A stretch of 64,000 bases of DNA from Endomicrobiales bacterium (lineage in GTDB: Bacteria > Elusimicrobiota > Endomicrobiia > Endomicrobiales > CAWCFT01), in the NCBI GenBank assembly GCA_963794945.1, contig CAWCFT010000008.1:32001-96000 (forward strand), given 5' to 3'. The notes under the pieces were generated by a model, which was given only the letters and a program-made list of their open reading frames with translations, had not been told where the DNA came from and made no database searches. The position numbers and the translations under genes are program-made. How positions within the stretch are numbered: position 1 is the stretch's first letter; every line of letters begins with the position of its first letter. Below, piece after piece: positions 1 through 64,000 of this stretch.

Positions 1-674
1 TTGAGTTTCTTTGTCCCGACTGTTATTACCTCGCCGATGTCTCCGTTGACTTTTGTGGAGTTTATCATGATTATGCGGGGGTTATCCTCACCTGTAATAT
101 TCTTGATCTTCTTGAATATATCTTCCGAATTTACCTGGCCTTTAATATTGACCAGAACAACTTCCTCGGCTTTTCTCGAGAACGATTCTTTAGCCTGCTG
201 CTCGTCGGTAACCGAAATTACCTTATATCCCTTCTTGATCAATTCCTGGCGAGTCTTATCAATGAACTGATTTTCATCATCTATTAAAAGAATGGCTGTT
301 TTCTTCTGTGAATCCTGGACTGTATCTATGATCGCGTTCATATCGAACGGCTTACTAATTATATCGTAAGCGCCTTCGCTTAGCGCCTGGTCTATCAGCT
401 CCTGTTCAGCATTGGCAGTTATCATGAAAACCACTGTTTCGGGGCTGTATTTCTTTATGCCCCTGAAAGTATCAACGCCATTTATGCCCGGCATTTTGAT
501 ATCAAGGAACGCCAGGTCAAATGACAACTCTTTCGCCTTTTCGATCGCCTCGAACCCGCTCTCGTAGGAATAGACTTCGTATCCCTCGATAACAAGCACA
601 TCCGACATTGACTCCCTTATTCCTGACTGGTCGTCAACTATCAAGATCCTTCCTTTGCTGAATTTGTCGCCCAT
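1..674 (-). CDS. Response regulator with tandem receiver domains (3' end runs off the window)
   Basis: Manual translation from ATG at 674: MGDKFSKGRILIVDDQ...FLDIKMPG...ISKPF, then a second ILLIDDE receiver-like segment. Not in the ORF track because there is no stop in the window. Confidence 0.85.
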   Translation of the reverse strand, partial: MGDKFSKGRILIVDDQSGIRESMSDVLVIEGYEVYSYESGFEAIEKAKELSFDLAFLDIKMPGINGVDTFRGIKKYSPETVVFMITANAEQELIDQALSEGAYDIISKPFDMNAIIDTVQDSQKKTAILLIDDENQFIDKTRQELIKKGYKVISVTDEQQAKESFSRKAEEVVLVNIKGQVNSEDIFKKIKNITGEDNPRIIMINSTKVNGDIGEVITVGTKKL

Positions 675-782
675 GTTTATCACCAATTTGAGATTTAGAG
701 ATCGAAATAATGCAATCTATGAAAGAGTGAAGCACTGATTCTTAACCCTTTCAATTTTTGCGATTTCCAAACCAGAATTATA

Positions 783-1710
783 CTATGCCTTTCTCCTATC
801 GACCACATAAGAGCTTTTTTCGTTCTTCTTAGCTATTTTTTTGAGTTCCGCTGCGATTCCGCTCAGCTGACCGTAATGCATAACTTTAGTAAGAGATGTT
901 GATATTATTGCCAGCGCGATAGTCATAAAAGAAAATTTCTTCGTCTTGTTTTCTCTGTCAACAGAAATTATAAAACCCTTTTTTTCGGTCATCCTCATCA
1001 TAATGTTCAGGGATGGACTGATCAAAAAGCTCTATCACTTTTTTTGCCAGCACTTCGTAGTTATCCGGAGCGGTGATCATAATAAAATCATCACCGCCGA
1101 TATGTCCAATGAAGTCGCCTTTCCTTCCGCATTCGCGGCTCGCACGCAAAAGGATGTTCGCGGTGGCTTTTATTACTTCATCTCCCCTGTCAAAACCGTA
1201 CTTATCATTAAAACTCTTGAAGTTGTTTATATCAAGGTACAGCATCGAGAACGGGCACCCCATCGAAATCCTTTTCTCGGCTTCGGCCTTTATAGTCTCG
1301 TTGCCGGACAGGAGCGTAAGAGGGTTCGCATTCATGCTCTGTTCCTTGCGCTCAAGTATAGTCTTGACCCTCGCAAGAAGAAGCGTTGCCTTAAAGGGTT
1401 TTGTTATGTAATCGTCAACTCCAAGTTTTAACCCCCTGATTTCATCATATTCGCTGTTTCGCACACTGAGCATAATCACCGGTTTGTGCAGCAACATGGG
1501 ATCCTGCCTCATGCGCTCCAGCATTTCGTAGCCGTCCATGACCGGCATCGAACAGTCCATGATCACAAGGTCCGGCGACTCATCGTAGACCATCTTGAGC
1601 CCGTCTTTGCCGTCATTAGCCGTGACTACGTTAAAATCCGCAAGAGAAAGTATGTCTTTAAGCATTTCCTGCAGGCTTGGTTCGTCATCAACAACAAGTA
1701 TTTTTTTCAT
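783..1710 (-). CDS. Response regulator receiver + GGDEF diguanylate cyclase (frameshift near 975-990)
   Basis: ILVVDDE / MDCSMP / ITKPF receiver, DINNFK..NDKYG and GGDDF motifs. The C-terminus continues in ORF 783..1025 after a T homopolymer. Confidence 0.9.
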
Positions 1711-3161
1711 ATTTTTTTATTTAAAAGGGCCGGCGCATTTACCGGAAGAATGAACTTAAAAGTTGACCCTTTACCAAGAGTGCTTTCAACCCAGATCTTG
1801 CCTTCGTGCAGCTTAATGATCTCGGCGACTATAGCAAGGCCAAGGCCGGTACCCTTTGGCTTTTTGTTCTGTGACTCCTGAACCTGAAAAAATTTATCGA
1901 ACACCTTTGGCAGAGCATCAGCTGGTATCCCGATACCCGTATCAGCTATCCGAACCTCAATAAACTTCGGCACATTGGTCCCTTGAGCTTTTATGGCCCT
2001 GGCGCTAACAGTAATTTCGGCGTTCGCCGCAGTAAATTTCATGGCATTGCCGATCAGGTTCGTTATTACCTGTTTTATTTTTTCGGGGTCAATTTCTATC
2101 TTAGGGATCTCACCAACAGATTCATATCTAAGCTTTTTGCCCTGTTGCGCCGCGAGCGATTCAAAAAGTGAAACTATTTCCTGTGCAATGTCGCTGACGT
2201 TTATAGAAGTTTTCCGGATTTCAAACTTGCCAGCCTTTATTTTTGCGAGGTCTAATATATTGTTTATAAAGTTAGTAAGCCTTATCGTTGCCTCTTTCAT
2301 TATTTTAAGGCCTTTCTCCTGTTTATCCGGGGTCATTCCTTTATCAAGCCCTTCCAGGAGCAATTCACAGTAGCCGTCTATAGCCGCTAGCGGAGATCGA
2401 AGCTCGTGTGAAACGCTGGAGACAAACCCATCCTTTAATTCATCAAGTTCTTTTAGTTTCATCACCATCTTATTGAACGACTTTCCGAATTTACCAAGTT
2501 CATCCTTTCGGTTGATCTTAACCTGAACATCTAGGTTTCCGCTGCCAAGTTCATCCGCGGCCTTGGCAAGAGCCCTGATAGGCTCATTAAGATAATACGC
2601 GAGGACGTTTGCCAGGATTATGCCGATTATCAGTGCGAGCATGGCCGCGAGAATTATATTTTTTTCGACCAGCCACAGCCCCTCGCTTATCTGCTGGTCA
2701 AGATAGCTGTAAGAAAATCCGGCTCTAATTGTTCCTTTGTACTCGTTCTGTATATAAAATGGGTGTGAGAATTCCAATATTCTTTCACCTATGCCTGAAA
2801 CAACTTCGCTCTGTCCTGGCCGGTCTGCTTTGACCATCCTTTTCTTGAGGGTATTCTCCTGGTCAGGGTCCCTTGACGCAAAAAGCACCGTATCGGTAGG
2901 CGATATATAGCCTGCATAAACAATGGCCGGATTGTGGGTCTTAATAATCGATTTTATAGTATTAAAGACCTGTATCTGATCATTAACAACAAGGGCTTCG
3001 TTGCAGGCGTAAGAAAAATCTTTGAATATTTTGTTCCTGTTTTCTTCGATTTGCGATGTAAGGAGGTTTTTTTGCGTTAAAAATATGCTTCCTGAGATCC
3101 CGAGGATTATGAATAGGATCAGGAAAGATATGTAGAGAGTGAACTTCGTTCTTAAACTCAT
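1707..3161 (-). CDS. HAMP-domain sensor histidine kinase
   Basis: Two TM segments, HAMP (DELGKFGKSFNKM), H-box SHELRSPL, N-box NLIGNAMKF, G-boxes DTGIGI and GTGLGL. Confidence 0.95.
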   Translation of the reverse strand: MSLRTKFTLYISFLILFIILGISGSIFLTQKNLLTSQIEENRNKIFKDFSYACNEALVVNDQIQVFNTIKSIIKTHNPAIVYAGYISPTDTVLFASRDPDQENTLKKRMVKADRPGQSEVVSGIGERILEFSHPFYIQNEYKGTIRAGFSYSYLDQQISEGLWLVEKNIILAAMLALIIGIILANVLAYYLNEPIRALAKAADELGSGNLDVQVKINRKDELGKFGKSFNKMVMKLKELDELKDGFVSSVSHELRSPLAAIDGYCELLLEGLDKGMTPDKQEKGLKIMKEATIRLTNFINNILDLAKIKAGKFEIRKTSINVSDIAQEIVSLFESLAAQQGKKLRYESVGEIPKIEIDPEKIKQVITNLIGNAMKFTAANAEITVSARAIKAQGTNVPKFIEVRIADTGIGIPADALPKVFDKFFQVQESQNKKPKGTGLGLAIVAEIIKLHEGKIWVESTLGKGSTFKFILPVNAPALLNKKI

Positions 3162-3185
3162 ATTTTAGAGGAAGTGAACAAAAGA

Positions 3186-3258
3186 CTTTAGAGAGTAAGA
3201 GAACTGAGCTGCCGCATTAAGCGCAACTCTGCTATTCTCTTACTCTCTATCTCTCTTA
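3186..3258. repeat. Intergenic inverted tandem-repeat hairpin (AGAGAGTA-like unit)
   Basis: agagagtaagagaactgag ... ctctgctattctcttactctct. Confidence 0.6.
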
Positions 3259-3383
3259 GAGCTGATCCCAAAGGACCAACTGATTATAGCAATTACAAAT
3301 TAACTCGCTGATTATGACGTATATCGGCCTTTCGGTCTATATGATCATAGCTAAACAATTACTACATTTGTTTGAATGAAATA

Positions 3384-3674
3384 CTATTCTTCTTCTCTCT
3401 GTTCTATATTGATGACTACTCCGCCGACTTTTCCCACCACCCAGTTATAGAGCCATGATATAAGCGCTATGCCAACGAACATAATAACTGTATAAAGCAC
3501 AACGAATATGAGCCAGGAAAGCAGTTTTGCACCGAACGCGAGATCCTTCGCAATTTCAGTTGGAAAAAGAAAGAACGTAAAAATACCGATTACCGCACCG
3601 AGGATACCGAACACAACGGGAACATTCTTCAACAGTGATTTGACAGCAATGTTTTTTACTTCATAAGCAGCCAT
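3384..3674 (-). CDS. Small two-TM membrane protein (DUF3566-like)
   Basis: 96 aa, two hydrophobic helices, LYN..GG motif, GGAGG RBS. Confidence 0.6.
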   Translation of the reverse strand: MAAYEVKNIAVKSLLKNVPVVFGILGAVIGIFTFFLFPTEIAKDLAFGAKLLSWLIFVVLYTVIMFVGIALISWLYNWVVGKVGGVVINIEQREEE

Positions 3675-3894
3675 GATTCCTCCTTTTTATTTTGCAGAAT
3701 CTCTTCTGCAGTTCTCAACTTAACTCTTCTTTCAGTAACACCTGCTTCTTTCAACCACCTCCTCGGAATTTTTGAATAATAACAAGTTTTACTTTATTTT
3801 TAAATCAGTTTTAAAAATTATAGCAGAGATGCCATTGTTTGTCAATGACAGCATTATAATTAATGAACATTAAGACTCTATATATAATTTTCAA

Positions 3895-4887
3895 TTACTT
3901 TTTATAGAGCTTCTTCATGTCATCAAGCGACATAGGCTTGTAATCACCGGCATGTCCATTCGTGCCAAAATCTAGCATTTTTGTCTCTATTAGCGCAGCC
4001 AGCTGTTCGCGGGCGGGTCCGAGGTAATCGCGCGGGTCAAATTTTTCCGGTTGGGTCGCGAACACTTCCCTTATCGCACCGGTCACGGCAAGCCTTCCGT
4101 CTGTGTCAACGTTTATCTTAGAAACCCCCATCTTTATGGCTTTCTTGAGGTGTTCCATGGGAACGCCCGTAGCGCCCGGCATCTTGCCGCCGTATTTGTT
4201 GACTTTGTCTATTAATGCCTGCGGCACAGATGAAGCGCCGTGAAGCACGAGAGGAATGTCGATAAGCTTGCGAACCTTCTCGAGCACGTCAAAAGCGAGT
4301 TCTTTGCTGCCTTTGAATTTGTACGCGCCGTGCGATGTGCCGATGGCTATTGCGAGCGCGTCTAGCTTGGTCGCATCAACGAACTTTTTTGCTTCATCCG
4401 GGTCTGTAACATGGATCGAGCCTGAACCTACGCCGTCTTCTATTCCGCCTAAGCGCCCTATCTCGCCTTCAACAGTTACGCCGTATTGGTGCGCGTACTC
4501 AACAACCGAGCGAGTCACTTTGACGTTGTAATCGAAATCGGAAGCGGTTTTGCCGTCTTCCATAAGCGAACCGTCAATCATGACCGACGAAAAGCCGAGG
4601 TCTATCGCCTTTTTGCAGGAATCAAGCGAATTGCCATGGTCAAGGTGCATCGCGGTCGGTATGTCCGGATTCTCTATAACGGCGGCCTTCATGAGATAGC
4701 CAAGGTATGTGAAGTTTGCGTACTTGAGGGCTCCGCGGCTGGCCTGTATTATTACGGGTGATTTTGTTTTCTGGGCGGACTGCATTATCGCCTGGACCTG
4801 CTCCATGTTGTTAACATTGTAGGCCCCTACTCCATAGCCTTTTTTTCTTGCTTCTTCTAAGATCTGCTTCATTGGTACAAGTGCCAT
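3895..4887 (-). CDS. fba: Fructose-1,6-bisphosphate aldolase class II
   Basis: HLDHG, SSVMIDGS, AIGTSHGAYK, LVLHGAS and KINVDTD motifs. Confidence 0.97.
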   Translation of the reverse strand: MALVPMKQILEEARKKGYGVGAYNVNNMEQVQAIMQSAQKTKSPVIIQASRGALKYANFTYLGYLMKAAVIENPDIPTAMHLDHGNSLDSCKKAIDLGFSSVMIDGSLMEDGKTASDFDYNVKVTRSVVEYAHQYGVTVEGEIGRLGGIEDGVGSGSIHVTDPDEAKKFVDATKLDALAIAIGTSHGAYKFKGSKELAFDVLEKVRKLIDIPLVLHGASSVPQALIDKVNKYGGKMPGATGVPMEHLKKAIKMGVSKINVDTDGRLAVTGAIREVFATQPEKFDPRDYLGPAREQLAALIETKMLDFGTNGHAGDYKPMSLDDMKKLYKK

Positions 4888-5057
4888 TTTACTTTCTCCT
4901 TTTTTTGTTTATGATCAAGCCGCAAGAGGCGCAAGCCCAAACAAATCCGGACCGCAAGACTCTATGCTACTTCAATGCGCGATGCACCCAGTTCTCAAAT
5001 TATATACTAAATTGTACGAAATAATTCTCAGCTAGTGGTGAAAATATTGTGAATATA

Positions 5058-6068
5058 TTATTTTTTTTCTTTTTTCGCCTTCACATCTTTCTTGCCGGAG
5101 GGCTTATCCTCGAAAGTACCCATCTTCCTGAACTTATCGTAACGGTCACGAGCGATCTCGTCCGGTGTATGTTTTGAGAGCTCTTTGATATGTTTAATGA
5201 GGCTTTCTTTGATCTTCTTCGCCGTAAACTGGTAATCGCGGTGAGCGCCGCCCAGCGGTTCTTCGATGATTTCGTCTACTACACCAATCTTCTGCAAGTC
5301 CTGGGCAGTGATCTTGAGTGCCGTCGCGGCATCGGCGGCCTTTGGCCGCGTCACGGAAAAGTATCGCCGCGCACCCTTCGGGTGATATTACTGAATAATA
5401 GGCATTCTCGAGCATCAGTATCCTGTTCGCCACACCGATCCCCAAAGCTCCGCCCGAACCGCCCTCACCTATCACAACGCATACTATGGGCACCCTGAGG
5501 TCTGACATCTCCCTTAGGTTCCTTGCTATTGCTTCGGCCTGCGCCCGCGTTCTTCAGCGGCTATACCTGGATATGCGCCGGGTGTATCAACGAACGTTAC
5601 CACGCTTAGCCCGAATTTTTCTGCGAGCTTCATTATCCTCAAAGCTTTCCTGTAACCTTCGGGATGAGCCATCGCGAAGTTGCGGTCAAGATTTTCCTGA
5701 AGGCTGCGTCCTTTCTGGTGTCCTATTACAGCTACCGGCATACCATCCAACGAGCCTATTCCGCATATCATCGCTTTGTCATCTGTGAAAGACCTGTCGC
5801 CGTGAAGCTCGATAAAATCGGTGAGCATGAGCCTTATGTAATCCAGAGAGAACGGGCGTTTTGGGTGCCTTGCGAGCTGCACCCTCTGCCACGTGCTCAA
5901 CGACCCGTATATCTGGTTTTTCATCACATCAAGTTTTTCTTCGAGCGCCTTGATCTCTCCGGAATGGTCCATCGTTTCTTCCGGCCCGGGATTTCTAAGG
6001 TTTAATATCCTTTCTTCAAGCTCGATTATTGGTTTTTCAAATTCCAACCCTTTTATTTCTTCTGCCAT
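5058..6068 (-). CDS. accA: Acetyl-CoA carboxylase carboxyltransferase alpha (two frameshifts, ~5540 and ~5340)
   Basis: Fragments with [40 protein letters not shown] and EPLGGAHRD in three frames. Confidence 0.95.
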
Positions 6069-6130
6069 TAGTGAAACCTCATTTTATTTATAATTTTCAG
6101 GGTCTTTGTCTGCAATGTTCACATCTTGAT

Positions 6131-6829
6131 CTAAAACTTGCCCAGGTAACCTATTCGCAGTATTCTCTCGGCTTGCCTGCCCGAAGCCCCCATGTCGCGT
6201 CCGGCAATGTCTATACTTAAATAATTTGTGACAAAAAATCTTACGCCAAGGTTCAAACGGCTGTCCGGGAGGTAATTGACGTTGTCATACTCCGCGAGAA
6301 AATAGAATTTTTCTTCCAGATTGAAATTCACGCTCGCAAAACCATAGATCGTGTTTGTCTTAAAATCGTTCATGTTCGCGCCGAAATTCATTTCAAACCC
6401 GGGGAAAAAATATTCCCTCCCGAAAACCACGAATATCCCTTTCTCTTTCTCCGTGTATGTGCCGGAGGATTTATTGTAGGAATAGCCCTGTCCATCGTAG
6501 CCGAACGCGAACGCCGGAAGTATCATCCCACCGGAAAATGGTTTGATTTTCAAGGACAACGCGGGAGGCGCCACAGTTATGTCCTGCGAGCCGATAGCAT
6601 TCGACACTTCCCAGCCGAAACCAACGTTCACTATCTTGAATACTCCGAAATCAAGCCGGGTTAATATACCGCCTTCGTTAAAAAGCCTGAAATTCAGGTC
6701 ATAGGCGCCGTAATCCAGCATACCCACGGCCGGCGTATCTATTATTCGGGTTGGCTCAAGGGATTCAGCGGCCTCAACCATCGTAAAAACAAACACCAGC
6801 AGGGCCGCCGCTAATAACTTTTTCTTCAT
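6131..6829 (-). CDS. Exported YjbH-like outer-membrane beta-barrel protein
   Basis: Signal peptide, IIDTPA motif, AEYD, alternating beta strands, C-terminal Phe. Confidence 0.6.
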   Translation of the reverse strand: MKKKLLAAALLVFVFTMVEAAESLEPTRIIDTPAVGMLDYGAYDLNFRLFNEGGILTRLDFGVFKIVNVGFGWEVSNAIGSQDITVAPPALSLKIKPFSGGMILPAFAFGYDGQGYSYNKSSGTYTEKEKGIFVVFGREYFFPGFEMNFGANMNDFKTNTIYGFASVNFNLEEKFYFLAEYDNVNYLPDSRLNLGVRFFVTNYLSIDIAGRDMGASGRQAERILRIGYLGKF

Positions 6830-7827
6830 TGATTAGTGCCCTGATTAGTGCTGCTTTTGGTTTTTGTTGAGGTTTTAGGCTTTGAGGTAACAAGGTTAGG
6901 ATAAAGCGCCTTTATTTTCTGGAGCGCCCCAATAACAGTTTGTTGGACTCCCGGGTCGACATCGTTTTTAGCTCTGTTTAACGCAGCCAAAGCGTCGGGC
7001 GAGTTCATGTCCCCAAGCATCGTGGCCGCGCTCATTCTTGTGCCGGGATCTTTATCAGTTATAGCCTTTAAAAGCACGTTTAGCCCGGCAGTCGAGCCTA
7101 TTTTTGTCAGGGCTCCTGCCGCTGCTAATTGCTCGCTTTTATCCGTAGAAGCAAGCGAAGTTGTAAAAGCTGATTCACTATCCTTGTCGCCAAAATTGCC
7201 GCAAATTGAAACTGCCTCAGCGCGTATCGAAGGATCCGAGTCTTTCATCGCGTCGCGAATCGCGCCTAGAGACGACTTGTCATTGATCCTGCCAAGCGCG
7301 TTCAGGCATGACCGGCGCATGCCGGCATTCTTGTCTTTTAAACCTTCCGAAAGAGCAGGGATAGCAGATGTAGCGCGTAGCGACCCCAGCGCGTTCGCGG
7401 ACGCAAAACGGACGCCGTCAGATGGGTCTTTCAGGGCCGCGACAAGGTCTTGAATGGTCGATTGGTCGCCAATATAGTTCAACGCCACTGCCGCGCTTTG
7501 CCGTACGTTTTCCTGTGGATCTTTGTGAAGCAGATCAGCGATAGCTCTTGCAGCGGCGTTCGCGCGCATAAGCCCCAGCGACTCAATTGCGGCCGAGCGT
7601 ACAAAGGCATTATTGTCCGTAAGAGCGCTCTGCAGCGGATCAATAGCCGCCGAGTTCCTGAGCATACCAAGAGCTTCCGCGGCTTGTCTGCGGATCGAAG
7701 GGTCAGCATTTTTCAGTTTTGTGATGTTATCGGAAAGCTGATCGGAAGGAGCTGCAGCATCTGCGGCATAAAGCGGGAATGCTAAAACCAAGCAGAAAAA
7801 TAAAGCCAACCCTGTTTTTCTTGACAT
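6826..7827 (-). CDS. Exported HEAT/PBS-lyase repeat protein
   Basis: Start MSRKTG after a GGAG RBS; signal peptide; repeated L.D....VR..AA.ALG units. Confidence 0.85.
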   Translation of the reverse strand: MSRKTGLALFFCLVLAFPLYAADAAAPSDQLSDNITKLKNADPSIRRQAAEALGMLRNSAAIDPLQSALTDNNAFVRSAAIESLGLMRANAAARAIADLLHKDPQENVRQSAAVALNYIGDQSTIQDLVAALKDPSDGVRFASANALGSLRATSAIPALSEGLKDKNAGMRRSCLNALGRINDKSSLGAIRDAMKDSDPSIRAEAVSICGNFGDKDSESAFTTSLASTDKSEQLAAAGALTKIGSTAGLNVLLKAITDKDPGTRMSAATMLGDMNSPDALAALNRAKNDVDPGVQQTVIGALQKIKALYPNLVTSKPKTSTKTKSSTNQGTNQ

Positions 7828-8070
7828 TTTACTCCTCCCATAAGTCTTACCCCGCCATAGGCAGGGCTTACTGTCATTTAAACTGAAAGGCTCTTTCAAT
7901 TATTAACTTAATCGAATAGATTCTACTTTTTTTGGAGTATATTGTCAAAGTGTTGAGCTCATAATTGTATCTCATCATGGGAAGCTGTGATGCTTGGCAT
8001 GCCTGCCGATGAGGCGAGTCTATTATAAATTCAGCCCGAGCGCCTCTTTTTATGGTAAAATATTACCGCT

Positions 8071-10320
8071 ATGGCAATCGCGATTTTTATTTTCGCCGGT
8101 TTTTCAACAATTATAATCCAATCGATGTTCATCAGGGAAATGCTCGTAGTTTTCCAGGGAAATGAACTATCGGTAGGCATAATAATTTCGCACTGGCTCA
8201 TCGGCACAGCCGTGGGCAACTTTCTGGCCTCCCGGCTCAAACCGGCCAAAACATCCAAACTTAACCTTGTATATTTAATGTCAGGAATACTATTAGTGTT
8301 CATGTTCATAGTTACAAGGGACGCAAGAGCACTTCTAGGTGTTTTCCCGGGAGAAGGCATTTCACTCAAAATGACATTTGTTTCATCGTTATTCATACTA
8401 GCGCCGCTTGGGGCATTCGTTGGGGCACAGTTTACTTTCGCATTTTCATTTATTAGGAGGCCTAACCCTCCCAATTCGTTAGTTCCTGATACCATCAAGA
8501 ATGAACAGCACTTCCTCACCGACGTTCGGTCGGCCGTCTCTAATAACAGCCAAAGGGAACGGCACTTCCTCACCGACGTTCGGTCGGCTGCTTCAGGTTA
8601 TATATGGGAATCGATCGGATGTATAGCCGGAGGCGTTATTTTTACTTTTTTTGCGCTGCACTATCTGGGATCAGCCGCAATCGCGCTAATAATGGCAGCT
8701 CTGTTCTTTTCAGCAGCAGGTGTAACATCAGGCGTTAAACTACGCTACGCTCTATTCGCGGCAAGCATACTTACGATCTTTTCCCTCCCCTGGTCTTCGA
8801 AATATATGGAAAGCTATACTCTGGGAATGATTTATCCCGGGTTTACGGTAGAAGAGTCCGTGAACTCGCCCTATGCGAATATAGTATCCGCGACAAGGAA
8901 CGGAGAAAGATATTTTTTCTCGAACGGCATGCCTGTACTCTCACTGCCAGAACCCGGACATGGAACGGTCGGAAATATTCTCTCACCTGCCGCTTCTTTT
9001 TCACCGGGCCCCCAAAAACATCCTTATAATAGGCGGGGCCGCTAAATTCGTCAAGGGAGCGCTGGACCACGGCGCATCACAGGTCGACTACGCTGAGCAG
9101 GACCCTGAACTCCTCGCCATGATTATGAAGTACTGGCCGGGCAACTTCAAGGACCCGCGGCTTGTGCCGCATTACGCTGATGGTCGGAAATTCCTTGAAA
9201 ACACAAAAACGACCTACGACGCTATACTGATAGGTGTTCCATACCCGTCTAGCCTACCGCTGAACCGCTATTTTACTGAAGAATTCTTTAGGCTGGCCAA
9301 ACAAAAACTATCCAAAGAAGGGATACTTGCCCTCAGTATCCCCGGGTCGCTTGTTTACGTTAGTTCCGCAATGGGAGAGCTAAATGCCATAATTAAAAAA
9401 ACACTGAGTGATGTGTTTCCTTACTCCACTATAATCCCTGGAGATGAAAATATTGTAATAGCGTCCAGAACGCCGCTCAGTGGAAAAAATGTTCTAAAAA
9501 CACGGCTCTCGAAGTTTTCAGATAAAACACTATTTATTTCAAAAGGTTTCATAGACTACGCGCTAGACCCGCAAAAACATGCCTGGATTGATACTGAGGT
9601 AAGCAAATACATCAGTAAATCCAGGCCGAACAGGGACTTCTACCCCGGGGCAATGACAGCATCTCTTATATGGTGGCAGTCAATCTTCGCGCCCAACGCA
9701 ACGACCGTTTATACTTATATTATAAGATACTACTGGGTTCTGTATATTTTACCGTTACTCTGGCTATTTTCTGGCCGCTCTGGAGCTCCAGGCAGCGCTT
9801 TCAGCTCAGGTTTCTGCGCTATGGGGCTCCAAATGGCAAGCATATGGGGGCTTCAGGTGTCAAACGGAAATATATACCAATATATAGGCATAATTAACGC
9901 GCTGTTTATGGCAGGGACGGCTGCGGGGCCGCCGTTGTAAACATTTTTAATTCAAGATTTCAAACTAACTTCAAGAATCCTGTGCTCAAAATGGAAACTG
10001 CTTTCTTATCCTGGATAATATTATGGGGAGCTTTACTTTTTCTGTCGCTCAAGCCTATGATCATTTTCTTTATCCTTTCAACAGTTACCGGGTTCCTGCT
10101 GGGCTGCCAGTTCCCGCTTCTTGTAGGGTCCGCGGATATAACTGAAAAGAATTCATCCGCGGGGCTCTTCTACTCGTTCGATCTTTTCGGTGGATGGCTC
10201 GCGGCAATACTGGTTGGAACAGTGCTTATCCCTGCCGGAGGCTTTTTTGCCGCAGCAATTTTTCTGGCTTTGACAAAAACAGCAAGTACATTTTGGTGGT
10301 ATAGAAATGCCCACACCTAA
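8071..10320 (+). CDS. Membrane-fused spermidine-synthase-like protein (frameshifts ~8960 and ~9930)
   Basis: TM N-terminus (REMLVVFQGNEL), NSPYANI, ILIIGG, DGRKFL..YDAIL, RYFTEEFF, C-terminal TMs (YSFDLFGG). Confidence 0.85.
8503..8588 (+). repeat. Two 32-bp direct repeats with an internal palindrome, in frame inside the CDS
   Basis: gaac(a/g)gcacttcctcaccgacgttcggtcggc at 8503 and 8557 (54-bp period); ACCGA-cgt-TCGGT hairpin. Confidence 0.85.
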
Positions 10321-10885
10321 ACCACAACGATGCTTTGAACTATCCGCACATTTCCGTTGTTTACCAATACTATATACAATCGATCAAATTGAAATATACA
10401 TGAGAAAATATTACAATGTAGCAATGCTTAAGCCTTCCGTTGTTCTGATCCTGTCAATGTTCTGCGTTTCAGAGGCGTTCTGCGCCGGGTCTACTGCAGC
10501 GGACTTCCTCAATATCTCGATAGGCGCCAAGAATGCCGCCATGGGTGAAACAGGCGCCGCAGAAATAGGGATAACGGCCATATACTGGAACCCTGCCGGC
10601 CTCGCGGACGTCGAGAATAAAGCTATATCTTTCACACATTCTTTCTGGTTGGAGGGGATATATTACGAGAACGCATCCTATGCCGCCAGGCTGGGAGCAG
10701 GAAGAAGCGTCTTGGGCATTTCCGTGGATTACCTGTCCATGGATTCGATCAATAGGTACGACAACACTGGCGGCAGCCAGGGCAGTTTCACTCCTTCGGA
10801 CAGGGCGCTCAAACTTACCTACGCTACGGATATCAGCGCGACACCTGAAAAAACTTACGCCGGCATAACTCTAAAATACATTAAA

Positions 10886-11422
10886 TGAACCTCCGCGCAG
10901 CAAGACTGCGCGGTATCAAAGGTCAAAGAAATTGAAGAGCTGTAGTTGCTTTATTTGCTCTTTGTTTCCCTGCTTTGCAACGTAGGCGCGAATCACTTCT
11001 TTATTGCCGCCTTCTCCTACTGTTGCTACAAAGTATCCGTCGCTCCAGAGTTCGCCGCCCCAAAGTTCCTTCTTTAACTCTGGATGTCTCCGGAAAAGCT
11101 CTCTCGCTGTCAAGCTTTTGATTAGTCTTATTACTTGTCCTGGCGAGAACTTTGGCGCTACGCTTATCAGATAGTGGACGTGATTCGCGTCTATCCCTAT
11201 CTGCTCAAACTCTATCTCGTAGCGCTCTTCAATTTCTTTGCTTATTTCAACGAGGCTATGACAGCGGTCAGAATGCCCGAATATAGCCTTCCTATATTTG
11301 ACTGGCGTTACAAAATGATAGTGTATCTGATACCCACTGTGCTCTGTCTTTTTGACCGCTCTCATAGCCTCTATTATACCTTAGCGGTAACCCCGCAGCA
11401 AGACTGCGGGGAATGGTCAAGT
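10886..11422 (-). mobile_element. IS200-type insertion sequence (tnpA only)
   Basis: Subterminal hairpins ccgcgcag-caaga-ctgcgcgg (~10893-10913) and ccccgcag-caaga-ctgcgggg (~11391-11411); no target duplication; 537 bp. Confidence 0.92.
10916..11365 (-). CDS. tnpA: IS200/IS605-family Y1 (HUH) transposase
   Basis: YHFVTPVKYR, HVH (HUH), LWSDGYFVATVG, catalytic Y in IRAYVAKQ. Confidence 0.96.
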   Translation of the reverse strand: MRAVKKTEHSGYQIHYHFVTPVKYRKAIFGHSDRCHSLVEISKEIEERYEIEFEQIGIDANHVHYLISVAPKFSPGQVIRLIKSLTARELFRRHPELKKELWGGELWSDGYFVATVGEGGNKEVIRAYVAKQGNKEQIKQLQLFNFFDL

Positions 11423-11892
11423 TCAAGCATAGACACACTTTCTGCCAGCAGCATTGCACTGGACGCCGGTGTATTTTTTGATACAGTTTATGAAGACTTG
11501 AGGTTCGGTGTTGTTTTCCAGAACCTGGGCCAACCTATGAAATTCAATCAACAGGCCTATTCTCTACCGCTTAATGTAAAAGCAGGCGCTAACTACCTTA
11601 TCACTGATGGGCTCGACATTTCACTTGACATCAACAAGGGGATAGAAACAGATGCCGTAATAAATTTTGGTGGCGAATATTTATACCCTATAAATGAAGA
11701 AACCGGAGTTGCTTTGCGAGGCGGCTACATGTCGAACGCTGACGGCATCGGCGTGGTGTACCAGCTCTACACCTTCGATTACGCGTTCGTCCCTTACGGC
11801 GACCTCTCTGACACTCAAAGGATATCGATAGGCTATAAATTTTAAGTGCACGAATTGTGTGATATCAGCAATAAGTATTTAAACCTAGAGGT

Positions 11893-12276
11893 ATGCGGAT
11901 GAAAAAATATTACGTGTTATTAGGTGTAATCATAGTTTCCATTGTATTTTTCTCGAGGGCGTGGGCATTAAGCCCAAGCGGAGTTTACGTTTACCCTGAC
12001 CCTTACAAGCCAGGCTCAAACACAATTTACGATAACACTGCCCTGGGAGAAGGCATAGTTTTCGCAGGACTCCCTTCTTCCGCGAGAATTAGGATATTCA
12101 CGATCTCGGGCAAGCTGGTCAAAGACATAAACGTTTCGAACAGCAAAGGGACATTCCTGTGGGACACCACGAATGCGGATAACCAGAAATGCTCTTCCGG
12201 GGTGTATTTATATATTGTCACAAACCAAGATGGCTCAGGAAACAAATATAAAGGCAAGTTCGCTATAGTTGAATGA
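11893..12276 (+). CDS. Small secreted protein made of a T9SS type A/FlgD-like C-terminal domain
   Basis: Signal peptide, then VYPDPYKP...IRIFTISGKLV...WD....SGVYLY...GKFAIVE. Confidence 0.75.
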   Translation: MRMKKYYVLLGVIIVSIVFFSRAWALSPSGVYVYPDPYKPGSNTIYDNTALGEGIVFAGLPSSARIRIFTISGKLVKDINVSNSKGTFLWDTTNADNQKCSSGVYLYIVTNQDGSGNKYKGKFAIVE

Positions 12277-12470
12277 TCAATATCCTAATCGTTAAAAAAA
12301 TAGCCTGTTCAACCATCAACAGGCTATTTTTTCGTATTATAATATTGTTCTGGAAATACTTATTTTCCAGGCAGAATTTCCTCAAAAATACTCTTTACCC
12401 CAGTTTCTATTTGAAAAATGCGTGTAAGCCGCCCAGCGGGGACTGGCCTAGGTACCAACTTTACTACCTG

Positions 12471-12944
12471 TTAAGAAACGGAACATAATTCCTTTTCACT
12501 GTCAAAACCGTCATGGCCTACGATATCCTTTATAAACCCTTTTACTTTTACTTCTATTGCGTCGCGAACCTGCTTTGTTTTCAGCATCTTTTCTTTATAC
12601 GGCCCCTCGCAAACAGTTGGGTCCGGTATGCCCCAGTGCAGCCTTTTACATATCCCTGGGAATATTGGGCATTGTTCGCCGCTTGATTTATCACAAACCG
12701 TGATGACATAATCAAAACGTCTGCCGGCCTTAAAATATTCCAATACACCCTTGGTGCTTTTTCCGGAAATATCTATACCAATGTTGGTCATGGCAGTCAC
12801 AGCTAAAGGGTTAAGCGCCCCGGGCTCAAGGCCTGCACTGCAGGCTTCAAATATATCCCCACCGAATTTATTCAGGAAGGCTTCAGCCATCTGGCTTCTG
12901 GAGCTGTTATGAACGCAAACAAATAATACTTTAATTCTGTCCAT
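12471..12944 (-). CDS. arsC: Arsenate reductase, LMW-PTPase type
   Basis: [30 protein letters not shown]. Confidence 0.92.
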
Positions 12945-12950
12945 TGACTT

Positions 12951-13607
12951 TTAATCTTCGTTCATGTGATGTTTTATAACCCTGCCTTCGACAAGGTACA
13001 TCACGTCTTCGCAGATATTGGTAGAGAGGTCAGCGATCCTTTCAAGGTTACCGCTTATCCTTAAGAGATGCAGCGAGCGCTCTATTGTGGATAGGTCAGA
13101 GCTCATAAGCGTCGTCAATTCCTGGAATATCCTGTCTTTGAGGTCATCAACACTGTCATCCATAACGCAAACCGACCTGGCAAGCGCAGCATCCTCGTTT
13201 ATGAATGAACTGATGCTGTCTTTAAGCATCTTTGTTGTCAACTCACCCATTTTAGGTATATCTATTAGTGGCTTAACCTGCGGCCTTTCTATAAGGTTAA
13301 GGGCGCTTTCAACTATATTAACCGCGTGGTCGCCCATGCGTTCGAGGTCATTCGACATTTTCAGAGCCATGAGGATGAGCCTAAGGTTCTTACCCTTGGG
13401 CTGGAACTGTGCGACCAGATTCGTGCAAAACTCATCCATTGTGATCTCATAGTTGTTCGCCCTGGGTTCATCTTTTTCCATAACTTCCAGGAGCAAAGCC
13501 TTGTCCCTCAGCGACAATCCGGATACGCTGTTACTGACCATCATTTCAACCAGTATGGCATAATCGATAAGTTCTTTTTTCAGTTCAACTAATTTCTCTT
13601 CCAGCAT
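12951..13607 (-). CDS. phoU: Phosphate signalling protein PhoU
   Basis: DLERMGDHAVNI and NLERIADLSTNICE repeats. Confidence 0.96.
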   Translation of the reverse strand: MLEEKLVELKKELIDYAILVEMMVSNSVSGLSLRDKALLLEVMEKDEPRANNYEITMDEFCTNLVAQFQPKGKNLRLILMALKMSNDLERMGDHAVNIVESALNLIERPQVKPLIDIPKMGELTTKMLKDSISSFINEDAALARSVCVMDDSVDDLKDRIFQELTTLMSSDLSTIERSLHLLRISGNLERIADLSTNICEDVMYLVEGRVIKHHMNED

Positions 13608-13624
13608 ATTGTTCTCCCTTTGTC

Positions 13625-13724
13625 AGCTATAAGCTGTAAGCTTTAAGTTATAAGATAAATACCAAACCAACAAGGGTATGGTCTGTTGTTTTTACTTACA
13701 GCTTAAAACATAAAGCTTATTACT
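13625..13724. repeat. Inverted heptamer-repeat hairpin, type A (TAAGCTn)
   Basis: agctata agctgta agcttta agttata ... cttacag cttaaaa cataaag cttatta. Confidence 0.8.
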
Positions 13725-13731
13725 GTAGTTA

Positions 13732-14503
13732 TCATCCGAACTTTCCGGAAAGATATTCTTCCGTCCTTTTATCTTTAGGCACTGTGAACATCTTTTCTGT
13801 TTGACCAAACTCTATAAGCTCTCCCAGATACATAAAAACAGTGTAATCTGAGACCCTCGCCGCCTGCTGCATATTGTGAGTCACAATGACTATAGTATAG
13901 TCTTTTTTTAGCTCCAGTATCAATTCTTCTATCTTTTTTGTTGATATCGGGTCAAGGCTCGCGCATGGTTCATCGAAGAGGATCACTTCAGGCTCAACCA
14001 CCAGGCACCTGGCGATGCATAGCCTCTGCTGCTGGCCTCCCGAAAGCGAAAGAGCGGACGAATCAAGCCTGTCTTTCACTTCTTCCCAAAGGGCCGCTTT
14101 CCTAAGCGATGCCTCAATCTTTTCTTCCACCGAGTTCTTATCGTTCTCGCCGTTTATCTCCAGTCCGTATATAAGGTTCTGGTATATGCTTTTGGGGAAC
14201 GGGTTGGGCTTCTGGAAAACCATTCCCACCCGCCGTCTTATGTCAACTACGTCCATTTCCCGGGCATTGATGTCTTTGCCGTCAAGGTAAATATGCCCTT
14301 CGAGCCGGGTGTGGGGTATAAGGTCGTTCATCCTGTTGAGCAGCCTTATAAAAGTTGATTTACCGCAGCCGGATGGGCCTATTATCGCTGTCACGCGGTT
14401 CTCGTAAATGTTAAGGTTGATATCTTTAAGCGACTGTTTCAGCCCGTAAAAAAAGTTCACATTTCTCCGAATGCATCCTGGCGAGTTTAATATTAGTGTC
14501 CAT
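13732..14503 (-). CDS. pstB: Phosphate ABC transporter ATPase (5' frameshift near 14470)
   Basis: [41 protein letters not shown]; likely start ATG at 14503. Confidence 0.95.
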
Positions 14504-15345
14504 AAGAGCTCCTGTTCCTCTGCCTGAAGAAAATTGCAACGGCCGACATTGAAAGCACGAGTATAAGCAGCACCAGCGAGCATCCGTACGCGATCACGGT
14601 CTGCTGGGCCGGGTGAGTGCCCTCGGTCATAAGCGCGTATATGTGATATGGCAATGCCATAGTTTCGGATAATACAGAGCCTGGATAACCTCTCATGTAG
14701 AACGTAGCTGCTGTAAAAAGTATCGGAGCGGTTTCGCCCGCGGCCCTTCCAATGCCTATTATAACGCCTGTCAGTATGCCCGGCAGTGCCGTAGGTATGA
14801 CGATCTTTTTTATGGTCTGCCACTGCGTGGCCCCCAAAGCAAGCGACGCCTCCCGCAAAGATTGCGGCACAGCGATCAGCGCCTCCTGGGAGGCAGATAT
14901 TATTGCCGGAAGAATAAGGATACCTAGCGTAAGGCTTCCTGAAAGTATAGAAACGCCGAACCCGAAAAATTTCACGAAAACCGCGAGGCCAAATAGACCA
15001 AACACAACGGAAGGCACGCCTGCCAGATTATTTATACTCATTCTTATAATGTTTACTGCGAAACCTTTAGGGCTGTACTCGGTAAGGTATATCGCACACG
15101 CGAGCCCCATGGGAAGAGCAAAAATCACCGACCCTAGTGTAAGGTAAAAAGTGCCTACTATGGCCGGTGCGACACCGCCTTTTGTCATGCCGTTGCGGGG
15201 TATCTCCGTAAGGAACTCCCAGCTTATGGCATTGAAACCTTTTGAAATAATGAAATATAGTATGCTCCCTAAAAAAAAGAGAGTGATTATTACACTTAAT
15301 ATAATGCAGCGTAAATCCAATGTTCTGGTATATTTTATTTTTCAT
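14493..15345 (-). CDS. pstA: Phosphate ABC transporter permease PstA (5' frameshift)
   Basis: [31 protein letters not shown]-terminus [11 protein letters not shown] lies in another frame. Confidence 0.94.
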
Positions 15346-15362
15346 AGGATTAATCCCGAACT

Positions 15363-15458
15363 AATCAAAAATCAAACATCAAATATCAAAAATTAAGTTA
15401 ACAGCTTCAATAAATCACAACCTTCATTTTTGAACTTTGATTCTTGATATTTGATATT
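15363..15458. repeat. Inverted heptamer-repeat hairpin, type B (ATCAAAn)
   Basis: atcaaaa atcaaac atcaaat atcaaaa ... tttgaac tttgatt cttgata tttgata. Confidence 0.85.
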
Positions 15459-15459
15459 T

Positions 15460-16344
15460 CTATCTGCTTAACCCCAGCTTTATTCTATATTTTCTGCTTA
15501 TCATCTCGGCAACTATATTGAAAACCATAGTCACAAGGAACAGTATCAGGCCGATCGCGAAAAGCGCACTGTAGTGCGTACTTCCCATGACTGCCTCGCC
15601 CATCTCGGCGGCTATGGTAGATGTCATCGGCCTTACGGGGTCGAGATATGACTTGGGAATAACCGCAGCACCACCCGAAACCATCAGGACAGTCATTGTT
15701 TCCCCGACTATCCTGCTTAAACCAAGAATGATGGATGTTGAAATGCCCGAGCCTGCCGCAGGTATAACGACTTTAGTCAGCGTCTGCCAGCGGTTCGCGC
15801 CTAGCGCGTAGGATGCTTCCTTAAAGCTCATGGGAACATAGCTAAGCGCATCTTCCGCAAGGCTCGAAATAGTAGGTATCGCCATGATGCCTAAAACAAC
15901 GCTACCGGTCAATGCGCACATGCCGGTGGGTATACTAAAAAGGTTCTGAATAAAGGGGGCTACAACAACCATCCCGAAAAAACCGAACACTATCGAAGGG
16001 ATGCCTGACAATATTTCGATCGCGGGTTTGAGTATACTTCTCTGTTTTTGGCCGGCAAGTTCATAAACATATAGAGCGCTTCCTATTCCGAGTGGCACGC
16101 TCACGGCCATGGCGCCCAGAGTTACCCATATGGAAGCGAGTATTAGAGGAAGTATCCCGTATTCAGGTGGGTCGTAAGTCGGGTACCAGCTTTTCCCAAG
16201 AATAAACTTAAATATCCCTACTTCATGGAAAATGGGCAGGCCTTCTTTGAACAGGACTATCGTGATCCCCAATAGGAACAAAAGTGAAGAGAACGCTAAA
16301 GCGGCGAAAATCCACTCATATATTTTTTCTTTTAACCGGTACAT
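15460..16344 (-). CDS. pstC: Phosphate ABC transporter permease PstC
   Basis: EILSGIPSIVFG, EASYALGA, RIVGETM. Confidence 0.96.
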   Translation of the reverse strand: MYRLKEKIYEWIFAALAFSSLLFLLGITIVLFKEGLPIFHEVGIFKFILGKSWYPTYDPPEYGILPLILASIWVTLGAMAVSVPLGIGSALYVYELAGQKQRSILKPAIEILSGIPSIVFGFFGMVVVAPFIQNLFSIPTGMCALTGSVVLGIMAIPTISSLAEDALSYVPMSFKEASYALGANRWQTLTKVVIPAAGSGISTSIILGLSRIVGETMTVLMVSGGAAVIPKSYLDPVRPMTSTIAAEMGEAVMGSTHYSALFAIGLILFLVTMVFNIVAEMISRKYRIKLGLSR

Positions 16345-16354
16345 TATTCCTCAT

Positions 16355-16494
16355 AAAAAAACAATTTCAGCCAATACATGAAACCTAAGCTATCGTTTCT
16401 TCCCGCCGGTCGCTCGAGCTTACCAGTTAGAAGCTTTCGGAAGCCAGGCTCACGTGGCACAACAAGTAGTTGCTTGTTGTGTTCGGCTGAAATT
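16355..16494 (-). ncRNA. Candidate structured cis-regulatory RNA in the pstC leader
   Basis: 10-bp closing stem aatttcagcc/ggctgaaatt; internal hairpins cacaacaag/cttgttgtg and agctt/aagct; U-run just before the pstC RBS. Confidence 0.5.
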
Positions 16495-16505
16495 AAGTCC
16501 TGTTA

Positions 16506-16588
16506 AAACCCGGATTACACAGACCGGCTAGTATTATACAAGGGAGGCAAGTATAATATTTACCAAAGTCTGTGTAATCGAGGGTTTA
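16506..16588 (-). other. Long stem-loop 3' of pstS (probable mRNA-stabilising or attenuating hairpin)
   Basis: aaaccc..gattacacagac ... gtctgtgtaatc..gggttt. Confidence 0.6.
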
Positions 16589-16602
16589 TAATAAATATTC
16601 CT

Positions 16603-17429
16603 TTACTTAAGGCTTACAAAACCTTCTTCTTCAACTATTTTCTGGCCATCTTTGCTAAGTATGAACTCAATAAGATCCTTCGCTGTTCCTTTGGGCTCGC
16701 CATTCGTGTACATGAATAGGGGCCTTGAATACGGGTACTTACCTGTCAGAACCGTTTCAGAACTCGGAGTTACTCCTTCAATTTTGAGTGCTTTTACTGA
16801 ATCAGAAATATATCCCATACCAACGTAGCCGATCGCGCCAGGGGTCTTCGCAACCATCGAGGCAACGGCCTGGTTTGAAGCCTGCATAAGAGCGTCGGAA
16901 CGAACTTTCATCCCGTGCAAGGCAAGGCTTCCGAACGCTTCAAATGTTCCCGAAGCGCTGTCGCGAGACACAACTACTATCGGGCCCGATCCGTGTCCAA
17001 GCTCAGACCAATCGGATATCTTGCCAGTAAATATTTCCATTACATGTTTTTTAGTCATCCCCGACATTGCGTTTTCCGGGTTAACAATGACCGCTATTCC
17101 GTCCATAGCTATAACATGAGCCTTCGGGTCCCTGCCGTTGCTCGCCGCCTGCTGGAGCTCGGCATCTTTTATCGCTCTTGATGCATCTGCTATATCGCAG
17201 GTTCCTGCGATTATCGAAGCTATTCCTACTCCAGAACGCCGCCGCGTACTGTAATATCGGCATCGGGGTTATTGTTCATGAACGTCTCGGCCGCTTTCTG
17301 CGCGATGGGCAGAACTGTGGTCGAACCTTCAAGAACTATCTTTTTAGACTTCCCTGCGGCGAAGGATGTTACTCCCAACGCGGGGAACATCACTGCGCAA
17401 GTAATAAGCAAACTTATAAATTTCTTCAT
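16603..17429 (-). CDS. pstS: Phosphate-binding protein PstS (frameshifts ~17235 and ~17145)
   Basis: EGSTTVLP, DGIAVIVNP, SRDSASGT, YPYSRPLFMY across fragments. Confidence 0.93.
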
Positions 17430-17482
17430 TATTATCTCCTTTCGATTCTCCGCTGTTTAAGCGGGCCTTACTTCCGCTGACA

Positions 17483-18847
17483 TTAGAACTTATATATCAA
17501 GTCGCTCTGGAACATGTTGTAAGGTGTCAAGCTGCTAGCGCCCTCTATCTTATCATATTGATAGTAGGTGAAAGCAACGAGAACAGCCTTGCTCAGGCCG
17601 AAATTGAGCTGTTCCTGAGTACCCTTGATGTTACTATATCCTTTGCCGCCGTCAGGATCGTTCGCTCCAAGTCCGGAAATCCATGCATTGCCGCCAAGGC
17701 TTCTTGACAAGACCACGATCTGCCACTGGCCAAAACCCGCAACTGAGCTTGCGCCAAGTTTTATACCGTAGCATGACGCAGTTTCGTCCACTATGTTCAC
17801 GTTGGCCGCTGAGTATCCGTTGGAAGCCATATCACCAATGACAGAGACCCCATTGCTGCAATACAAGTTCTTCCAGGTCAACTCGAAGCTTTCGCTCATT
17901 ACATTATAATCAAGGGACGGATTAGTTACAGCAAATGTTCCGTTTGGGCTCATTACTACAGGTACACCAGCGTTGCCTTGTTGGTCTAAACCTGTGCCAC
18001 AGCACTCGTTCTGGACGTCAAGATTTTGTTCAGCAACACCCAATTTGACCTTATAATCATCTGTGTCCCATGTATAAACAAGTTCGCCGATACTCGCTGT
18101 CGGATTTGCTAACGTTGCTGATTTAATATTGTCGATAGTCAGCCAGCTTCCAATAAGAGCCAGATTCATCTGGCTGGTTATGTTGCGGCTGATTGTCAAA
18201 GCCACTCCGTCCGGATTGAGGCTTGATTCCCACAACAGGTCGGTAGCATTCCAAACCTCAGCGCCCTGTCTCATTTTACCAGCAGTCACTACTCCATTGA
18301 AACCGAAGAATGAACGGTCATACTCTACGAAAGCAAGGTTAAGCTCTAAAGGCAGCCTTCCGAAACTGTTAAACGTTGCATTAGCGGAACCGGAGTTGGC
18401 ATCAGTGACGTTTCCATTTAATTCATCTGCATCTGCGCCAATCGCTTCGGAGCCTGTTGCAAAACCGAAACCGGCTTTGAAGCCCTCTGAAAGGCGGGTG
18501 TCGACGTTCATGCGCAGGCGCACTCTGTCGCGTATTCTGTCATAGTTGCCACTATAGTTGTTACTCTTCGCCGCGGCAGCCAGAATCCAGTCATCCTGCA
18601 CGCGAAGCCTTAAATCCCCGCTAAAAACCATATTCTGTACCCATGTCGGGCATGTGCTTGCCTTGCCTGACATAAGTTCTTTTCTTGCTTCCTCCGCGCT
18701 TTCCGTCTTTATCTGCTGCGCTTCGCCATAAGTAATAACGCCTTTTTCCGCAAGTTTATCGGTTAACATATCAATGTCATACGCGAAAACAAATGAACTG
18801 CATATACTGCACAACAGTGCTGCCGATACCAACAATTTACTGTTCAC
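17483..18847 (-). CDS. Putative porin (probably phosphate-selective)
   Basis: Signal peptide, L.EKGVIT..EA, SGDLRLR, C-terminal QSDLIYKF; first gene of the pst operon. Confidence 0.8.
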   Translation of the reverse strand: MNSKLLVSAALLCSICSSFVFAYDIDMLTDKLAEKGVITYGEAQQIKTESAEEARKELMSGKASTCPTWVQNMVFSGDLRLRVQDDWILAAAAKSNNYSGNYDRIRDRVRLRMNVDTRLSEGFKAGFGFATGSEAIGADADELNGNVTDANSGSANATFNSFGRLPLELNLAFVEYDRSFFGFNGVVTAGKMRQGAEVWNATDLLWESSLNPDGVALTISRNITSQMNLALIGSWLTIDNIKSATLANPTASIGELVYTWDTDDYKVKLGVAEQNLDVQNECCGTGLDQQGNAGVPVVMSPNGTFAVTNPSLDYNVMSESFELTWKNLYCSNGVSVIGDMASNGYSAANVNIVDETASCYGIKLGASSVAGFGQWQIVVLSRSLGGNAWISGLGANDPDGGKGYSNIKGTQEQLNFGLSKAVLVAFTYYQYDKIEGASSLTPYNMFQSDLIYKF

Positions 18848-18933
18848 AATTATTTACCTCCATTTTTTTTCGACCTTCTGCCGTCCTGTCCGGGCGGTAA
18901 TCATTCTCCTTTTGCACAATGATACAAAAGGAG

Positions 18934-18972
18934 CATTAAGGAAGAATTAAATAATTGTTAATTTTGTGTTAA
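18934..18972 (-). promoter_or_regulatory. Pho box (four hexamers in 11-bp phase)
   Basis: Minus strand: TTAACA caaaa TTAACA attat TTAATT cttcc TTAATG, upstream of porin-pstSCAB. Confidence 0.75.
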
Positions 18973-18990
18973 GTGGTTCCAAAGGAGGCG

Positions 18991-20719
18991 TTATTGGAGA
19001 GAAGGCAGAACAACGGTGAATTTTGTCCCGTGCCCAGGCTCGCTTGTAACTGATATATCGCCGTTTGCGTAACGTTATTATATGCTTGACTATCGCAAGC
19101 CCTAGCCCAGTACCGCCGAGTTTCCTAGACCGCGATTTATCAACTACGTAGAACCTTTCAAATATCCTCGGCAAATGTTCCTTGGGTATGCCTATGCCTG
19201 TGTCCTCGATCTCAATAACAATTGAGCTTCCGGATTTTTTTATCGCCAGGCTGACGCCGCCCTTGTCCGTATATTTAACCGCGTTATCCAGAAGATTAAT
19301 AAATACCTGTTCTATCTTAAAAGCATCGGCCTTAACTGGAGGAATATTTTCTGCGTCTAATTTAAGGCTCAGCCCCTTTTCCTGCACCCTCGCGCCGAAT
19401 ATCGCCATGGCCTCTTGCGCTACCTTTCTGAGGTCAACCTCGCCCAGGTCCAGTTTAAATCCGTGTTCTTCAAGATTTGACAAGACCAAAAGATCTTCGA
19501 CAATCCTTATAAGCCTGTTTGTATTCTTTATTATCGTATTGCAGTAACCCTTATTTTGTTCGCTGCCGGCGCTGTCTTCAAGGGTCTCCGCGAAGCCTTT
19601 AATAGCTGTAAGCGGCGTGCGCAGCTCATGCGAGACGTTTGTTACAAGGTCCTTCTTTAACTTGTCCATCTGTTTGAGATGAGTTATATCGTGGAACACT
19701 GCTATATACTCGTCTCTTCCGAGTATAAGCGATATTCCGCAAAGATAAGTTCTTCCTTCTATATCAATTTCAGCTCTAGCGTTATTAATATCGGCCGAAA
19801 CCTGTTTTACCAGGTCGTTGAACGCGCCGCTCATGATAATTTCCCAATACAATCTGCCTACGGCTTTCTGGCTGAATTCCTTCTCAAAGCTTGAGTTTGC
19901 GTACTTAATGCGCCCGTTACTGCTAAATACTGCCAGCGGTTCCTGAATTGAGAATATGATAGCTTCTACTTCTTTCTGCTTGCCAGCAGCTTCGTCAAAA
20001 TTCTTTTTAATGTCCCGAGTCATTGTGTTGAACGCATTGCCAAGTTCGCTTAATTCGTCGTTGTTCCTTACTTGTACTTTCACGTTATAGTCCCCCAGAG
20101 ATACTTTTCTCGCGGCTTCGGCGAGTGCCTTTAGCGGCCTGGATAGTTTTTTTGCGAAGAGATAGGCCATCACCAACGCCAATAAAAGCATGAATACGGC
20201 CCATTTAATAATATGTTCTTTAAGAGTGCTAAGAAGAGTATTTATATCTTTAAGGAGGATGCTCGCGCGGAGCACCCCAATGACCCTGCCGTTATCCACA
20301 AGCGGTTTCGCCACATAAAGCATTTCATCGTTTATAGTTGAGCTGAAACGGATAGCCACTCCCGTACCGCCTTTTAACGCTTCAGCTATCTCAGGGCGAG
20401 TTTTATGATTGCTCATAGTTGTGGGATTATTCTCGGAATCTGAGATAACAACGCCGTCAACATCAATCAAAGTCAGTCTGTAATGGGTTTTTTGGTCCAG
20501 CTCGGTAATTTGCTTGTTTATTGCGTCAATGGATCTGCTTTTAAAAAGTTTCCTGGTTTCAGGAGTTAGAGAAATAATAAGGTTATCCAGGGTTCTGGTT
20601 AGTGTTTCTATGTAGCTGGCCCTGATCATTTTGAACGAAATTAACAGTATCAGCAAAGAAAGCATTACCGTAATAAAAAAGAAACCTGCGAATATTTTAG
20701 AAAATATGGTCCTGAACAT
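18991..20719 (-). CDS. phoR: Phosphate regulon sensor kinase PhoR (3' frameshift ~19070)
   Basis: MSNHKTRPEI, HAMP, PAS, SHELRTPLT, FERFYVVDKSRSR..GGTGLGL; the corrected frame ends at TAA 18991. Confidence 0.92.
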
Positions 20720-20720
20720 C

Positions 20721-21401
20721 TTATTCCTCTAGTTTATAACCTATGCCCCTGGTATTTTTTATGAGAGCTCCTGCTTTTCCCAATTTCTCTCTAAGGTGCC
20801 TGACGTGCACATCGATTGTCCTATCAACTACTATCTTTTCATCGCCCCAGAGGTAGTCCAACAGCCTGTCGCGAGAGAACACCTTGCCTTTATTCGAAGC
20901 AAGCAGGTGAAGTATCTTAAACTCCGTCGTAGTCAATTCAATGGCCTCCCCACTCACTTCGACAGAATAGTTTTCTGGGAATATTTTCAATATCCCGGCT
21001 ACCTCAACCGACTTATCCGAAACCTTAGCTTCGTTGCGCCTCAAAACAACCTTGACCCGGGTTATCAGTTCTTTTACCGAAAAAGGTTTGGTAACGTAAT
21101 CATCGGCTCCTATCTCCAGCCCAACGATCTTATCCGACTCATCGCTTTTAGCAGTAAGCATTATCACAGGTATACGCGAATATTTCGGGTCTTTTTTCAA
21201 CTGTTTGCATATCTCGAACCCATCCATATCCGGCAGCATCACATCCAGAATAATGAGGGCCGGAGCGCCGTTTTTCAGGAATCTGAACAACCCTTTTGCG
21301 TCGCCAAACTCTTTAGAGGAAAAACCGTTCCTCTTGAGGTTTATCGATATAAGTTCACAAATATCTTCTTCGTCATCAACTACCGCGATAAGGTCTTTCA
21401 T
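20721..21401 (-). CDS. phoB: OmpR-family response regulator PhoB/PhoP
   Basis: LDVMLP, GADDYVTKPF, RTIDVHVRHLREKL; adjacent to phoR and pst. Confidence 0.9.
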   Translation of the reverse strand: MKDLIAVVDDEEDICELISINLKRNGFSSKEFGDAKGLFRFLKNGAPALIILDVMLPDMDGFEICKQLKKDPKYSRIPVIMLTAKSDESDKIVGLEIGADDYVTKPFSVKELITRVKVVLRRNEAKVSDKSVEVAGILKIFPENYSVEVSGEAIELTTTEFKILHLLASNKGKVFSRDRLLDYLWGDEKIVVDRTIDVHVRHLREKLGKAGALIKNTRGIGYKLEE

Positions 21402-21814
21402 TTAATCTCCCTTGCAGGATGACTATATTTATTAAAAATATGTTCATCCCCCCTATTCTGCCCAAAAATGTTCAACGAATTTCCGCTCCTGATAGATAAA
21501 TGCCAGCGCTATAACTCGTTCTATTGCATATTTTAGCAAAATTTTAAGCACTTTTCTGTTTTTTGCTTGGAATTTTCCAACACATTGTGCCGCGCTGCAT
21601 TTCCACGCCTTCGGCCGATATAATTATTTTGTCTGCCCATACTGGCTTTATCAAAATCATTACAGGCAATAACCACGTATTTCAAAAGATTGTACGCAAA
21701 TATTACCGTCGCAACCAGGCAAGGATGCGCGGCCATATTATATTGGTTTTAGCCCTTGAATAAATTTCGTGATATTTGTTTTAATTCAAGAACTTTTTCC
21801 CGGACTTAGATTAT

Positions 21815-21864
21815 ATAACCTTGCATTAACAAATAATTTATTGTAAATTAACATAATATTAACA
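21815..21864 (+). promoter_or_regulatory. Second Pho-box-like array
   Basis: ATAACC (21815) and TTAACA (21826, 21848, 21859) in 11-bp register. Confidence 0.55.
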
Positions 21865-22107
21865 CGTTTTTCATAACATGACTAAAAGAAAAAACATTTC
21901 CTAATTCCGAATCATTGCACTACGCGAAGCTCTGTAGAATGGCAAAGCACCCTCTTTAATATTCTTGCTAATGACTTCCTAAAATCATATAATGATCACA
22001 TATTGCCATCAATTATCCTTCCGTTTTCGCTGCCGTTATTACTTAATTGAATGGAATTTTATTGAACAGCCATCAAAAACACTCGTGATATTCTAGAAGA
22101 GAATAAT

Positions 22108-25100
22108 ATGCACTCAGAATTTGTTCACCTTCACAATCATACCGAATATTCCCTTTTGGACGGCGCCTGCCGCCTTACGGACGACCGTGGCAAGCCCGCG
22201 GAACTCCTGCACATTATATCCAAAGAATACAAGATGCCGGCTCTAGCCATAACCGACCACGGCAACATGTACGGTGCTATGGAGTTTTTCTCTGCATGCC
22301 GGGAGTCCGGCATAAAACCGATAGTCGGCTGCGAGGTCTACCTGGCTCCCGGGTCGCGTTTCGATAAAGAGAACAAGAGGGGGTCGGACACGGAGAACTA
22401 TTTCCACCTTACCTTGCTTGCCAAGGATTTTACTGGCTACCAGAACCTGATGCATATTGTTAGCCTGGGATTCCTTGAAGGCTTCTATTACAAGCCGCGA
22501 ATAGATAAAGAACTCCTTAGAAAACACCACGAGGGTATAATCGCCCTTTCGGGCTGCCTTCAGGGCGAAGTCGCCAAGTCCCTGATGAAAGACAAATTCG
22601 CGGAAGCCGAAAAACTGGCGCAGGAATACCGCGATATATTTGGAAAAGATAATTATTACCTTGAAGTGATGGACCACGGGCTTGAGGACCAGAAAAGGAT
22701 TATCCCCCACCTGATGGAGCTCTCGAGCAAAAGCGGCATTCCTCTTGTTGCAACTAACGACTGCCACTTCCTAAAAAAGGATGATGCATACGACCACGAC
22801 GTGCTGCTTTGTATAGGCACCGGTAGAACGCTCGACGACCCTGGACGCATGAAGTTTTCTTCCGACCAGTTCTATTACAAAAGTCCGGCTGAGATGATAA
22901 AGCTTTTTGACTACATCCCGGACGCGGCAAAGAACACGCTTGCTATTGCCGACAAGGTTGGCCTCGACATAAATTTCGACCAATTACTACTGCCGCATTA
23001 CCCCGTGCCGGAGGGCGAGACCGCGGAGAGCTACCTTAAAAAGTTATGCGTACAGGGCCTCAAGACCCGTTACGGAGAAGTGACCGAGAAACACACAAAA
23101 AGGCTTGAACACGAGCTTGCTATTATAAATAAAATGGGGTTCGCGGCATACTTCCTTATAGTCTGGGACTTCATCGCTTACGCAAAAAGCCAGGGCATAC
23201 CGGTCGGACCTGGGCGCGGCTCGGGCGCCGGCGCCATAGTCGCCTACACGCTTGGCATAACCGACATTTGCCCGCTTAAGTACGGCCTCCTCTTTGAAAG
23301 GTTCCTGAACCCCGACAGGCGCTCCATGCCCGACCTCGACATAGATTTTGCCGATGCCGGGCGCGAACGCGTCATCGAGTATGTTATAAAAAAATACGGC
23401 GCGAGCAACTGCGCGCAGATAATAACTTTCGGCTCGATGCAGGCAAGGCTTGTTATTCGCGACGTCGGCCGCGTGATGGGCTTTACCCCGGGCGAAACGG
23501 ACAGGATAGCGAAGATGGTGCCGTTCGGCTCTAACATCTATACCGCCCTGCAAACTGTGCCCGAGCTAAAGAACCTTACGCACTCTGATGAACGTCTCAA
23601 AAAACTGATATCCTCTTCCCAGAAGCTGGAGGGCCTCAAGCGCCATACGGGAGTCCACGCAGCGGGCATGGTAATAGCTAAAGAAGAGATAACCAAGTTC
23701 TCCCCGCTCGCCAAAGGTTCTAAGGACATTATCACCACCCAATATGACGGCAACATACTACCGAAGCTGGGCCTTTTAAAAGTAGACTTTCTCGGTTTGC
23801 GAACGCTTACAATAATCGATGATGCAGTAAAAATGATAAGGGCAAACAAGAAGCCAGATTTCACTTTAAAAGACTTAGACCTTTCTGACAAGCCGACATT
23901 TAAACTTCTTAACGCGGCCCAGGCGCTCGGCGTTTTCCAGTTGGAATCGCGCGGTATGCGCGACCTTTTGAGGAAACTACAACCGACCGACATAGAAGAT
24001 GTGATAGCTCTAATAGCGCTCTACCGCCCGGGCCCTATGGGTTCTGGCATGATAGACGACTTTGTCGGAAGGAAACATGGACGAACTAAAACGAAATACG
24101 ACCACGCTTTGCTCGAACCGATACTAAAAGACACATACGGCGTCATTCTCTACCAGGAACAGGTAATGCGGATAGCGACCGACCTTGCCGGCTTTACCGC
24201 TGGCGAAGCAAACGGCCTGCGCAAAGCTATGGGCAAAAAGATACCCGAAGAAATAGAAAAACAGCGCGAGAAGTTCATCGCCGGCGCAAAAGCCAAGGGC
24301 GTAGATAAGCACATATCCGAGAAAACTTTCGACCTCCTGGTAAAATTCGGCGGATACGGCTTCAACAAGTCCCACGCCGCGGCTTATGGGATAGTATCCT
24401 ACCAGACAGCGTACCTTAAAGCTAACTACACAATAGAATACCTGACTGCACTCATGAACTCCGAGATCGGCCGATCCGTGGCGGGCAAGGAAGAAGAGGA
24501 ATCAAAGCTCTCCACTTACGTGCAGGACGCCGAGAAGTTCGGAATAAAGATACTGCCTCCAAACGTTGACTGTTCAGAAACCAAGTTTTCGATCGAAGGC
24601 AGCAACATACGCTTCGGCTTGATGGCAGTTAAGAACGTTGGGGAAGGCGCGGCTCAGTCCATTGTCGACTCGCGCAAGATGAAGGGGCCGTTCAAATCAT
24701 GGGAGGAGTTCATAAACAGGGTAGACCTTCACGCGATAAACCATAAAGTCTTTGAATCGTTGATAAAGGCCGGAGCTTTCGACCAATTTGGCGAAAAATA
24801 CAACGGAACACGGGCGTATCTTACGGCAAACCTGGACAAGTCGCTTGAGCGCGCCCAGAGCCACAACAAGGATTCGGCTATTGGGCAAGGCTCGCTGTTC
24901 GAGCCGGAACAGTTCGCCGCGGATACCGATAATAACGTCAAAGTAGAACCCTGGTCTGAGCATGACGCCTTGAGCTTCGAAAAAGAAGTCCTTGGCTTTT
25001 ACCTCTCCGGCCACCCGCTCGCACAGCACCAGCACGAGCTTGTGGCCTATTCGCAGTATCGGCTTGACCATCTGCCCCAGGGGGGGGACGACCCGAGGTC

Positions 25101-25617
25101 TTCTCCACTGGTTCGCCTGGCAGGCATGATAGCGAACGCAAAAAAACTCATGACAAAAGAAAAGAAAGAACCATACGCCCGGTTCAAGTTAGAAGACTTA
25201 AATGGCGAGATAGAAGTGGTCGTTTTCCCCAAGAGCTACGCCGCAGGCATGGCAAAGTATATTGTCCCAAACACGCTGGTTGTGGTCAAGGGGCGGTTGT
25301 CAGGCAGGGATTCGTCCAACGAGCTTCTTGCTGAAGAGATGATGACTATGGAAGAAGCAAAGCGTAAACTTGTGCCTTACACAGGCACCATACACCTTAA
25401 ACTATCATCAGCAGGGTTTGAAGAGAGCGCCCTTAACAGGATTAAAGATATAATCAAAGAACATCCCGGCAAATCGCCTGTAGTACTGGATGTAGCGGTC
25501 CCCGGTAAGGGAGAGTATGCCGTTGAGACTGAGCTAAGCGTAAAGTACGGCCAGAAGTTCTTTACTGACATAGAAGATCTGCTCGGCCAGGATTCCTGGG
25601 AATTAAAGTCAATATAA
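22108..25617 (+). CDS. dnaE: DNA polymerase III alpha subunit
   Basis: PHP motif HLHNHTEYSLLDG, GRGSGAG, PDLDIDF, KVDFLGL, FNKSH, OB fold. Confidence 0.99.
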   Translation: MHSEFVHLHNHTEYSLLDGACRLTDDRGKPAELLHIISKEYKMPALAITDHGNMYGAMEFFSACRESGIKPIVGCEVYLAPGSRFDKENKRGSDTENYFHLTLLAKDFTGYQNLMHIVSLGFLEGFYYKPRIDKELLRKHHEGIIALSGCLQGEVAKSLMKDKFAEAEKLAQEYRDIFGKDNYYLEVMDHGLEDQKRIIPHLMELSSKSGIPLVATNDCHFLKKDDAYDHDVLLCIGTGRTLDDPGRMKFSSDQFYYKSPAEMIKLFDYIPDAAKNTLAIADKVGLDINFDQLLLPHYPVPEGETAESYLKKLCVQGLKTRYGEVTEKHTKRLEHELAIINKMGFAAYFLIVWDFIAYAKSQGIPVGPGRGSGAGAIVAYTLGITDICPLKYGLLFERFLNPDRRSMPDLDIDFADAGRERVIEYVIKKYGASNCAQIITFGSMQARLVIRDVGRVMGFTPGETDRIAKMVPFGSNIYTALQTVPELKNLTHSDERLKKLISSSQKLEGLKRHTGVHAAGMVIAKEEITKFSPLAKGSKDIITTQYDGNILPKLGLLKVDFLGLRTLTIIDDAVKMIRANKKPDFTLKDLDLSDKPTFKLLNAAQALGVFQLESRGMRDLLRKLQPTDIEDVIALIALYRPGPMGSGMIDDFVGRKHGRTKTKYDHALLEPILKDTYGVILYQEQVMRIATDLAGFTAGEANGLRKAMGKKIPEEIEKQREKFIAGAKAKGVDKHISEKTFDLLVKFGGYGFNKSHAAAYGIVSYQTAYLKANYTIEYLTALMNSEIGRSVAGKEEEESKLSTYVQDAEKFGIKILPPNVDCSETKFSIEGSNIRFGLMAVKNVGEGAAQSIVDSRKMKGPFKSWEEFINRVDLHAINHKVFESLIKAGAFDQFGEKYNGTRAYLTANLDKSLERAQSHNKDSAIGQGSLFEPEQFAADTDNNVKVEPWSEHDALSFEKEVLGFYLSGHPLAQHQHELVAYSQYRLDHLPQGGDDPRSSPLVRLAGMIANAKKLMTKEKKEPYARFKLEDLNGEIEVVVFPKSYAAGMAKYIVPNTLVVVKGRLSGRDSSNELLAEEMMTMEEAKRKLVPYTGTIHLKLSSAGFEESALNRIKDIIKEHPGKSPVVLDVAVPGKGEYAVETELSVKYGQKFFTDIEDLLGQDSWELKSI

Positions 25618-25621
25618 CATC

Positions 25622-25734
25622 AGTTCAAAAGATCAAGAGTTCAAGGTTCAAAGTTGGCGCCTTAACCACTAATCATGATCAAGTTTTGTTAAAATTACCT
25701 TTGAACTTTTGGACCATTGAACCCTTGAGCTTTT
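25622..25734. repeat. Inverted 7-8-mer repeat hairpin, type C (GTTCAAn)
   Basis: gttcaaaa gatcaaga gttcaag gttcaaa ... tttgaac ttttggac cattgaac ccttgagc. Confidence 0.8.
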
Positions 25735-25738
25735 AGTT

Positions 25739-26807
25739 ATGAACCGAACAATATTTTTCTTATCCCTTCTAATGTTTTCGCTGTACTGCAATTCCGGCGC
25801 AAATGAAACACGTTACTACCAAAAACTTGCCACGGGCGACATAAACTGTCTTTTGTGCCCCAGGAACTGCGTTCTGCGCGAAGGCCAAACCGGTGTGTGC
25901 CGCACTAGAAAGAACGTCAACGGCAAACTTGAGAGCCTAGTGTACGGCAAACTCGTTTCTGTAAACATTGACCCAATAGAAAAGAAACCCCTCTTCCATT
26001 TCCTACCCAGAACACCCACTTTTTCCATAGCTACTGCCGGCTGTAACCTTCGCTGCGTTTTTTGCCAGAACTGGGAAATCTCACAGGCCGAACCAGGCGA
26101 CGTACGGGCGCAAAACGTTTCACCTGAAGAGCTAATCGCCGCCGCAAAGAAAAATAATTGCCCATCGATATCCTATACATATTCCGAGCCGGTAGCTTTC
26201 TACGACTACATGTACGATTCGGCAATGCTCGCAAGAAAGAACGGCATAAAGAACGTTCTTGTAACGTGCGGCTACATCAACCCGGAACCATTGAAAGACC
26301 TGTCAAAATTCCTGGACGCTGCGAACGTTGACCTCAAGGGCTTCTCGGACAATACGTACAGGTGGGTCAGCTGCGACACAACTGGCGCCTGTGCTTGAGA
26401 CATTGAAGGTCCTAAAAGAAAACGGTGTATGGCTTGAAGTAGGCTATCTTGTTATACCTTCAGTCAACGACAGCCCTAAGGAAATGAAGGGCCTTATGGA
26501 CTGGATAGTAAAAGACCTCGGTAAAGACGTGCCCGTGCATTTCCTCCGTTTTTTCCCAAGGCACAAACTGACTAATCTCCCGCCGACACCCGTGGAAACG
26601 CTTGATCAGGCGTATAGGCTTGCAAAGGCAGCGGGCATTAATTACGTTTATATCGGGAACGTGCCGGGATCGAAATACGAAAACACTTATTGCCCGAGAT
26701 GCAAAAATATGCTAGTTGAAAGGAAAGGCTACTTCATAGAAGAATTCAATATAGTTAACGGGCACTGCAAGTTTTGCGGACAGAAGATACCGGGGGTATG
26801 GAAATAG
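25739..26807 (+). CDS. amrS: AmmeMemoRadiSam system radical SAM enzyme (frameshift ~26375)
   Basis: CLLCPRNC, DPIEKKPLFHF, GCNLRCVFCQNWEIS, YIGNVPG..NTYCP.C. Confidence 0.93.
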
Positions 26808-26912
26808 AAAATCAAATATCAAAATTTTAATGTTAAAGATACAAGTCAACATTTAAAGTGTTTTTACTTATTAAAGCCGTTAACCTTAATTTTGATATTT
26901 GATGTTTGATAT
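26808..26912. repeat. Inverted heptamer-repeat hairpin, type B
   Basis: aaatcaaatatcaaaatt ... gttaaccttaattttgatatttgatgtttgatatt. Confidence 0.8.
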
Positions 26913-26927
26913 TGCGAGGGAAAGAAA

Positions 26928-28454
26928 ATGAAATACAAACCTTATTTATCTATCTTTTTATGTATGTCCATGTGTTGCTGCGGCAATGCCTCTGATACTA
27001 GAAAACCCGCTGTTGCGGGCCAGTTCTACCCAGCAAACCCCAATGTGCTCAGATCGGATATAGCTTCTTACCTGTCAAGAGTGCCAGAACAAAAAATTCA
27101 GGGCACACCGGTAGCTTTCCTCGTGCCGCACGCTGGGTACGAGTATTCGGCTCAAACCGCCGCCTATTCGTATTGCCTGCTGTCAGGAATGAATGTCAAA
27201 AATATCGTCATTCTAGGCAATAGCCATCATTTCGGTCTTTCAAAAGCCGCTGTTTATCCGTCAGGGAAATTCGACTCCCCAATAGGCGCTTTAGAGATCA
27301 ACGAGGCGCTGGCTCGTAAAATAATTTCAGAAAGCCCTCTTTTTGAGGAGAACAGAATGCCGCATGGCCCCGAACACTCGCTTGAAGTACAGGTCCCATT
27401 CCTGTTGATGACCATGAAAAATATAAGCATCGTACCTATACTTATGGGCAATTCCAATTTTTCTCTGTATGACTGCCAAAAGGCCGGAGAAGCAGTCGCA
27501 AAAGCGATAAAAGACCTTGGCCTTGAAGGTACAACCGTCATTATTGCGTCAAGCGACCTATCGCATTATCCCTCATGGGCAAATGCGAATATGTCGGACG
27601 CCGCCTCACTCAAGGCAATAGGTAACTTTGACCCGTCAGCGCTAGAAAAAGTCAATTCAAGCATCATGTCCGCTTCGGTCCAAAACTTAGTATGCACTTT
27701 ATGCGGTATTGAGGATGTTTTCGCCGCTATGTACGCAGCAAAAGCGCTCGGCGCTGATAAAGCGCAGGTTTTGCATTACGAAAATTCCGGAGACGTAACC
27801 GGGGATAAATCACGGGTGGTCGGTTATGGAGCGGCGGTATTTTATAAGGAAGGAACAAATACTACTCAGGGCAAACGCCCTGCAACGGAGAAAAATATGA
27901 GCAATTTCAGCGTCAGTGAAAAGAACCAGAAAGAACTGCTTAAAGTCGCAAGGTTGTCCATCGGTAATTATTTGAAAACAAAAAAACTGTCTAATTACAA
28001 GACATCCGACCCCGAGCTGCTGACACCTGCCGCCGTGTTTGTCACGCTTACCCAGAACAGCGCCCTGCGCGGCTGCATTGGCACGACTGAACCGCACGCG
28101 CCGCTTTACGAAGCGGTTAACCAGCTGGCTGTCGCGGCTGCGTTCGAGGATTACCGTTTCAGCCCTATGACAGAAGCCGAGCTTCCGAAAACCCACATAG
28201 AGATATCAGTGCTTTCGCCGCTCACGCGCGTCAGGAGCGCCGACGAGATAAAACCGGGTGTACACGGCGTTGTGGTACGGCAGGGCGGCAGGAGCGGCCT
28301 TTTCCTACCGCAGGTGTGGGAACAGATACCCGGCAAGGAAGAATTCCTCAACGAACTCTGCTGGCAGAAAGCCGGCCTTCAGCCTTCAGCGTGGAAAGAC
28401 CCCAAAACTGAACTGTATATATTCACTGTATTCGCTTTTGAAGAACCGAAATAA
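26928..28454 (+). CDS. amrB: AmmeMemoRadiSam protein B (MEMO1) fused to protein A (AMMECR1)
   Basis: RKPAVAGQFYP, PHAGYEYS, EHSLEVQ, SSDLSHY, VVGY; then VFVTL..LRGCIG, EISVLS, FLPQVW. Confidence 0.93.
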   Translation: MKYKPYLSIFLCMSMCCCGNASDTRKPAVAGQFYPANPNVLRSDIASYLSRVPEQKIQGTPVAFLVPHAGYEYSAQTAAYSYCLLSGMNVKNIVILGNSHHFGLSKAAVYPSGKFDSPIGALEINEALARKIISESPLFEENRMPHGPEHSLEVQVPFLLMTMKNISIVPILMGNSNFSLYDCQKAGEAVAKAIKDLGLEGTTVIIASSDLSHYPSWANANMSDAASLKAIGNFDPSALEKVNSSIMSASVQNLVCTLCGIEDVFAAMYAAKALGADKAQVLHYENSGDVTGDKSRVVGYGAAVFYKEGTNTTQGKRPATEKNMSNFSVSEKNQKELLKVARLSIGNYLKTKKLSNYKTSDPELLTPAAVFVTLTQNSALRGCIGTTEPHAPLYEAVNQLAVAAAFEDYRFSPMTEAELPKTHIEISVLSPLTRVRSADEIKPGVHGVVVRQGGRSGLFLPQVWEQIPGKEEFLNELCWQKAGLQPSAWKDPKTELYIFTVFAFEEPK

Positions 28455-28458
28455 ATAA

Positions 28459-28553
28459 AGTTATAAGCTGTAAGTCATAAGCTATAAGTAACCACCCTCA
28501 AGGCTTATTCTGTTGGCCGTTAGCTTACAACTTAAAGCTTATAGCTTATAGCT
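28459..28553. repeat. Inverted heptamer-repeat hairpin, type A
   Basis: agttata agctgta agtcata agctata ... gcttaca acttaaa gcttata gcttata gct. Confidence 0.85.
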
Positions 28554-28559
28554 AATATT

Positions 28560-29153
28560 ATGATATTTATCGAAGGCCTCACATTAGGTTTCGCTAATAA
28601 CATCTTTTGTATCGGCACTTGTGTGCCCGCCCTCCTGCCTGTCGTCCTTGGCCAAAAAGATAAACCTGTATACCCTGTATTAAAATTTATGACGGGAAGA
28701 TTGATAGCTTACGTACTATTCGGGCAGTATCCGGGGCTGCCGGCATATACTTCGAAGGAAGGATTAACCCGCGGATATTTTCTGTCTTTGTGATCCTTCT
28801 TGCCATTTTTATAATTTTTTTTGCTCTGGCAGATGTTAAACTAAAACTCTGCCCTGCGGGCCTCATGAGATTTGTCAACAAAAATATCCCGTTCTACCTG
28901 GGGTTCGTGATGGGGCTGAATATCTGCCCGCCGTTCCTGATGGGATTATCACGAACTCTTGAGTTTGGCAGCGTTTTTTCGTCAGTTTGTGTTTTTTCTT
29001 GGGTTTTATCTGGGTTCAAGCGCGTGGCTTATCGCTTTCCTTTTCTTTGGAAGACTGCCGAGGCTAAACTACGTAAATATTGCAGGAAGGGTACTCGCCG
29101 CCGCGGTCGGTATGTGGTATATATACAACGGAATTGTCTTGCTATTATTCTAA
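28560..29153 (+). CDS. DsbD_2/sulfite-exporter-like membrane protein (two frameshifts)
   Basis: C..TC.P and GLNICPPF motifs, GRLIAY, F.LG.S; three overlapping fragments. Confidence 0.7.
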
Positions 29154-29165
29154 AATGCTGTATAA

Positions 29166-29208
29166 ATAAAAGCGGCCCGGATGGGCGTCCACGTCATCCG
29201 AGCCGCTT
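29166..29208 (-). terminator. Rho-independent terminator of the amt-glnK operon
   Basis: aagcggcccggatg/catccgagccgctt stem followed by a U-rich tract on the minus strand. Confidence 0.7.
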
Positions 29209-29220
29209 ATACTTCAACTA

Positions 29221-29330
29221 AGTTCAAGGTTCAAGGTTTAAAGTTCAAAAGTTACTATCAAACTCAACAACGTATGTTATTAGTTGTTAAAACATCGTGA
29301 TTGAACCCTTGAACCTTTGAGCTTTGAACC
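29221..29330. repeat. Inverted heptamer-repeat hairpin, type C
   Basis: agttcaa ggttcaa ggtttaa agttcaa ... ttgaacc cttgaacc tttgagc tttgaacc. Confidence 0.85.
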
Positions 29331-29334
29331 GCTT

Positions 29335-29676
29335 TTAACCTATCGCATCGTGGCCTGTTTCACCCGTTCTTATCCTCAAGCATTCCTGAAGTTCAAGAAC
29401 GAATATCTTGCCGTCGCCAACCTCGCCAGTCCTCGCGCCTTTGACTATCGCGCCTATTGTGGGCTTAACGAAATCATCATTAACGGCTATCTCGATCTGG
29501 ACTTTTCTCAAAAGGTTCCCGCTCTCTTTAACGCCGCGATAAACTTCTGTCACACCCATCTGCCTGCCGTGCCCGAGCACTTCGCTTACAGTTATAAGGT
29601 TAACCTCGGCTTTATAAAGTTCCTTTTTTACTTCACCCAGCTTATCCGGCTGTATCACCGCTATTATAAGTTTCAT
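29335..29676 (-). CDS. glnK: P-II nitrogen regulator
   Basis: [22 protein letters not shown]; downstream of amtB. Confidence 0.93.
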
Positions 29677-29689
29677 GAATAACTCCTAA

Positions 29690-29768
29690 TTATAAGATTT
29701 GAATATTAAAAATTTAGAAAATTAGGGCCCTTAAAATCTTCCAATTTTCATAATCTTTAATTTATAAT
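29690..29768. repeat. Inverted 8-9-mer repeat hairpin, type D (AAGATTn)
   Basis: taagattttgaatattaaaaatttagaaaatt ... aatcttccaattttcataatctttaattt; near-copy at 31430. Confidence 0.75.
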
Positions 29769-30998
29769 TTATTCTAGAACGGTATACGCGCCTTCTCTGT
29801 GTTGTGTAAGGTCAAGGCCGATCACCTCGTCCCTTTCTTCGACTCTTACACCCACAGTCGCGTCCACAATTTTATATATTACGTATGTGACTATAAGCGT
29901 GTATATCACGGTTACGAGAACGGCAAAAGCCTGGATAGCCAGCTGTTTAGGATTACCGTACAATAAACCATTGGCAGCTGAAGGATTGATCAGCTTCGTA
30001 GCGAATATTCCCGCGAGAAGCGTCCCAAGTATCCCACCGACACCGTGTACACCGAAAGCATCAAGTGAATCATCATAACCGAGCTTTGGTTTGATCAAAC
30101 CAACCGAAATAAAGCATATGGTGCTCGCTAAAACACCCACGACCATACCTGCAAGAGGCGTTATATAGCCTGATGCCGGAGTTACGGTCGCAAGGCCCGC
30201 TATTGAACCGGTCACAACGCCGAACGTGGTCGGCCTGCCGTTGTGTATCCATTCAAGAAGCGCCCAAACAGCCCCGCCCGCGGCGGCAGCCGCGTTTGAA
30301 GCCACGAACGTGCTGACAGCCAAACCGTTAGCTGCAAGGGCCGAGCCGGCGTTAAAGCCGAACCAGCCGAACCATAGAAGCGCCGCGCCAAGCACCGTGA
30401 ACGGCAGGTTATGAGGCGGCACAGGCACATTTTCGTAGCCTTTGCGTTTGCCTATCACAAGAGCCGTAACGAGGGCCGCTATGCCGGCGGTCGTATGGAC
30501 AACTATGCCGCCGGCAAAATCAAGCACGCCCATATTCTTGAGCCAACCGCCTGTACCCCAAACCCAATGCGCAACCGGGTCGTAAACAAACGTCGCCCAA
30601 AGAACAGAAAACAAAAGAAAAGCCGAGAATTTCATCCTCTCGGCAAACGCTCCTATTATCAACGCGGGTGTTATAACCGCGAACATTGCCTGAAATATCA
30701 TGAACGCCTGGTGAGGGATAGTGCCGGCGTAAGCCGCATAGGGATCAAGGCCCACACCATTCAACCCAAGCCACTGAAGTCCGCCTATAAAACCATTTCC
30801 CGGAGAAAACGCCAAACTGTACCCAAAAAGCATCCACTGCAAACTCAAAACGCACAACGCCGCGAAGCACTGCATCAGAACACCAAGTATGTTCTTACGC
30901 CTGACCATGCCACCGTAAAAAAAAGCCAATCCCGGTGTCATTAACATTACTAGACCTGCCGCGGCTAAAACAAACGCCGTATCGCCTGCATTGATCAT
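29769..30998 (-). CDS. amtB: Ammonium transporter
   Basis: [51 protein letters not shown]. Confidence 0.97.
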   Translation of the reverse strand: MINAGDTAFVLAAAGLVMLMTPGLAFFYGGMVRRKNILGVLMQCFAALCVLSLQWMLFGYSLAFSPGNGFIGGLQWLGLNGVGLDPYAAYAGTIPHQAFMIFQAMFAVITPALIIGAFAERMKFSAFLLFSVLWATFVYDPVAHWVWGTGGWLKNMGVLDFAGGIVVHTTAGIAALVTALVIGKRKGYENVPVPPHNLPFTVLGAALLWFGWFGFNAGSALAANGLAVSTFVASNAAAAAGGAVWALLEWIHNGRPTTFGVVTGSIAGLATVTPASGYITPLAGMVVGVLASTICFISVGLIKPKLGYDDSLDAFGVHGVGGILGTLLAGIFATKLINPSAANGLLYGNPKQLAIQAFAVLVTVIYTLIVTYVIYKIVDATVGVRVEERDEVIGLDLTQHREGAYTVLE

Positions 30999-31071
30999 CT
31001 ATGCACTCCTCATAGAGAATTTTTACAGTATATACGGGGCTGGACGCCCATGATTTAGTTACATCCTCCCT

Positions 31072-31414
31072 CTATCCTATAGCTTCACCTCCGGTTTCGC
31101 CTGTCCTTATCCTTATACAGTCCTTGAGATCAAGGACGAATATTTTCCCGTCGCCGACTTCTCCGGTCCTCGCACCCCTCTCAACTGCTTTTATGGTGCG
31201 GTCAAGGAAGTGTCGTTAACGCGCTATTTCTAGCCTTACCTTTCTTAAAAGGTTTCCGTTCTCTTTTACACCGCGGTAGACTTCCGAGACGCCCAACTGC
31301 CTGCCGTGCCCTAATACTTCGCTTAACCGTAATGAGATTAACCTCTTCTTTATACAATTCTTTTTTCACATAGTCAAGCTTGTGCGCCTGAATTATCGCT
31401 ATTACCATTTTCAT
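31072..31414 (-). CDS. glnK: P-II nitrogen regulator, second copy (frameshifted)
   Basis: [13 protein letters not shown]...; [10 protein letters not shown] and IRIRTGE in other frames; paralog of 29335..29676. Confidence 0.85.
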
Positions 31415-31429
31415 AGTTTACTCCTTATT

Positions 31430-31508
31430 ATAAGATTTTGAAGATTACAACAATTTGAAAATTATGGCCTTAGAAATCTTCCAATTTTCATAATCTTTAA
31501 TTTTTAAT
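31430..31508. repeat. Inverted repeat hairpin, type D (duplicate of 29690)
   Basis: taagattttgaagattacaacaatttgaaaatt ... aatcttccaattttcataatctttaattt. Confidence 0.75.
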
Positions 31509-32888
31509 TTATTCTAGAACCGTATACGCGCCTTCTTTGTGCTGCGTGAGGTCAAGGCCGACGATCTCGTCTTTTTCAGTGCTCTGACGCCAACGATGAT
31601 GTCAACCAGCTTGCAGATAACGAAAGTCATAACGAAACTATAAACTATAGTTACCCCAACGGCTTTAAGCTGAACAATGAATTGGGCCGGGTTACCAAAA
31701 AACAATCCATCCGCTCCAGCAGGATTGATGGCTTTAGAAGCAACAACCCCGTAGCTAGAGCTCCCCAGATTCCTCCGATACCGTGAACACCGAAGGCGTC
31801 GAGAGAATCATCATATCCGAACTTAGGCTTAATGAAAGCAACCATTATGAAGCAGATAACGCTCACCATAAAACCGATTATTATCGCTGGAATTACTCCT
31901 ACGAATCCGGACGCCGGGGTTATGGCTACAAGCCCGGCAACAGCCCCGGTCGCAACACCCAGAGTAGTAGGCTTACCGTTATGGAACCATTCGAGAAGCG
32001 CCCAGGCAAGGCCAGCTGCGGCAGCTGCCGTGTTCGTCACAACAAAAGCGCTTACCGCAAGGCCGCTCGCGCTAAGCGCCGAGCCCGCGTTAAAACCGAA
32101 CCATCCGAACCACAAAAGGCCCGCACCGATCACTGTAAAAGGTATATTATGAGGAGGAATAGGCTGATTCTCGTAGCCTTTTCTTTTTCCAAGAAAATAG
32201 CCGTTACGATAGCCGCTATACCGGCATTGATATGAACGACCGTTCCGCCCGCGAAATCAAGCGCTCCCATGTCCCTTAGGAAACCGCCGACTCCCCAAAC
32301 CCAGTGAGCAACGGGGCAATAAACGAAAGTTGACCAGAGAATAGAGAAAAGCAGGAAAGCCGAGAATTTCATCCTCTCGGCAAAAGCGCCTACTATAAGC
32401 GCGGGAGTTATTACCGCGAACATAGCCTGGAATATCATGAAAAGCTGGTGCGGAATGGTTGGGGATAATCCGCATACGGAGTACAGCCCGACACCGTTAA
32501 GGCCTATCCATTGAAGCCCTCCCCAAAAGCCTTTAGCCGGCCCGAAAGCCAGGCTGTACCCGAAAAGGACCCACTGGAGGCTGATGACACAAAGCATTAT
32601 TCCGCACTGCATGAGAATGCTTAATACATTTTTTTTCCTTACAAGGCCGCCATAGAAAAGCGCCAGGCCAGGTATGGTCATAAGCATTACAAGCGCGGTG
32701 GAAGTTAAAACCCAAGACGTGTCTCCCGTATCTATTTTAGAAGAAGTTGGGGCGGGTGCGGCGGGGACAGCGGCAACCGCTGCCGGCTGGTTCTGAACTG
32801 CGGACTCCTCGGCTGATATCATCACCGGCGCGACTAGAGAGGCTAAAACGAACGTCAAAAGCAATATCCGGAAATATTTTACTAACAT
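31509..32888 (-). CDS. amtB: Ammonium transporter with signal peptide, second copy (several frameshifts)
   Basis: [47 protein letters not shown] across fragments. Confidence 0.92.
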
Positions 32889-32916
32889 AGTTACACTCCT
32901 TAACTAGTTTTAAAAT

Positions 32917-32992
32917 AAAAAAAGCCTAAATTCCCTGCGTCTGGGATTATAGGCTTCAGTGCCGTAAAGTAATTAAAGCATCTTTGCTTTAA
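32917..32992 (-). promoter_or_regulatory. ANTAR-type dual hairpin overlapping an intrinsic terminator (amtB leader)
   Basis: ttaaagC-AAAGAT-Gctttaa, then ggC-ACTGAA-Gcc overlapping the terminator agccta...taggct-T7. Confidence 0.85.
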
Positions 32993-33130
32993 TAATATGA
33001 ACAAATAAAAAAAAGCGCTCCTGTTGGTACAAGTAATTCGAATGGCCGTTTGGTAACCACTCATGATATTGCTTTGTATCTGTACAACTTATAGGGAATG
33101 TTATTGCACGTGATCATGCCCTGTTAATAG

Positions 33131-33469
33131 CTAGATCACCGTCTCGCCTTGTTCTCCCGTTCTTATTTTTATGGCCGAATCAATGGAAGTAATAAATATC
33201 TTCCCGTCGCCTATCTTGCCTGTCCTAGCTGAATCGACTATTATTTTTACCGTTTCATCAACATCCTTATCGTTGACGACCGTTTCTACTTTTACTTTCT
33301 GTAATAAAGGTATCTTATATTTTTCACCTCTGAACTGCTTATAGATTCCTTTCTGCTGGCCGTTTCCCCTGGCTTCAATTATAGTAATTCCACCGCGGCC
33401 GGCTTTTTCGAGCGCTATTCGGACATCTTCAGCTTTATCAGGCTGCAGTATTGCTTCAATTTTTTTCAT
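33131..33469 (-). CDS. P-II family regulator
   Basis: MKKIEAI, GNGQQKG..FRGEKY, TGKIGDGKIF, IRTGE. Confidence 0.92.
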   Translation of the reverse strand: MKKIEAILQPDKAEDVRIALEKAGRGGITIIEARGNGQQKGIYKQFRGEKYKIPLLQKVKVETVVNDKDVDETVKIIVDSARTGKIGDGKIFITSIDSAIKIRTGEQGETVI

Positions 33470-33480
33470 GTCAACCTCCG

Positions 33481-35451
33481 TCAAACCCTTATAGGCAGCA
33501 AAACGAACGGAATGCCTTTTGAATAGAACAACCTTTGCATAACGAATACGGTGTAGTTGTGAAGCCAGCGCGAAATGTGAGATTCCTGTGGGAAAACGAG
33601 CTGCCCCCCGAAAAATATCGCGTTCGGGAACTTCTTAATTAGCGCCGGCATGATCTTCTCAGTTTCATTGATTACGTCTGTCCCGATCACCCGCATACCT
33701 TCCGCATAATACCCCTGGCTGCGCATGTACCGGGAATAGCGAAATACATCAGCTGTGCACTGGTCTTCAAGCTGCGTTATTTGCTCCACTCCCTTGAAAT
33801 TGCCGGCATCTATAACTCCGATCTGGACGAACACAAAGTTCTTAAAAGTCCCCTCAAACAATCGGACTATTCCGAAAAGTGTGTGAAGCCCGAGGCCGTT
33901 GAACCCATTTACGAAAATAACAGCCGTTTTTGCGGCCGGATCTAATATCTTATCCGGGACATCCTCAGGTGTGCCTACGGCGACTACGAGGTCGTTTAAC
34001 CTGCGCAGCAAGAGAGCGGTCTTGTAATAGTGGCGCTTTATTATCACTGCTAGAGCCACCAGGGCGCCGGTCATAAGCAGGGTTGCCCACCCGCCTTCGT
34101 TGAACTTTATAATGATCATCGAGACAAGAATAAACGTCGTAAGTATCATACCAATCCCGTTGACCGATATCTTCTTTTTCCACTCCTTGACTGTTTTTCT
34201 GGCCCCCCACCAGTGGCGCACCATGCCTGCTTGCGATAGAGTGAATGTTATAAAAACGTTTATGCTGTACAAAATAACCAGCAGCTGGACAGACCCACGT
34301 GTGATCAACAGCATTAGAAGCGCCGTAATACCCATGATAACGATACCGTTCTTGTTAACAAACCTATCGCTTAACATAGCGAACCGGGCAGGGAACCACC
34401 GGTCGAGCGCCATGTTCGCGAGCACCCTCGGGCCGTCAAGAAAGCCCGCCTGCGCCGCGACAAGCAGAAGGACCGCCTCTGAAAGAAGGGTTATCAGAAC
34501 GAACACGTATCCTGGCTTGCCCCAGCCGCTGGCAATCGTCTCAAAAAGGACTGCATTCAGCGTTTTCGCCGGGTTGAACTGAACGTGGTATATAAGATAG
34601 GCTGCCATAAGTCCCACAACGGTCACAGTAAGTGAAATAGCCATGTATCGCATGGTTTTCTTGGCGGTCTTGACCTTGGGGTCCCGAAGTATTGGAATCC
34701 CGTTGCTAACAGCTTCGATACCGGTGAACGTCCCCGCACCCATGCTGTAGGCTCGAAGAATTATCAGGAGCATTCCGAGAATTCCTATTTCAGAGTGAGT
34801 TTGCGAGATATCAAGGCGGGTCGCGTGAAGTAACACCGGCATTTGCCCGACATTTGAAATAAAAGCATAAGCTATGATAAAGATGTGTGTAGCCACGAAG
34901 GTAAGAAATATCGGCACAAGCGGCATGACCAATTCTTTAACCCCTCTCAGGTTCAGCACTATCATAAAAAGAAGCAAAATAGCAGAAAAATAAAGTTTAT
35001 ATTGACACAAATAGGCAGGAAGGAAGCTGAATACCGCGTCAGCGCCGCTCGCTATGGAAACCGTTATGGTAAGCACGTAATCTATAAGTAGCGCGCAGCC
35101 TGAGATCATCCCCAATTCAGGCGAAAGTAGTTTGCTCGCTACAAGATACCCTCCACCTCCGCTTGGGAAGAGCTCTATGGTTTGAGAGTAGCTTGTGCTG
35201 ATGATCATTATGGTAAATGCGCTTCCCAGGGCAACGAATAAGCTGAGATACAGGTGGCTGCCGAGAGCCAGGAACGCTTCCTGCGGGCCATAACACGACG
35301 AGGACAACCCGTCTGCGCCAAGGCCCACCCACGCGAAAAACGCCACCAGGGAAAGGTTATGAAATAACCTCGAATCGTGCGGGTCGTGCGCTTTTCCTAT
35401 GACTATATTTTTGATCTTTTGAAAAAATGACAGTTCGTTGATCTTGTTCAT
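33481..35451 (-). CDS. APC-superfamily permease, KimA/YdaO-like
   Basis: GADGLSSSCYGP, FPSGGGGY, TGIEAVSNG, YSINVFITFTLSQ, cytoplasmic C-domain. Confidence 0.85.
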   Translation of the reverse strand: MNKINELSFFQKIKNIVIGKAHDPHDSRLFHNLSLVAFFAWVGLGADGLSSSCYGPQEAFLALGSHLYLSLFVALGSAFTIMIISTSYSQTIELFPSGGGGYLVASKLLSPELGMISGCALLIDYVLTITVSIASGADAVFSFLPAYLCQYKLYFSAILLLFMIVLNLRGVKELVMPLVPIFLTFVATHIFIIAYAFISNVGQMPVLLHATRLDISQTHSEIGILGMLLIILRAYSMGAGTFTGIEAVSNGIPILRDPKVKTAKKTMRYMAISLTVTVVGLMAAYLIYHVQFNPAKTLNAVLFETIASGWGKPGYVFVLITLLSEAVLLLVAAQAGFLDGPRVLANMALDRWFPARFAMLSDRFVNKNGIVIMGITALLMLLITRGSVQLLVILYSINVFITFTLSQAGMVRHWWGARKTVKEWKKKISVNGIGMILTTFILVSMIIIKFNEGGWATLLMTGALVALAVIIKRHYYKTALLLRRLNDLVVAVGTPEDVPDKILDPAAKTAVIFVNGFNGLGLHTLFGIVRLFEGTFKNFVFVQIGVIDAGNFKGVEQITQLEDQCTADVFRYSRYMRSQGYYAEGMRVIGTDVINETEKIMPALIKKFPNAIFFGGQLVFPQESHISRWLHNYTVFVMQRLFYSKGIPFVLLPIRV

Positions 35452-35545
35452 ACGATGTCCAGATGATCAAGTAAAATTTTACCCTCCCACGTTCTTTATG
35501 GAGTGAATAAAGAACAGTGGAGAGGGTAAAATATTTTACAGTATC

Positions 35546-35884
35546 TTAAACTGCCAGTTCGCCTTGTTCGTCAGTGCGGATCCTTACCGCATTCTCTACC
35601 GGGTAAACGAATATCTTGCCGTCGCCGACTTTGCCTGTAAAAGCCGCGTCGCGTATGGCTTTTATCGTTTTCGCAACGTTGCTGTCTTTTACTACCACTT
35701 CTACTCTTGCCTTGGTAAGCAGGCTAACCTTATACGTTTTGCCACGAACCATCGCCTCAACGCCCGCTTGAGCTCCGTGCCCTTCTATCTCAGTTATCAT
35801 TACACCAGGATGCCCTACTTTAGCGAGCACTGCTATTACTTCGCCTACTTTACTGGGACGTATTATAGCTTCAATTTTTTTCAT
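35546..35884 (-). CDS. P-II family regulator
   Basis: [37 protein letters not shown]. Confidence 0.93.
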   Translation of the reverse strand: MKKIEAIIRPSKVGEVIAVLAKVGHPGVMITEIEGHGAQAGVEAMVRGKTYKVSLLTKARVEVVVKDSNVAKTIKAIRDAAFTGKVGDGKIFVYPVENAVRIRTDEQGELAV

Positions 35885-35908
35885 GTTAGACTCCGTTAAG
35901 AATTATTT

Positions 35909-37777
35909 TTATATAGCCAAAATTCCCTTTTCTCCGGTCCTTATCCTCATGGCGTCTTTGGCGTCCAGCACGAATATCTTGCCGTCGCCCGCCTGGCCGG
36001 TCGCGAGGATATCGCGCATTATCGCCATTATCTTTTCGACGTCCCAGTCCTTAACTACCAGGTCTACCCTGACTTTAGGTACAAAAGCGATACTATCGGT
36101 GATCTGAGTGTCGCCGTCGGCTTTGCCTTTTTGCCTGCCGAACCCTTTGACTTTTGTCACGGTCATACCAAGGATCATATCTTCATCCTTAAGCACCTCG
36201 ACAAGTATGTTCAAGGCTTCGGGACGGATAGTGGCAGATACCATTTTCATTGTATAGCTTTTCTTGACAGTCGTGATCGCGACATAGGCGAAACTCACAA
36301 GAGCCCAGCCGCCCGCGAGGTAGAAGCATATATCAGCTTCGGCCTTGGAATCGGCATTACCTATCCTGTATAGGTATATTATCGCGACAAGCATTATGAC
36401 ATTCATAACTATGCCAAGCGCCGGAATCAGTCCGTGTCTGATGAAGTTAAAGTCTTTCCTACCTTTGAACGCTATTATCGTCCATATGCAAGTAAGTCCG
36501 TACAGAATGAACGTACCGAAGTTAGACGCAAGCGATATCCCGGTAAGGCCTACAACGGAACGCACTCCAATCGCGGCTATTACGGACGAAACTATTATGA
36601 GAGTCCACAGCGCTATGTGGGGCGTCGAGAACTTCTCGTGTATGAAACCCATCATGCTGGGCAGCTCCCTGTCGCCCGCCATACCGGCGCTTACCCTCAT
36701 GGCTGTGTTCATACAGCTGAGCGTTGTGCCAATTATGGCTATAGCTACGGTGAACGCCATAGTCATCATAAGTCCGAAACCTAAGCCCGGTACCATGCTA
36801 TCGCCTATGAGCTTTGTAAGGTCGCCTATCGGCGCTCCCGAAGCCGCGGCGGCGGCCATGCCGGTCGTTGTAACTGTTCCGGTCACGTTGACCAGTTTTT
36901 CACTTATCATTGAACCCGCGCAGAAATACTCAAGCAGGTAAGCAATCAGGCCTTGGACTACCAATGATATGATTATCGCTTTTGGTATAGTTTTTGACGG
37001 TTCCTTCGTTTCGGCAGCAAGCGCCGTACAGCTTTCAAAACCAACCAGTATCAATATGGCGATAGTAGATTGTATCAATATGCCGTTCAATGAATGAGGT
37101 TTCATTATGTCCAAAGCGCCGCTAAAAGCCCACGTCGCCGCGTGTTGAGGGTTAGCAATGCGGTACCATATAGCAAGCGCGCTGAAGACCGCGAGCGATA
37201 TCCATTGAATAACATTTATCCAGATAGAGGTCGTGGTTGACCCAGTTACACCGCGGAACGCTACATATCCGGTCGCTATAGCGAATACCACGCCAATCCC
37301 CGTAAGCGACATCACTGAAAGCGTACCGCCTGTAAATTGCGTGTATATGTAGCCTATCATCGTAGCCATCATGGCGACCATTACTCCCGGGTATACCCAA
37401 TAGAACAAGTGAGCGGCCCAACCGGTCACGAGCTTGGCAATTCGCGCAAGCGATGTCGGTGTGCTTTTTACTCCCTCTTTGCCTTCAAGGAAGGATTTTT
37501 CCGCGAAATATGTCACGCTCGCGAAACCAGCTTCAGGGTATATCCTGGCCAGTTCCGAATAGGAAAGGGCAGTAAGAAAGCATATACCCAAAGCCACTAT
37601 AATACCGAACCATATGTCACCTGACACTGATGCCCCGCTCGGTGAGGCAGCGGCGGCCTGCATCTGGTATGTTATCCATAAGAACGCCCCCGGGGCTATT
37701 AACGCCATGGCATTCATCGAAGCTCCCAAAAGGCCCAGCGTTGGTTTTACTTTTGAAGTAGTTATATTTTCTGACAT
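35909..37777 (-). CDS. APC amino-acid/amine permease fused to a C-terminal P-II domain
   Basis: 12-TM APC core (GFESCTALAAE, TP..A), then KMVSATIRP..GFGRQKG..VPKVRV..TGQAGDGKIFV..RIRTGE in one ORF. Confidence 0.9.
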   Translation of the reverse strand: MSENITTSKVKPTLGLLGASMNAMALIAPGAFLWITYQMQAAAASPSGASVSGDIWFGIIVALGICFLTALSYSELARIYPEAGFASVTYFAEKSFLEGKEGVKSTPTSLARIAKLVTGWAAHLFYWVYPGVMVAMMATMIGYIYTQFTGGTLSVMSLTGIGVVFAIATGYVAFRGVTGSTTTSIWINVIQWISLAVFSALAIWYRIANPQHAATWAFSGALDIMKPHSLNGILIQSTIAILILVGFESCTALAAETKEPSKTIPKAIIISLVVQGLIAYLLEYFCAGSMISEKLVNVTGTVTTTGMAAAAASGAPIGDLTKLIGDSMVPGLGFGLMMTMAFTVAIAIIGTTLSCMNTAMRVSAGMAGDRELPSMMGFIHEKFSTPHIALWTLIIVSSVIAAIGVRSVVGLTGISLASNFGTFILYGLTCIWTIIAFKGRKDFNFIRHGLIPALGIVMNVIMLVAIIYLYRIGNADSKAEADICFYLAGGWALVSFAYVAITTVKKSYTMKMVSATIRPEALNILVEVLKDEDMILGMTVTKVKGFGRQKGKADGDTQITDSIAFVPKVRVDLVVKDWDVEKIMAIMRDILATGQAGDGKIFVLDAKDAMRIRTGEKGILAI

Positions 37778-37806
37778 TTTATGTTCCTCCTTTTACAAAA
37801 TCTGGA

Positions 37807-38521
37807 CTAGAAGTTTATGTCCAGTTGTGTGGTGACCATGTGGTTGACGTAACCGCCTACAGCGTTCGGGTTGTTCGGGACTACGTAGCCGAAAAGGACG
37901 CTGGTGTTCGGCGAAAAGGCGTACGAGAAACCGTACGATAGAACTCCGTAATAGCTCTGTCCCGAGGCATAATCTATTGATGCCCACCACTTGTCGTTTA
38001 TCTGCTTGTCGAAGGTAGCAATCATGCCCGTGTTCGCGGCCAGCGCCCTTCTCGTCAAGCAACAGCTTGTTGTTCCCGGCGTAATATCCTACGGTAAATC
38101 TCCCGACCGGCTTGAACGTCTTTGCTATCAGAGCGTAAACTATATTGAAATCCGTGAAGTCCGGTTTTGTACCGAAGTTCTGGCCTCCGACCGCTATCGC
38201 GGGTCTTTTGTCGCCCTCGGGCAATGCGTACTTGGCGTTGAACTGAAGCGGATCATCGGGAGCTCCGAAATAATTAGCGCCGAAATAATCAAAACCGACT
38301 TCCAGGTTCGTGATTGGGCCGTAGGTCAGGTTGACGTCCGTGGGAACGTTTACGGGCTTTGTCTTGTTATCGGTAACCGAGAAATAGTTATCGATACCCA
38401 GGTGCCATGTTTTTACTGTTTGGATGTCAGTCGACGGGTTCCATATCTGCGAGGATGGTGTGGCGTAAAGTGAAGCTGTAGTGGTAAGGCTTATAAGCAA
38501 TGACCAGAATAACTTTTTCAT
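37807..38521 (-). CDS. Exported outer-membrane beta-barrel/porin-like protein (frameshift ~38045)
   Basis: Signal peptide, TPSSQIWNPSTD, C-terminal TTQLDINF. Confidence 0.7.
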
Positions 38522-38565
38522 TTGAATGTCCTCCTTGGATTAAAACGACTTTTGCGCTTGTAAAT

Positions 38566-38633
38566 AAAAAAACTACTTTCCCGGGCGTTGGGTCAAGTAG
38601 GCGTCTTTGTCTATTAGGAGGACTTCAATGTCC
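38566..38633 (-). promoter_or_regulatory. ANTAR-type dual hairpin overlapping an intrinsic terminator (porin/APC-PII leader)
   Basis: ggaC-ATTGAA-Gtcc, then tagaC-AAAGAC-Gccta overlapping ctactt..ccc/ggg..aagtag-T7. Confidence 0.8.
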
Positions 38634-38663
38634 GTTCTGCTATTAAGTTGTTTACTGCTTCAA

Positions 38664-39218
38664 TTATACAAGTAAGCTTGAATAATTTCTGGTAACCTTA
38701 TCAGCTATTTGTTTCTTGTGTTTAACTATCATAACATGAGAAATGCCTAGTATCCTGCCTGTTTCTCTAACAGTGTAGCCGTTATAAAGGTAGCGGATAA
38801 TGTCTTTTTCCAGTATGGAAAGGCCGTTGTTCATTATTTTTTCGTACAACTCTGTCGATTCGAACTGTTCATTAATCCCGGGCAGACCATCAGGCAGCAT
38901 TTCTTCTAAAGAGTTAGAACCTTCCCCTCCAATTACGTCCAAAGAATTGGACGATGAGCCGAAAGGTTCATCAAGGCTCACGAGCTTCACCTGGTCTTTA
39001 ACATTTCTCAAGTAGTTCCTTATATGAAAATAACAGGCTTGCGTGATATAACTTTCTGTCTTATCTTCAAGTATGCCTTCCCGCCACATCTTCCATAGGT
39101 GAAACCTCATCTCGGCGTAGAGATCGTCCGCGTCGGTATAACTGCATATGCTTGAATATTTTGCCGCTATGTTCTTCAGTTTTTCAAAAACGGTGTAAAA
39201 ACGGGTTTCAAAGTCCAC
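38664..39218 (-). CDS. Sigma-70 family (ECF-like) sigma factor
   Basis: Region 2 (DADDLYAEMRFHLW..YLR), VSLDEP, region 4 HTH (GYTVRETGRILGISH). Confidence 0.8.
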   Translation of the reverse strand: MDFETRFYTVFEKLKNIAAKYSSICSYTDADDLYAEMRFHLWKMWREGILEDKTESYITQACYFHIRNYLRNVKDQVKLVSLDEPFGSSSNSLDVIGGEGSNSLEEMLPDGLPGINEQFESTELYEKIMNNGLSILEKDIIRYLYNGYTVRETGRILGISHVMIVKHKKQIADKVTRNYSSLLV

Positions 39219-39939
39219 TTAAAACACCTCCTTCCTTGTCAACGATAATAAGCGCTCCGTTATCCATAAGCGTCCACTCAAAACCTGGCAGCGGCTCGGA
39301 ACAAAATGAGAAAGAGTGCCGCTCTGAATTGGAGAAATACAGCGTGTAATATTCTTCGTCTTCAGAAAAATCCCTGAACCCGATCAGATATTTTTTGTTA
39401 GACAGCAGGAATGTCAAAGATGTACACTTGCACACCGCTTTTATCTTGCTGACAGCACCCTTTATCAGTTCCTGATATTCATCAATTTGTTTATTGCCTA
39501 GCGTGCTTATCAGGTATTTGAAAAATCTCTCTGAATCCGTGCCGCCCTCATACGAGTATCCTGGAATCTCTATATTTTCAGGCTTTTCCACTGTCCCGTT
39601 GTGGCAGAATATCCATTCCTTATATATGAAAGGGTGTGAATTTTCAATCATAATGCCGCCTTCCGAAGCGCTTCTCATATGCGCAATGACTATTTTTGAT
39701 TTTGAAGCCACGGCTTTAGCCGTTGCTTTTTCGTAATCTTCAGTTTCAACCGCGGCGTTACCGGAACTTCTTCCGAAATGCACCGTCCAACCACCGAGGT
39801 AACCGGCTACGCCCCACCCATCGCCATGACCTTCTTTCATGGTCCTCAGGCTGTTGCCTTCGAGCGACAGCCTTTGAAAATCTTCGAACCACAGCGGTGA
39901 TATTTTATTATTAGAAGCAAGCCCTATCATTCTGCACAT
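39208..39939 (-). CDS. Class II glutamine amidotransferase (YafJ/EgtC-like Ntn hydrolase)
   Basis: N-terminal MCR (catalytic Cys), HGDGWG, AHMRSAS, NSHPF, HNG, TDSE. Confidence 0.9.
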   Translation of the reverse strand: MCRMIGLASNNKISPLWFEDFQRLSLEGNSLRTMKEGHGDGWGVAGYLGGWTVHFGRSSGNAAVETEDYEKATAKAVASKSKIVIAHMRSASEGGIMIENSHPFIYKEWIFCHNGTVEKPENIEIPGYSYEGGTDSERFFKYLISTLGNKQIDEYQELIKGAVSKIKAVCKCTSLTFLLSNKKYLIGFRDFSEDEEYYTLYFSNSERHSFSFCSEPLPGFEWTLMDNGALIIVDKEGGVLSGL

Positions 39940-40037
39940 CTGATCCTCCTGCCGAAACATCTGGCGGATTCGGTTCGAATAAATGCTCAAATCGTATCAA
40001 TTAGTCCTATGTCAGAACAACCAATGTTCCTTTAAAC

Positions 40038-40198
40038 AAAAAAAGTCTTCAAACCCCGTTAAACGAGATCTAAAGACTTCATAGTCTTTCGGTTTTCCAA
40101 GCGCCTATGCTTTAGAAAACCATTCACTGCTTTAAAATTAAAAATCCCCAAATCGAAACCGATTCGAGGACTTCTTTGTCCTGCACCAATATTATAGC
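40038..40198 (-). promoter_or_regulatory. Extended -10 promoter and two tandem ANTAR-type hairpin/terminator units
   Basis: TGcTATAAT (40191-40199); ggaC-AAAGAA-Gtcc plus terminator; aagC-ATAGGC-Gctt and aagaC-TATGAA-Gtctt plus terminator T7. Confidence 0.75.
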
Positions 40199-40230
40199 AC
40201 TTTAATCGTATTTGTCAAGTATTGCAATCT

Positions 40231-40338
40231 GATCAAAGGATTAAAAGTTCAAGGTTCAATTCAACTACTAAATCAAAATTAACAAGCAACGGCCTATATC
40301 TTACCTTTGAACCTTGAACCCTTGAACTTTTCAACCCT
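40231..40338. repeat. Inverted repeat hairpin, type C
   Basis: gatcaaag gattaaaa gttcaag gttcaa ... tttgaac cttgaacc cttgaac ttttcaac. Confidence 0.8.
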
Positions 40339-40341
40339 GCT

Positions 40342-41346
40342 TTAAGATTCCTCTTCCATCATTTTGTCAAAAAATTCCAGATACTTGTTCGGCGTCGCAC
40401 CCTCGGATGCTTTTATCGCATCCCTGGGGTGCTGGTTTAGCTGACCGGATATCATATAGTTGATGTTATACCCCCAAAGCATTTTTTCACGCAGAGGTAT
40501 GAAGACTTTTTCTATTGTGTCTAGTACGGGCCTGAGGTCGAACCTGGGGTTTTTGAGAAAACCAAGCAGCAGTTCAAGCGGGCAGTTCCCCGCGCCCCTG
40601 CCGAGGCCGTTAATAGTGGCATCCAGGCGGTTGGCGCCATATATTAGAGCGTCTATAGTATTCGCATAGGCCAACTGCTGGTTATTATGGGCGTGGATAC
40701 CGACTTCTTTATTAGTGCCGGCAAGAATGTTCACAAAATTCTTGGTCAACTCCCTTATCTGCTCAGGATATAATGACCCGAAACTGTCTACAACGTATAC
40801 AGTATCGACTGGCGTCCTGGCTAATGCCTCTATAGCTTCAAAAAGGTCTTTATCTTGCAACACTGAGACCGCCATCAGGTTAAGCGTGGTCTCATAGCCT
40901 TTGTCGTGAGCGTCTTTTATCATGTCGATCGCTGTCGGTATCTGGTGAATATAGGTAGCGACCCTTATTACATCTATAACGCTTTTTTCTTTCGGAAGTA
41001 TATCGGCGTGGTAGTCTGTCCTCTCGGCGTTTGCCATAACGCTGAGCTTTGTGCCGGTCTTGTTCTCCCCGACAATTCGTCTAATATCGTCTTCGTCGCA
41101 GAACTTCCAGGCTCCGAACTTGGCGGGCGCGAATATCTTCTTAGATGCCTTATAGCCCAGCTCCATATAGTTTACACCGGCCGCAACACAGGTATCATAA
41201 ACGGTCTTGACGAACTTGTCATCAAACTTAAGATCGTTAATAAGCCCGCCGTCCCTAACTGTGCAGTCAAGTATCTTTATTTCGGGCCTGTATGTTACCC
41301 AGGTCCCTTTCGCGTTCTTGTCTTTCTCGTGGTTTACTGCGTTCAT
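40342..41346 (-). CDS. DRE-TIM metallolyase (HMGL-like; 4-hydroxy-2-oxovalerate aldolase-related)
   Basis: LDCTVRDGG, VVDSFGS, GIHAHNNQQLAYAN, GLGRGAGN. Confidence 0.85.
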   Translation of the reverse strand: MNAVNHEKDKNAKGTWVTYRPEIKILDCTVRDGGLINDLKFDDKFVKTVYDTCVAAGVNYMELGYKASKKIFAPAKFGAWKFCDEDDIRRIVGENKTGTKLSVMANAERTDYHADILPKEKSVIDVIRVATYIHQIPTAIDMIKDAHDKGYETTLNLMAVSVLQDKDLFEAIEALARTPVDTVYVVDSFGSLYPEQIRELTKNFVNILAGTNKEVGIHAHNNQQLAYANTIDALIYGANRLDATINGLGRGAGNCPLELLLGFLKNPRFDLRPVLDTIEKVFIPLREKMLWGYNINYMISGQLNQHPRDAIKASEGATPNKYLEFFDKMMEEES

Positions 41347-42401
41347 ATAATTATCTCCAAAATAATAAAATATACTACCATCAAAATAAATCCAAGCGGT
41401 AATCCGATCCTGGCCCACTGACGGCTTGTTATGCCCAGCCGTCCGGCCGAAATTATGTTCGGTATGTTGCCTGGTATAAGCATGCCACCAGCTATCAAGA
41501 GCCCAAGCAGCGCCGACTGTATCTGCACCAACCCCATTTTCGGGCTTATCTCTGCCGCGGTGAGAGTGGCGTTGTCAACAACCGCAGAAGCTGTATTCAA
41601 CCAGTAAAGAGCCGCTGCCGGCATATTTATCACGTATTTATCTACAACAGGTTTCAAACCTGTTCCCAGCAGCACCAGTGCAACTACAAAAACATAAACT
41701 TTAAAAGACCTGATGAAAATATCTTTGAATGTTTCTCGGTCAATTTCATGGAAACCGGTTTTATCCGAGCCTTCCCTGACGCTCGGCTCAATGAACCACC
41801 CCGTTATTCCCAACCCTATTACACCCGGTATAATGAAAAAGCCGAGATGTCTGAATATGAACAGAAAACCGGCATTGTAAGGGCCTGCAGCCAGTTTCGC
41901 TACGCAGATCGTTGAGAGAGGCTCGCCAATAGGTGTCAGCGCTGCCCCGAGACCTATGGAAAAACACCCAAGCACGACAAGTTTGAGCTCATACTCTTTA
42001 GAGAGCTTTAGCGCTGACACAACTTCAACAAGCAGTATGGCCGCTATTATCGCGGTTATAACGCTTGACAGGAGCCCCAGGATCACGACTAAAGCGAAAC
42101 AGAACAGCTTTGACCCCATTACCCTTTCAATGCTTACTATAAACTTGGTAACTTGGCTTTTGAAATAGAAAATTATAACCCCAAAAACAAGTACTGCAGC
42201 CGTTATAAACAACGGTTCTTTCAGTGCCTGAGTTAAAAGACCTAGCGACCACACCGGCTCCTGCCCCCACCCGTGAGAAAAACTGACGCTGAGAACGCCC
42301 ATAAAAAAAAGAAAAGCTTCTAAGTTCTTTTCTATTATGTGCACGCTTAACGGTAAAAATAGCACGAGCAGCACTACCAGCGTAAGGCTTATTATGAGCA
42401 T
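41343..42401 (-). CDS. DUF1646-family membrane protein (putative cation transporter)
   Basis: EKNLEAFLF, GAALTPIGEPLSTI, DNATLTAAEI, GGMLIPGNIPNII. Confidence 0.88.
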   Translation of the reverse strand: MLIISLTLVVLLVLFLPLSVHIIEKNLEAFLFFMGVLSVSFSHGWGQEPVWSLGLLTQALKEPLFITAAVLVFGVIIFYFKSQVTKFIVSIERVMGSKLFCFALVVILGLLSSVITAIIAAILLVEVVSALKLSKEYELKLVVLGCFSIGLGAALTPIGEPLSTICVAKLAAGPYNAGFLFIFRHLGFFIIPGVIGLGITGWFIEPSVREGSDKTGFHEIDRETFKDIFIRSFKVYVFVVALVLLGTGLKPVVDKYVINMPAAALYWLNTASAVVDNATLTAAEISPKMGLVQIQSALLGLLIAGGMLIPGNIPNIISAGRLGITSRQWARIGLPLGFILMVVYFIILEIII

Positions 42402-42410
42402 ATTTTAAAC

Positions 42411-42482
42411 CAATTACAAATCGCAAATTAATGTTATTCTTTACGTCATGAATCAGTAATATGCAAGTTGCAATCTGTAATT
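42411..42482. repeat. Short inverted heptamer-repeat hairpin
   Basis: aattaca aatcgca aatt ... atatgca agttgca atctgta att. Confidence 0.55.
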
Positions 42483-43339
42483 ATATCTTGTTTAGAATTT
42501 CAGGAATTAACTGTTCAGAACCTATCGCCATTATGTGAACGCCGTCGGCAAAAGTTTTAAGCTCGCGGATTGTCTCCGCGCATATCTCAATGCCTTCCTT
42601 CAGCGGGTCCGTTGAGGATTTAACTCTTTTTACTACCTCTTCCGGTATATGCACACCTGGAAGATTGCTTAGAAAATCCATAAATTTTACTGATTTTATC
42701 AGAGTGACTCCAGGGAACACTTTCACATTCATGCTCTTAACTTTGTTATGAAAATCTTTAAACTCAGATGTGTCAAATATAGTTCTGAGTTTGAAAAAAT
42801 CTCGCACCGGCGTTGACCTTTTTCTGCATCATCATCAGCTGCAACTCTTGCGGCTTCGCTGTGGGGTTAACGACTGCGCCAAGACAGAATTTCGGGCTTC
42901 CATTGAGCTTTTTTCCAGCGAGGTCGACACCGGACTCAAGTGTCCTTGCGGCGGTCAATAGTTGCACAGGGTCAAGGTCATAAACACCTTTTGTATCTTT
43001 ATACTCCCCCACCGCGGGATGGTCTCCGGAAAGGATAAGTATATTCTCTATGCCAAGAACATAAGCACTGAGAAGGTCGGACTGTAGGGCTATTCTGTTC
43101 CTGTCGCGGCATGTCATCTGAAGTATGGGCTCGTAGCCTTTTTCCTTGAGAAGCCTGCAGACCGCTATCGAGCCAAGTCTCATGGACGCGCGCTGGTTAT
43201 CGGTAACGTTAATTCCATCAACGAGCGGCCCTATCATATCGGCTCGAGATATAAGGTTGGTTATATCGGTTCCCTTGGGAGGAAATAATTCGGCCGTGAT
43301 TATGAATTTGTTTTGGGATATCTTTTCGTAAAGCCTCAT
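42481..43339 (-). CDS. metF: Methylenetetrahydrofolate reductase MetF (frameshift ~42780)
   Basis: ELFPPKG, NVTDN, QMTCRDRNRIALQSDL, SGDH, FFQTQ, GVHIMAIG. Confidence 0.92.
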
Positions 43340-43986
43340 CTGGCCTTCCTTACATCTATCTTTACCTGCCTGGGTTTAGCGGTTTTTCTTGGCGGAAAGT
43401 AATTATTGACTATATCAGCTTCTCTTCCAGATTTTTTAAGTTTGTCGAGTATCAAAACCCATACGCAGTCCCTTGTTTGATCGGTTTCACATTTACCGTC
43501 AATAACTCCGCCGCACGGCCCGTTGACCATACCTTTCGCGCACCGCGAAACCGGGCAAATACCGCCGGTCTTTCCGGCGACACACTCACCGCAAACTATG
43601 CAATATTCATCATACTGGCCTATCCTCTCGGTCGTGCCTATAAAGACCGGATTAAGCGCCGGAACAAGCGGTTTATCAACTGTCTTTTCTATCGCGCCGA
43701 CCCCAGCTCCACAAGCCAGCACGAGTATTGCATCCGACGCCATTGCTTCGGGCAGATGGGACAGATCCTTTTTTACTATTCGTATATCGCATGGCGTATC
43801 GAGTATTACCGAACCTGAAACCTTCTTGCCCGCTTTTCCAAGTTCCGCTACAGCATTGGCAACAGCTTCCTCGCCGCCGGTCTGACATTTGGTGGCGCAG
43901 GCCGCACAGCCTACAACAAAAATGTTACTGAAGGGCTTGAGCCCTTCAAATATCTCGGCGAGTGGTTTGGTTACAGTTATTATCAT
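43336..43986 (-). CDS. metV: MTHFR small subunit MetV (Cys-rich)
   Basis: GC..CA..C.TGG, CIVCGEC..GGICP..CAKG..NGPCGG..CE..CVW. Confidence 0.88.
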   Translation of the reverse strand: MIITVTKPLAEIFEGLKPFSNIFVVGCAACATKCQTGGEEAVANAVAELGKAGKKVSGSVILDTPCDIRIVKKDLSHLPEAMASDAILVLACGAGVGAIEKTVDKPLVPALNPVFIGTTERIGQYDEYCIVCGECVAGKTGGICPVSRCAKGMVNGPCGGVIDGKCETDQTRDCVWVLILDKLKKSGREADIVNNYFPPRKTAKPRQVKIDVRKAR

Positions 43987-44564
43987 GCTTCCTGTTCTTT
44001 GGGTGCCCCCGGCACCCTGGATACCGCGGTCTCTATGCCCAGAGAAATAGCATCCTCGATCACTGCCGCGGCCTTTCTGTATGTTTCCTGTATGATCATG
44101 TTTTCTTCCGGTTTGAATTCTGACAGGACAAAATCTGCGGGGTCGGTCCTCGGCGGTACAGGCCCTATGCCAAGCTTTAGCCTAGGGAATGCGCTAGTAC
44201 CTAACTCTTTGATTATTGATTCGAGGCCGTTGTGCCCGCCAAACGAACCGGCTAGCTTCAGCCTCAAAACGCCAAGTTTAAGCGAAAAATCATCGTTTAC
44301 GACCAGCATTTCAACGGGAGCGATTCCGTAGTAATCAAGTATACCTCGTATCGGAGAACCCGACAAGTTCATGAACAGCGACGGCTTGACAAGAAAGATC
44401 TTATCAGCGGAGTTTTTTATGGAGATCTCTGCCTGCCCCTTCCAGTTCTTCCAGCCTGATTCCCATTGATCTGAAAGAAGGTCTAAAACATTAAAACCCG
44501 CGTTATGACGGGTTTTAATGTATTTATTTCCGGGATTTCCAAGTCCTGCAATAAGCTTTATCAT
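43983..44564 (-). CDS. pth: Peptidyl-tRNA hydrolase
   Basis: GLGNPG..Y..TRHNAGF, GGHNGL. Confidence 0.97.
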   Translation of the reverse strand: MIKLIAGLGNPGNKYIKTRHNAGFNVLDLLSDQWESGWKNWKGQAEISIKNSADKIFLVKPSLFMNLSGSPIRGILDYYGIAPVEMLVVNDDFSLKLGVLRLKLAGSFGGHNGLESIIKELGTSAFPRLKLGIGPVPPRTDPADFVLSEFKPEENMIIQETYRKAAAVIEDAISLGIETAVSRVPGAPKEQEA

Positions 44565-44574
44565 TAAAACTTCT

Positions 44575-44646
44575 GTTCAAGAGTTCAAGTGATTAAAGTT
44601 CAAAGGTTTTGATTTTATTGAACCTTTTAACCATTGAACCTTGCAC
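44575..44646. repeat. Inverted repeat hairpin, type C
   Basis: gttcaaga gttcaagt gattaaa gttcaaa ... ttgaacc ttttaacc attgaacc ttgcac. Confidence 0.8.
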
Positions 44647-44658
44647 TCGACTATAATT

Positions 44659-45390
44659 CTACTTCTTCTCAGGTGCTTTTGCGGGGGCTTTGGCATCAGC
44701 CTTCTTATCGCCAGCCGCGGGAGCAGCGCCTTCTTCGCCTTCTTCAGGTTTCTTACCCTTTGCTATGACTTCGGGTTCAGCACCGCCTTCAGCAGCCACT
44801 GCGCCTTCAGCTCCGGGAGCCGGCGCCTCTTCAAGTATAGTCGGAGCTACTATATTAACGATAATGCTGTTCGGTTCAGTGATAACATCAATGCCCTCCA
44901 TCTTGGGAAGGTCTTTGACCGCTATGGAATGGTTGATCTCTAGCTTGGAAACGTCGACATTGATCGATGAAGGTATATCGGTGGGCAAGCAGCTTACCCT
45001 TAATTCTCTTACCACGTGTTCCATGACTCCGCCAGAAAGTTTGACTCCTGGGGCTATGCCTGTGATGTGAATAGGAACGTTGACCTCGATCTTTTCTTTC
45101 AGCGAGACAGCCTGAAAATCGATGTGGATGGGTTTTCTGGATATGATGTCGCGCTGGATCTGTTTGAGAATGGCCGTTTTCGTGTCGCTGCCAACTTTGA
45201 GCGTAACGAGAACGTTTCCTCCGCCTCCGTGCAGTATTTCGTCGAACTTCTTTGCATTTACAGAAAGCGGCATAACCTTTTCACCGTGCCCGTAGAAAAT
45301 CGCCGGGATCATTCCTTTTATCCGCATATCCTTAAGATCATGCTTGGTTGAACCTTCGCGCGTCAGCGCTTCCAGAATAACTTCTTTCAT
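44659..45390 (-). CDS. rplY: 50S ribosomal protein L25/Ctc
   Basis: IPAIFYG, HIDFQ, GVKLSGG, EPEVIAKGK. Confidence 0.96.
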   Translation of the reverse strand: MKEVILEALTREGSTKHDLKDMRIKGMIPAIFYGHGEKVMPLSVNAKKFDEILHGGGGNVLVTLKVGSDTKTAILKQIQRDIISRKPIHIDFQAVSLKEKIEVNVPIHITGIAPGVKLSGGVMEHVVRELRVSCLPTDIPSSINVDVSKLEINHSIAVKDLPKMEGIDVITEPNSIIVNIVAPTILEEAPAPGAEGAVAAEGGAEPEVIAKGKKPEEGEEGAAPAAGDKKADAKAPAKAPEKK

Positions 45391-45440
45391 TTTACTGCTC
45401 CTTTTTAATTAATTACAAAATATTTTGATCTTCTTATATG

Positions 45441-46368
45441 TTATATGAACAAAGCGCTGACCGATTCATCGTTGTAAATGCGCTTTATCGCCTCTGCCAA
45501 AAGAGGCGCGATCGTAAGCACCTTTATCTTACCTGTTTGCATCGCGAGCGGTATGGAATCTGTGATAATTAGTTCTTTTATGGGCGATTCTTCAATTCTT
45601 TGCAAAGCGCTTCCGGAAAGCACGCCATGTGAGGCTGCGGCTATGACATCCGCTGCGCCTTTTTCTTTGATGGCCGCGGCAACTTTCGTAAGAGTTCCGG
45701 CAGTGTCAACAAGGTCGTCAAGAATGATGGCTGCCTTTCCTTTTACGTCACCTATGATGTTCATAATAGACGCTTCGTTCGGCCTCGGGCGGCGTTTATC
45801 CACAATCGCGAGGTCGGCGTTAAGGTGCTTCGCGAACGCCCTTGCGCGTTCTACGCCGCCTGCGTCAGGAGAAACCACAACCATATCTTTCATGTTCTTG
45901 TCTTTGAGGTATTTAAGGAATACCGGCATTCCGTAGAGATGATCGACAGGAATATCGAAAAAGCCCTGTATCTGGCCCGCGTGCAGGTCCATCGAAAGCA
46001 CACGGGTCACGCCCGAAGCGACTATGAGGTTTGCCACAAGTTTAGCCGTTATCGGCACTCTGGGCTCTGCCTTCCTGTCCTGTTTGCCGTACCCGTAGTA
46101 AGGGATAACAGCTGTTATTCTCTTGGCTGAAGAACGGCGAAGCGCGTCCGCGAGAATGAGAAGTTCCATTATATTTTCGTTGACAGGGGAACAAGTTGGC
46201 TGGATTATAAAACAATCCGCTCCGCGGACGTTATCCTCAACCTTTACCTGAATCTCGCCATCGGAAAAACGCGTGATCTGCGCTTTGCAGAGCTCAACAC
46301 CCATATTTCTTACGATCGATTCCGCGAGCCGGCCTGTTCGCGTTTCCCGTGATGATCTTTAGTTGCAT
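45441..46368 (-). CDS. prs: Ribose-phosphate pyrophosphokinase (5' frameshift ~46330)
   Basis: FSDGEI, DLHAGQIQGFF, VSPDAGG, DDLVDTAGT; true start MQLKIITGNAN at 46368. Confidence 0.96.
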
Positions 46369-46387
46369 GATTACCTCTTTATTAGAA

Positions 46388-46473
46388 TAAGTTATAAGCT
46401 ATAAGCGTTAAGAAAATTACGCCAAAATCAAAAAAAGTCTTTACTTACAGCTTACAACTTAATGCTTATAACT
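46388..46473. repeat. Inverted heptamer-repeat hairpin, type A
   Basis: ataagtt ataagct ataagcg ttaaga ... cttacag cttacaa cttaatg cttataa. Confidence 0.85.
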
Positions 46474-47821
46474 TTCTCTTTTTAACAACCTGCCTCGCGC
46501 GGGCGATAGCAAGTGACTTTGAAGGTACATCTTCCGTTATAGTGGAGCCGGCGCCAATTATAACATCAGAGCCGACTTTGACCGGCGCTACCAGGTTGAC
46601 ATTTGAGCCTATAAAGGACCGCTCGCCAATAAAAGTTTTGTTCTTCTTGAACCCGTCATAATTGCAGGTTATGGTGCCAGCGCCTACGTTGACTTTTTTT
46701 CCAAGCGTAGCATCTCCAATGTATGAAAGATGGTTTACCTTCGAGCCTTCATTGAGCACGGAATTCTTGACTTCGCTGAAATTCCCTACCCTGACATCAG
46801 ACTTTATAATTGTACCAGGCCTTATATGCGTGAACGGGCCTATCTTAGCGCCACTGCCTACTTTAGAACCATAAATGTAAGCGCTTCTAACTTCTACGCT
46901 GTCTCCGAGCTCAGAGTCAGAGATAAGAGTGGCCGGGCCTATGCGGCAGTTGGAGCCCACAACACAATTGCCTTCCATTATGGTACCGGGATATATCACG
47001 GTGTCAGAACCGATTCGAGTATCCGCCGAAATGTAAGTATTAGATGGGTCGGTTACGGTCACACCCGAAACCATGAGTTTTTTTAGAACTTCGGCGCGTT
47101 TCGTGGCCTCGGCGTTCGCGAGTTCTACCCTGCTGTTTACTCCCATGACTTCACCTGTGTCGCAGATTGAATACGCGCCCGTCTTTTTTCCCTGGTTGTT
47201 CAATATATCTATCGCGTCGGTAAGGTAATATTCCTTTTTGATGTTCTCGGGCTTGATCTTTTTCAGAACGCTCCAAATAAGCGGGCTTTCGAAACAGTAA
47301 ATGCCGCTGTTAATCTCTTTTATCCTGCGAACGTCCGGCGAGGCGTCTTTTTCTTCCACTATCTTTTCAACCTGTCCGAGCGGCGAGCGTATAACTCTGC
47401 CGTACCCGTGCGGGTTTTCGTTCGTTACAGAAAGCACGGTCACGGAGTTGTCTTCCCGCCTGTGAAAGTTAAGAAGCGTCAACAGGGTCTCGGTCTTTAT
47501 AAGCGGCGTGTCTGCGCAAAGAACAAGAACGCTGCCGTGCCAGCCGGCAAGCTTCTTTTCTACCTGCATAAGCGCGTGGCCCGATCCGAGCTGCTTTTTC
47601 TGGTCTACAAAGCTTACCTTGTCAGCCTTAATATTTTCCTTGACCGTCTGGGATTTGTGGCCCACAACGACATATATATCACGAGGGTTGAGCCCGCCTA
47701 CGCTTTCAAGCACCCAGGAGATCATCGGTTTGCCGCACACCCTGTGAAGGACTTTGGGGACTTCTGACTTCATCCTTGTCCCCTCACCGGCCGCTAATAC
47801 CACAACTGCAATGTTTTTCAT
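46466..47821 (-). CDS. glmU: Bifunctional GlmU
   Basis: LAAGEGTRMKS..PKVLH, EYYLTD, hexapeptide repeats, NYDG. Confidence 0.98.
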   Translation of the reverse strand: MKNIAVVVLAAGEGTRMKSEVPKVLHRVCGKPMISWVLESVGGLNPRDIYVVVGHKSQTVKENIKADKVSFVDQKKQLGSGHALMQVEKKLAGWHGSVLVLCADTPLIKTETLLTLLNFHRREDNSVTVLSVTNENPHGYGRVIRSPLGQVEKIVEEKDASPDVRRIKEINSGIYCFESPLIWSVLKKIKPENIKKEYYLTDAIDILNNQGKKTGAYSICDTGEVMGVNSRVELANAEATKRAEVLKKLMVSGVTVTDPSNTYISADTRIGSDTVIYPGTIMEGNCVVGSNCRIGPATLISDSELGDSVEVRSAYIYGSKVGSGAKIGPFTHIRPGTIIKSDVRVGNFSEVKNSVLNEGSKVNHLSYIGDATLGKKVNVGAGTITCNYDGFKKNKTFIGERSFIGSNVNLVAPVKVGSDVIIGAGSTITEDVPSKSLAIARARQVVKKRKL

Positions 47822-47839
47822 TTTATTACCTTTAAAAAT

Positions 47840-47875
47840 GTAGGTGTTACTTTTTACGTAGGTGTTACTTTTTAC
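47840..47875 (+). repeat. 18-bp perfect tandem duplication
   Basis: gtaggtgttactttttac x2. Confidence 0.85.
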
Positions 47876-48127
47876 TTATTATGCATTACAGCAATTATCG
47901 CCGTTATTGCACTTATAACTGATGCTATGCCTGATATCACTGCTACTGCCAAAAAGCTTGGCTCTCTATTTGATCTTTCAGTTCCAATTATGCATTTTTA
48001 AAGTTCACAATCACTGGCCCGCGTAAATCTACCCGATCCACTTTGATATATAAGCTCTCCCTAGTAAATTTCAGCCTAACTCTTTTGCACGTTTTCCTAA
48101 AACATCGTCTTCCAATCGCTTTTTCAT
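47874..48127 (-). pseudogene. Broken small membrane-anchored hypothetical gene
   Basis: MKKRLEDDVLGKRAKELG* continues in another frame to ...FLAVAVISGIASVISAITAIIAVMHNK*. Confidence 0.35.
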
Positions 48128-48128
48128 A

Positions 48129-48404
48129 CTATTCGCTTTTGGAAATATTATTTCTCAAATAATTTTTTAACTGCTTACTTAAATATCTTTTTCCTGAACC
48201 ACTCTTCAAAAACAGTTCCCTTCCTTTTGCATCCTGCTCATTGATATATGCTTCATAGTATATCAATTTTAATGGTAATCTATTGCTTGTTGTTTTTCCG
48301 CCTCGCCCAGTTAAATGTTCGTTAATTCTACGTTTTAAATCAGCGGTATACCCTGTGTAAAACTCGTTATCCTTGAGGCTATGAAGAATATAAACATAAA
48401 ACAC
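48129..48404 (-). CDS. GIY-YIG nuclease family protein (UPF0213/Slx1-like)
   Basis: FYVYIL..FYTGYT.DL.RR..EH, LIYYEAY..A..RE..LKSG. Confidence 0.9.
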   Translation of the reverse strand: MFYVYILHSLKDNEFYTGYTADLKRRINEHLTGRGGKTTSNRLPLKLIYYEAYINEQDAKGRELFLKSGSGKRYLSKQLKNYLRNNISKSE

Positions 48405-48535
48405 ACATTCCCCATTACCCGTAAAACCGCTTTCAGCGGTCACGGGTCTCACGTAAAAAGTTTACGTATTTTCCTTCACTTTTTCTTCTACATCTATTTT
48501 GGTGTATAACCACGTGATGGCGAAGCCATTTTACG

Positions 48536-48609
48536 TGGCTCCGGGATCAGGATTCGAACCTGGACTAAGGGATCCAAATTCCCTTGTGCTACCATTACAC
48601 CATCCCGGA
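48536..48609 (-). tRNA. tRNA-Gln (TTG)
   Basis: Cloverleaf TCCGGGATGGTGTAATGGTAGCAC..aggga-ATTTGGA-tccct..GGTTCGAATCC..TCCCGGAGCCA with encoded CCA. Confidence 0.96.
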
Positions 48610-48620
48610 ACTATTCAACT

Positions 48621-48702
48621 AATTGAAAATTAAAGATTAGAAGATTTGGAAGATTTAAAGACTTTAATTTTCAAATTTATAATCTTTTAATCTTCAAAAT
48701 TG
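48621..48702. repeat. Inverted repeat hairpin, type D
   Basis: aattgaaaattaaagattagaagatttggaagattt ... aattttcaaatttataatcttttaatcttcaaaatt; similar to the reverse complement of the 31430 element. Confidence 0.8.
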
Positions 48703-48737
48703 ATTTTGTGATCCCTGGGATTTATATTGCGCCTGAA

Positions 48738-49010
48738 TCAGGTTTGATGCGGAATTTCACTCAGTTTTTTTTCGTATGCATCTAGAACTATCTGCTCTAA
48801 CTGGTGCCTGAAATCGTTCGTTATCGGATGAGCTATGTCTTTGAACGTGCCGTCATTATTTTTCTTCGACGGCATGCATACCATCAGCCCTTTCTCGCCT
48901 TTTACTATCCTTAAATTGTGCACTACAAAAACATCGTCAAGCGTCACAGCAGCGTAAGCCTTAAGCTTTTCTTCGCCTTTCAGGAATACTCGCACTTCCG
49001 TAATGTTCAT
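48738..49010 (-). CDS. spoVG: SpoVG
   Basis: MNITEVRV, LKAYA.VT.D..FVVH, MPS, FKDIAHPI. Confidence 0.96.
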   Translation of the reverse strand: MNITEVRVFLKGEEKLKAYAAVTLDDVFVVHNLRIVKGEKGLMVCMPSKKNNDGTFKDIAHPITNDFRHQLEQIVLDAYEKKLSEIPHQT

Positions 49011-49123
49011 CGCCCCCTCCTTGCGATATAGGAGAAAGACTCTTACCTGAAGTTAACATTTCTGAAATGACTGCAGCATCTTGTGTCGAAAGCAAAGATC
49101 GGAGCGCAATGCCAGAAACAATG

Positions 49124-49967
49124 TCAGGCAATTGTCTTTACCACCCAGCTTTTCCATCCAAATTCTTCGAGTTCCGGCAACAGCTTTTCCGCAGATTTTA
49201 TATCAGGCACCACACCGAAAACCGTCGAACCTGAACCGGACATGAGGCTGCTGAATCCATGTGACTTAAATATTTGTTTAATGCGCCCAATTTCGGGATG
49301 TTCCGCGAGTACAACTTCTTCCAGGCGGTTGAACATCAGGGCGCCCCACTCATGTAGCGGAGCCTTTGCTTTCAAGAGTTTAAGTATTCTATTAATTTTT
49401 TGTTTTTTTGTCAATGGAAAACGCAACTTTTTATATACGTTTGCCGTAGCCACACCAAAGCCCGGGTTAACTAGCATAATATTGGCCTCGGGCAGGTTCT
49501 TAGCGGTTTCAAGCTTTTCCCCTATTCCCCTGGCCACGGCCGAGCCGCCGAAAATAAAAAACGGTACGTCAGCCCCGAGCTGCTTGGCAAGCGCCAGCAG
49601 CCTTTTTATCGGCATTTCCCTTTTCCATAGCTTGAGCAGCCCCTTTAGAGCCGCCGCCGCGTTCTGAAGACCCGCCGCCTAGGCCGGCGCCCATAGGTAT
49701 ATTTTTTTCTAGATATATCTCAGCGCCGTTCTTAATATTTAATTCATTTTTCAATAATATTGCCGCTTTGATGACAAGGTTTGTTTCATCCACAGGCAAG
49801 TTTTTAATGTTACATTTGAGAGTTACATCTCTGGGTTTTTGTTTAATTATAAGTTTGTCATATAGGCTGACCGCACGCATCAGGGATTCGATGTTATGGT
49901 AGCCGTCTTTCCTGCGGCCGGTTACCTCTAAGAACATATTGATTTTTGCTGGGGCAAAAACTATCAT
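49124..49967 (-). CDS. ispE: 4-diphosphocytidyl-2C-methyl-D-erythritol kinase (frameshift ~49660)
   Basis: APAKINMFL..R.DGYH, IPMGAGLGGGSS, LGADVPFF, MSGSGST. Confidence 0.96.
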
Positions 49968-50004
49968 TTTGTAGTTACCGGTTCATGAATTTGAGATGGT
50001 TAAG

Positions 50005-52160
50005 TTATTTCCCGCTGATACTGAACTCAGAGTTGTCGATAGGCTCATTGACCACGCAGTTGCGCAGTTTGATCTCGGCATCGATGTTGTCTTTGCTGGA
50101 ATACACGTCAATATCAACCGGGATATAAAGCCCTTCTTCGAGGCTGTAATCCTTGAATTTAAATATCACACCATCGCCGGGCTTGAATTCAGATACTGTT
50201 CCATTGTTTGAATCTATCTCAATGGATTTTTCACCCAGGGTATAATAATATCTTTTGCCTTTGCGTTCAGATAGAGTTTTGTTTGAATCGAATTCCTCAA
50301 GCAGTTCGGCATCGAAATATTTTCGTACCCGTTCAAAAATATTCATTTTCTGAGAATTGAAGGTGTTCGCCGCGGCTTCCGGATAGAGCTTTATTCCATT
50401 ATTCTGTATTATAATAACCTGCGGCGCCATAAAATTGCCCAAAACGTCAACACGCCACAATTCCGGCCGGAGGTACTGGAAAAACCCGGCGAACCTGAAA
50501 TTTATTCCCGACGAACTGCCGGCCGCCGAGAAACCGGCCTTAAGAGAGCTCAATTGTTTTATGTTGCTCACTGCTCTCTTCAGGACTTTCCTCTGCAGCG
50601 TGCTCGGCAATACCAGTTTCTCCATCTCCACGACTTTCTTCTTCGCGTTTTTGTTGCCCGGGTCGAGGTCAAGGGCTTTCCTGTAAGCGTTCCAGGCATC
50701 AAGCACCCGGTTTTGTTTTGAGTAAAGGTCGCCTATATGTTCGAATATTATTGTATCGCTGAATTTTTCTGAAGCGCGGACAAGGAACTCTTCAGCCTTA
50801 TCGTAAGCGCCCGTTTTAAAATATACCCATCCCAGTGAATCCAGGTAGGAACCGTTATCCGGCTCAATATCAAGAGCCTTCTTTATTAGTCTTTCGGCCT
50901 CTCCAAGCTTAATGCCTTTGTCGGCGTAGCTATAACCAAGATAGTTGAGCGCCGGAGAGTAATCCGGGTTAGATTTTATTTCATCTTCCAGCTCCGCAGC
51001 AGCCTTGTCGAACTTCCCTTCCTGATCGTAAAGTACGCCCAGGTGAAAAGAAACACCGGCAAGCCCCGGCTTTAAACTTTTTGTTTTTAATAAGTACTTT
51101 TCGGCCGCGCGTGTTTTGTTCATATCGAAATAAACAAGGGCCAGCATGTAGCACGAAACGGCATTATCCGGGTCAAGTTTTTCCACGCGTTTGAGACAAT
51201 TCAACGCATTCTTATAGTCCTTTTTTTCAGAATAATAATAGCTGAGCCTGAGCAGCACCGGCTGGGTGCTTTCTTTTTGCTCTATGGCATTAAAATATTT
51301 TATCGCGCCGTCCCAGTCCTTTTTTTGTTCGGCTATAACTCCCAGCCAATAGCACACAGTGACATCTGAAGGGTTCAGCTCGTAAGCCTTGGAAAAAACA
51401 TTGCCAGCGGCATCGATATTCTTCAGCCTGTAGTAAAGGCCGCCAAGGTAAAGCATAACGGTCAGGTTGTCCGGCGCAAGCTCCAGGTATTTTTCGTACT
51501 CTTCGCAGCCGCGATGTATTTTTCCTCTTTTTCGTATAGCTGAGCGATAGCCAGGTGCGCCTCCGGAGGTTCGGGTTTCAGGGATATCGAATGCTGGTAA
51601 GCTTCCATCGCCGAATCCGTGTTGCCAAGTTTCTCCTGTGAAAGCCCCAGCTGATAATAACCCTGTGAAGAATCTGGTTCCTTTTCAAGGAATTGATTCC
51701 AGTATGACACTGCTTTTTCGGGATTATTATCGGACGCGTGGTAAGCCGCGAGATAAAGGACAGCGGTCTCGTTTTCAGGGTCAAGTTTAAGCACCTTCTC
51801 CCAGCACTCCTTTGCAAGGGCAGGCTCACCGGCGAGCATATAGAAACTCCCAAGGAAAAGCAGCACGGGAAGGTTGTCCCCGTAGGACTGTTCAAGTTTT
51901 TTTGCGGCGTTTAAGGCTTCTTCGGCCTTTCCGGCCTGCCACAGCGATAAGGCAATGTCTTTATATACATAAATAGCGTTTATATCCAGGTCCGCGGTAA
52001 GCTTATATTCGCTCAGGGCCTGCTCCGCGTTGCCCGACCTTGCGGCGAGCAGCCCCCTTATATACGATTCATAGGCTTTGACCGGCACGGCCCCGAAACA
52101 CGGCTCTAGAAACAGAGTAAATGTCACAATCAGCGCTGTAAAAATTTTAAATATTTTCAT
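50005..52160 (-). CDS. Exported TPR-repeat protein with a C-terminal LolA/LolB-like domain (frameshift ~51500)
   Basis: Signal peptide, many TPRs (ALNYLGY, YLDSLGW, EHIGD), beta-rich C-terminal ~190 aa. Confidence 0.8.
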
Positions 52161-52181
52161 ATGAATACTCAGTTTAAAAGT

Positions 52182-52258
52182 TAGCTATAAGCTGTAAAGT
52201 TTTAAGCTTTAAGAAAAATCTCCGTTGCCTTTTTTACAACTTATCGCTTAAAGCTTAG
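52182..52258. repeat. Inverted heptamer-repeat hairpin, type A
   Basis: ttagct ataagct gtaaagtt ttaagct ttaaga ... tttacaa cttatcg cttaaag cttag. Confidence 0.75.
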
Positions 52259-52368
52259 TGGCGACCCCTCCGGCTAAAGCCGGAGGCTCCTTAATCCTGT
52301 CGCCCTCCCGGGACGTCCGCCTATGGCGGGCCTCCCCCGTCTGAAGACGGGAGATTTCATGTCGCGGG
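52259..52368. mobile_element. Putative non-autonomous IS200/IS605-type palindromic element (PATE-like)
   Basis: Hairpins cctccggc-taaa-gccggagg and cccgtc-tgaa-gacggg at the two ends, ccgcc-tat-ggcgg in between; GC-rich and no ORF. Confidence 0.55.
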
Positions 52369-52369
52369 A

Positions 52370-52807
52370 TTAAAGGTTTTTCTCCATAAGCACCGCGTCT
52401 TCGGTATTATTGTAATATTTCTCGCGGACACCCGTAATTTTGAACCCGAACGATCCGTAGAGATCTATAGCCGGCTGGTTATTCTTCCTTACCTCAAGCA
52501 GTATTTTCTTAAGCCCCTGCGATACCATGGACGCCGTGAGGTACTCAAGGAGTTTCCTGCCGCAGCCCTTCGAACGGTATTTTGGATGTATAGCAAGGTT
52601 GATAAGATGGGCTTCGTCTTCTACCCGCCAGAAACCGCCGTACCCGATCACAAGGTCTCCTGACAGAGCTACGAAGAAATTGGAGATAGGCAGTGATATT
52701 TCCCTTTCAAACATGCCCCGGGTCCAGGGCTGAGGGAAAGAGAGGTTCTCAATTTCAATTATTTTGTCAAGATGCTCGTCTTTTAAACGTAAATATTTCA
52801 GCTCCAT
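52370..52807 (-). CDS. rimI: Ribosomal-protein-alanine N-acetyltransferase
   Basis: IE..SF..PW, EAHLINLAI, LEVR..N..A..LY..FGF..R..YY..EDA. Confidence 0.93.
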   Translation of the reverse strand: MELKYLRLKDEHLDKIIEIENLSFPQPWTRGMFEREISLPISNFFVALSGDLVIGYGGFWRVEDEAHLINLAIHPKYRSKGCGRKLLEYLTASMVSQGLKKILLEVRKNNQPAIDLYGSFGFKITGVREKYYNNTEDAVLMEKNL

Positions 52808-53024
52808 GTTTGATTATACAAAAATATCACTGCCAATTCAAATTTGAGCTAATACGTACCCGCGCACGCTGGAATCTCCGCCACTATGTCCTAGGCGGAT
52901 CCGCCGTGCTGTGTTGGCGGACATTTCCGACGAAGAAGTGTTTTATAAGTCACGAAAGTCACGCCTGACACAGATTTCCTGAATCCTTCTATATTTTATA
53001 TAACGACACAACCATGTGTTTCAC

Positions 53025-53792
53025 TTATGATTGAGTGCCTTGTTTGATGTGATAATCAATTTTATTCTCATTGCAAAAAGATATTACTGTTCTAGTTAAA
53101 TTATTATAAAATTCCCTTGTATACTTAAATTCCGAAGATTTTACATTGTAATTTAATCTGCCGAAAATTATTTTATCTACAAATGAAACAGCTTCCAATA
53201 TTTTGTTTAAATCTTGGTCTATTAAATTAGGCGTGGGGTAAGGCTCCATACTTATCCAAGTCTTAAATCCTTTGTCATGCAACTGCTTAAGTGACTTTAT
53301 TCTATCCACGTAAGCTGCTGAATATGGTTCATATTCTTTTCTAAATTCTTCGTTTAATGAAACTAAAGTAATACCATATTCATTATTTTTACTGTGCCCA
53401 TTTTTTCGCCCAATTTCAGCAGGATAAACACCTTTTGTAAGCACAGTACATTTAATTTTATTTAGATTTAATTTATCAATAATCTTTGAGCTTAAATCAC
53501 ATATTTCATTCTGTTCATACATAAATGGATCTGTTGAAAAACACATATGAACATACTTTATTTGATTTTTATATTTAGGTATTTCTTTGTCCAAAAGCTC
53601 TAAAGCATTGGAAACTATTTTTGGTTTGCACCATTCTTCATAAGTTTTAATAACCCCACACCTTTTCTTCATCATATAAGCATAGCAGGGATACTTACAA
53701 CCATGAGAACACCCCTCAACATGATTTAAACAAAAATCAGAGTATTCCACAGCGCTTTTATAAAGCAATGATTTTCTTTGTATGTAGTTCAT
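53025..53792 (-). CDS. Radical SAM protein (SPL/Rv2578c-like) with a CX3CX3C motif
   Basis: NHVEGCSHGCKYPCY, FSTDPF, VLTKG, SMEPYP; low GC. Confidence 0.8.
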   Translation of the reverse strand: MNYIQRKSLLYKSAVEYSDFCLNHVEGCSHGCKYPCYAYMMKKRCGVIKTYEEWCKPKIVSNALELLDKEIPKYKNQIKYVHMCFSTDPFMYEQNEICDLSSKIIDKLNLNKIKCTVLTKGVYPAEIGRKNGHSKNNEYGITLVSLNEEFRKEYEPYSAAYVDRIKSLKQLHDKGFKTWISMEPYPTPNLIDQDLNKILEAVSFVDKIIFGRLNYNVKSSEFKYTREFYNNLTRTVISFCNENKIDYHIKQGTQS

Positions 53793-54681
53793 TGAAAATG
53801 AAACTCTTTTTGGCCTGTAGAATCAACTTTAATAACACTGTCCCATATTTTTTGCGCAAGTTTATGTTTAGTAGCAAGAATTAAGACATATAAATTTACG
53901 TCTTTTACATTTTTTACAGAAACAGCTGAATCTGTAAATTTCAACCCTTCTTCCGGATAACCAATACTTTTAAGCTGTTGTTTAAAAACATCCAAAACCA
54001 CGGGGTAAACATTTGGTTTCCCTTTTTTTTCGCTTCGGCAACTCTATCCCGCCAAACAGTAGTACCCAAAAAACTATCTAAAATAGTATCGGTTCTATCC
54101 TGCCAATTATCAATATTGCGTTTAATTGCGCCTATAGGAAAATGTATAAGCATATCCATTCGTTGAAATTGTGCCAATTCTTTGAGTGTTTCAAATTTTA
54201 AACCTGATGGAGCAAAAGGATCTATATATGCAAAATGATATTTGCTGTATTTACTTTTTTTAAGATACGCTACGATATTCTTTACTTGTTCGTTAGAATC
54301 CCCTTGCTTAAAAATAGATCTTCCATTATTTATTATTCTTTTCTTAAAAGCCTCTATATTCTCACCATCAATATCAGAAAACACATATTCATTGAATGGT
54401 GCTTTTTCCAATTTTATTACCCTCAAACCTCCGCCATCAATCTCTCTTCCGTCATCTCTAATGACACATTTTCCTGGGCCACAAAATAAATCTATAAAAA
54501 CAGCATTACAATTGTTTGCAAACTTTTTTCGAGCCGCACAAGTTGAATGTAAATATCTTTCTAACAAATAGTATTTATTTTCTGACCAGGAACCAACACA
54601 TTGCGCAGGCAAACCATCTTCAGCGTTCACCGGGCAATTTCCATTTTCTTTCTTACAGTCTTTTTTACAAACTCTATCCAT
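53789..54681 (-). CDS. tcmP: Three-Cys-motif partner protein TcmP-like (SAM-dependent methyltransferase fold; frameshift ~54000)
   Basis: VGSWSENK..L..Y, FIDLFCGPG, GDSN, YIDPF; the C-terminal fragment has LY.L..ATKH.LA.KIW. Confidence 0.8.
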
Positions 54682-54820
54682 AAATCCCCCTTATGTCTGA
54701 TACATATTTTAGCAAATAACGTTGCCATCATGAAACTGCTTTATATTATCAGTTTTCCTGCTTTCGCATCGGGATCACCAAAATCTTTTCCGACTGTTTG
54801 CCAACACTTCCATAATTTTA

Positions 54821-56528
54821 CTACCCGCCCAGCTTCTTTTTGATAGCTTCGTTTACTTCCTGCATCATTTGTATCCATGCTTTCTTCAGGGTTGCGTCGG
54901 CTTCACTAATGCCCGGACTGCCAAGCTCCTGCTGGTATTTGGCGATGTAGGTCTCATACTGCCCCTTTACGTTTGCCATATCCTCATGTGGCATCCGGCC
55001 GCTGTTTATCAGCTCAAGCATTTTCTTTTTCTGTTCTTCAATGTCAGCCAGCGCACCCTTATCAGTTTTTGGCATTTGGCCATCGGGATTTGTATTATTG
55101 AGCTTGCTTAGTTCCTCAATCCTAGCCTGAATTTCCTGAAGCTGCTGGTTCACTTTTGCCTTTTCCTCTTCTGTCAGTTTGGGGTTGGACAGGCTCATGG
55201 TAATTACTTTCATTATGCCCTGAAGCGTTAGTATCTGTACCTGCGGAGTCTTTCCTTCCAGGGCTATAGCCCAGTTACCGCTTTTTATTGCCTCTGCCTG
55301 TTTTTTCATCTCTTCCAGTTGGGCGGGCCTGCCCGCCGAAAAGGCGGGGTCAGTTATAGTTTGTTTTGGGGTTGTGGTTTGGGCTCCCTTGTGCTTGGGC
55401 TTCTTTGGTTTAGAAGAGGCGGGTTTCAAACTCTTTTCTGCTTCCTTAATCTTGAGCTTCAGAGCGTTATGCTTATCAATTTTTTCCTGTAACTGCTGTT
55501 TCATGCCGGATGAATCAAGCTTCCCCTTTTCGGCATTCTTAACCGCCGCCTGCCCAAGCTTGATCTCCGCTTCAAGCCCGTCTGCCTCAGCCTTATCAGC
55601 CTTGAGCGCTGCCTTAGCTGCCCTTACAGCCTCAGGGTCTGGCCCGGCAGGGCGGGCCTGCGACTTGGCCTGCTCTGCCTGCCACTTCTGGTGCTCATCT
55701 GTAATAGCCTTGGCAATGGCGTCTGTGGGGGTGTCTGCCGGTACAATGGCCTCTATACGTATGTTTTTGCCGGCCTTGGCTATATGAACGCCTTGAGCTT
55801 TGCTATGCTTCTTGCCAGCCCCTGCCTCATCGGCAGGCATGGATGAGGCAGGGCCTGATGTCATTTTAGCTATAAGCTGGCGGGTATCCAGAATACTCAA
55901 ATCCTTCGCGATTATCTCTTCGGCCGCCTTTATCTTTAGGTCATCAGATGGCAGGCCAAGAAGCTCAAGGGCATGGCTCCGGGGCAATGTGCGACGTCGC
56001 ACATTGTCTTTAACCAGCCTCAGGTAATTGCAGCAATCCAATGGAATGAGTTACATAGCTCCTGTCCTTGCCTATATCAGCGGCTATCTTTTCATGGGTA
56101 TATTTAGCCGGGTCAAGCTTGTTTAAATGGTCAAACCCTTCGCCTTCCTCTATCGGGTTCAGGCTCTGCCGCTGGATGTTTTCATACAGGCCCATAGCGG
56201 CAGCCACGGCATCACTGGGGGCTGACCTTATAATAGCCTCTATCACTTTCCTGCCTTTATACTTATATGCCCGCCAGCGGCATTCGCCAGCGATAAGCTC
56301 GTACCATTCCCCATCTGGCGAGACGCCTTCCGGTATCTGGCCTGGCGCGGATACAACGAAAACCGAAATAAGTTCTATAAGACCTACATCTTCAATTGAA
56401 TCTGCCAGGCTTTTGATCCTTGCTTCCGGAAAATTCTTCCTTGCCTGGTGTCGTGAAGGTAGGATGTGGTCCACCGGAATCAGCTTAATAACAGACTGCG
56501 CCGCTTGTGCCTGAGCATCGTCAGCCAT
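54821..56528 (-). CDS. ParB/Srx N-domain + HTH protein with a long coiled-coil tail (frameshift ~56020)
   Basis: PSRHQARKNF, LA.SI..GLIE.I, ELIAGECRWRA, ENIQRQSLNPIEE, HTH; no adjacent parA. Confidence 0.8.
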
Positions 56529-56558
56529 GGTTAAAACCCTCCTATTGAAGATATAGTT

Positions 56559-59500
56559 TCAAATGGACACGCTAGATTTATCAATCTCAGCCATGATTCT
56601 TTCTGTCTCTGTTAGGGCAACAATAATTTTCTGGTAATGCTCAATATCAGAGTTGGTCAGGGTACGGTCTTTACGATCTTTCAGCCACTTCTGGGCCGGT
56701 TGGTAACCGCCAATATAAAAGTTCCAAGCTGATTTAGGAACATTGCCAAAATATTGTTCCTTGTTAATATAGACATTGCTGTCTTTGTAAACAATTTTTT
56801 CAACAATATTTCACCGCCAACCGGGTAGGTTGTGATGAATTTGTTAACTTTAGGCGATTCAAGGAGGTGAAGGGAGCGCAGTTCAGCGCCAAGCTTTGCA
56901 AGCTCTTTGAAGATTTTTTTATCTTTCGGATATGGCACGCGCGGGAAATCAATTTTCAAAAATTCTTTATACTTATCGCGATACCCAGGAGAGTGTAAAA
57001 CTGCATAGATGTAGTCAAAAATATCCTCTGGTGTAACTCTGCCAACATTTTTTTCAATTTCATTGACGATTTCTTGTTTAAAATTTAAGATTTGTGTCTC
57101 ATCTTCATTATAAATATATAAAGGAAATTTAAACGAATTATCTGAAACAAAATGCTCATCAGAAATATGTTTAGATATGAAAATATAATCGCCCACACGT
57201 GAAGTTTCAATAGCGATATTATCTCTATTAAAGAAATTATCCATGACCTGCGAACGACTCCTTGAAAGAAAGTTTTTGTCATAATATATGTATCTGCAAT
57301 CAAAAGGCCTATAATCATGTTCTGTTAGGCAATTATCGTTATAATCAATTTTTAATACATTGTCATATTCCCAAGTAGTTTTTGGATTTAAATCATATTT
57401 CTGGATAATCTCTTTTAAAGAATATTTATTAGTGACAATATCTTCTATTCTATCACCTAGTATTTTTTTATCAAAATCAATAGAAATATTATCAACCTTA
57501 GTTTTTATTCCTGCCGAATACACATTGAATAAGTCTGTAACTGAAAAACTATAACCATATTCATCTTGTACGCTGAAATCTTTTGGTACAAAAAAATAAT
57601 ATGGTTCAGAGTAATTTAGTTTCTTCCATTTAATATTTTTTAAATCGTTTTCATTGAGTGCTTTGAATTTATCTTTTCTCTTGCCATATAATTCAGCATG
57701 ATGAACATTGCCGAGTTCCTTTTTATTGATCGCTTTACGCACGAATATTGAAATGGAAACACCTTGTTGAATATCAAAAACATTCTCATCTTTACCGCCA
57801 CCAGGCGCTTTTTCTTTTTTCTTAGAATTACCGTGTAAGTCAAGGATATAAATATCTTCAAATGTTTCAAGCAAGTGCTTCCTCATCTGGCGATGAGTAA
57901 TTCCATCTATGAAAGAATTGTTCGTTATCATAGCAACAATGCCATTGTTGTTTCTTTCAATGAAATGTTCTGAGAAACGAATAAATTTAATATAGTCATC
58001 GTCAAGATTTATTTTACGTTCTCCAAGATTTTTCTTGTAATCTTTAATAAGATTCAGTATCCACTCGCTTTTATTCGATGAACTAATGCTGTACGGCGGA
58101 TTACCGATTACAACCATAATAGGTGTTTGGTTTTTTATTACTGCCGCCTCTTTGGATTCTTCGGCTATGCTTTCGGCAAAACCAAAAGTCGCGAATAAGT
58201 CCGTTTGAGCGCCACTTTCTTCAAGCGAGTTCGTAAGATAAATACCGAGACGGCGGTTAAAGTGTATAAAACCAGTCTCCTTAAATGCCATACTCAACTT
58301 TAAATGAGCTATTGTATAGGGCGCCATCATAAGTTCAAACCCGTGCAGGCGCGGTAATAAATCGTGATGCACATAGGTTGTCCAGCGGCCTTTCTGATTA
58401 TTTTTAAGCAATCGTTGGTAGATGATTCGAATAGCGGCACTGATGAACGTTCCTGTACCAACAGCTGGATCAAGGATCTGAACCCGATGTTTACCTGTTT
58501 CCAATTTCGATGTATCGGCCAAACCAGCCACAAGGTTGAAATCTTTTTCAAGAACATAATCAACCGCGCGTACGATAAACCTCACAACAGGTAACGGCGT
58601 ATAGAAAGCGCCGAGCTTCTTGCGAAGTTCCGGGTCATATTCTTTCAAAAAGTCTTCATAAAAATGAATTACCGGGTCGGGACTTTCGTGAGTTTTACCC
58701 CATAAATCGTCTTCAAAATACTGTTTCATAAGTTCTGGGATATCGGCATGAGAAAAAACCATGCACAACTCATCTACTATATACTTAAGCCGCTCATCAA
58801 AATCTGTCCCCGCTATGTGATCAAAGAAATGCTGTAAAAGCGGGTTTGATTTTGGAACAAGGTCGCGGGCTTTTTGCCGCGAGAATTTTTCAGGGGTTTC
58901 GTCATAATAGCGGGCGATGAAAAGACCGTACACAAGAGTTTGCGCGTACATGTCAGCGAAAGATTCTAACGTTAAATCATGAACAAGCTGTTTTTTAATA
59001 GTTTCATAAACCTTTAGTATCTCGGCATTTTTGTCCGAATCAACTGAAAGAAATTGTTTGATGTTATCCCTGATTCTGCGGCCTTTGCCTCCCATAATTT
59101 TTGAGAGGTGTTCGCCGGATTTAATCGGTTCTTTTTGTGAATTTGCGAAATCTGTCAGGGATTTGGCAAGATGCTCGTAGTTTTCAGGCAGGGGAGTAAT
59201 CGTTCTAAAATTAATGTCGTAAGCCGCAATTTTTATAGGCTCTTCATAGCGTTTCCCATGTCTATAGAAACGAAATTCCAAATAATCAGTAAGCACTAGA
59301 TTTGTATACCCAAAATATCTTGCCATCTGGTCGGACTTTTCAATTTTATCCAGAGATACGCCGATATCTTTTGTCTCGATATAAAGCAATGGAATATCTT
59401 TAGTGCCAACAACAAAATCAGGTCTATTACCCTCAACTGCTTTGGGGTCATGGTCTATGCGTTGAATACTTATTTTTTCAAAAACACCTTCAAGCATAAT

Positions 59501-59593
59501 TTCAAAAGCAGTGCGATATCCCATTTCGGTTGTTTCTTCGCGGGAGAATTTGGCCGAAATTGCCTGAATGTAAGTTTCAAATATTTTTTGCAT
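56559..59593 (-). CDS. Fused restriction-modification enzyme, Type IIG/ISP-like (N6-adenine MTase + endonuclease + TRD; frameshift ~56810)
   Basis: RPDF..IETK nuclease motif, FYTP, ILDPAVGTGTF (motif I), IGNPPYS (motif IV), YRPFD, DFPRVP; corrected C-terminus IGGYQPAQKWLKDRK ends at 56559. Confidence 0.9.
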
Positions 59594-59620
59594 TTATTTT
59601 ATCCTATACTTGTCTGCGGA

Positions 59621-59661
59621 AAACAAAAAAACCACACCGCGCGCAATTCGCGCAATGTGGC
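59621..59661 (-). terminator. Intrinsic terminator-like hairpin between DUF190 and the R-M gene
   Basis: ccacattgcgcg-aatt-gcgcgcggtgtgg followed by TTTTTTGTTTT on the minus strand. Confidence 0.65.
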
Positions 59662-59755
59662 TTGGTTCTTACAGCATTTCTCTCCCAGTTATTATCAATT
59701 GCCATCATAGGCAGATTCTATCTCTTTTTTATCTGTTTTTCAAACCGGGCAGTCT

Positions 59756-60091
59756 TTATTTCCCCGCCCTGTACATGACCACGTTGGCTTTTTCGATGGT
59801 TATAAGACCGTCTATCACCATATCGTCAAGCTGCGGTATGAACTGGCTGATCTTCTCTTCGCTGTCGACAATTTCTATTATCACGGGCAGGTCTTCGGAA
59901 AGCCTCAATATTTTAGCCGTGTGCATGTGGCTCTTCGCCCCGAAACCCATAAAACCTTTTATGACCGTGGCCCCCGCCATGCTTTGTTTCTTGGCTAGAA
60001 GAACTATCTCTTCGTAAAGAGGTTTGCCGTTCCATTTATCCGCTTCGCCTATAAATATCCTCAATAATTTGCCGTCGCCCGGTATCTTCAC
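59756..60091 (-). CDS. DUF190 (P-II-like fold) protein
   Basis: LRIFIGE.D..G.PLY, AGATV.KG..GFG, LSEDLPVIIEIVD; typical crcB neighbour. Confidence 0.92.
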   Translation of the reverse strand: MKIPGDGKLLRIFIGEADKWNGKPLYEEIVLLAKKQSMAGATVIKGFMGFGAKSHMHTAKILRLSEDLPVIIEIVDSEEKISQFIPQLDDMVIDGLITIEKANVVMYRAGK

Positions 60092-60107
60092 ATATACCTC
60101 CAAATAC

Positions 60108-60220
60108 TAAGATTAAAAATCAAACATTAAATATCAAAATTAAGGTTAACAACTATTATTTTAAATGCTTTTGAATTTTGACGTGCAATTTTAATTTTTG
60201 ATTCTTGATATTTGATATCT
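60108..60220. repeat. Inverted heptamer-repeat hairpin, type B
   Basis: attaaaa atcaaac attaaat atcaaaa ttaaggttaac ... tttgatt cttgata tttgata. Confidence 0.85.
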
Positions 60221-60594
60221 ATATGACATCTCCTATCAATATCCCTATCCTGAACAATATAAAGCCAGCCACGAGGCTCACCGCCGTATTTACAAACGCC
60301 CTCATAACCTGCCCGTCCCTTATAAGATTGTTCGGTCTCGAAAATAAATGTCGAAAAAGTGGTAAAAGCGCCGCAAAAACCTATCATGAGCAGTGTCCTT
60401 ACGTCGCTGCCCAGCACGAATTTCTTTTCAGCCATCGTTGTAAGGAAACCGAGGAGTAAGCACCCGGAGAGGTTTACAGCGAGCGTTCCGTAAGGAAAAT
60501 TGGCCCCGGTAACACGGTAAACAGCGCCGGCAAGCGCATATCTCGCGCAAGTGCCCAATGATCCCCCGATAATAAGTTCCAGTATTTTCGACAT
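60219..60594 (-). CDS. crcB: Fluoride channel Fluc/CrcB (frameshift ~60330)
   Basis: GG.LG..ARY, FPYGTLAVN, GFCGAFTTFSTF. Confidence 0.95.
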
Positions 60595-60639
60595 TATCAC
60601 TTTCTAATAGAATTATATCTAACTCTCAATTTTGATTCT

Positions 60640-61596
60640 TTATTTTTGATTCTTTCTTACGCCGCAATATTGTGCCGCGAATTTTATTGACTCTATCATC
60701 GGCATCGGGTCGGCAATGCCTTTGCCCGCGATATCAAAAGCCGTGCCGTGGCCCGGCGATGTCCTCATGAACGGCAGGCCCAGAGTAACGTTTACAATGC
60801 TCTCCGGCGCAAGCAGTTTAACGCCGGTCATTGCCTGATCGTGGTACATGGCTACCAAGAGATCAAACATCCCCTTCTTGTGCTTCAGCCAGGCGCTGTT
60901 TGAAGGCCACGGGCCGGAAGCGCCTATTCCTCTTGCAACTAGTTTCTTGACGGCGGGATTTATTACCCTTATCTCTTCCTTACCTATAAGCCCTGACTCG
61001 CCGGCATGCGGGTTAAGCGCCAGCACACCTATGTTAGGCCGCTTTATACCTGCCTTGCCTTTTAGAAACTCATAAGACAACATTGCCGCTCTGAATATTT
61101 TATCTACCGAAATATTTTTGCTTATTTCCAGCACAGGAAGGTGCCGCGTCACCATGACTACCCTGAATTTTTTTGCCGCCATGAGCATAGCGAAATCTCT
61201 GGTATTTGTGAGCTCCGCCAAAAGTTCGGTGTGTCCTGAGTATTTGTGTCCGGCTGCGTGCAGCGCCGCTTTCGAGATCGGGGCTGTGGCTATAGCATCC
61301 ACTTCACCTGTTACGGCAAGATCAACGGCTTTCAGTATGTACCTGTATGACGCTTCCCCGGACGCGGCTGTTTCCCTTCCTGGGCGTGTCTTCCCGGCGG
61401 CTGCAGATGCTGTTTCTATCAGTTCGCACGGCAGCCGAGAAAAATCAAAACCCTGACTCCTGGCGGCATCGAAGCTGCCTACGATGACAGGACGGCACAA
61501 TTTATAGATAGCCCGTTTCGAAACTGCTTTATAAACTATTTCGGGTCCGATACCGGCGGGGTCACCAAAGGTGATAGCTACTTTAGGTAGGCTCAT
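60640..61596 (-). CDS. pdxA: 4-hydroxythreonine-4-phosphate dehydrogenase PdxA
   Basis: GDPAGIGPE, TAPISK, GHTE, LNPHAGE, MYHDQ, RTSPGHGTAFDIAG. Confidence 0.96.
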   Translation of the reverse strand: MSLPKVAITFGDPAGIGPEIVYKAVSKRAIYKLCRPVIVGSFDAARSQGFDFSRLPCELIETASAAAGKTRPGRETAASGEASYRYILKAVDLAVTGEVDAIATAPISKAALHAAGHKYSGHTELLAELTNTRDFAMLMAAKKFRVVMVTRHLPVLEISKNISVDKIFRAAMLSYEFLKGKAGIKRPNIGVLALNPHAGESGLIGKEEIRVINPAVKKLVARGIGASGPWPSNSAWLKHKKGMFDLLVAMYHDQAMTGVKLLAPESIVNVTLGLPFMRTSPGHGTAFDIAGKGIADPMPMIESIKFAAQYCGVRKNQK

Positions 61597-61605
61597 AACT
61601 GCGGC

Positions 61606-61953
61606 TCAGGTTCTTTTAACGCTTTGCAGGTTGTTCTTGTCCATGAACTCGGCATAGTGATCGTAACCGAGTTCAACTATCTTTCTTATACAGCCAGGCC
61701 TATCCGAGCGAGTGAACAGGCCGATAGTCTTCGATATAAAATTGTTAAGTTTCCCGCACGACGCCTTATCTGCCATATCCGCGCAGTCGGCGCATGACTT
61801 TATCTTCTTTTCAATACAGCACTTGCGGACCTTGCACCACGACGCTTTCTCGTTCGCGGCACAGCCGGGGCATTTTTTCTTCTTGTACGCCCCGCAGGCA
61901 CCGCAATAAAGCCCGCAATACGCTACCAGTTGAACAATATTTTGGTCAGCCAT
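61606..61953 (-). CDS. DUF3795-family Cys-rich protein
   Basis: AYCGLYCGAC..CPGC..C.VR.CC..CADC. Confidence 0.85.
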   Translation of the reverse strand: MADQNIVQLVAYCGLYCGACGAYKKKKCPGCAANEKASWCKVRKCCIEKKIKSCADCADMADKASCGKLNNFISKTIGLFTRSDRPGCIRKIVELGYDHYAEFMDKNNLQSVKRT

Positions 61954-63005
61954 TAGTCCAGAGAATTGATCTTTATGTTTGATTTTTCTTTCAGGTCTTT
62001 GATCCAAACTTCATACTTCTTCTGGGCCGCTTTCTGGTTAAGAAGCTCTTTGAGGTCGTCCTTTATATCTTCGTACGCAACTTTCTTCGCGGCGCGTTTT
62101 TCCTCAACTTTAATTATGTGGTACCCGAAATCCGTAAGCACCGGCTCCGAGATTTGCCCGACGTTAAGTGAAAAAGCCGCTTTCTCGAACTCAGGCACCA
62201 TGTCGCCCTTCGCGAAGAAACCGAGATCGCCGCCGCGGTTCTTTGAACCCGGGTCATCTGAATATTTCTTGGCTACTGCTTCAAAATCAGCGCCGCCCTT
62301 AATCTCAGCCTGAGCATCTTTTATCTTTTTTAAGGCCGCAGATTTTTGTTCCATAGTCGCGTTCTTGTCAACTGAAACAAGTATATGGCGAGCCCTTACC
62401 TGCTCTGAAGAGAGCCTTGTGAGGTACTTCGCGAGAGCCTGCAGTTCGTCCTCGTCTTTCTTGTCTAAGCCAAGGTCCTTGCCGGCCATCTTCTGCTGCA
62501 CTTTATCGTAGAACGCCTTTATCTCGTCTTCGCTGGGCGGCATGACTTTCGCTTTTACTTCCTGGTCTATAAGCTTCATGACCATAAGCTGGTCTTCAAT
62601 GCGGCTCTCGAACTGAGGCTGCGTAAGGTCTTCTTTCTTCAGCTCTGCCTGGAACTCGGTATCAGTCTGGAACCGCTTCCTGACCTGTTTTAACCCTTCT
62701 TCCAGCTCCCTCTTTGAAACATGAATCTTCTGTTTCTTCGCTTCCTGTTTAAGCACCTTGTCATCGATCATCTGGGCCAACAGTTTTTGCTTGAACTCGT
62801 TGATCTTTTCAGGGGTTTGTTCGGAAGCCGCTGCCTGTGTTTTGTACTGGTCAATAACAGGGTCTGCGACCTTTTCGAACTCGGAAGCCATAATAGCTTC
62901 CCCGTTAACTATCGCAACTGTCCTATCCACGACCTTAGCGTTAAGAAACGAGGCCGTGCCTATCATTAAACTTATCACTGCCAGGAATTTAAAACCTTTA
63001 AACAT
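61953..63005 (-). CDS. SurA/PrsA-type parvulin peptidyl-prolyl isomerase
   Basis: [12 protein letters not shown]-domain; ARHIL, YSDDPGS..GGDLG, MVPEFE, FGYHIIK. Confidence 0.92.
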
Positions 63006-63024
63006 TTTCTTCCCCTTCCATGAT

Positions 63025-63948
63025 TTATTTTTTTCCGGATCTTTTTTCCGCGCCGAACTGCTGAGCCGACGGCGCCTGCTGCATTGCCGGCTGGGCCGGC
63101 AGTTTTGAAAGCATACCGTAATCAACTTTGACGCTCAGTTTGAGTTTTTCGTTCTCAAGCCACGCGTCGAACTTATTTTTTTCCAGAAGCTTCTTTATTT
63201 CGAATTTTGCTTCTTCCATGGAGCGCGGAGGAAGCGCCTTTTGGCTTATCTTTTTAATTACGTGAAAACCGAACTGTGTTTCAACTATACCTGATATTTG
63301 TCCGATCTTAAGCGGGAACACGGCCTTCTCGAACTCTGGCACAAGGTCGCCTCTGCGGAAGGGTCCGATCTCGCCGCCGCGCGCAGCGGATATCGGGTCA
63401 GTAGATACCTCTTTTGCCACCTTTGAGAAATTTTCGCCCGCATTGACGCGTGCAAGCACTTTCTCGGCTTCCTGACGCGTAGGAACAAGTATGTGCTGCG
63501 CTGTCACTTCGAGCGGATGAGTGAACTCTTCCTTATTCTCATTATAATAGTTCTCAATATCCTTGTTTGTAGCGTTTAGTTCCTTGTCATGAAGCTCACG
63601 AACGTAAAGCTCCATCATCAGGCTTTCCTGGTACTCTTTGAACTTGCGAGCCTGGTCCTTCTTATAATCAGTTATAGTTTTCTTGTATTCATCCTGCTTG
63701 TTTACCCCGGCCTTTTTCGCGGCTTCCACTACTACGCGCTCACGGACAAGCAGGTCGAGGAATTGTTTGCGGCCCGCGTTTGTTGTCAGGTAACTTTGGT
63801 ACGCAGGGGGCGCGTCCATTATGCGTTCTTCAAGCATTTTCAGGGTTATTTTGCTTTTCCCTATATCGGCGACAGATTGCCCCTTGGCGCCGCACCCGTA
63901 TAAACCAGCAGCTAACACACAACAAACAAGGCATGTGGTCTTTTTCAT
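63025..63948 (-). CDS. PrsA/PpiC-type lipoprotein foldase
   Basis: Lipobox LYGC, AQHILV, GGEIG, LVPEFE, FGFHVIK. Confidence 0.9.
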
Positions 63949-64000
63949 CTCTTTTTCTCCTGATGAAATCCTTTGGTTTCGATCTTAGTAAACAGAACTT

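Follow-up and report, generated by a model that had tools for sequence, protein, structure and literature searches.

Inverted tandem arrays in the spacers of the window

The window, i.e. the whole 64,000 nt stretch of the Endomicrobiales contig analysed here, carries a pst–phoU gene set, dnaE, two amt–glnK junctions and the neighbouring gene pairs rplY–pth, glmU–prs and crcB–DUF190. The first-pass annotation had reported 16 hairpins in the spacers of this stretch, each consisting of a short-unit array, a spacer and the reverse-complement array, and this design is present at all 16 sites (Table 1). A periodic-inverted-arm detector recovered 15 of them, while the one it missed, at 52182, was recovered with genome-trained arm models. 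At a score of 26 the window gave 9 matches, vs 0–2 in 20 local shuffles. The four recurring unit types described before, TAAGCTn, ATCAAAn, GTTCAAn and AAGATTn, correspond to classes B, A, D and C, respectively, and the element at 3186 is a separate 8-nt type. The 9-nt-unit element at 16490 and the solo arms at 53554 and 60625 are additions to the first-pass list. The main units are AT-rich and have no G runs. Enriched words also point to a short candidate motif at the inner arm ends, apparently common to the classes.

Table 1. Inverted-arm elements and solo arms of the window (positions within the 64,000 nt; strand of the flanking genes in brackets)
Feature	Position	Junction	Remark
Inverted-arm element, 8-nt unit, outside classes A–F	3180..3257	Family-less ORF and histidine kinase gene (both −)	
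Class B element	13624..13725	pstB–phoU (−)	
Class A element	15358..15460	pstC–pstA (−)	
Element with 9-nt-type arms	16490..16604	pstS–pstC (−)	Resembles GxxExxY-gene arms by eye; absent from the first-pass annotation
Class D element	25618..25741	dnaE–radical SAM gene (+)	
Class A element	26799..26917	Radical SAM–AmmeMemoRadiSam B/A (+)	
Class B element	28454..28559	AmmeMemoRadiSam B/A gene and frameshifted membrane-protein ORF (+)	
Class D element	29218..29330	Convergent: frameshifted ORF (+) / glnK (−)	
Class C element	29679..29785	amt–glnK (−)	Weak fold; paralogue of the 31427 element
Class C element	31427..31516	Second amt–glnK (−)	Weak fold
Class D element	40224..40340	Aldolase-like and amidotransferase-like genes (−)	
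Short element	42412..42482	metF fragment–DUF1646 (−)	Class E-like by eye, unclassed by script
Class D element	44575..44646	rplY–pth (−)	Relatives carry different unit types or none
Class B element	46379..46471	glmU–prs (−)	Overlaps glmU stop codon
Class C element	48613..48705	spoVG and tRNA-Gln (−)	
Class B element	52180..52266	rimI–TPR gene (−)	Abuts GC-rich repeat of another kind
Solo class A arm	53554..53581		
Class A element	60101..60224	crcB–DUF190 (−)	
Solo class A arm	60625..60656	pdxA–crcB	

Compared with dinucleotide shuffles, 14 of the 16 elements reach a folding z <= -2 on one strand or both. The exceptions, at 29690 and 31430, do not reach this value on either strand and are not independent, since by eye they are paralogues inside a duplicated amt–glnK junction. 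No element of the window matches an Rfam family, the tRNA being the sole Rfam match. The elements are flanked by protein-coding or tRNA genes; none lies within an rRNA gene. A reading as integron attC sites was dropped because the flanks are core genes.

Abundance, polarity and placement in the genome

The genome holds 189 period-7 elements vs 2 in one 100-nt-block shuffle, i.e. around 90 times the shuffle level, as well as 56 vs 1 of period 8 and 47 vs 5 of period 9, so that the frequency is far above that of shuffled DNA. About 150–190 gene junctions hold such a hairpin, and the arm models find a further 114 solo arms. A single polarity is seen in 156/156 classed copies.

Co-oriented junctions contain 142/148 copies, vs 86 % of spacer bases (p = 1e-4), and divergent junctions 3/148, vs 9 % of spacer bases (p = 9e-4), while the 3/148 copies at convergent junctions represent no enrichment. 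Around 1 in 17 co-oriented junctions is therefore occupied (142/2456). Most copies span an operon spacer from the stop codon to the ribosome-binding site, with the start of the copy <=20 nt from the upstream stop in 112/145 and its end <=30 nt before the next start in 110/145. In the window, most elements are consistent with the proposed placement between co-transcribed genes, the exceptions being those at 29221 (convergent) and 48621 (next to a tRNA gene). That the hairpins leave coding sequences untouched was too strong a claim: by alignment bounds, 42/145 co-oriented copies overlap the end of the upstream gene by >=3 nt, arms often overlapping the upstream stop codon as the element at 46388 does that of glmU, and 5/145 overlap the downstream start. 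Elements are clustered in some operons (odds ratio 3.6). Same-class neighbours are found in 15/45 cases vs 10.9 expected, which is no significant sign of local spread (p = 0.10), and the empty elements near two gene-bearing cassettes belong to the class of those cassettes.

Matching arms bracket four-helix-bundle and GxxExxY genes

The genome has five PF05635 four-helix-bundle genes, all of them bracketed by arms by eye; the arms are significant at p <= 0.02 for three and at 0.03 for a fourth, and not significant for the fifth. In the control search, PF05635 was also found in Bacteroides thetaiotaomicron. The four clear-armed cassettes match the empty-element classes B, C, E and A, and in three of them the arm models pair across the gene. 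Filled and empty forms thus carry arms of the same classes, in fixed polarity, and the first-pass statement that similar arms surround four-helix-bundle genes is borne out by cargo-bearing versions in the same genome. For classes D and F, this assembly contains no filled cassette.

The design extends well beyond this genome. Across the Endomicrobiales, 43/66 PF05635-type ORFs have significant inverted flanks (a count that includes the five of this genome and leaves out two at contig edges), and across many phyla 56/79 do, vs 10/79 in direct orientation. Over 30 unrelated arm-unit words surround these genes. Other genes lie within about 150 nt on either side of the cassettes. The same arm design, with 9–10-nt units, surrounds 8/9 GxxExxY genes, and since these encode unrelated proteins, the architecture is not tied to four-helix-bundle genes alone.

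Across different sites, the arm unit tracks the protein tree (nearest-neighbour similarity 0.31 vs 0.20, p = 0.0005; 2000 permutations on 41/58 rows, 17 weak-arm rows having been dropped). This signal is limited to close relatives, many of one family, and plain co-inheritance accounts for it as well as recognition does. One cassette has been kept at a single junction across three families (L001, L037, L039), so not all copies are active.

Gain, loss and exchange of unit types at orthologous junctions

When orthologous junctions are compared, filled, empty and bare states are all found. At one junction, relative G008 has a filled cassette where this genome has an empty element of the same class (L044). 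Three further junctions are filled there with a different unit but hold an empty element here (L046 and L052 as well as a G003 site), and two that are filled there are bare here (L048, L057). In metagenome relatives whose flanking proteins are 81–96 % identical, prs–rplY and rplY–pth have other units or none, and two close relatives have 5 nt at the metF fragment–DUF1646 junction, which is occupied here. Coverage of the stretch by contigs of one DNA run (X1) consists of short pieces, none of which spans an element.

Wherever both genomes are occupied the unit differs (13/13 shared junctions). Occupation of the same junctions exceeds chance, with odds ratios of 5.8 and 4.7 (p = 0.011 each, values that are overstated because shared junctions cluster), or 5.8 and 3.9 when both gaps are >10 nt. 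One-sided junctions number 7 and 9 vs 6 shared in one comparison, and 6 and 29 vs 7 shared in the other.

Stems and a shared loop

A stem of >=20 bp is predicted in 129/154 elements, and the genome has an RNase III gene. On the mRNA strand, G–U mismatches weakly exceed A–C mismatches (257 vs 208, p = 0.026), an excess that is confounded because strand-biased mutation predicts the same. Arms pair with their own partner hardly better than with the arms of classmates (31.6 vs 29.4; p = 0.09 at equal threshold), and the own partner is never the best of its class (n=150); therefore, no compensatory evolution is seen.

A two-hairpin loop is common to 24 gene-less class A copies (17 of them used for training), and 7 further copies with the same loop occur in 400 kb of G003. 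None of the shared-loop copies in the genome and these 400 kb lies beside a cassette ORF. Since 24 gene-less copies share one structured loop, empty elements have been copied whole. The loop occurs in both orientations relative to transcription, which is uninformative because it is nearly symmetric and could be flipped by the arms.

Origin of the hairpins

Since the repeats match the arms around the four-helix-bundle genes of the same genome, we consider it rather likely that the hairpins are gene-less, non-autonomous offspring of small, promoterless, intervening sequence (IVS)-like cassettes, probably cut from mRNA and perhaps copied in trans. The first-pass reading as empty cassettes of a mobile system at operon junctions thereby gains support from the cargo-bearing versions, the variable junctions and the abundance; ‘decayed’ applies only in part, as some gene-less copies were amplified whole.

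The full form would be a PF05635 gene between mirror-image arrays of a 7–8-nt unit, a design shared with the ORF-bearing 23S rRNA IVS, here found in mRNA and tRNA spacers. The element is presumably co-transcribed with its neighbours, its arms would pair into a stem of around 25 bp, and RNase III would cut this stem, with loss of the loop. Because the predicted cutting would leave both neighbours translatable, insertion would be tolerated in core operons. More speculatively, new copies and replacements might be made in trans with the help of a pentameric Avd-like cassette protein acting on its own arm RNA, the chemistry perhaps being provided by a host or foreign polymerase or recombinase. The local PF05635 protein matches the pentamer 2GSC (E 4e-17). 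No reverse transcriptase (PF00078) was found in the 86 % complete assembly, and the elements could be linked to neither a transposase nor a target-site duplication.

An unlikely alternative is that the host has come to retain former cassette ends as signals for processing or stability, which would adjust gene ratios within particular operons, the position and not the unit being what matters. The co-occupancy above chance with differing units (13/13) and the clustering in some operons agree with this, and Correia and ERIC repeats have been proposed to act on mRNA via RNase III or RNase E (PMC2229807). Yet the other genome is bare at most occupied junctions, close relatives do without elements in the same operon, the arms show no element-specific compensation, and hot or permissive operons would yield the same co-occupancy.

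Decidedly less plausible is that the elements are ordinary miniature inverted-repeat elements (MITEs) that a transposase of the HUH/Y1 or DDE type, acting in trans, moves at the DNA level and in which the four-helix-bundle gene is a passenger. Their size, their terminal inverted arms, the copying of the loop as a whole unit and the presence/absence pattern are traits of MITEs (PMC2229807), and the transposase search, which covered the Y1 family, gives five matches in the genome. However, each of the three identical IS200-type copies has ends of its own, only one of them lies within heptamer arms, as an insertion into the loop, and the remaining two Y1 genes have no heptamer arms; apart from this inserted copy, no transposase is enclosed by any of the 9 long arm pairs. 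Over 30 unrelated unit words would each require an enzyme, yet they bracket PF05635 genes, and divergent spacers are avoided. No target duplication was seen by eye at the closest junctions, the relatives being too distant for base-level empty sites.

It is highly improbable that the elements formed locally, through slippage of the polymerase on heptamers together with inverted duplication, and had no mobile parent. The bacterial heptamer excess has been ascribed to slippage (PMC4692102), and unit counts vary and solo arms occur; on the other hand, slippage predicts neither the fixed polarity, nor the few genome-wide unit classes, nor the tie to two gene families, and it is largely refuted by the loops common to distant copies. 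The chance that these are intrinsic terminators or attenuators is close to negligible, for despite stable hairpins directly after stop codons and pyrimidine-rich right arms, the stems are AT-rich and around 25 bp long, only 6/145 have four T in the 8 nt downstream of the right arm (as the reported lack of U tails implied), convergent junctions are not enriched, and elements sit inside pstCA, glmU–prs and similar junctions that overlap or span a few bases in relatives.

Relation to known repeats and intervening sequences

Heptamer repeats of the STRR kind occur in cyanobacteria, and similar ones are found in Xanthomonas and Nostoc. Those of Xanthomonas number around 185 per genome, mostly in four units and often in inverted pairs, and their function is described as unresolved (PMC4692102). 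Like the elements described here, the Xanthomonas and Nostoc repeats are tandem, form inverted pairs and lie between aligned ORFs, rarely between divergent ones; their purine-rich strand follows the stop codon and its complement precedes the start (PMC4692102). They differ in using one G-rich word read as a G-quadruplex, as opposed to many AT-rich words unable to form one; 83 % of their sites are common to two species, while units are swapped between genomes here; and the portion of PMC4692102 covered links no gene family to them.

The filled cassettes resemble the 23S rRNA IVS of Coxiella burnetii, described as a PF05635 ORF (S23p) in the loop of a terminal-inverted-repeat stem, with tandem heptamers before the ORF, the ORF in the same orientation as the host transcript and a patchy distribution; its terminal stem measures 28 bp, an RNase III site lies at the first repeat, and the S23p protein is seemingly not made in vivo (PMC4990558). 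The stem predicted here is likewise long enough for RNase III. In contrast to that IVS, which sits in rRNA helices, the elements lie in mRNA and tRNA spacers, the 16 of the window carry no ORF, and around 150–190 ORF-less copies with many unit words stand against 5 filled ones. The 23S rRNA gene is not in the assembly, leaving room for an rRNA-borne copy. In CPR bacteria, PF05635 ORFs are dispersed over rRNA insertion sites (10.1101/2024.02.27.582315).

MITEs such as Correia/NEMIS, ERIC, RUP and YPAL are likewise <200 bp, non-coding and intergenic with terminal inverted arms, and they are co-transcribed, with RNase III/E action proposed (PMC2229807). The present elements are short and non-coding, have inverted ends and many copies, and vary in presence at orthologous sites. 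Unlike Correia- or ERIC-type MITEs, their arms consist of tandem arrays whose unit changes, neither a fixed terminal dinucleotide nor a target duplication nor a transposase that matches was found, and the putative parent encodes no transposase. As regards REP/REPIN systems, none of the five Y1 matches is a RAYT gene flanked by the repeat.

Avd of the diversity-generating retroelements is a related pentameric four-helix barrel that serves a reverse transcriptase (10.1101/2023.10.23.563531, PMC10053308), and all five of its protomers take part in binding an RNA stem-loop (10.1101/2023.10.23.563531). Here, in contrast, the assembly shows no such enzyme, and arm binding by the local proteins is putative. 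A broader claim, possible though in our view doubtful, is a transposase-free mobile class in which a pentameric four-helix-bundle protein would read its own 7-nt RNA word and drive the copying and replacement of arm-bracketed units at transcribed junctions, RNase III would make the insertions harmless, and GxxExxY nucleases would run a parallel system with 9–10-nt words. If true, such a class would explain heptamer repeats in bacteria at large.

Intergenic heptamer repeats of bacteria have been described as both numerous and lacking an explanation (PMC4692102), and the large PF05635 family, for which a pentamer structure has been solved, has no function assigned to it; we found no description of a link between arms and cassettes in the open-access literature searched. 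Tying the two together gives the heptamers a testable origin if the hairpins are indeed cassette offspring. If the elements are cut from mRNA, around 1 in 17 co-oriented junctions would be a processing site derived from a selfish element. That one unit word can take the place of another at a given junction suggests a replacement process outside the known MITE and IVS models.

Detection and placement of the hairpins

Inverted heptamer-type hairpins are real. At all 16 window sites named in the first-pass annotation, an array of a 7–8-nt unit is followed, after a spacer, by an array in reverse complement. Fifteen of the sites were recovered by a periodic-inverted-arm detector, which combines local periodicity with an alignment of one arm to its reverse-complemented neighbourhood. 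Across the source assembly (2.9 Mb, 86 % complete; the window is C8:32001-96000), assigned to Endomicrobiales, Elusimicrobiota, from the names of L25 homologues, 189 period-7 elements were counted vs 2 in a shuffle preserving local composition, a frequency that shuffled DNA, the alternative raised in the annotation, does not approach. With periods 7–9 combined there were 223 matches, 156 of them assigned to six unit classes (A–F) and 67 unclassed, these being other repeats, rarer units or noise. Class-trained arm models gave 480 arm matches genome-wide vs 22 in the shuffle, grouped into 174 short and 9 long pairs, with 114 arms standing alone; these counts are circular for the training set.

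Coordinates of hairpin examples and other features (window positions, or contig and position in the same assembly)
Feature	Location	Remark
Class A element	15358	example
Class B element	46379	example
Class C element	48613	example
Class D element	44575	example
Classes E and F		no script-assigned member within the window
GxxExxY-type hairpin	16490	one further hairpin, by eye
Split/frameshifted genes	13732-14823, 16603-17429, 25739-26807, 28561-29160, 31651-32888, 60127-60600	pstB, pstS, radical SAM, membrane protein, amt, crcB
GC-rich palindromic repeats	52258-52350	different family; adjoin class B element
Small GIY-YIG ORF (PF01541)	48129-48452	tRNA-Gln on one side, glmU on the other
Nitrogen cluster	29335-37777	two amt-glnK pairs, amino-acid permease fused to P-II domain
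Type ISP-like restriction-modification gene and ParB-like gene	56681-59593	next to each other
IS200-type (Y1) transposase	10916-11365, C2:132520, C11:110065	three copies, identical ends; C11 copy within class A element loop
Class A elements with shorter inserts	C2:73215, C2:74483	ends similar to IS200-type copies
Another dispersed hairpin family	C1:77875, C1:130371, C4:183314	purine-rich G-run arms; outside heptamer classes

The split or frameshifted genes suggest assembly indel errors rather than pseudogenes. Small hairpins like the GC-rich palindromic repeats were also found in relatives' junctions.

The elements have a median length of 92 nt and a predicted stem of median 25 bp, and their polarity is constant, i.e. 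the same unit strand leads in 156/156 classed elements, which equals the placement of Xanthomonas heptamers reported in PMC4692102. Based on our own gene calls, co-oriented gene junctions hold 142/148 elements vs 86 % of spacer bases, and divergent junctions 3/148 vs 9 %. The spacer is almost wholly occupied by the element in 96/145 cases. The earlier statement that coding sequences are untouched goes too far, the upstream gene end being overlapped in 42/145; the absence of U tails is borne out, with only 6/145 having one.

Filled cassettes and turnover

Cargo-bearing versions, suggested in the annotation, do exist: four of the five PF05635 four-helix-bundle genes in the genome are bracketed by clear arms (classes B, C, E and A), one of these cassettes having an additional empty element nested upstream, and the fifth has weak arms of a different unit. 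In the class B and class C cassettes, an arm contains a stop codon, either that of the upstream gene or that of the cargo. Significant inverted flanks were found at 43/66 PF05635-type ORFs of the order and, in a many-phyla sample of 80 loci, at 56 of the 79 ORFs scored (31 of the 56 clearly periodic) vs 10/79 in a direct-orientation control. Cargo is co-directional with the upstream neighbour in 110/116 and the downstream one in 115/123 clear cases, background co-orientation being high too, and tRNA genes flank some cassettes (by eye). Among close relatives, the arm unit tracks protein descent, at different sites.

GxxExxY (PF13366) genes show a parallel arrangement, with inverted arms of 9–10-nt units at 8/9 full-length genes; the genome also has about nine hairpins of this type that lack a gene.

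Allelic variation, proposed earlier as a check, was found at glmU-prs, prs-rplY and rplY-pth, which in 29 relatives of the order carry no element, other units, single arms or two non-matching arms. Non-complementary arms or a lone right arm at rplY-pth (L018, genome G038) and glmU-prs (L011, L016) are possible intermediates of replacement or decay. Among metagenome relatives with 81–96 % identical flanking proteins, prs-rplY is bare here and at three loci and carries different units in L203 and L206; at rplY-pth, where this genome has a class D element, L203 has a nested one built from another unit. Comparing 83 orthologous junctions with G003 (580 kb of 3.4 Mb) and 159 with G008 (588 kb of 2.7 Mb), occupancy common to both genomes was above chance in each pair, and the unit differed at 13/13 co-occupied junctions, which cluster in operons, so that the counts are not independent. 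Junctions filled in a relative and empty here carry the same class at one locus (L044) and other units elsewhere, and one cassette has been kept at one junction across three families, its unit drifting.

Copying and putative processing

Judging from their loops, gene-less copies have themselves multiplied, since loops align within class (64 pairs vs 2 in shuffles at score 28) and 24 class A copies have a common loop with two small GC-rich hairpins. The same loop is present in G003, where its arm is related and no cassette ORF adjoins it. Later on, other repeats or a copy of IS200 entered some of the loops.

Among tested models, the Coxiella 23S rRNA intervening sequence (IVS) comes closest. 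There, according to PMC4990558, the loop of a 28-bp stem contains a PF05635 ORF, tandem heptamers are present, and RNase III cleaves at the first repeat. The design is repeated here, but in operon spacers, and the genome has an RNase III gene, which together suggest that RNase III would excise the elements from transcripts; such excision would keep their cost low. Tests for RNA-level selection on the arms were weak or negative. Copy-making is the weakest step of the model. The PF05635 protein is related to the pentamer 2GSC and to Avd of diversity-generating retroelements. Avd binds to a stem-loop in RNA and acts in the service of a reverse transcriptase, according to 10.1101/2023.10.23.563531 and PMC10053308. 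No reverse transcriptase was found in this 86 % complete assembly, and no transposase with heptamer-type arms of its own among the genome's Y1 genes and their flanks. Common descent of empties and cassettes is very probable; that the empties are cassette offspring, RNase III processing included, is on the whole somewhat favoured by our analysis, and it seems unlikely that the four-helix-bundle protein actively recognises the repeat word.

ORF-bearing IVS elements are known, as are, separately, heptamer repeats that lack an explanation, and a link between heptamer repeats and ORF-bearing cassettes was not found in searches of one open-access collection of papers. New here are the negative results on compensation, the presence of the parallel GxxExxY system alongside in this genome, the exchange of units at co-occupied junctions and the whole-unit amplification of gene-less copies.

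Follow-up and report, generated by a model that had tools for sequence, protein, structure and literature searches.

A candidate ANTAR-sigma feed-forward switch in a nitrogen-uptake island of an Endomicrobiales bacterium

Introduction

How is a cluster of ammonium transporter and P-II genes controlled when a sigma factor gene and a recurring set of RNA hairpins lie among them? The question is raised by a 64,000-nucleotide stretch of an Endomicrobiales bacterium genome (GCA_963794945.1, CAWCFT010000008.1:32001-96000), referred to here as the window. A first-pass annotation, made from the sequence alone, had placed an island at 29335-40198 and proposed a layered cascade in which an ANTAR protein encoded elsewhere releases a dedicated sigma factor and an amide/amine uptake-and-hydrolysis module.

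In the account of Ramesh et al. (2012, PMC3369931), ANTAR targets consist of two short hexaloop hairpins with A at loop position 1 (A1) and G at position 4 (G4), one of which competes with an intrinsic terminator. It further predicts them upstream of genes for P-II, ammonium transporters, GS and GOGAT across diverse bacteria and counts no GAF-ANTAR protein as characterised by 2012. By what these sources report, it is already published that P-II, amt and GS genes of other bacteria are controlled by ANTAR proteins (PMC3369931, PMC2995071).

Results

Gene content of the island

The island comprises 11 co-directional genes, all on the minus strand, as are all features given below. The first-pass tally of five P-II domains and two ammonium transporters was recovered, with five P-II domains and Ammonium_transp on two genes (Pfam, above threshold). 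Transcription would begin at a sigma-70-type promoter, TTGACA-16-TATAAT with TG (40191-40218), which agrees with the consensus at 12/12 positions and is the best sigma-70 match within 29000-40500; the unit in fact starts here, just past the 40198 boundary first drawn. The leading gene encodes a GATase_4, class-II (Ntn, Cys2) glutamine amidotransferase, EgtC/YafJ-like by family search (39208-39939). Translation probably begins at the ATG at 39939 (MCRMIG..., SD AGGAGG) rather than at a TTG at 39990. This gene is followed by that of a probable small, ECF-sized sigma-70-family factor (sigma2 + sigma4; 38664-39218), assigned through TIGR02937, a structure model and Foldseek.

Downstream lie a porin-like outer-membrane 12-strand beta-barrel channel (37807-38521), an APC-family permease with a C-terminal P-II domain (35909-37777) and a P-II protein (35546-35884; Pfam). 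This unit is ended by a strong terminator-like hairpin of 69 nt (35469-35537, -35 kcal/mol), which lies in the spacer before the next gene; no ANTAR-type hairpin was found there. The genes behind this terminator encode a KimA-like (K+ importer family) APC permease (33481-35451; PDB 6s3k, E 8.1e-61) and a P-II protein overlapping it by 4 nt (33131-33484; Pfam), and for this pair no recognisable promoter or ANTAR element was found. The island closes with ammonium transporter 1 (amt1, 31509-32888), GlnK 1 (31072-31414), ammonium transporter 2 (29769-30998; Pfam) and GlnK 2 (29335-29676; Pfam). These two tandem amt-glnK pairs resemble AmtB-GlnK systems; in addition, one APC permease of the island carries a fused P-II domain, and a further P-II protein is coupled to the KimA-like permease. 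Frameshifts in the assembly break the porin (near 38040), amt1 (at least three), the gene for GlnK 1 and, outside the island, the ANTAR gene described below; two of the amt1 breaks, read by eye, fall in A/G runs.

Hexaloop hairpins overlap intrinsic terminators in three leaders

The first-pass annotation had described seven hexaloop hairpins in three leaders, and these were borne out, with a C-G closing pair and G4 in 7/7 and A1 in 6/7. In leader 1a a single hairpin, H1 (loop AAAGAA; 40167-40182), guards intrinsic terminator T1 (40140-40175, then a U-run; MFE fold of 40190-40130, -20.3 kcal/mol), its 3' arm being part of T1. Leader 1b holds H2 (loop ATAGGC; 40099-40112) and H3 (loop TATGAA, the lone loop without A1; 40072-40089), the 3' arm of H3 serving as the 5' arm of intrinsic terminator T2 (40042-40080, then U7; MFE fold). 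Leader 2 carries H4 (loop ATTGAA; 38620-38633) and H5 (loop AAAGAC, with one A.C stem mismatch; 38598-38613), whose 3' arm overlaps terminator T3 (CUACUU...AAGUAG with U7; 38566-38600; MFE fold). Leader 3 is built from H6 (loop AAAGAT; 32972-32993) and H7 (loop ACTGAA; 32952-32963), the 3' arm of the latter forming the 5' arm of intrinsic terminator T4 (U7; 32914-32957; MFE fold). Each leader set, then, overlaps an intrinsic terminator whose stem consumes hairpin 3' arms upstream of a U-run. Two hairpins are the described binding site of an ANTAR dimer, and hexaloop pairs are present in leaders 1b, 2 and 3. Judged by its sequence, the island hairpin motif is a match to the ANTAR target as presented in PMC3369931.

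Across the 635 nt of leader, five perfect C-A..G..-G hairpins (stem of at least 3) were counted against 0.35 expected from genome-wide density (Poisson 3e-5), and 0/5000 leader shuffles reached five. Genome-wide, the simple two-hairpin pattern shows no enrichment (178 observed, 152-194 in shuffles), and specificity therefore has to come from the overlap with terminators and from cross-genome comparison.

A probable small sigma factor and its linked promoter-like motif

TIGR02937 matches 11/11 homologues over their full length (12-175 to 12-161 of 165), the best at 3.5e-17; the window's protein itself scores 37.4 bits, under the curated cut-off of 42.9. Its structure model comprises a helical N-terminal domain and an HTH domain, and among the Foldseek matches listed every one is either a sigma factor or an RNA polymerase holoenzyme complex that contains one. 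The E-values are modest (best 3.2e-4), and the TM of ~0.3 is attributable to a floppy linker. The gene is rare, occurring in 10/401 genomes of the phylum sample.

The exact motif GGTTACC-N15-TTACTTGTA occurs twice in the 2.9-Mb genome, once within the sigma gene 3' end ahead of leader 2 (38667-38697) and once ahead of leader 3 (33028-33058). Allowing up to one mismatch, it is found in 8/10 sigma-positive but only 6/391 sigma-negative genomes of the phylum sample. Two of the ten sigma-positive genomes lack it at this threshold; genome G055 carries it at two mismatches, and G315 is a weak sigma match. Among metagenomic sigma loci the motif is present in 65/80, with 67 matches on the sigma strand and none on the other, and 56/67 of these fall at the sigma 3' end. 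Conservation extends to positions that played no part in selection (A8 in 59/60, a T-run and a downstream TGTA). The two blocks are readable as a pair of hexamers with 17 nt between them, always in one orientation. From this co-occurrence we infer that the motif is the cognate promoter of the island sigma, which adds to the originally proposed cascade a sigma-specific promoter ahead of leaders 2 and 3.

These data must also be weighed against a protein of another kind, a small LuxR/GerE-type HTH activator, which would bind GGTTACC...TTACTTGTA and aid the housekeeping holoenzyme, with the ANTAR part unchanged. Pfam returned no match in the window's protein and only sub-threshold GerE/Sigma70_r4 HTH matches in homologues, a PDB profile search placed many LuxR/NarL-type HTH domains alongside sigma factors, and the window's TIGR02937 score lies under the cut-off. 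An activator of this kind is nonetheless unlikely, given the full-length TIGR02937 alignment of every homologue, the two-domain model with its sigma and holoenzyme matches, and a motif with promoter geometry and an orientation bias of 67 to 0.

As a sigma factor, the protein resembles the ECF (group 4) class in its size (~170-185 aa), its sigma2 + sigma4 content, its few targets and the position of its gene beside its own promoter. It departs from that group in that no anti-sigma gene was seen adjoining it, and its motif does not resemble the usual ECF promoter type, GGAAC/CGTC. Control seems to be exerted via antitermination of its own mRNA.

An unlinked GAF-GAF-ANTAR protein

The ANTAR protein was correctly placed outside the window by the first-pass annotation. 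The genome contains one PF03861 match (78.9 bits; C1:352113-352268), on a contig other than the island's and directly behind secA. This gene encodes a GAF-GAF-ANTAR protein, split by a frameshift into GAF and GAF+ANTAR pieces; intact orthologues are 410-419 aa long with the domain order GAF, GAF, ANTAR. The best matches of an orthologue's GAF domains are the GAF regions of PtsP (E 3.2e-33) and NifA (E 1.8e-23). ANTAR genes occur in 9/9 strong sigma-positive genomes, compared with 118/401 overall. They adjoin or lie near the sigma gene in G046, G205, G041, G055 and G057, and GAF-ANTAR is the last recognised gene upstream of sigma in 15/57 metagenomic loci. This linkage in other genomes is the second gain of the cascade idea over its first form.

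Might sigma and ANTAR proteins nonetheless act independently, the motif and hairpins being mere neighbours in a mobile nitrogen cassette, with an ungated sigma and no cascade? The ANTAR gene is unlinked in the island's own genome, a sigma-type promoter itself precedes sigma in G205, and a match to R2, one of our two dual-hairpin covariance models, lies within 300 nt upstream of sigma in only 17/76 metagenomic loci with enough upstream DNA. In the island, however, two hexaloop-terminator modules separate the GATase-sigma operon from its promoter, the same pre-sigma layout recurs in G002 and G046, and ANTAR occurs in 9/9 strong sigma-positive genomes against 118/401 overall; we regard independence as quite unlikely. 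The layered cascade as first drawn is supported, the sigma gene itself lying behind two ANTAR-type terminator modules. Its "amide/amine uptake-and-hydrolysis" output finds no support beyond family names.

Conservation of the dual hairpins and a predicted regulon

Every computational check suggested in the first-pass annotation favoured it, the covariance model and the conservation comparison included. The dual-hairpin models R1 and R2 recover the island leaders. In the bacterium's own genome, with 150/619 candidates scored, R2 gave five matches at E<=10, of which the best two are leaders 2 and 3 and the third lies upstream of GSIII-GOGAT; leader 1 is absent from this set. Six non-training R2 matches were obtained in 40 relatives, four of them upstream of amt, porin-like+amt, gdh and gdh and the two weakest inside ORFs. 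At the 80 metagenomic sigma loci, R2 matches at E<=1 lie on the sigma strand in 82/82 cases, 45 of them within 300 nt downstream of sigma.

The hairpins recur in orthologous leaders with varying stems. The C-G closing pair is present in 69/69 distinct rows in both helices, and 85 two-sided changes were counted in an alignment that was fitted to the model, with training hairpins chosen by a rule requiring pairing. Among 67 six-base loops from other loci, A1 is kept in 59 and 54 and G4 in 66 and 67 for the two hairpins, respectively. That the hairpins are ordinary terminator or attenuator features, unread or read by another RNA-binding factor and ANTAR-like by coincidence, is very improbable: the stems span just 3-8 bp, counts of simple patterns across the genome stand at chance level and no Rfam family matches in the island region, but the invariant closing pair and kept A1/G4 amid varying stems, the complete strand bias, the placement of matches before nitrogen genes in untrained genomes and the adjacency of ANTAR genes at many loci all speak against it.

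Discussion

Sequence and comparison across genomes support the ANTAR gene and the sigma fold, the hairpins and terminators along with the way they overlap, the co-occurrence and placement of the motif, and the gene linkage. The binding partners, the ligand and the switch logic we infer from these. With a probability of roughly 0.7, we consider the island a regulon for nitrogen uptake, governed by a two-tier ANTAR-sigma switch of the feed-forward type.

In the first tier, the strong sigma-70 promoter would fire constantly, with transcripts halting at the two tandem terminators. The genome's single ANTAR protein would lift this halt by holding the hexaloop hairpins, whose 3' arms are required to form the terminators, and read-through would yield the amidotransferase and the small ECF-like sigma factor. 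In the second tier, this sigma would drive promoters with the core GTTACCA-N14-TTACTTGTA, read as a -35 of TTACCA, a 17-nt spacing and a -10 of CTTGTA, ahead of porin/APC-PII/P-II and of amt-glnK-amt-glnK. Each such promoter is followed by a putative ANTAR dual hairpin and terminator; full expression would therefore need both sigma and an active antiterminator, an AND gate. The P-II and GlnK proteins may then regulate the transporters post-translationally. The likely signal is nitrogen status, perceived via the GAF domains as 2-oxoglutarate and/or glutamine. The genome also has sigma-54, and further nitrogen control may thus operate.

The island shares dual hexaloops, A1/G4 and terminator competition with EutV/eut of Enterococcus faecalis, NasR/nasF and AmiR/amiE as these systems are described. 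It differs from the described forms in that its regulator has two GAF domains rather than a receiver, NIT or AmiC-partner domain, and in that its targets also sit behind a dedicated sigma promoter, with the sigma gene itself a target. A closer parallel is the GnfL/GnfM to GnfK/GnfR cascade of Geobacter sulfurreducens (Ueki & Lovley 2010, PMC2995071), by whose account nitrogen genes, a glnK-amtB operon among them, likewise depend on an initiation regulator together with an ANTAR antiterminator that works on terminators in the leaders. A conserved upstream sequence given there, CAGGCAANGGCGCC, is compatible with a C-G-closed hexaloop bearing A1/G4, as in the island. The two cascades run in opposite order, however: the Geobacter report has a sigma-54 enhancer-binding protein turn on the ANTAR two-component system (PMC2995071), whereas in our proposal ANTAR gates the initiation factor, a dedicated ECF-like sigma, and no histidine kinase is involved. 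The nasF operon of Klebsiella oxytoca, in the description of PMC12591593, also combines an alternative-sigma promoter with an ANTAR leader terminator for two-signal control of nitrogen assimilation. There the promoter is of the NtrC/sigma-54 type, paired with NasR (PMC12591593). Sigma-54 is a general factor and is not known to be under ANTAR control; the island sigma, in contrast, is small, island-specific and rare.

The ANTAR-sigma feed-forward wiring seems to be undescribed, and this candidate two-step arrangement is common in uncultured bacteria. More tentatively, and at somewhat less than even odds, GAF-ANTAR and sigma may form a self-contained, horizontally spread nitrogen switch whose GAF domains read 2-oxoglutarate/glutamine directly, with ANTAR releasing the sigma mRNA and every sigma-driven mRNA; the sigma would then belong to a new ECF-like group without anti-sigma, controlled by antitermination only. 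If true, one RNA-binding sensor and one sigma factor would together make a coherent feed-forward AND gate, and this switch would fill the role that NtrBC/sigma-54 or GlnR/TnrA plays in model bacteria.

Gene content of the nitrogen island

Gene calls place all 11 genes of the island (29335..40198) on the minus strand, co-directional as the first-pass annotation had it. The first encodes a class-II amidotransferase (GATase_4 in Pfam), whose start is most likely the ATG at 39939 (Met-Cys..., with AGGAGG six bases upstream). It is followed by a 184-aa sigma-like protein without a Pfam match (39218-38664) and a 242-aa secreted, porin-like protein without a match in Pfam and PDB searches. The same searches identified an APC permease fused at its C terminus to a P-II domain (35909-37777), a P-II, an APC permease resembling the K+ importer KimA (PDB 6s3k, E 8.1e-61), a second P-II and two amt-glnK pairs. 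No P-II or amt gene of the genome lies outside the island, which holds all five of the former and both of the latter. An AlphaFold model of the intact porin-like orthologue from a related genome (G002; 14 sequences) is a 12-strand barrel (pLDDT 79, pTM 0.73), which Foldseek matched to FapF, a COG4313 channel and a KdgM-family porin, among others.

Frameshifts at ~38040, 32185, 31768, ~31585 and ~31370 break the porin, amt1 (at least three) and glnK1 genes, and others lie outside the island in the ANTAR gene (C1:351062-352301) and in GSIII (C4:327598-329659). The two amt1 breaks inspected by eye fall within homopolymer runs of A or G. All five genes are probably intact in reality. The AT-rich, look-alike spacers before glnK1 and glnK2 were ruled out as a separate element, the amt-glnK pairs being a tandem duplication of 88% identity. 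Long inverted repeats of GGTTCAAGG-like units flank the island on both sides (40230-40340 and 29215-29330), with short matches at a few further intergenic sites of the genome.

Hexaloop hairpins overlap terminators in the leaders

A scan of the spacers found six perfect hairpins and one with a single mismatch. All seven have the proposed C-G closing pair, six-base loop and G at loop position 4 (G4), and six of the seven also carry A at position 1 (A1). The proposed identity with the RNA motif of ANTAR antiterminators holds, as the hairpins match the motif published for these proteins (PMC3369931). Folding predicts four intrinsic terminators, the 5' arm of each including the 3' arm of a hexaloop hairpin; two stand in tandem before the amidotransferase-sigma operon (leader 1), one before the porin (leader 2) and one before the first amt (leader 3). 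Five perfect A1/G4 hairpins occur in 635 nt of leader, compared with 0.35 expected from genome density (Poisson 3e-5), and none of 5000 leader shuffles reaches five.

Genome-wide, a loose two-hairpin A..G.. hexaloop pattern was found 245 times versus 92-138 in shuffles, and the C-G-closed two-hairpin pattern showed no enrichment (178 versus 152-194). Both scans are too unspecific to define a regulon, so covariance models were used. Because the C-G-closed pattern stands at chance across the genome, the case depends on terminator overlap and on comparison between genomes. An Rfam search of 28000-42000 with all families (E<=10) returned chance-level matches alone and no ANTAR family.

A GAF-GAF-ANTAR protein is encoded outside the window

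The ANTAR protein had been predicted to lie elsewhere in the genome, and a single PF03861 match was indeed located on contig C1, directly behind secA. The two frameshifted pieces of the gene jointly encode GAF, GAF and ANTAR domains, the same arrangement as in intact orthologues of 410-419 aa. In the order sample, 28 of 41 genomes have an ANTAR protein, and in the phylum sample 118 of 401 do. The GAF parts of an orthologue have their best NCBIfam matches in the GAF regions of PtsP and NifA. Those regions bind glutamine and/or 2-oxoglutarate, and it is solely because of this resemblance that we would guess the same ligands for the GAF-GAF-ANTAR protein.

The sigma-like protein and its linkage to ANTAR and nitrogen genes

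Full-length matches to TIGR02937 (sigma-70/ECF superfamily) were obtained for the 184-aa protein and for all 11 aligned homologues, with the window's copy scoring 37.4 bits, under the 42.9 cut-off. In its structure model, a disordered linker connects two helical domains, both predicted with confidence. Every Foldseek match listed is either a sigma factor or an RNA polymerase holoenzyme complex that contains one, and two database relatives are named sigma-70 family at their source.

Within the phylum sample, the sigma gene occurs in 10 of 401 genomes. All nine strong sigma-positive genomes have an ANTAR match, that of G065 being a fragment at a contig end; no match was found in G315, whose sigma hit is weak. 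The comparison with related genomes bears out a link between the two genes: ANTAR immediately precedes sigma in three genomes (G046, G205 and G041), lies 2 kb upstream of it in G055 and shares an island with it in G057. In two of these genomes, a GXGXG-motif protein of the glutamate-synthase C-terminal-domain family directly precedes the ANTAR gene (L132 45-884 in G041; L126 2187-2915 in G057).

A profile of the sigma protein found 414 relatives in metagenomes, and the loci of the best 80 were compared. Of the 57 loci with at least 700 nt upstream of sigma, 15 have ANTAR as the nearest recognised gene on that side. On the downstream side, where 57 loci likewise offer at least 700 nt, the first recognised gene encodes a 12-strand porin in 19 loci, Amt in 11, P-II in five, GlnA in four, a BBP2 porin in three and APC-P-II in two, with none recognised in 13.

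A promoter-like motif accompanies the sigma gene

The motif GGTTACC-N15-TTACTTGTA, first recognised as a shared block in the leaders of a compared locus (L002), occurs exactly twice in the genome of the window: upstream of leader 2, where it falls within the 3' end of the sigma gene (38697-38667, -), and upstream of leader 3 (33058-33028, -). Its blocks can be read as a -35 TTACCA and a -10 CTTGTA with a spacing of 17 nt. In place of this motif, the GATase-sigma operon is preceded by a perfect sigma-70 promoter. Allowing one mismatch, the motif is found in 14 of the 401 phylum-sample genomes, comprising eight of the 10 with sigma and six of the 391 without it; a reversed-pattern control gave ~16 hits in 15 genomes by hand count. 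One further genome, G055, carries the motif at two mismatches. A third motif-like site in the genome of the window (C11:35367-35397, one mismatch) was set aside as probably due to chance, as it precedes an ATP-synthase A chain gene and has no flanking A/T blocks.

Among the metagenome loci (best 80 of 414), 67 motif hits with at most two mismatches were found in 65 loci, every one on the sigma strand and 56 of them at the 3' end of the sigma gene. Conservation extends to positions outside the selection: in 60 distinct copies, an A follows GGTTACC in 59, and a T-run before TTACTT and a TGTA five bases downstream are also conserved. In G042 (C3:9033-11370), which gave no match to sigma at E<=1e-8, a good copy of the motif lies 2 kb after a short ANTAR-like ORF; the DNA between the two may encode a divergent sigma factor.

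Covariance models and the predicted regulon

Two covariance models of the dual hairpin were built, R1 from four hairpin pairs and R2 from 14 pairs of six genomes. Where linkers differed, MAFFT paired hairpin 1 with hairpin 2, and four of 18 candidate pairs (L095a, L096a, L096b and L002d) were left out of R2. A covariance check on the leaders had been proposed with the original claim, and R2 returned leaders 2 and 3 as the top two of five matches in the genome (E<=10); leader 1 was not returned, with 150 of 619 candidates scored. The third match lies before a GSIII-GOGAT operon on contig C4 and the remaining two inside ORFs. Behind the GSIII-GOGAT dual hairpin (C4:329834-329864, -) stands a G+C-rich hairpin that lacks a U-run; termination there, if any, would not be of the standard intrinsic type.

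Searches of 40 relatives gave nine matches at E<=0.5, three of them training sequences. Four precede amt (G012), a porin-like gene and amt (G010) and glutamate dehydrogenase (G002 and G006), and the two weakest lie inside ORFs. In the metagenome loci (best 80 of 414), all 82 matches at E<=1 are on the sigma strand. Forty-five of them fall in the 300 nt downstream of sigma, spread over 40 of the 72 loci whose downstream DNA reaches at least 150 nt; 17 fall in the 300 nt upstream of it (17 of 76 loci), and the other 20 elsewhere.

In the R2-fitted alignment of these matches, 95.9% of cells are paired versus 74.4% in shuffles, the closing C-G is unchanged in 69 of 69 for both helices, and outer pairs show two-sided changes in 85 cells. 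Loop position 1 is A in 59/67 and 54/67 for the two hairpins, and position 4 is G in 66/67 and 67/67. The alignment leans to the model and the training hairpins were picked by a pairing rule; strand bias and gene context are therefore the less circular evidence. Upstream of sigma at one locus (L029 9288-9345), the second of the two hexaloop hairpins overlaps not a terminator but a CUUCCU able to pair with the AGGAGG ribosome-binding site, which suggests translational rather than transcriptional ANTAR control there.

Permeases of the island

The APC-P-II fusion (35909-37777, -) belongs to a conserved family with 47-76% identity across 53 loci (L002-L054), usually followed by a free P-II gene. 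The MAGs that hold these loci carry labels such as Smithella/Syntrophaceae, Fibrobacterota, Spirochaetota, Nitrospirae, FCPU426 and Omnitrophota, and many were recovered from bog or fen samples. Both domains are found together in an Atlas cluster of 80 members, and a literature search for the fusion gave no description among the papers listed. In a strict scan of the 53 loci, dual hairpins were found in L002 and L029 only, and single hits in L019 and L024 are probably chance.

The KimA-like homologue is translationally coupled to its P-II by a 4-nt overlap (33131-35451, -) and has a 68% identical paralogue on contig C15. A near-perfect 69-nt hairpin (35469-35537, -35 kcal/mol) separates the KimA-like gene from the preceding P-II and lies ~18 nt ahead of the start codon. 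The pair behind it has no visible promoter, and the other sigma loci do not contain it. That a KimA-type transporter should have a P-II partner may merit a look.

A proposed ANTAR-sigma circuit

The cascade of the first-pass annotation, in which an ANTAR protein gates a sigma factor and its nitrogen genes, gains support from the comparative evidence and is extended here by a putative sigma-specific promoter. The sequences show the elements themselves, how they are ordered and overlap, and that they are inherited together. In the proposed circuit, a constitutive promoter would feed two ANTAR-gated terminators, and read-through of both would yield the sigma factor. The sigma factor would in turn fire two promoters, each leading to a further ANTAR-gated terminator. 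As read from the DNA, the whole would form a coherent feed-forward loop with AND logic; its binding, ligand and logic we infer. A role as a stand-in for a missing sigma-54 was rejected, since Sigma54_DBD is found twice in the genome. GlnD was not found in this 86% complete assembly.

Three systems in the literature are close to this one. ANTAR elements upstream of P-II, amt, GS and GOGAT genes were predicted by Ramesh et al. 2012, with GAF-ANTAR proteins uncharacterised as of that paper (PMC3369931). In Geobacter, a master regulator switches on an ANTAR system that in turn antiterminates a glnK-amtB operon among others (PMC2995071), and in the Klebsiella nasF operon a sigma-54 promoter is paired with control by NasR (PMC12591593). 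Literature searches, which covered sources outside subscription journals, found nothing relevant on an ANTAR protein wired to an ECF or other sigma factor, the matches listed being a review and a survey of RNA-binding proteins in Fusobacterium. The match found for GAF-ANTAR concerns NasR and does not describe this wiring. Among the matches listed for Elusimicrobia, Elusimicrobiota, Endomicrobium and Omnitrophota, no mention of ANTAR was found, and matches to the two promoter-motif blocks as strings look unrelated. The text supplements of Ramesh et al. 2012 contain no 'sigma', 'ECF', 'Elusimicrobium' or 'Endomicrobium'.

A sigma factor whose supply and targets share one antiterminator gate would, if true, be a regulatory design not found in print. 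The cassette comprises one sensor, one sigma factor, one ~31-bp promoter and one ~35-nt RNA element; with so few parts, it lends itself to direct tests in vitro or in E. coli and would be useful as an orthogonal two-input expression switch. The system is also common, with 414 relatives of the sigma gene in the metagenome scan, and if the proposed circuit is correct it would explain the control of ammonium uptake in many uncultured anaerobes.
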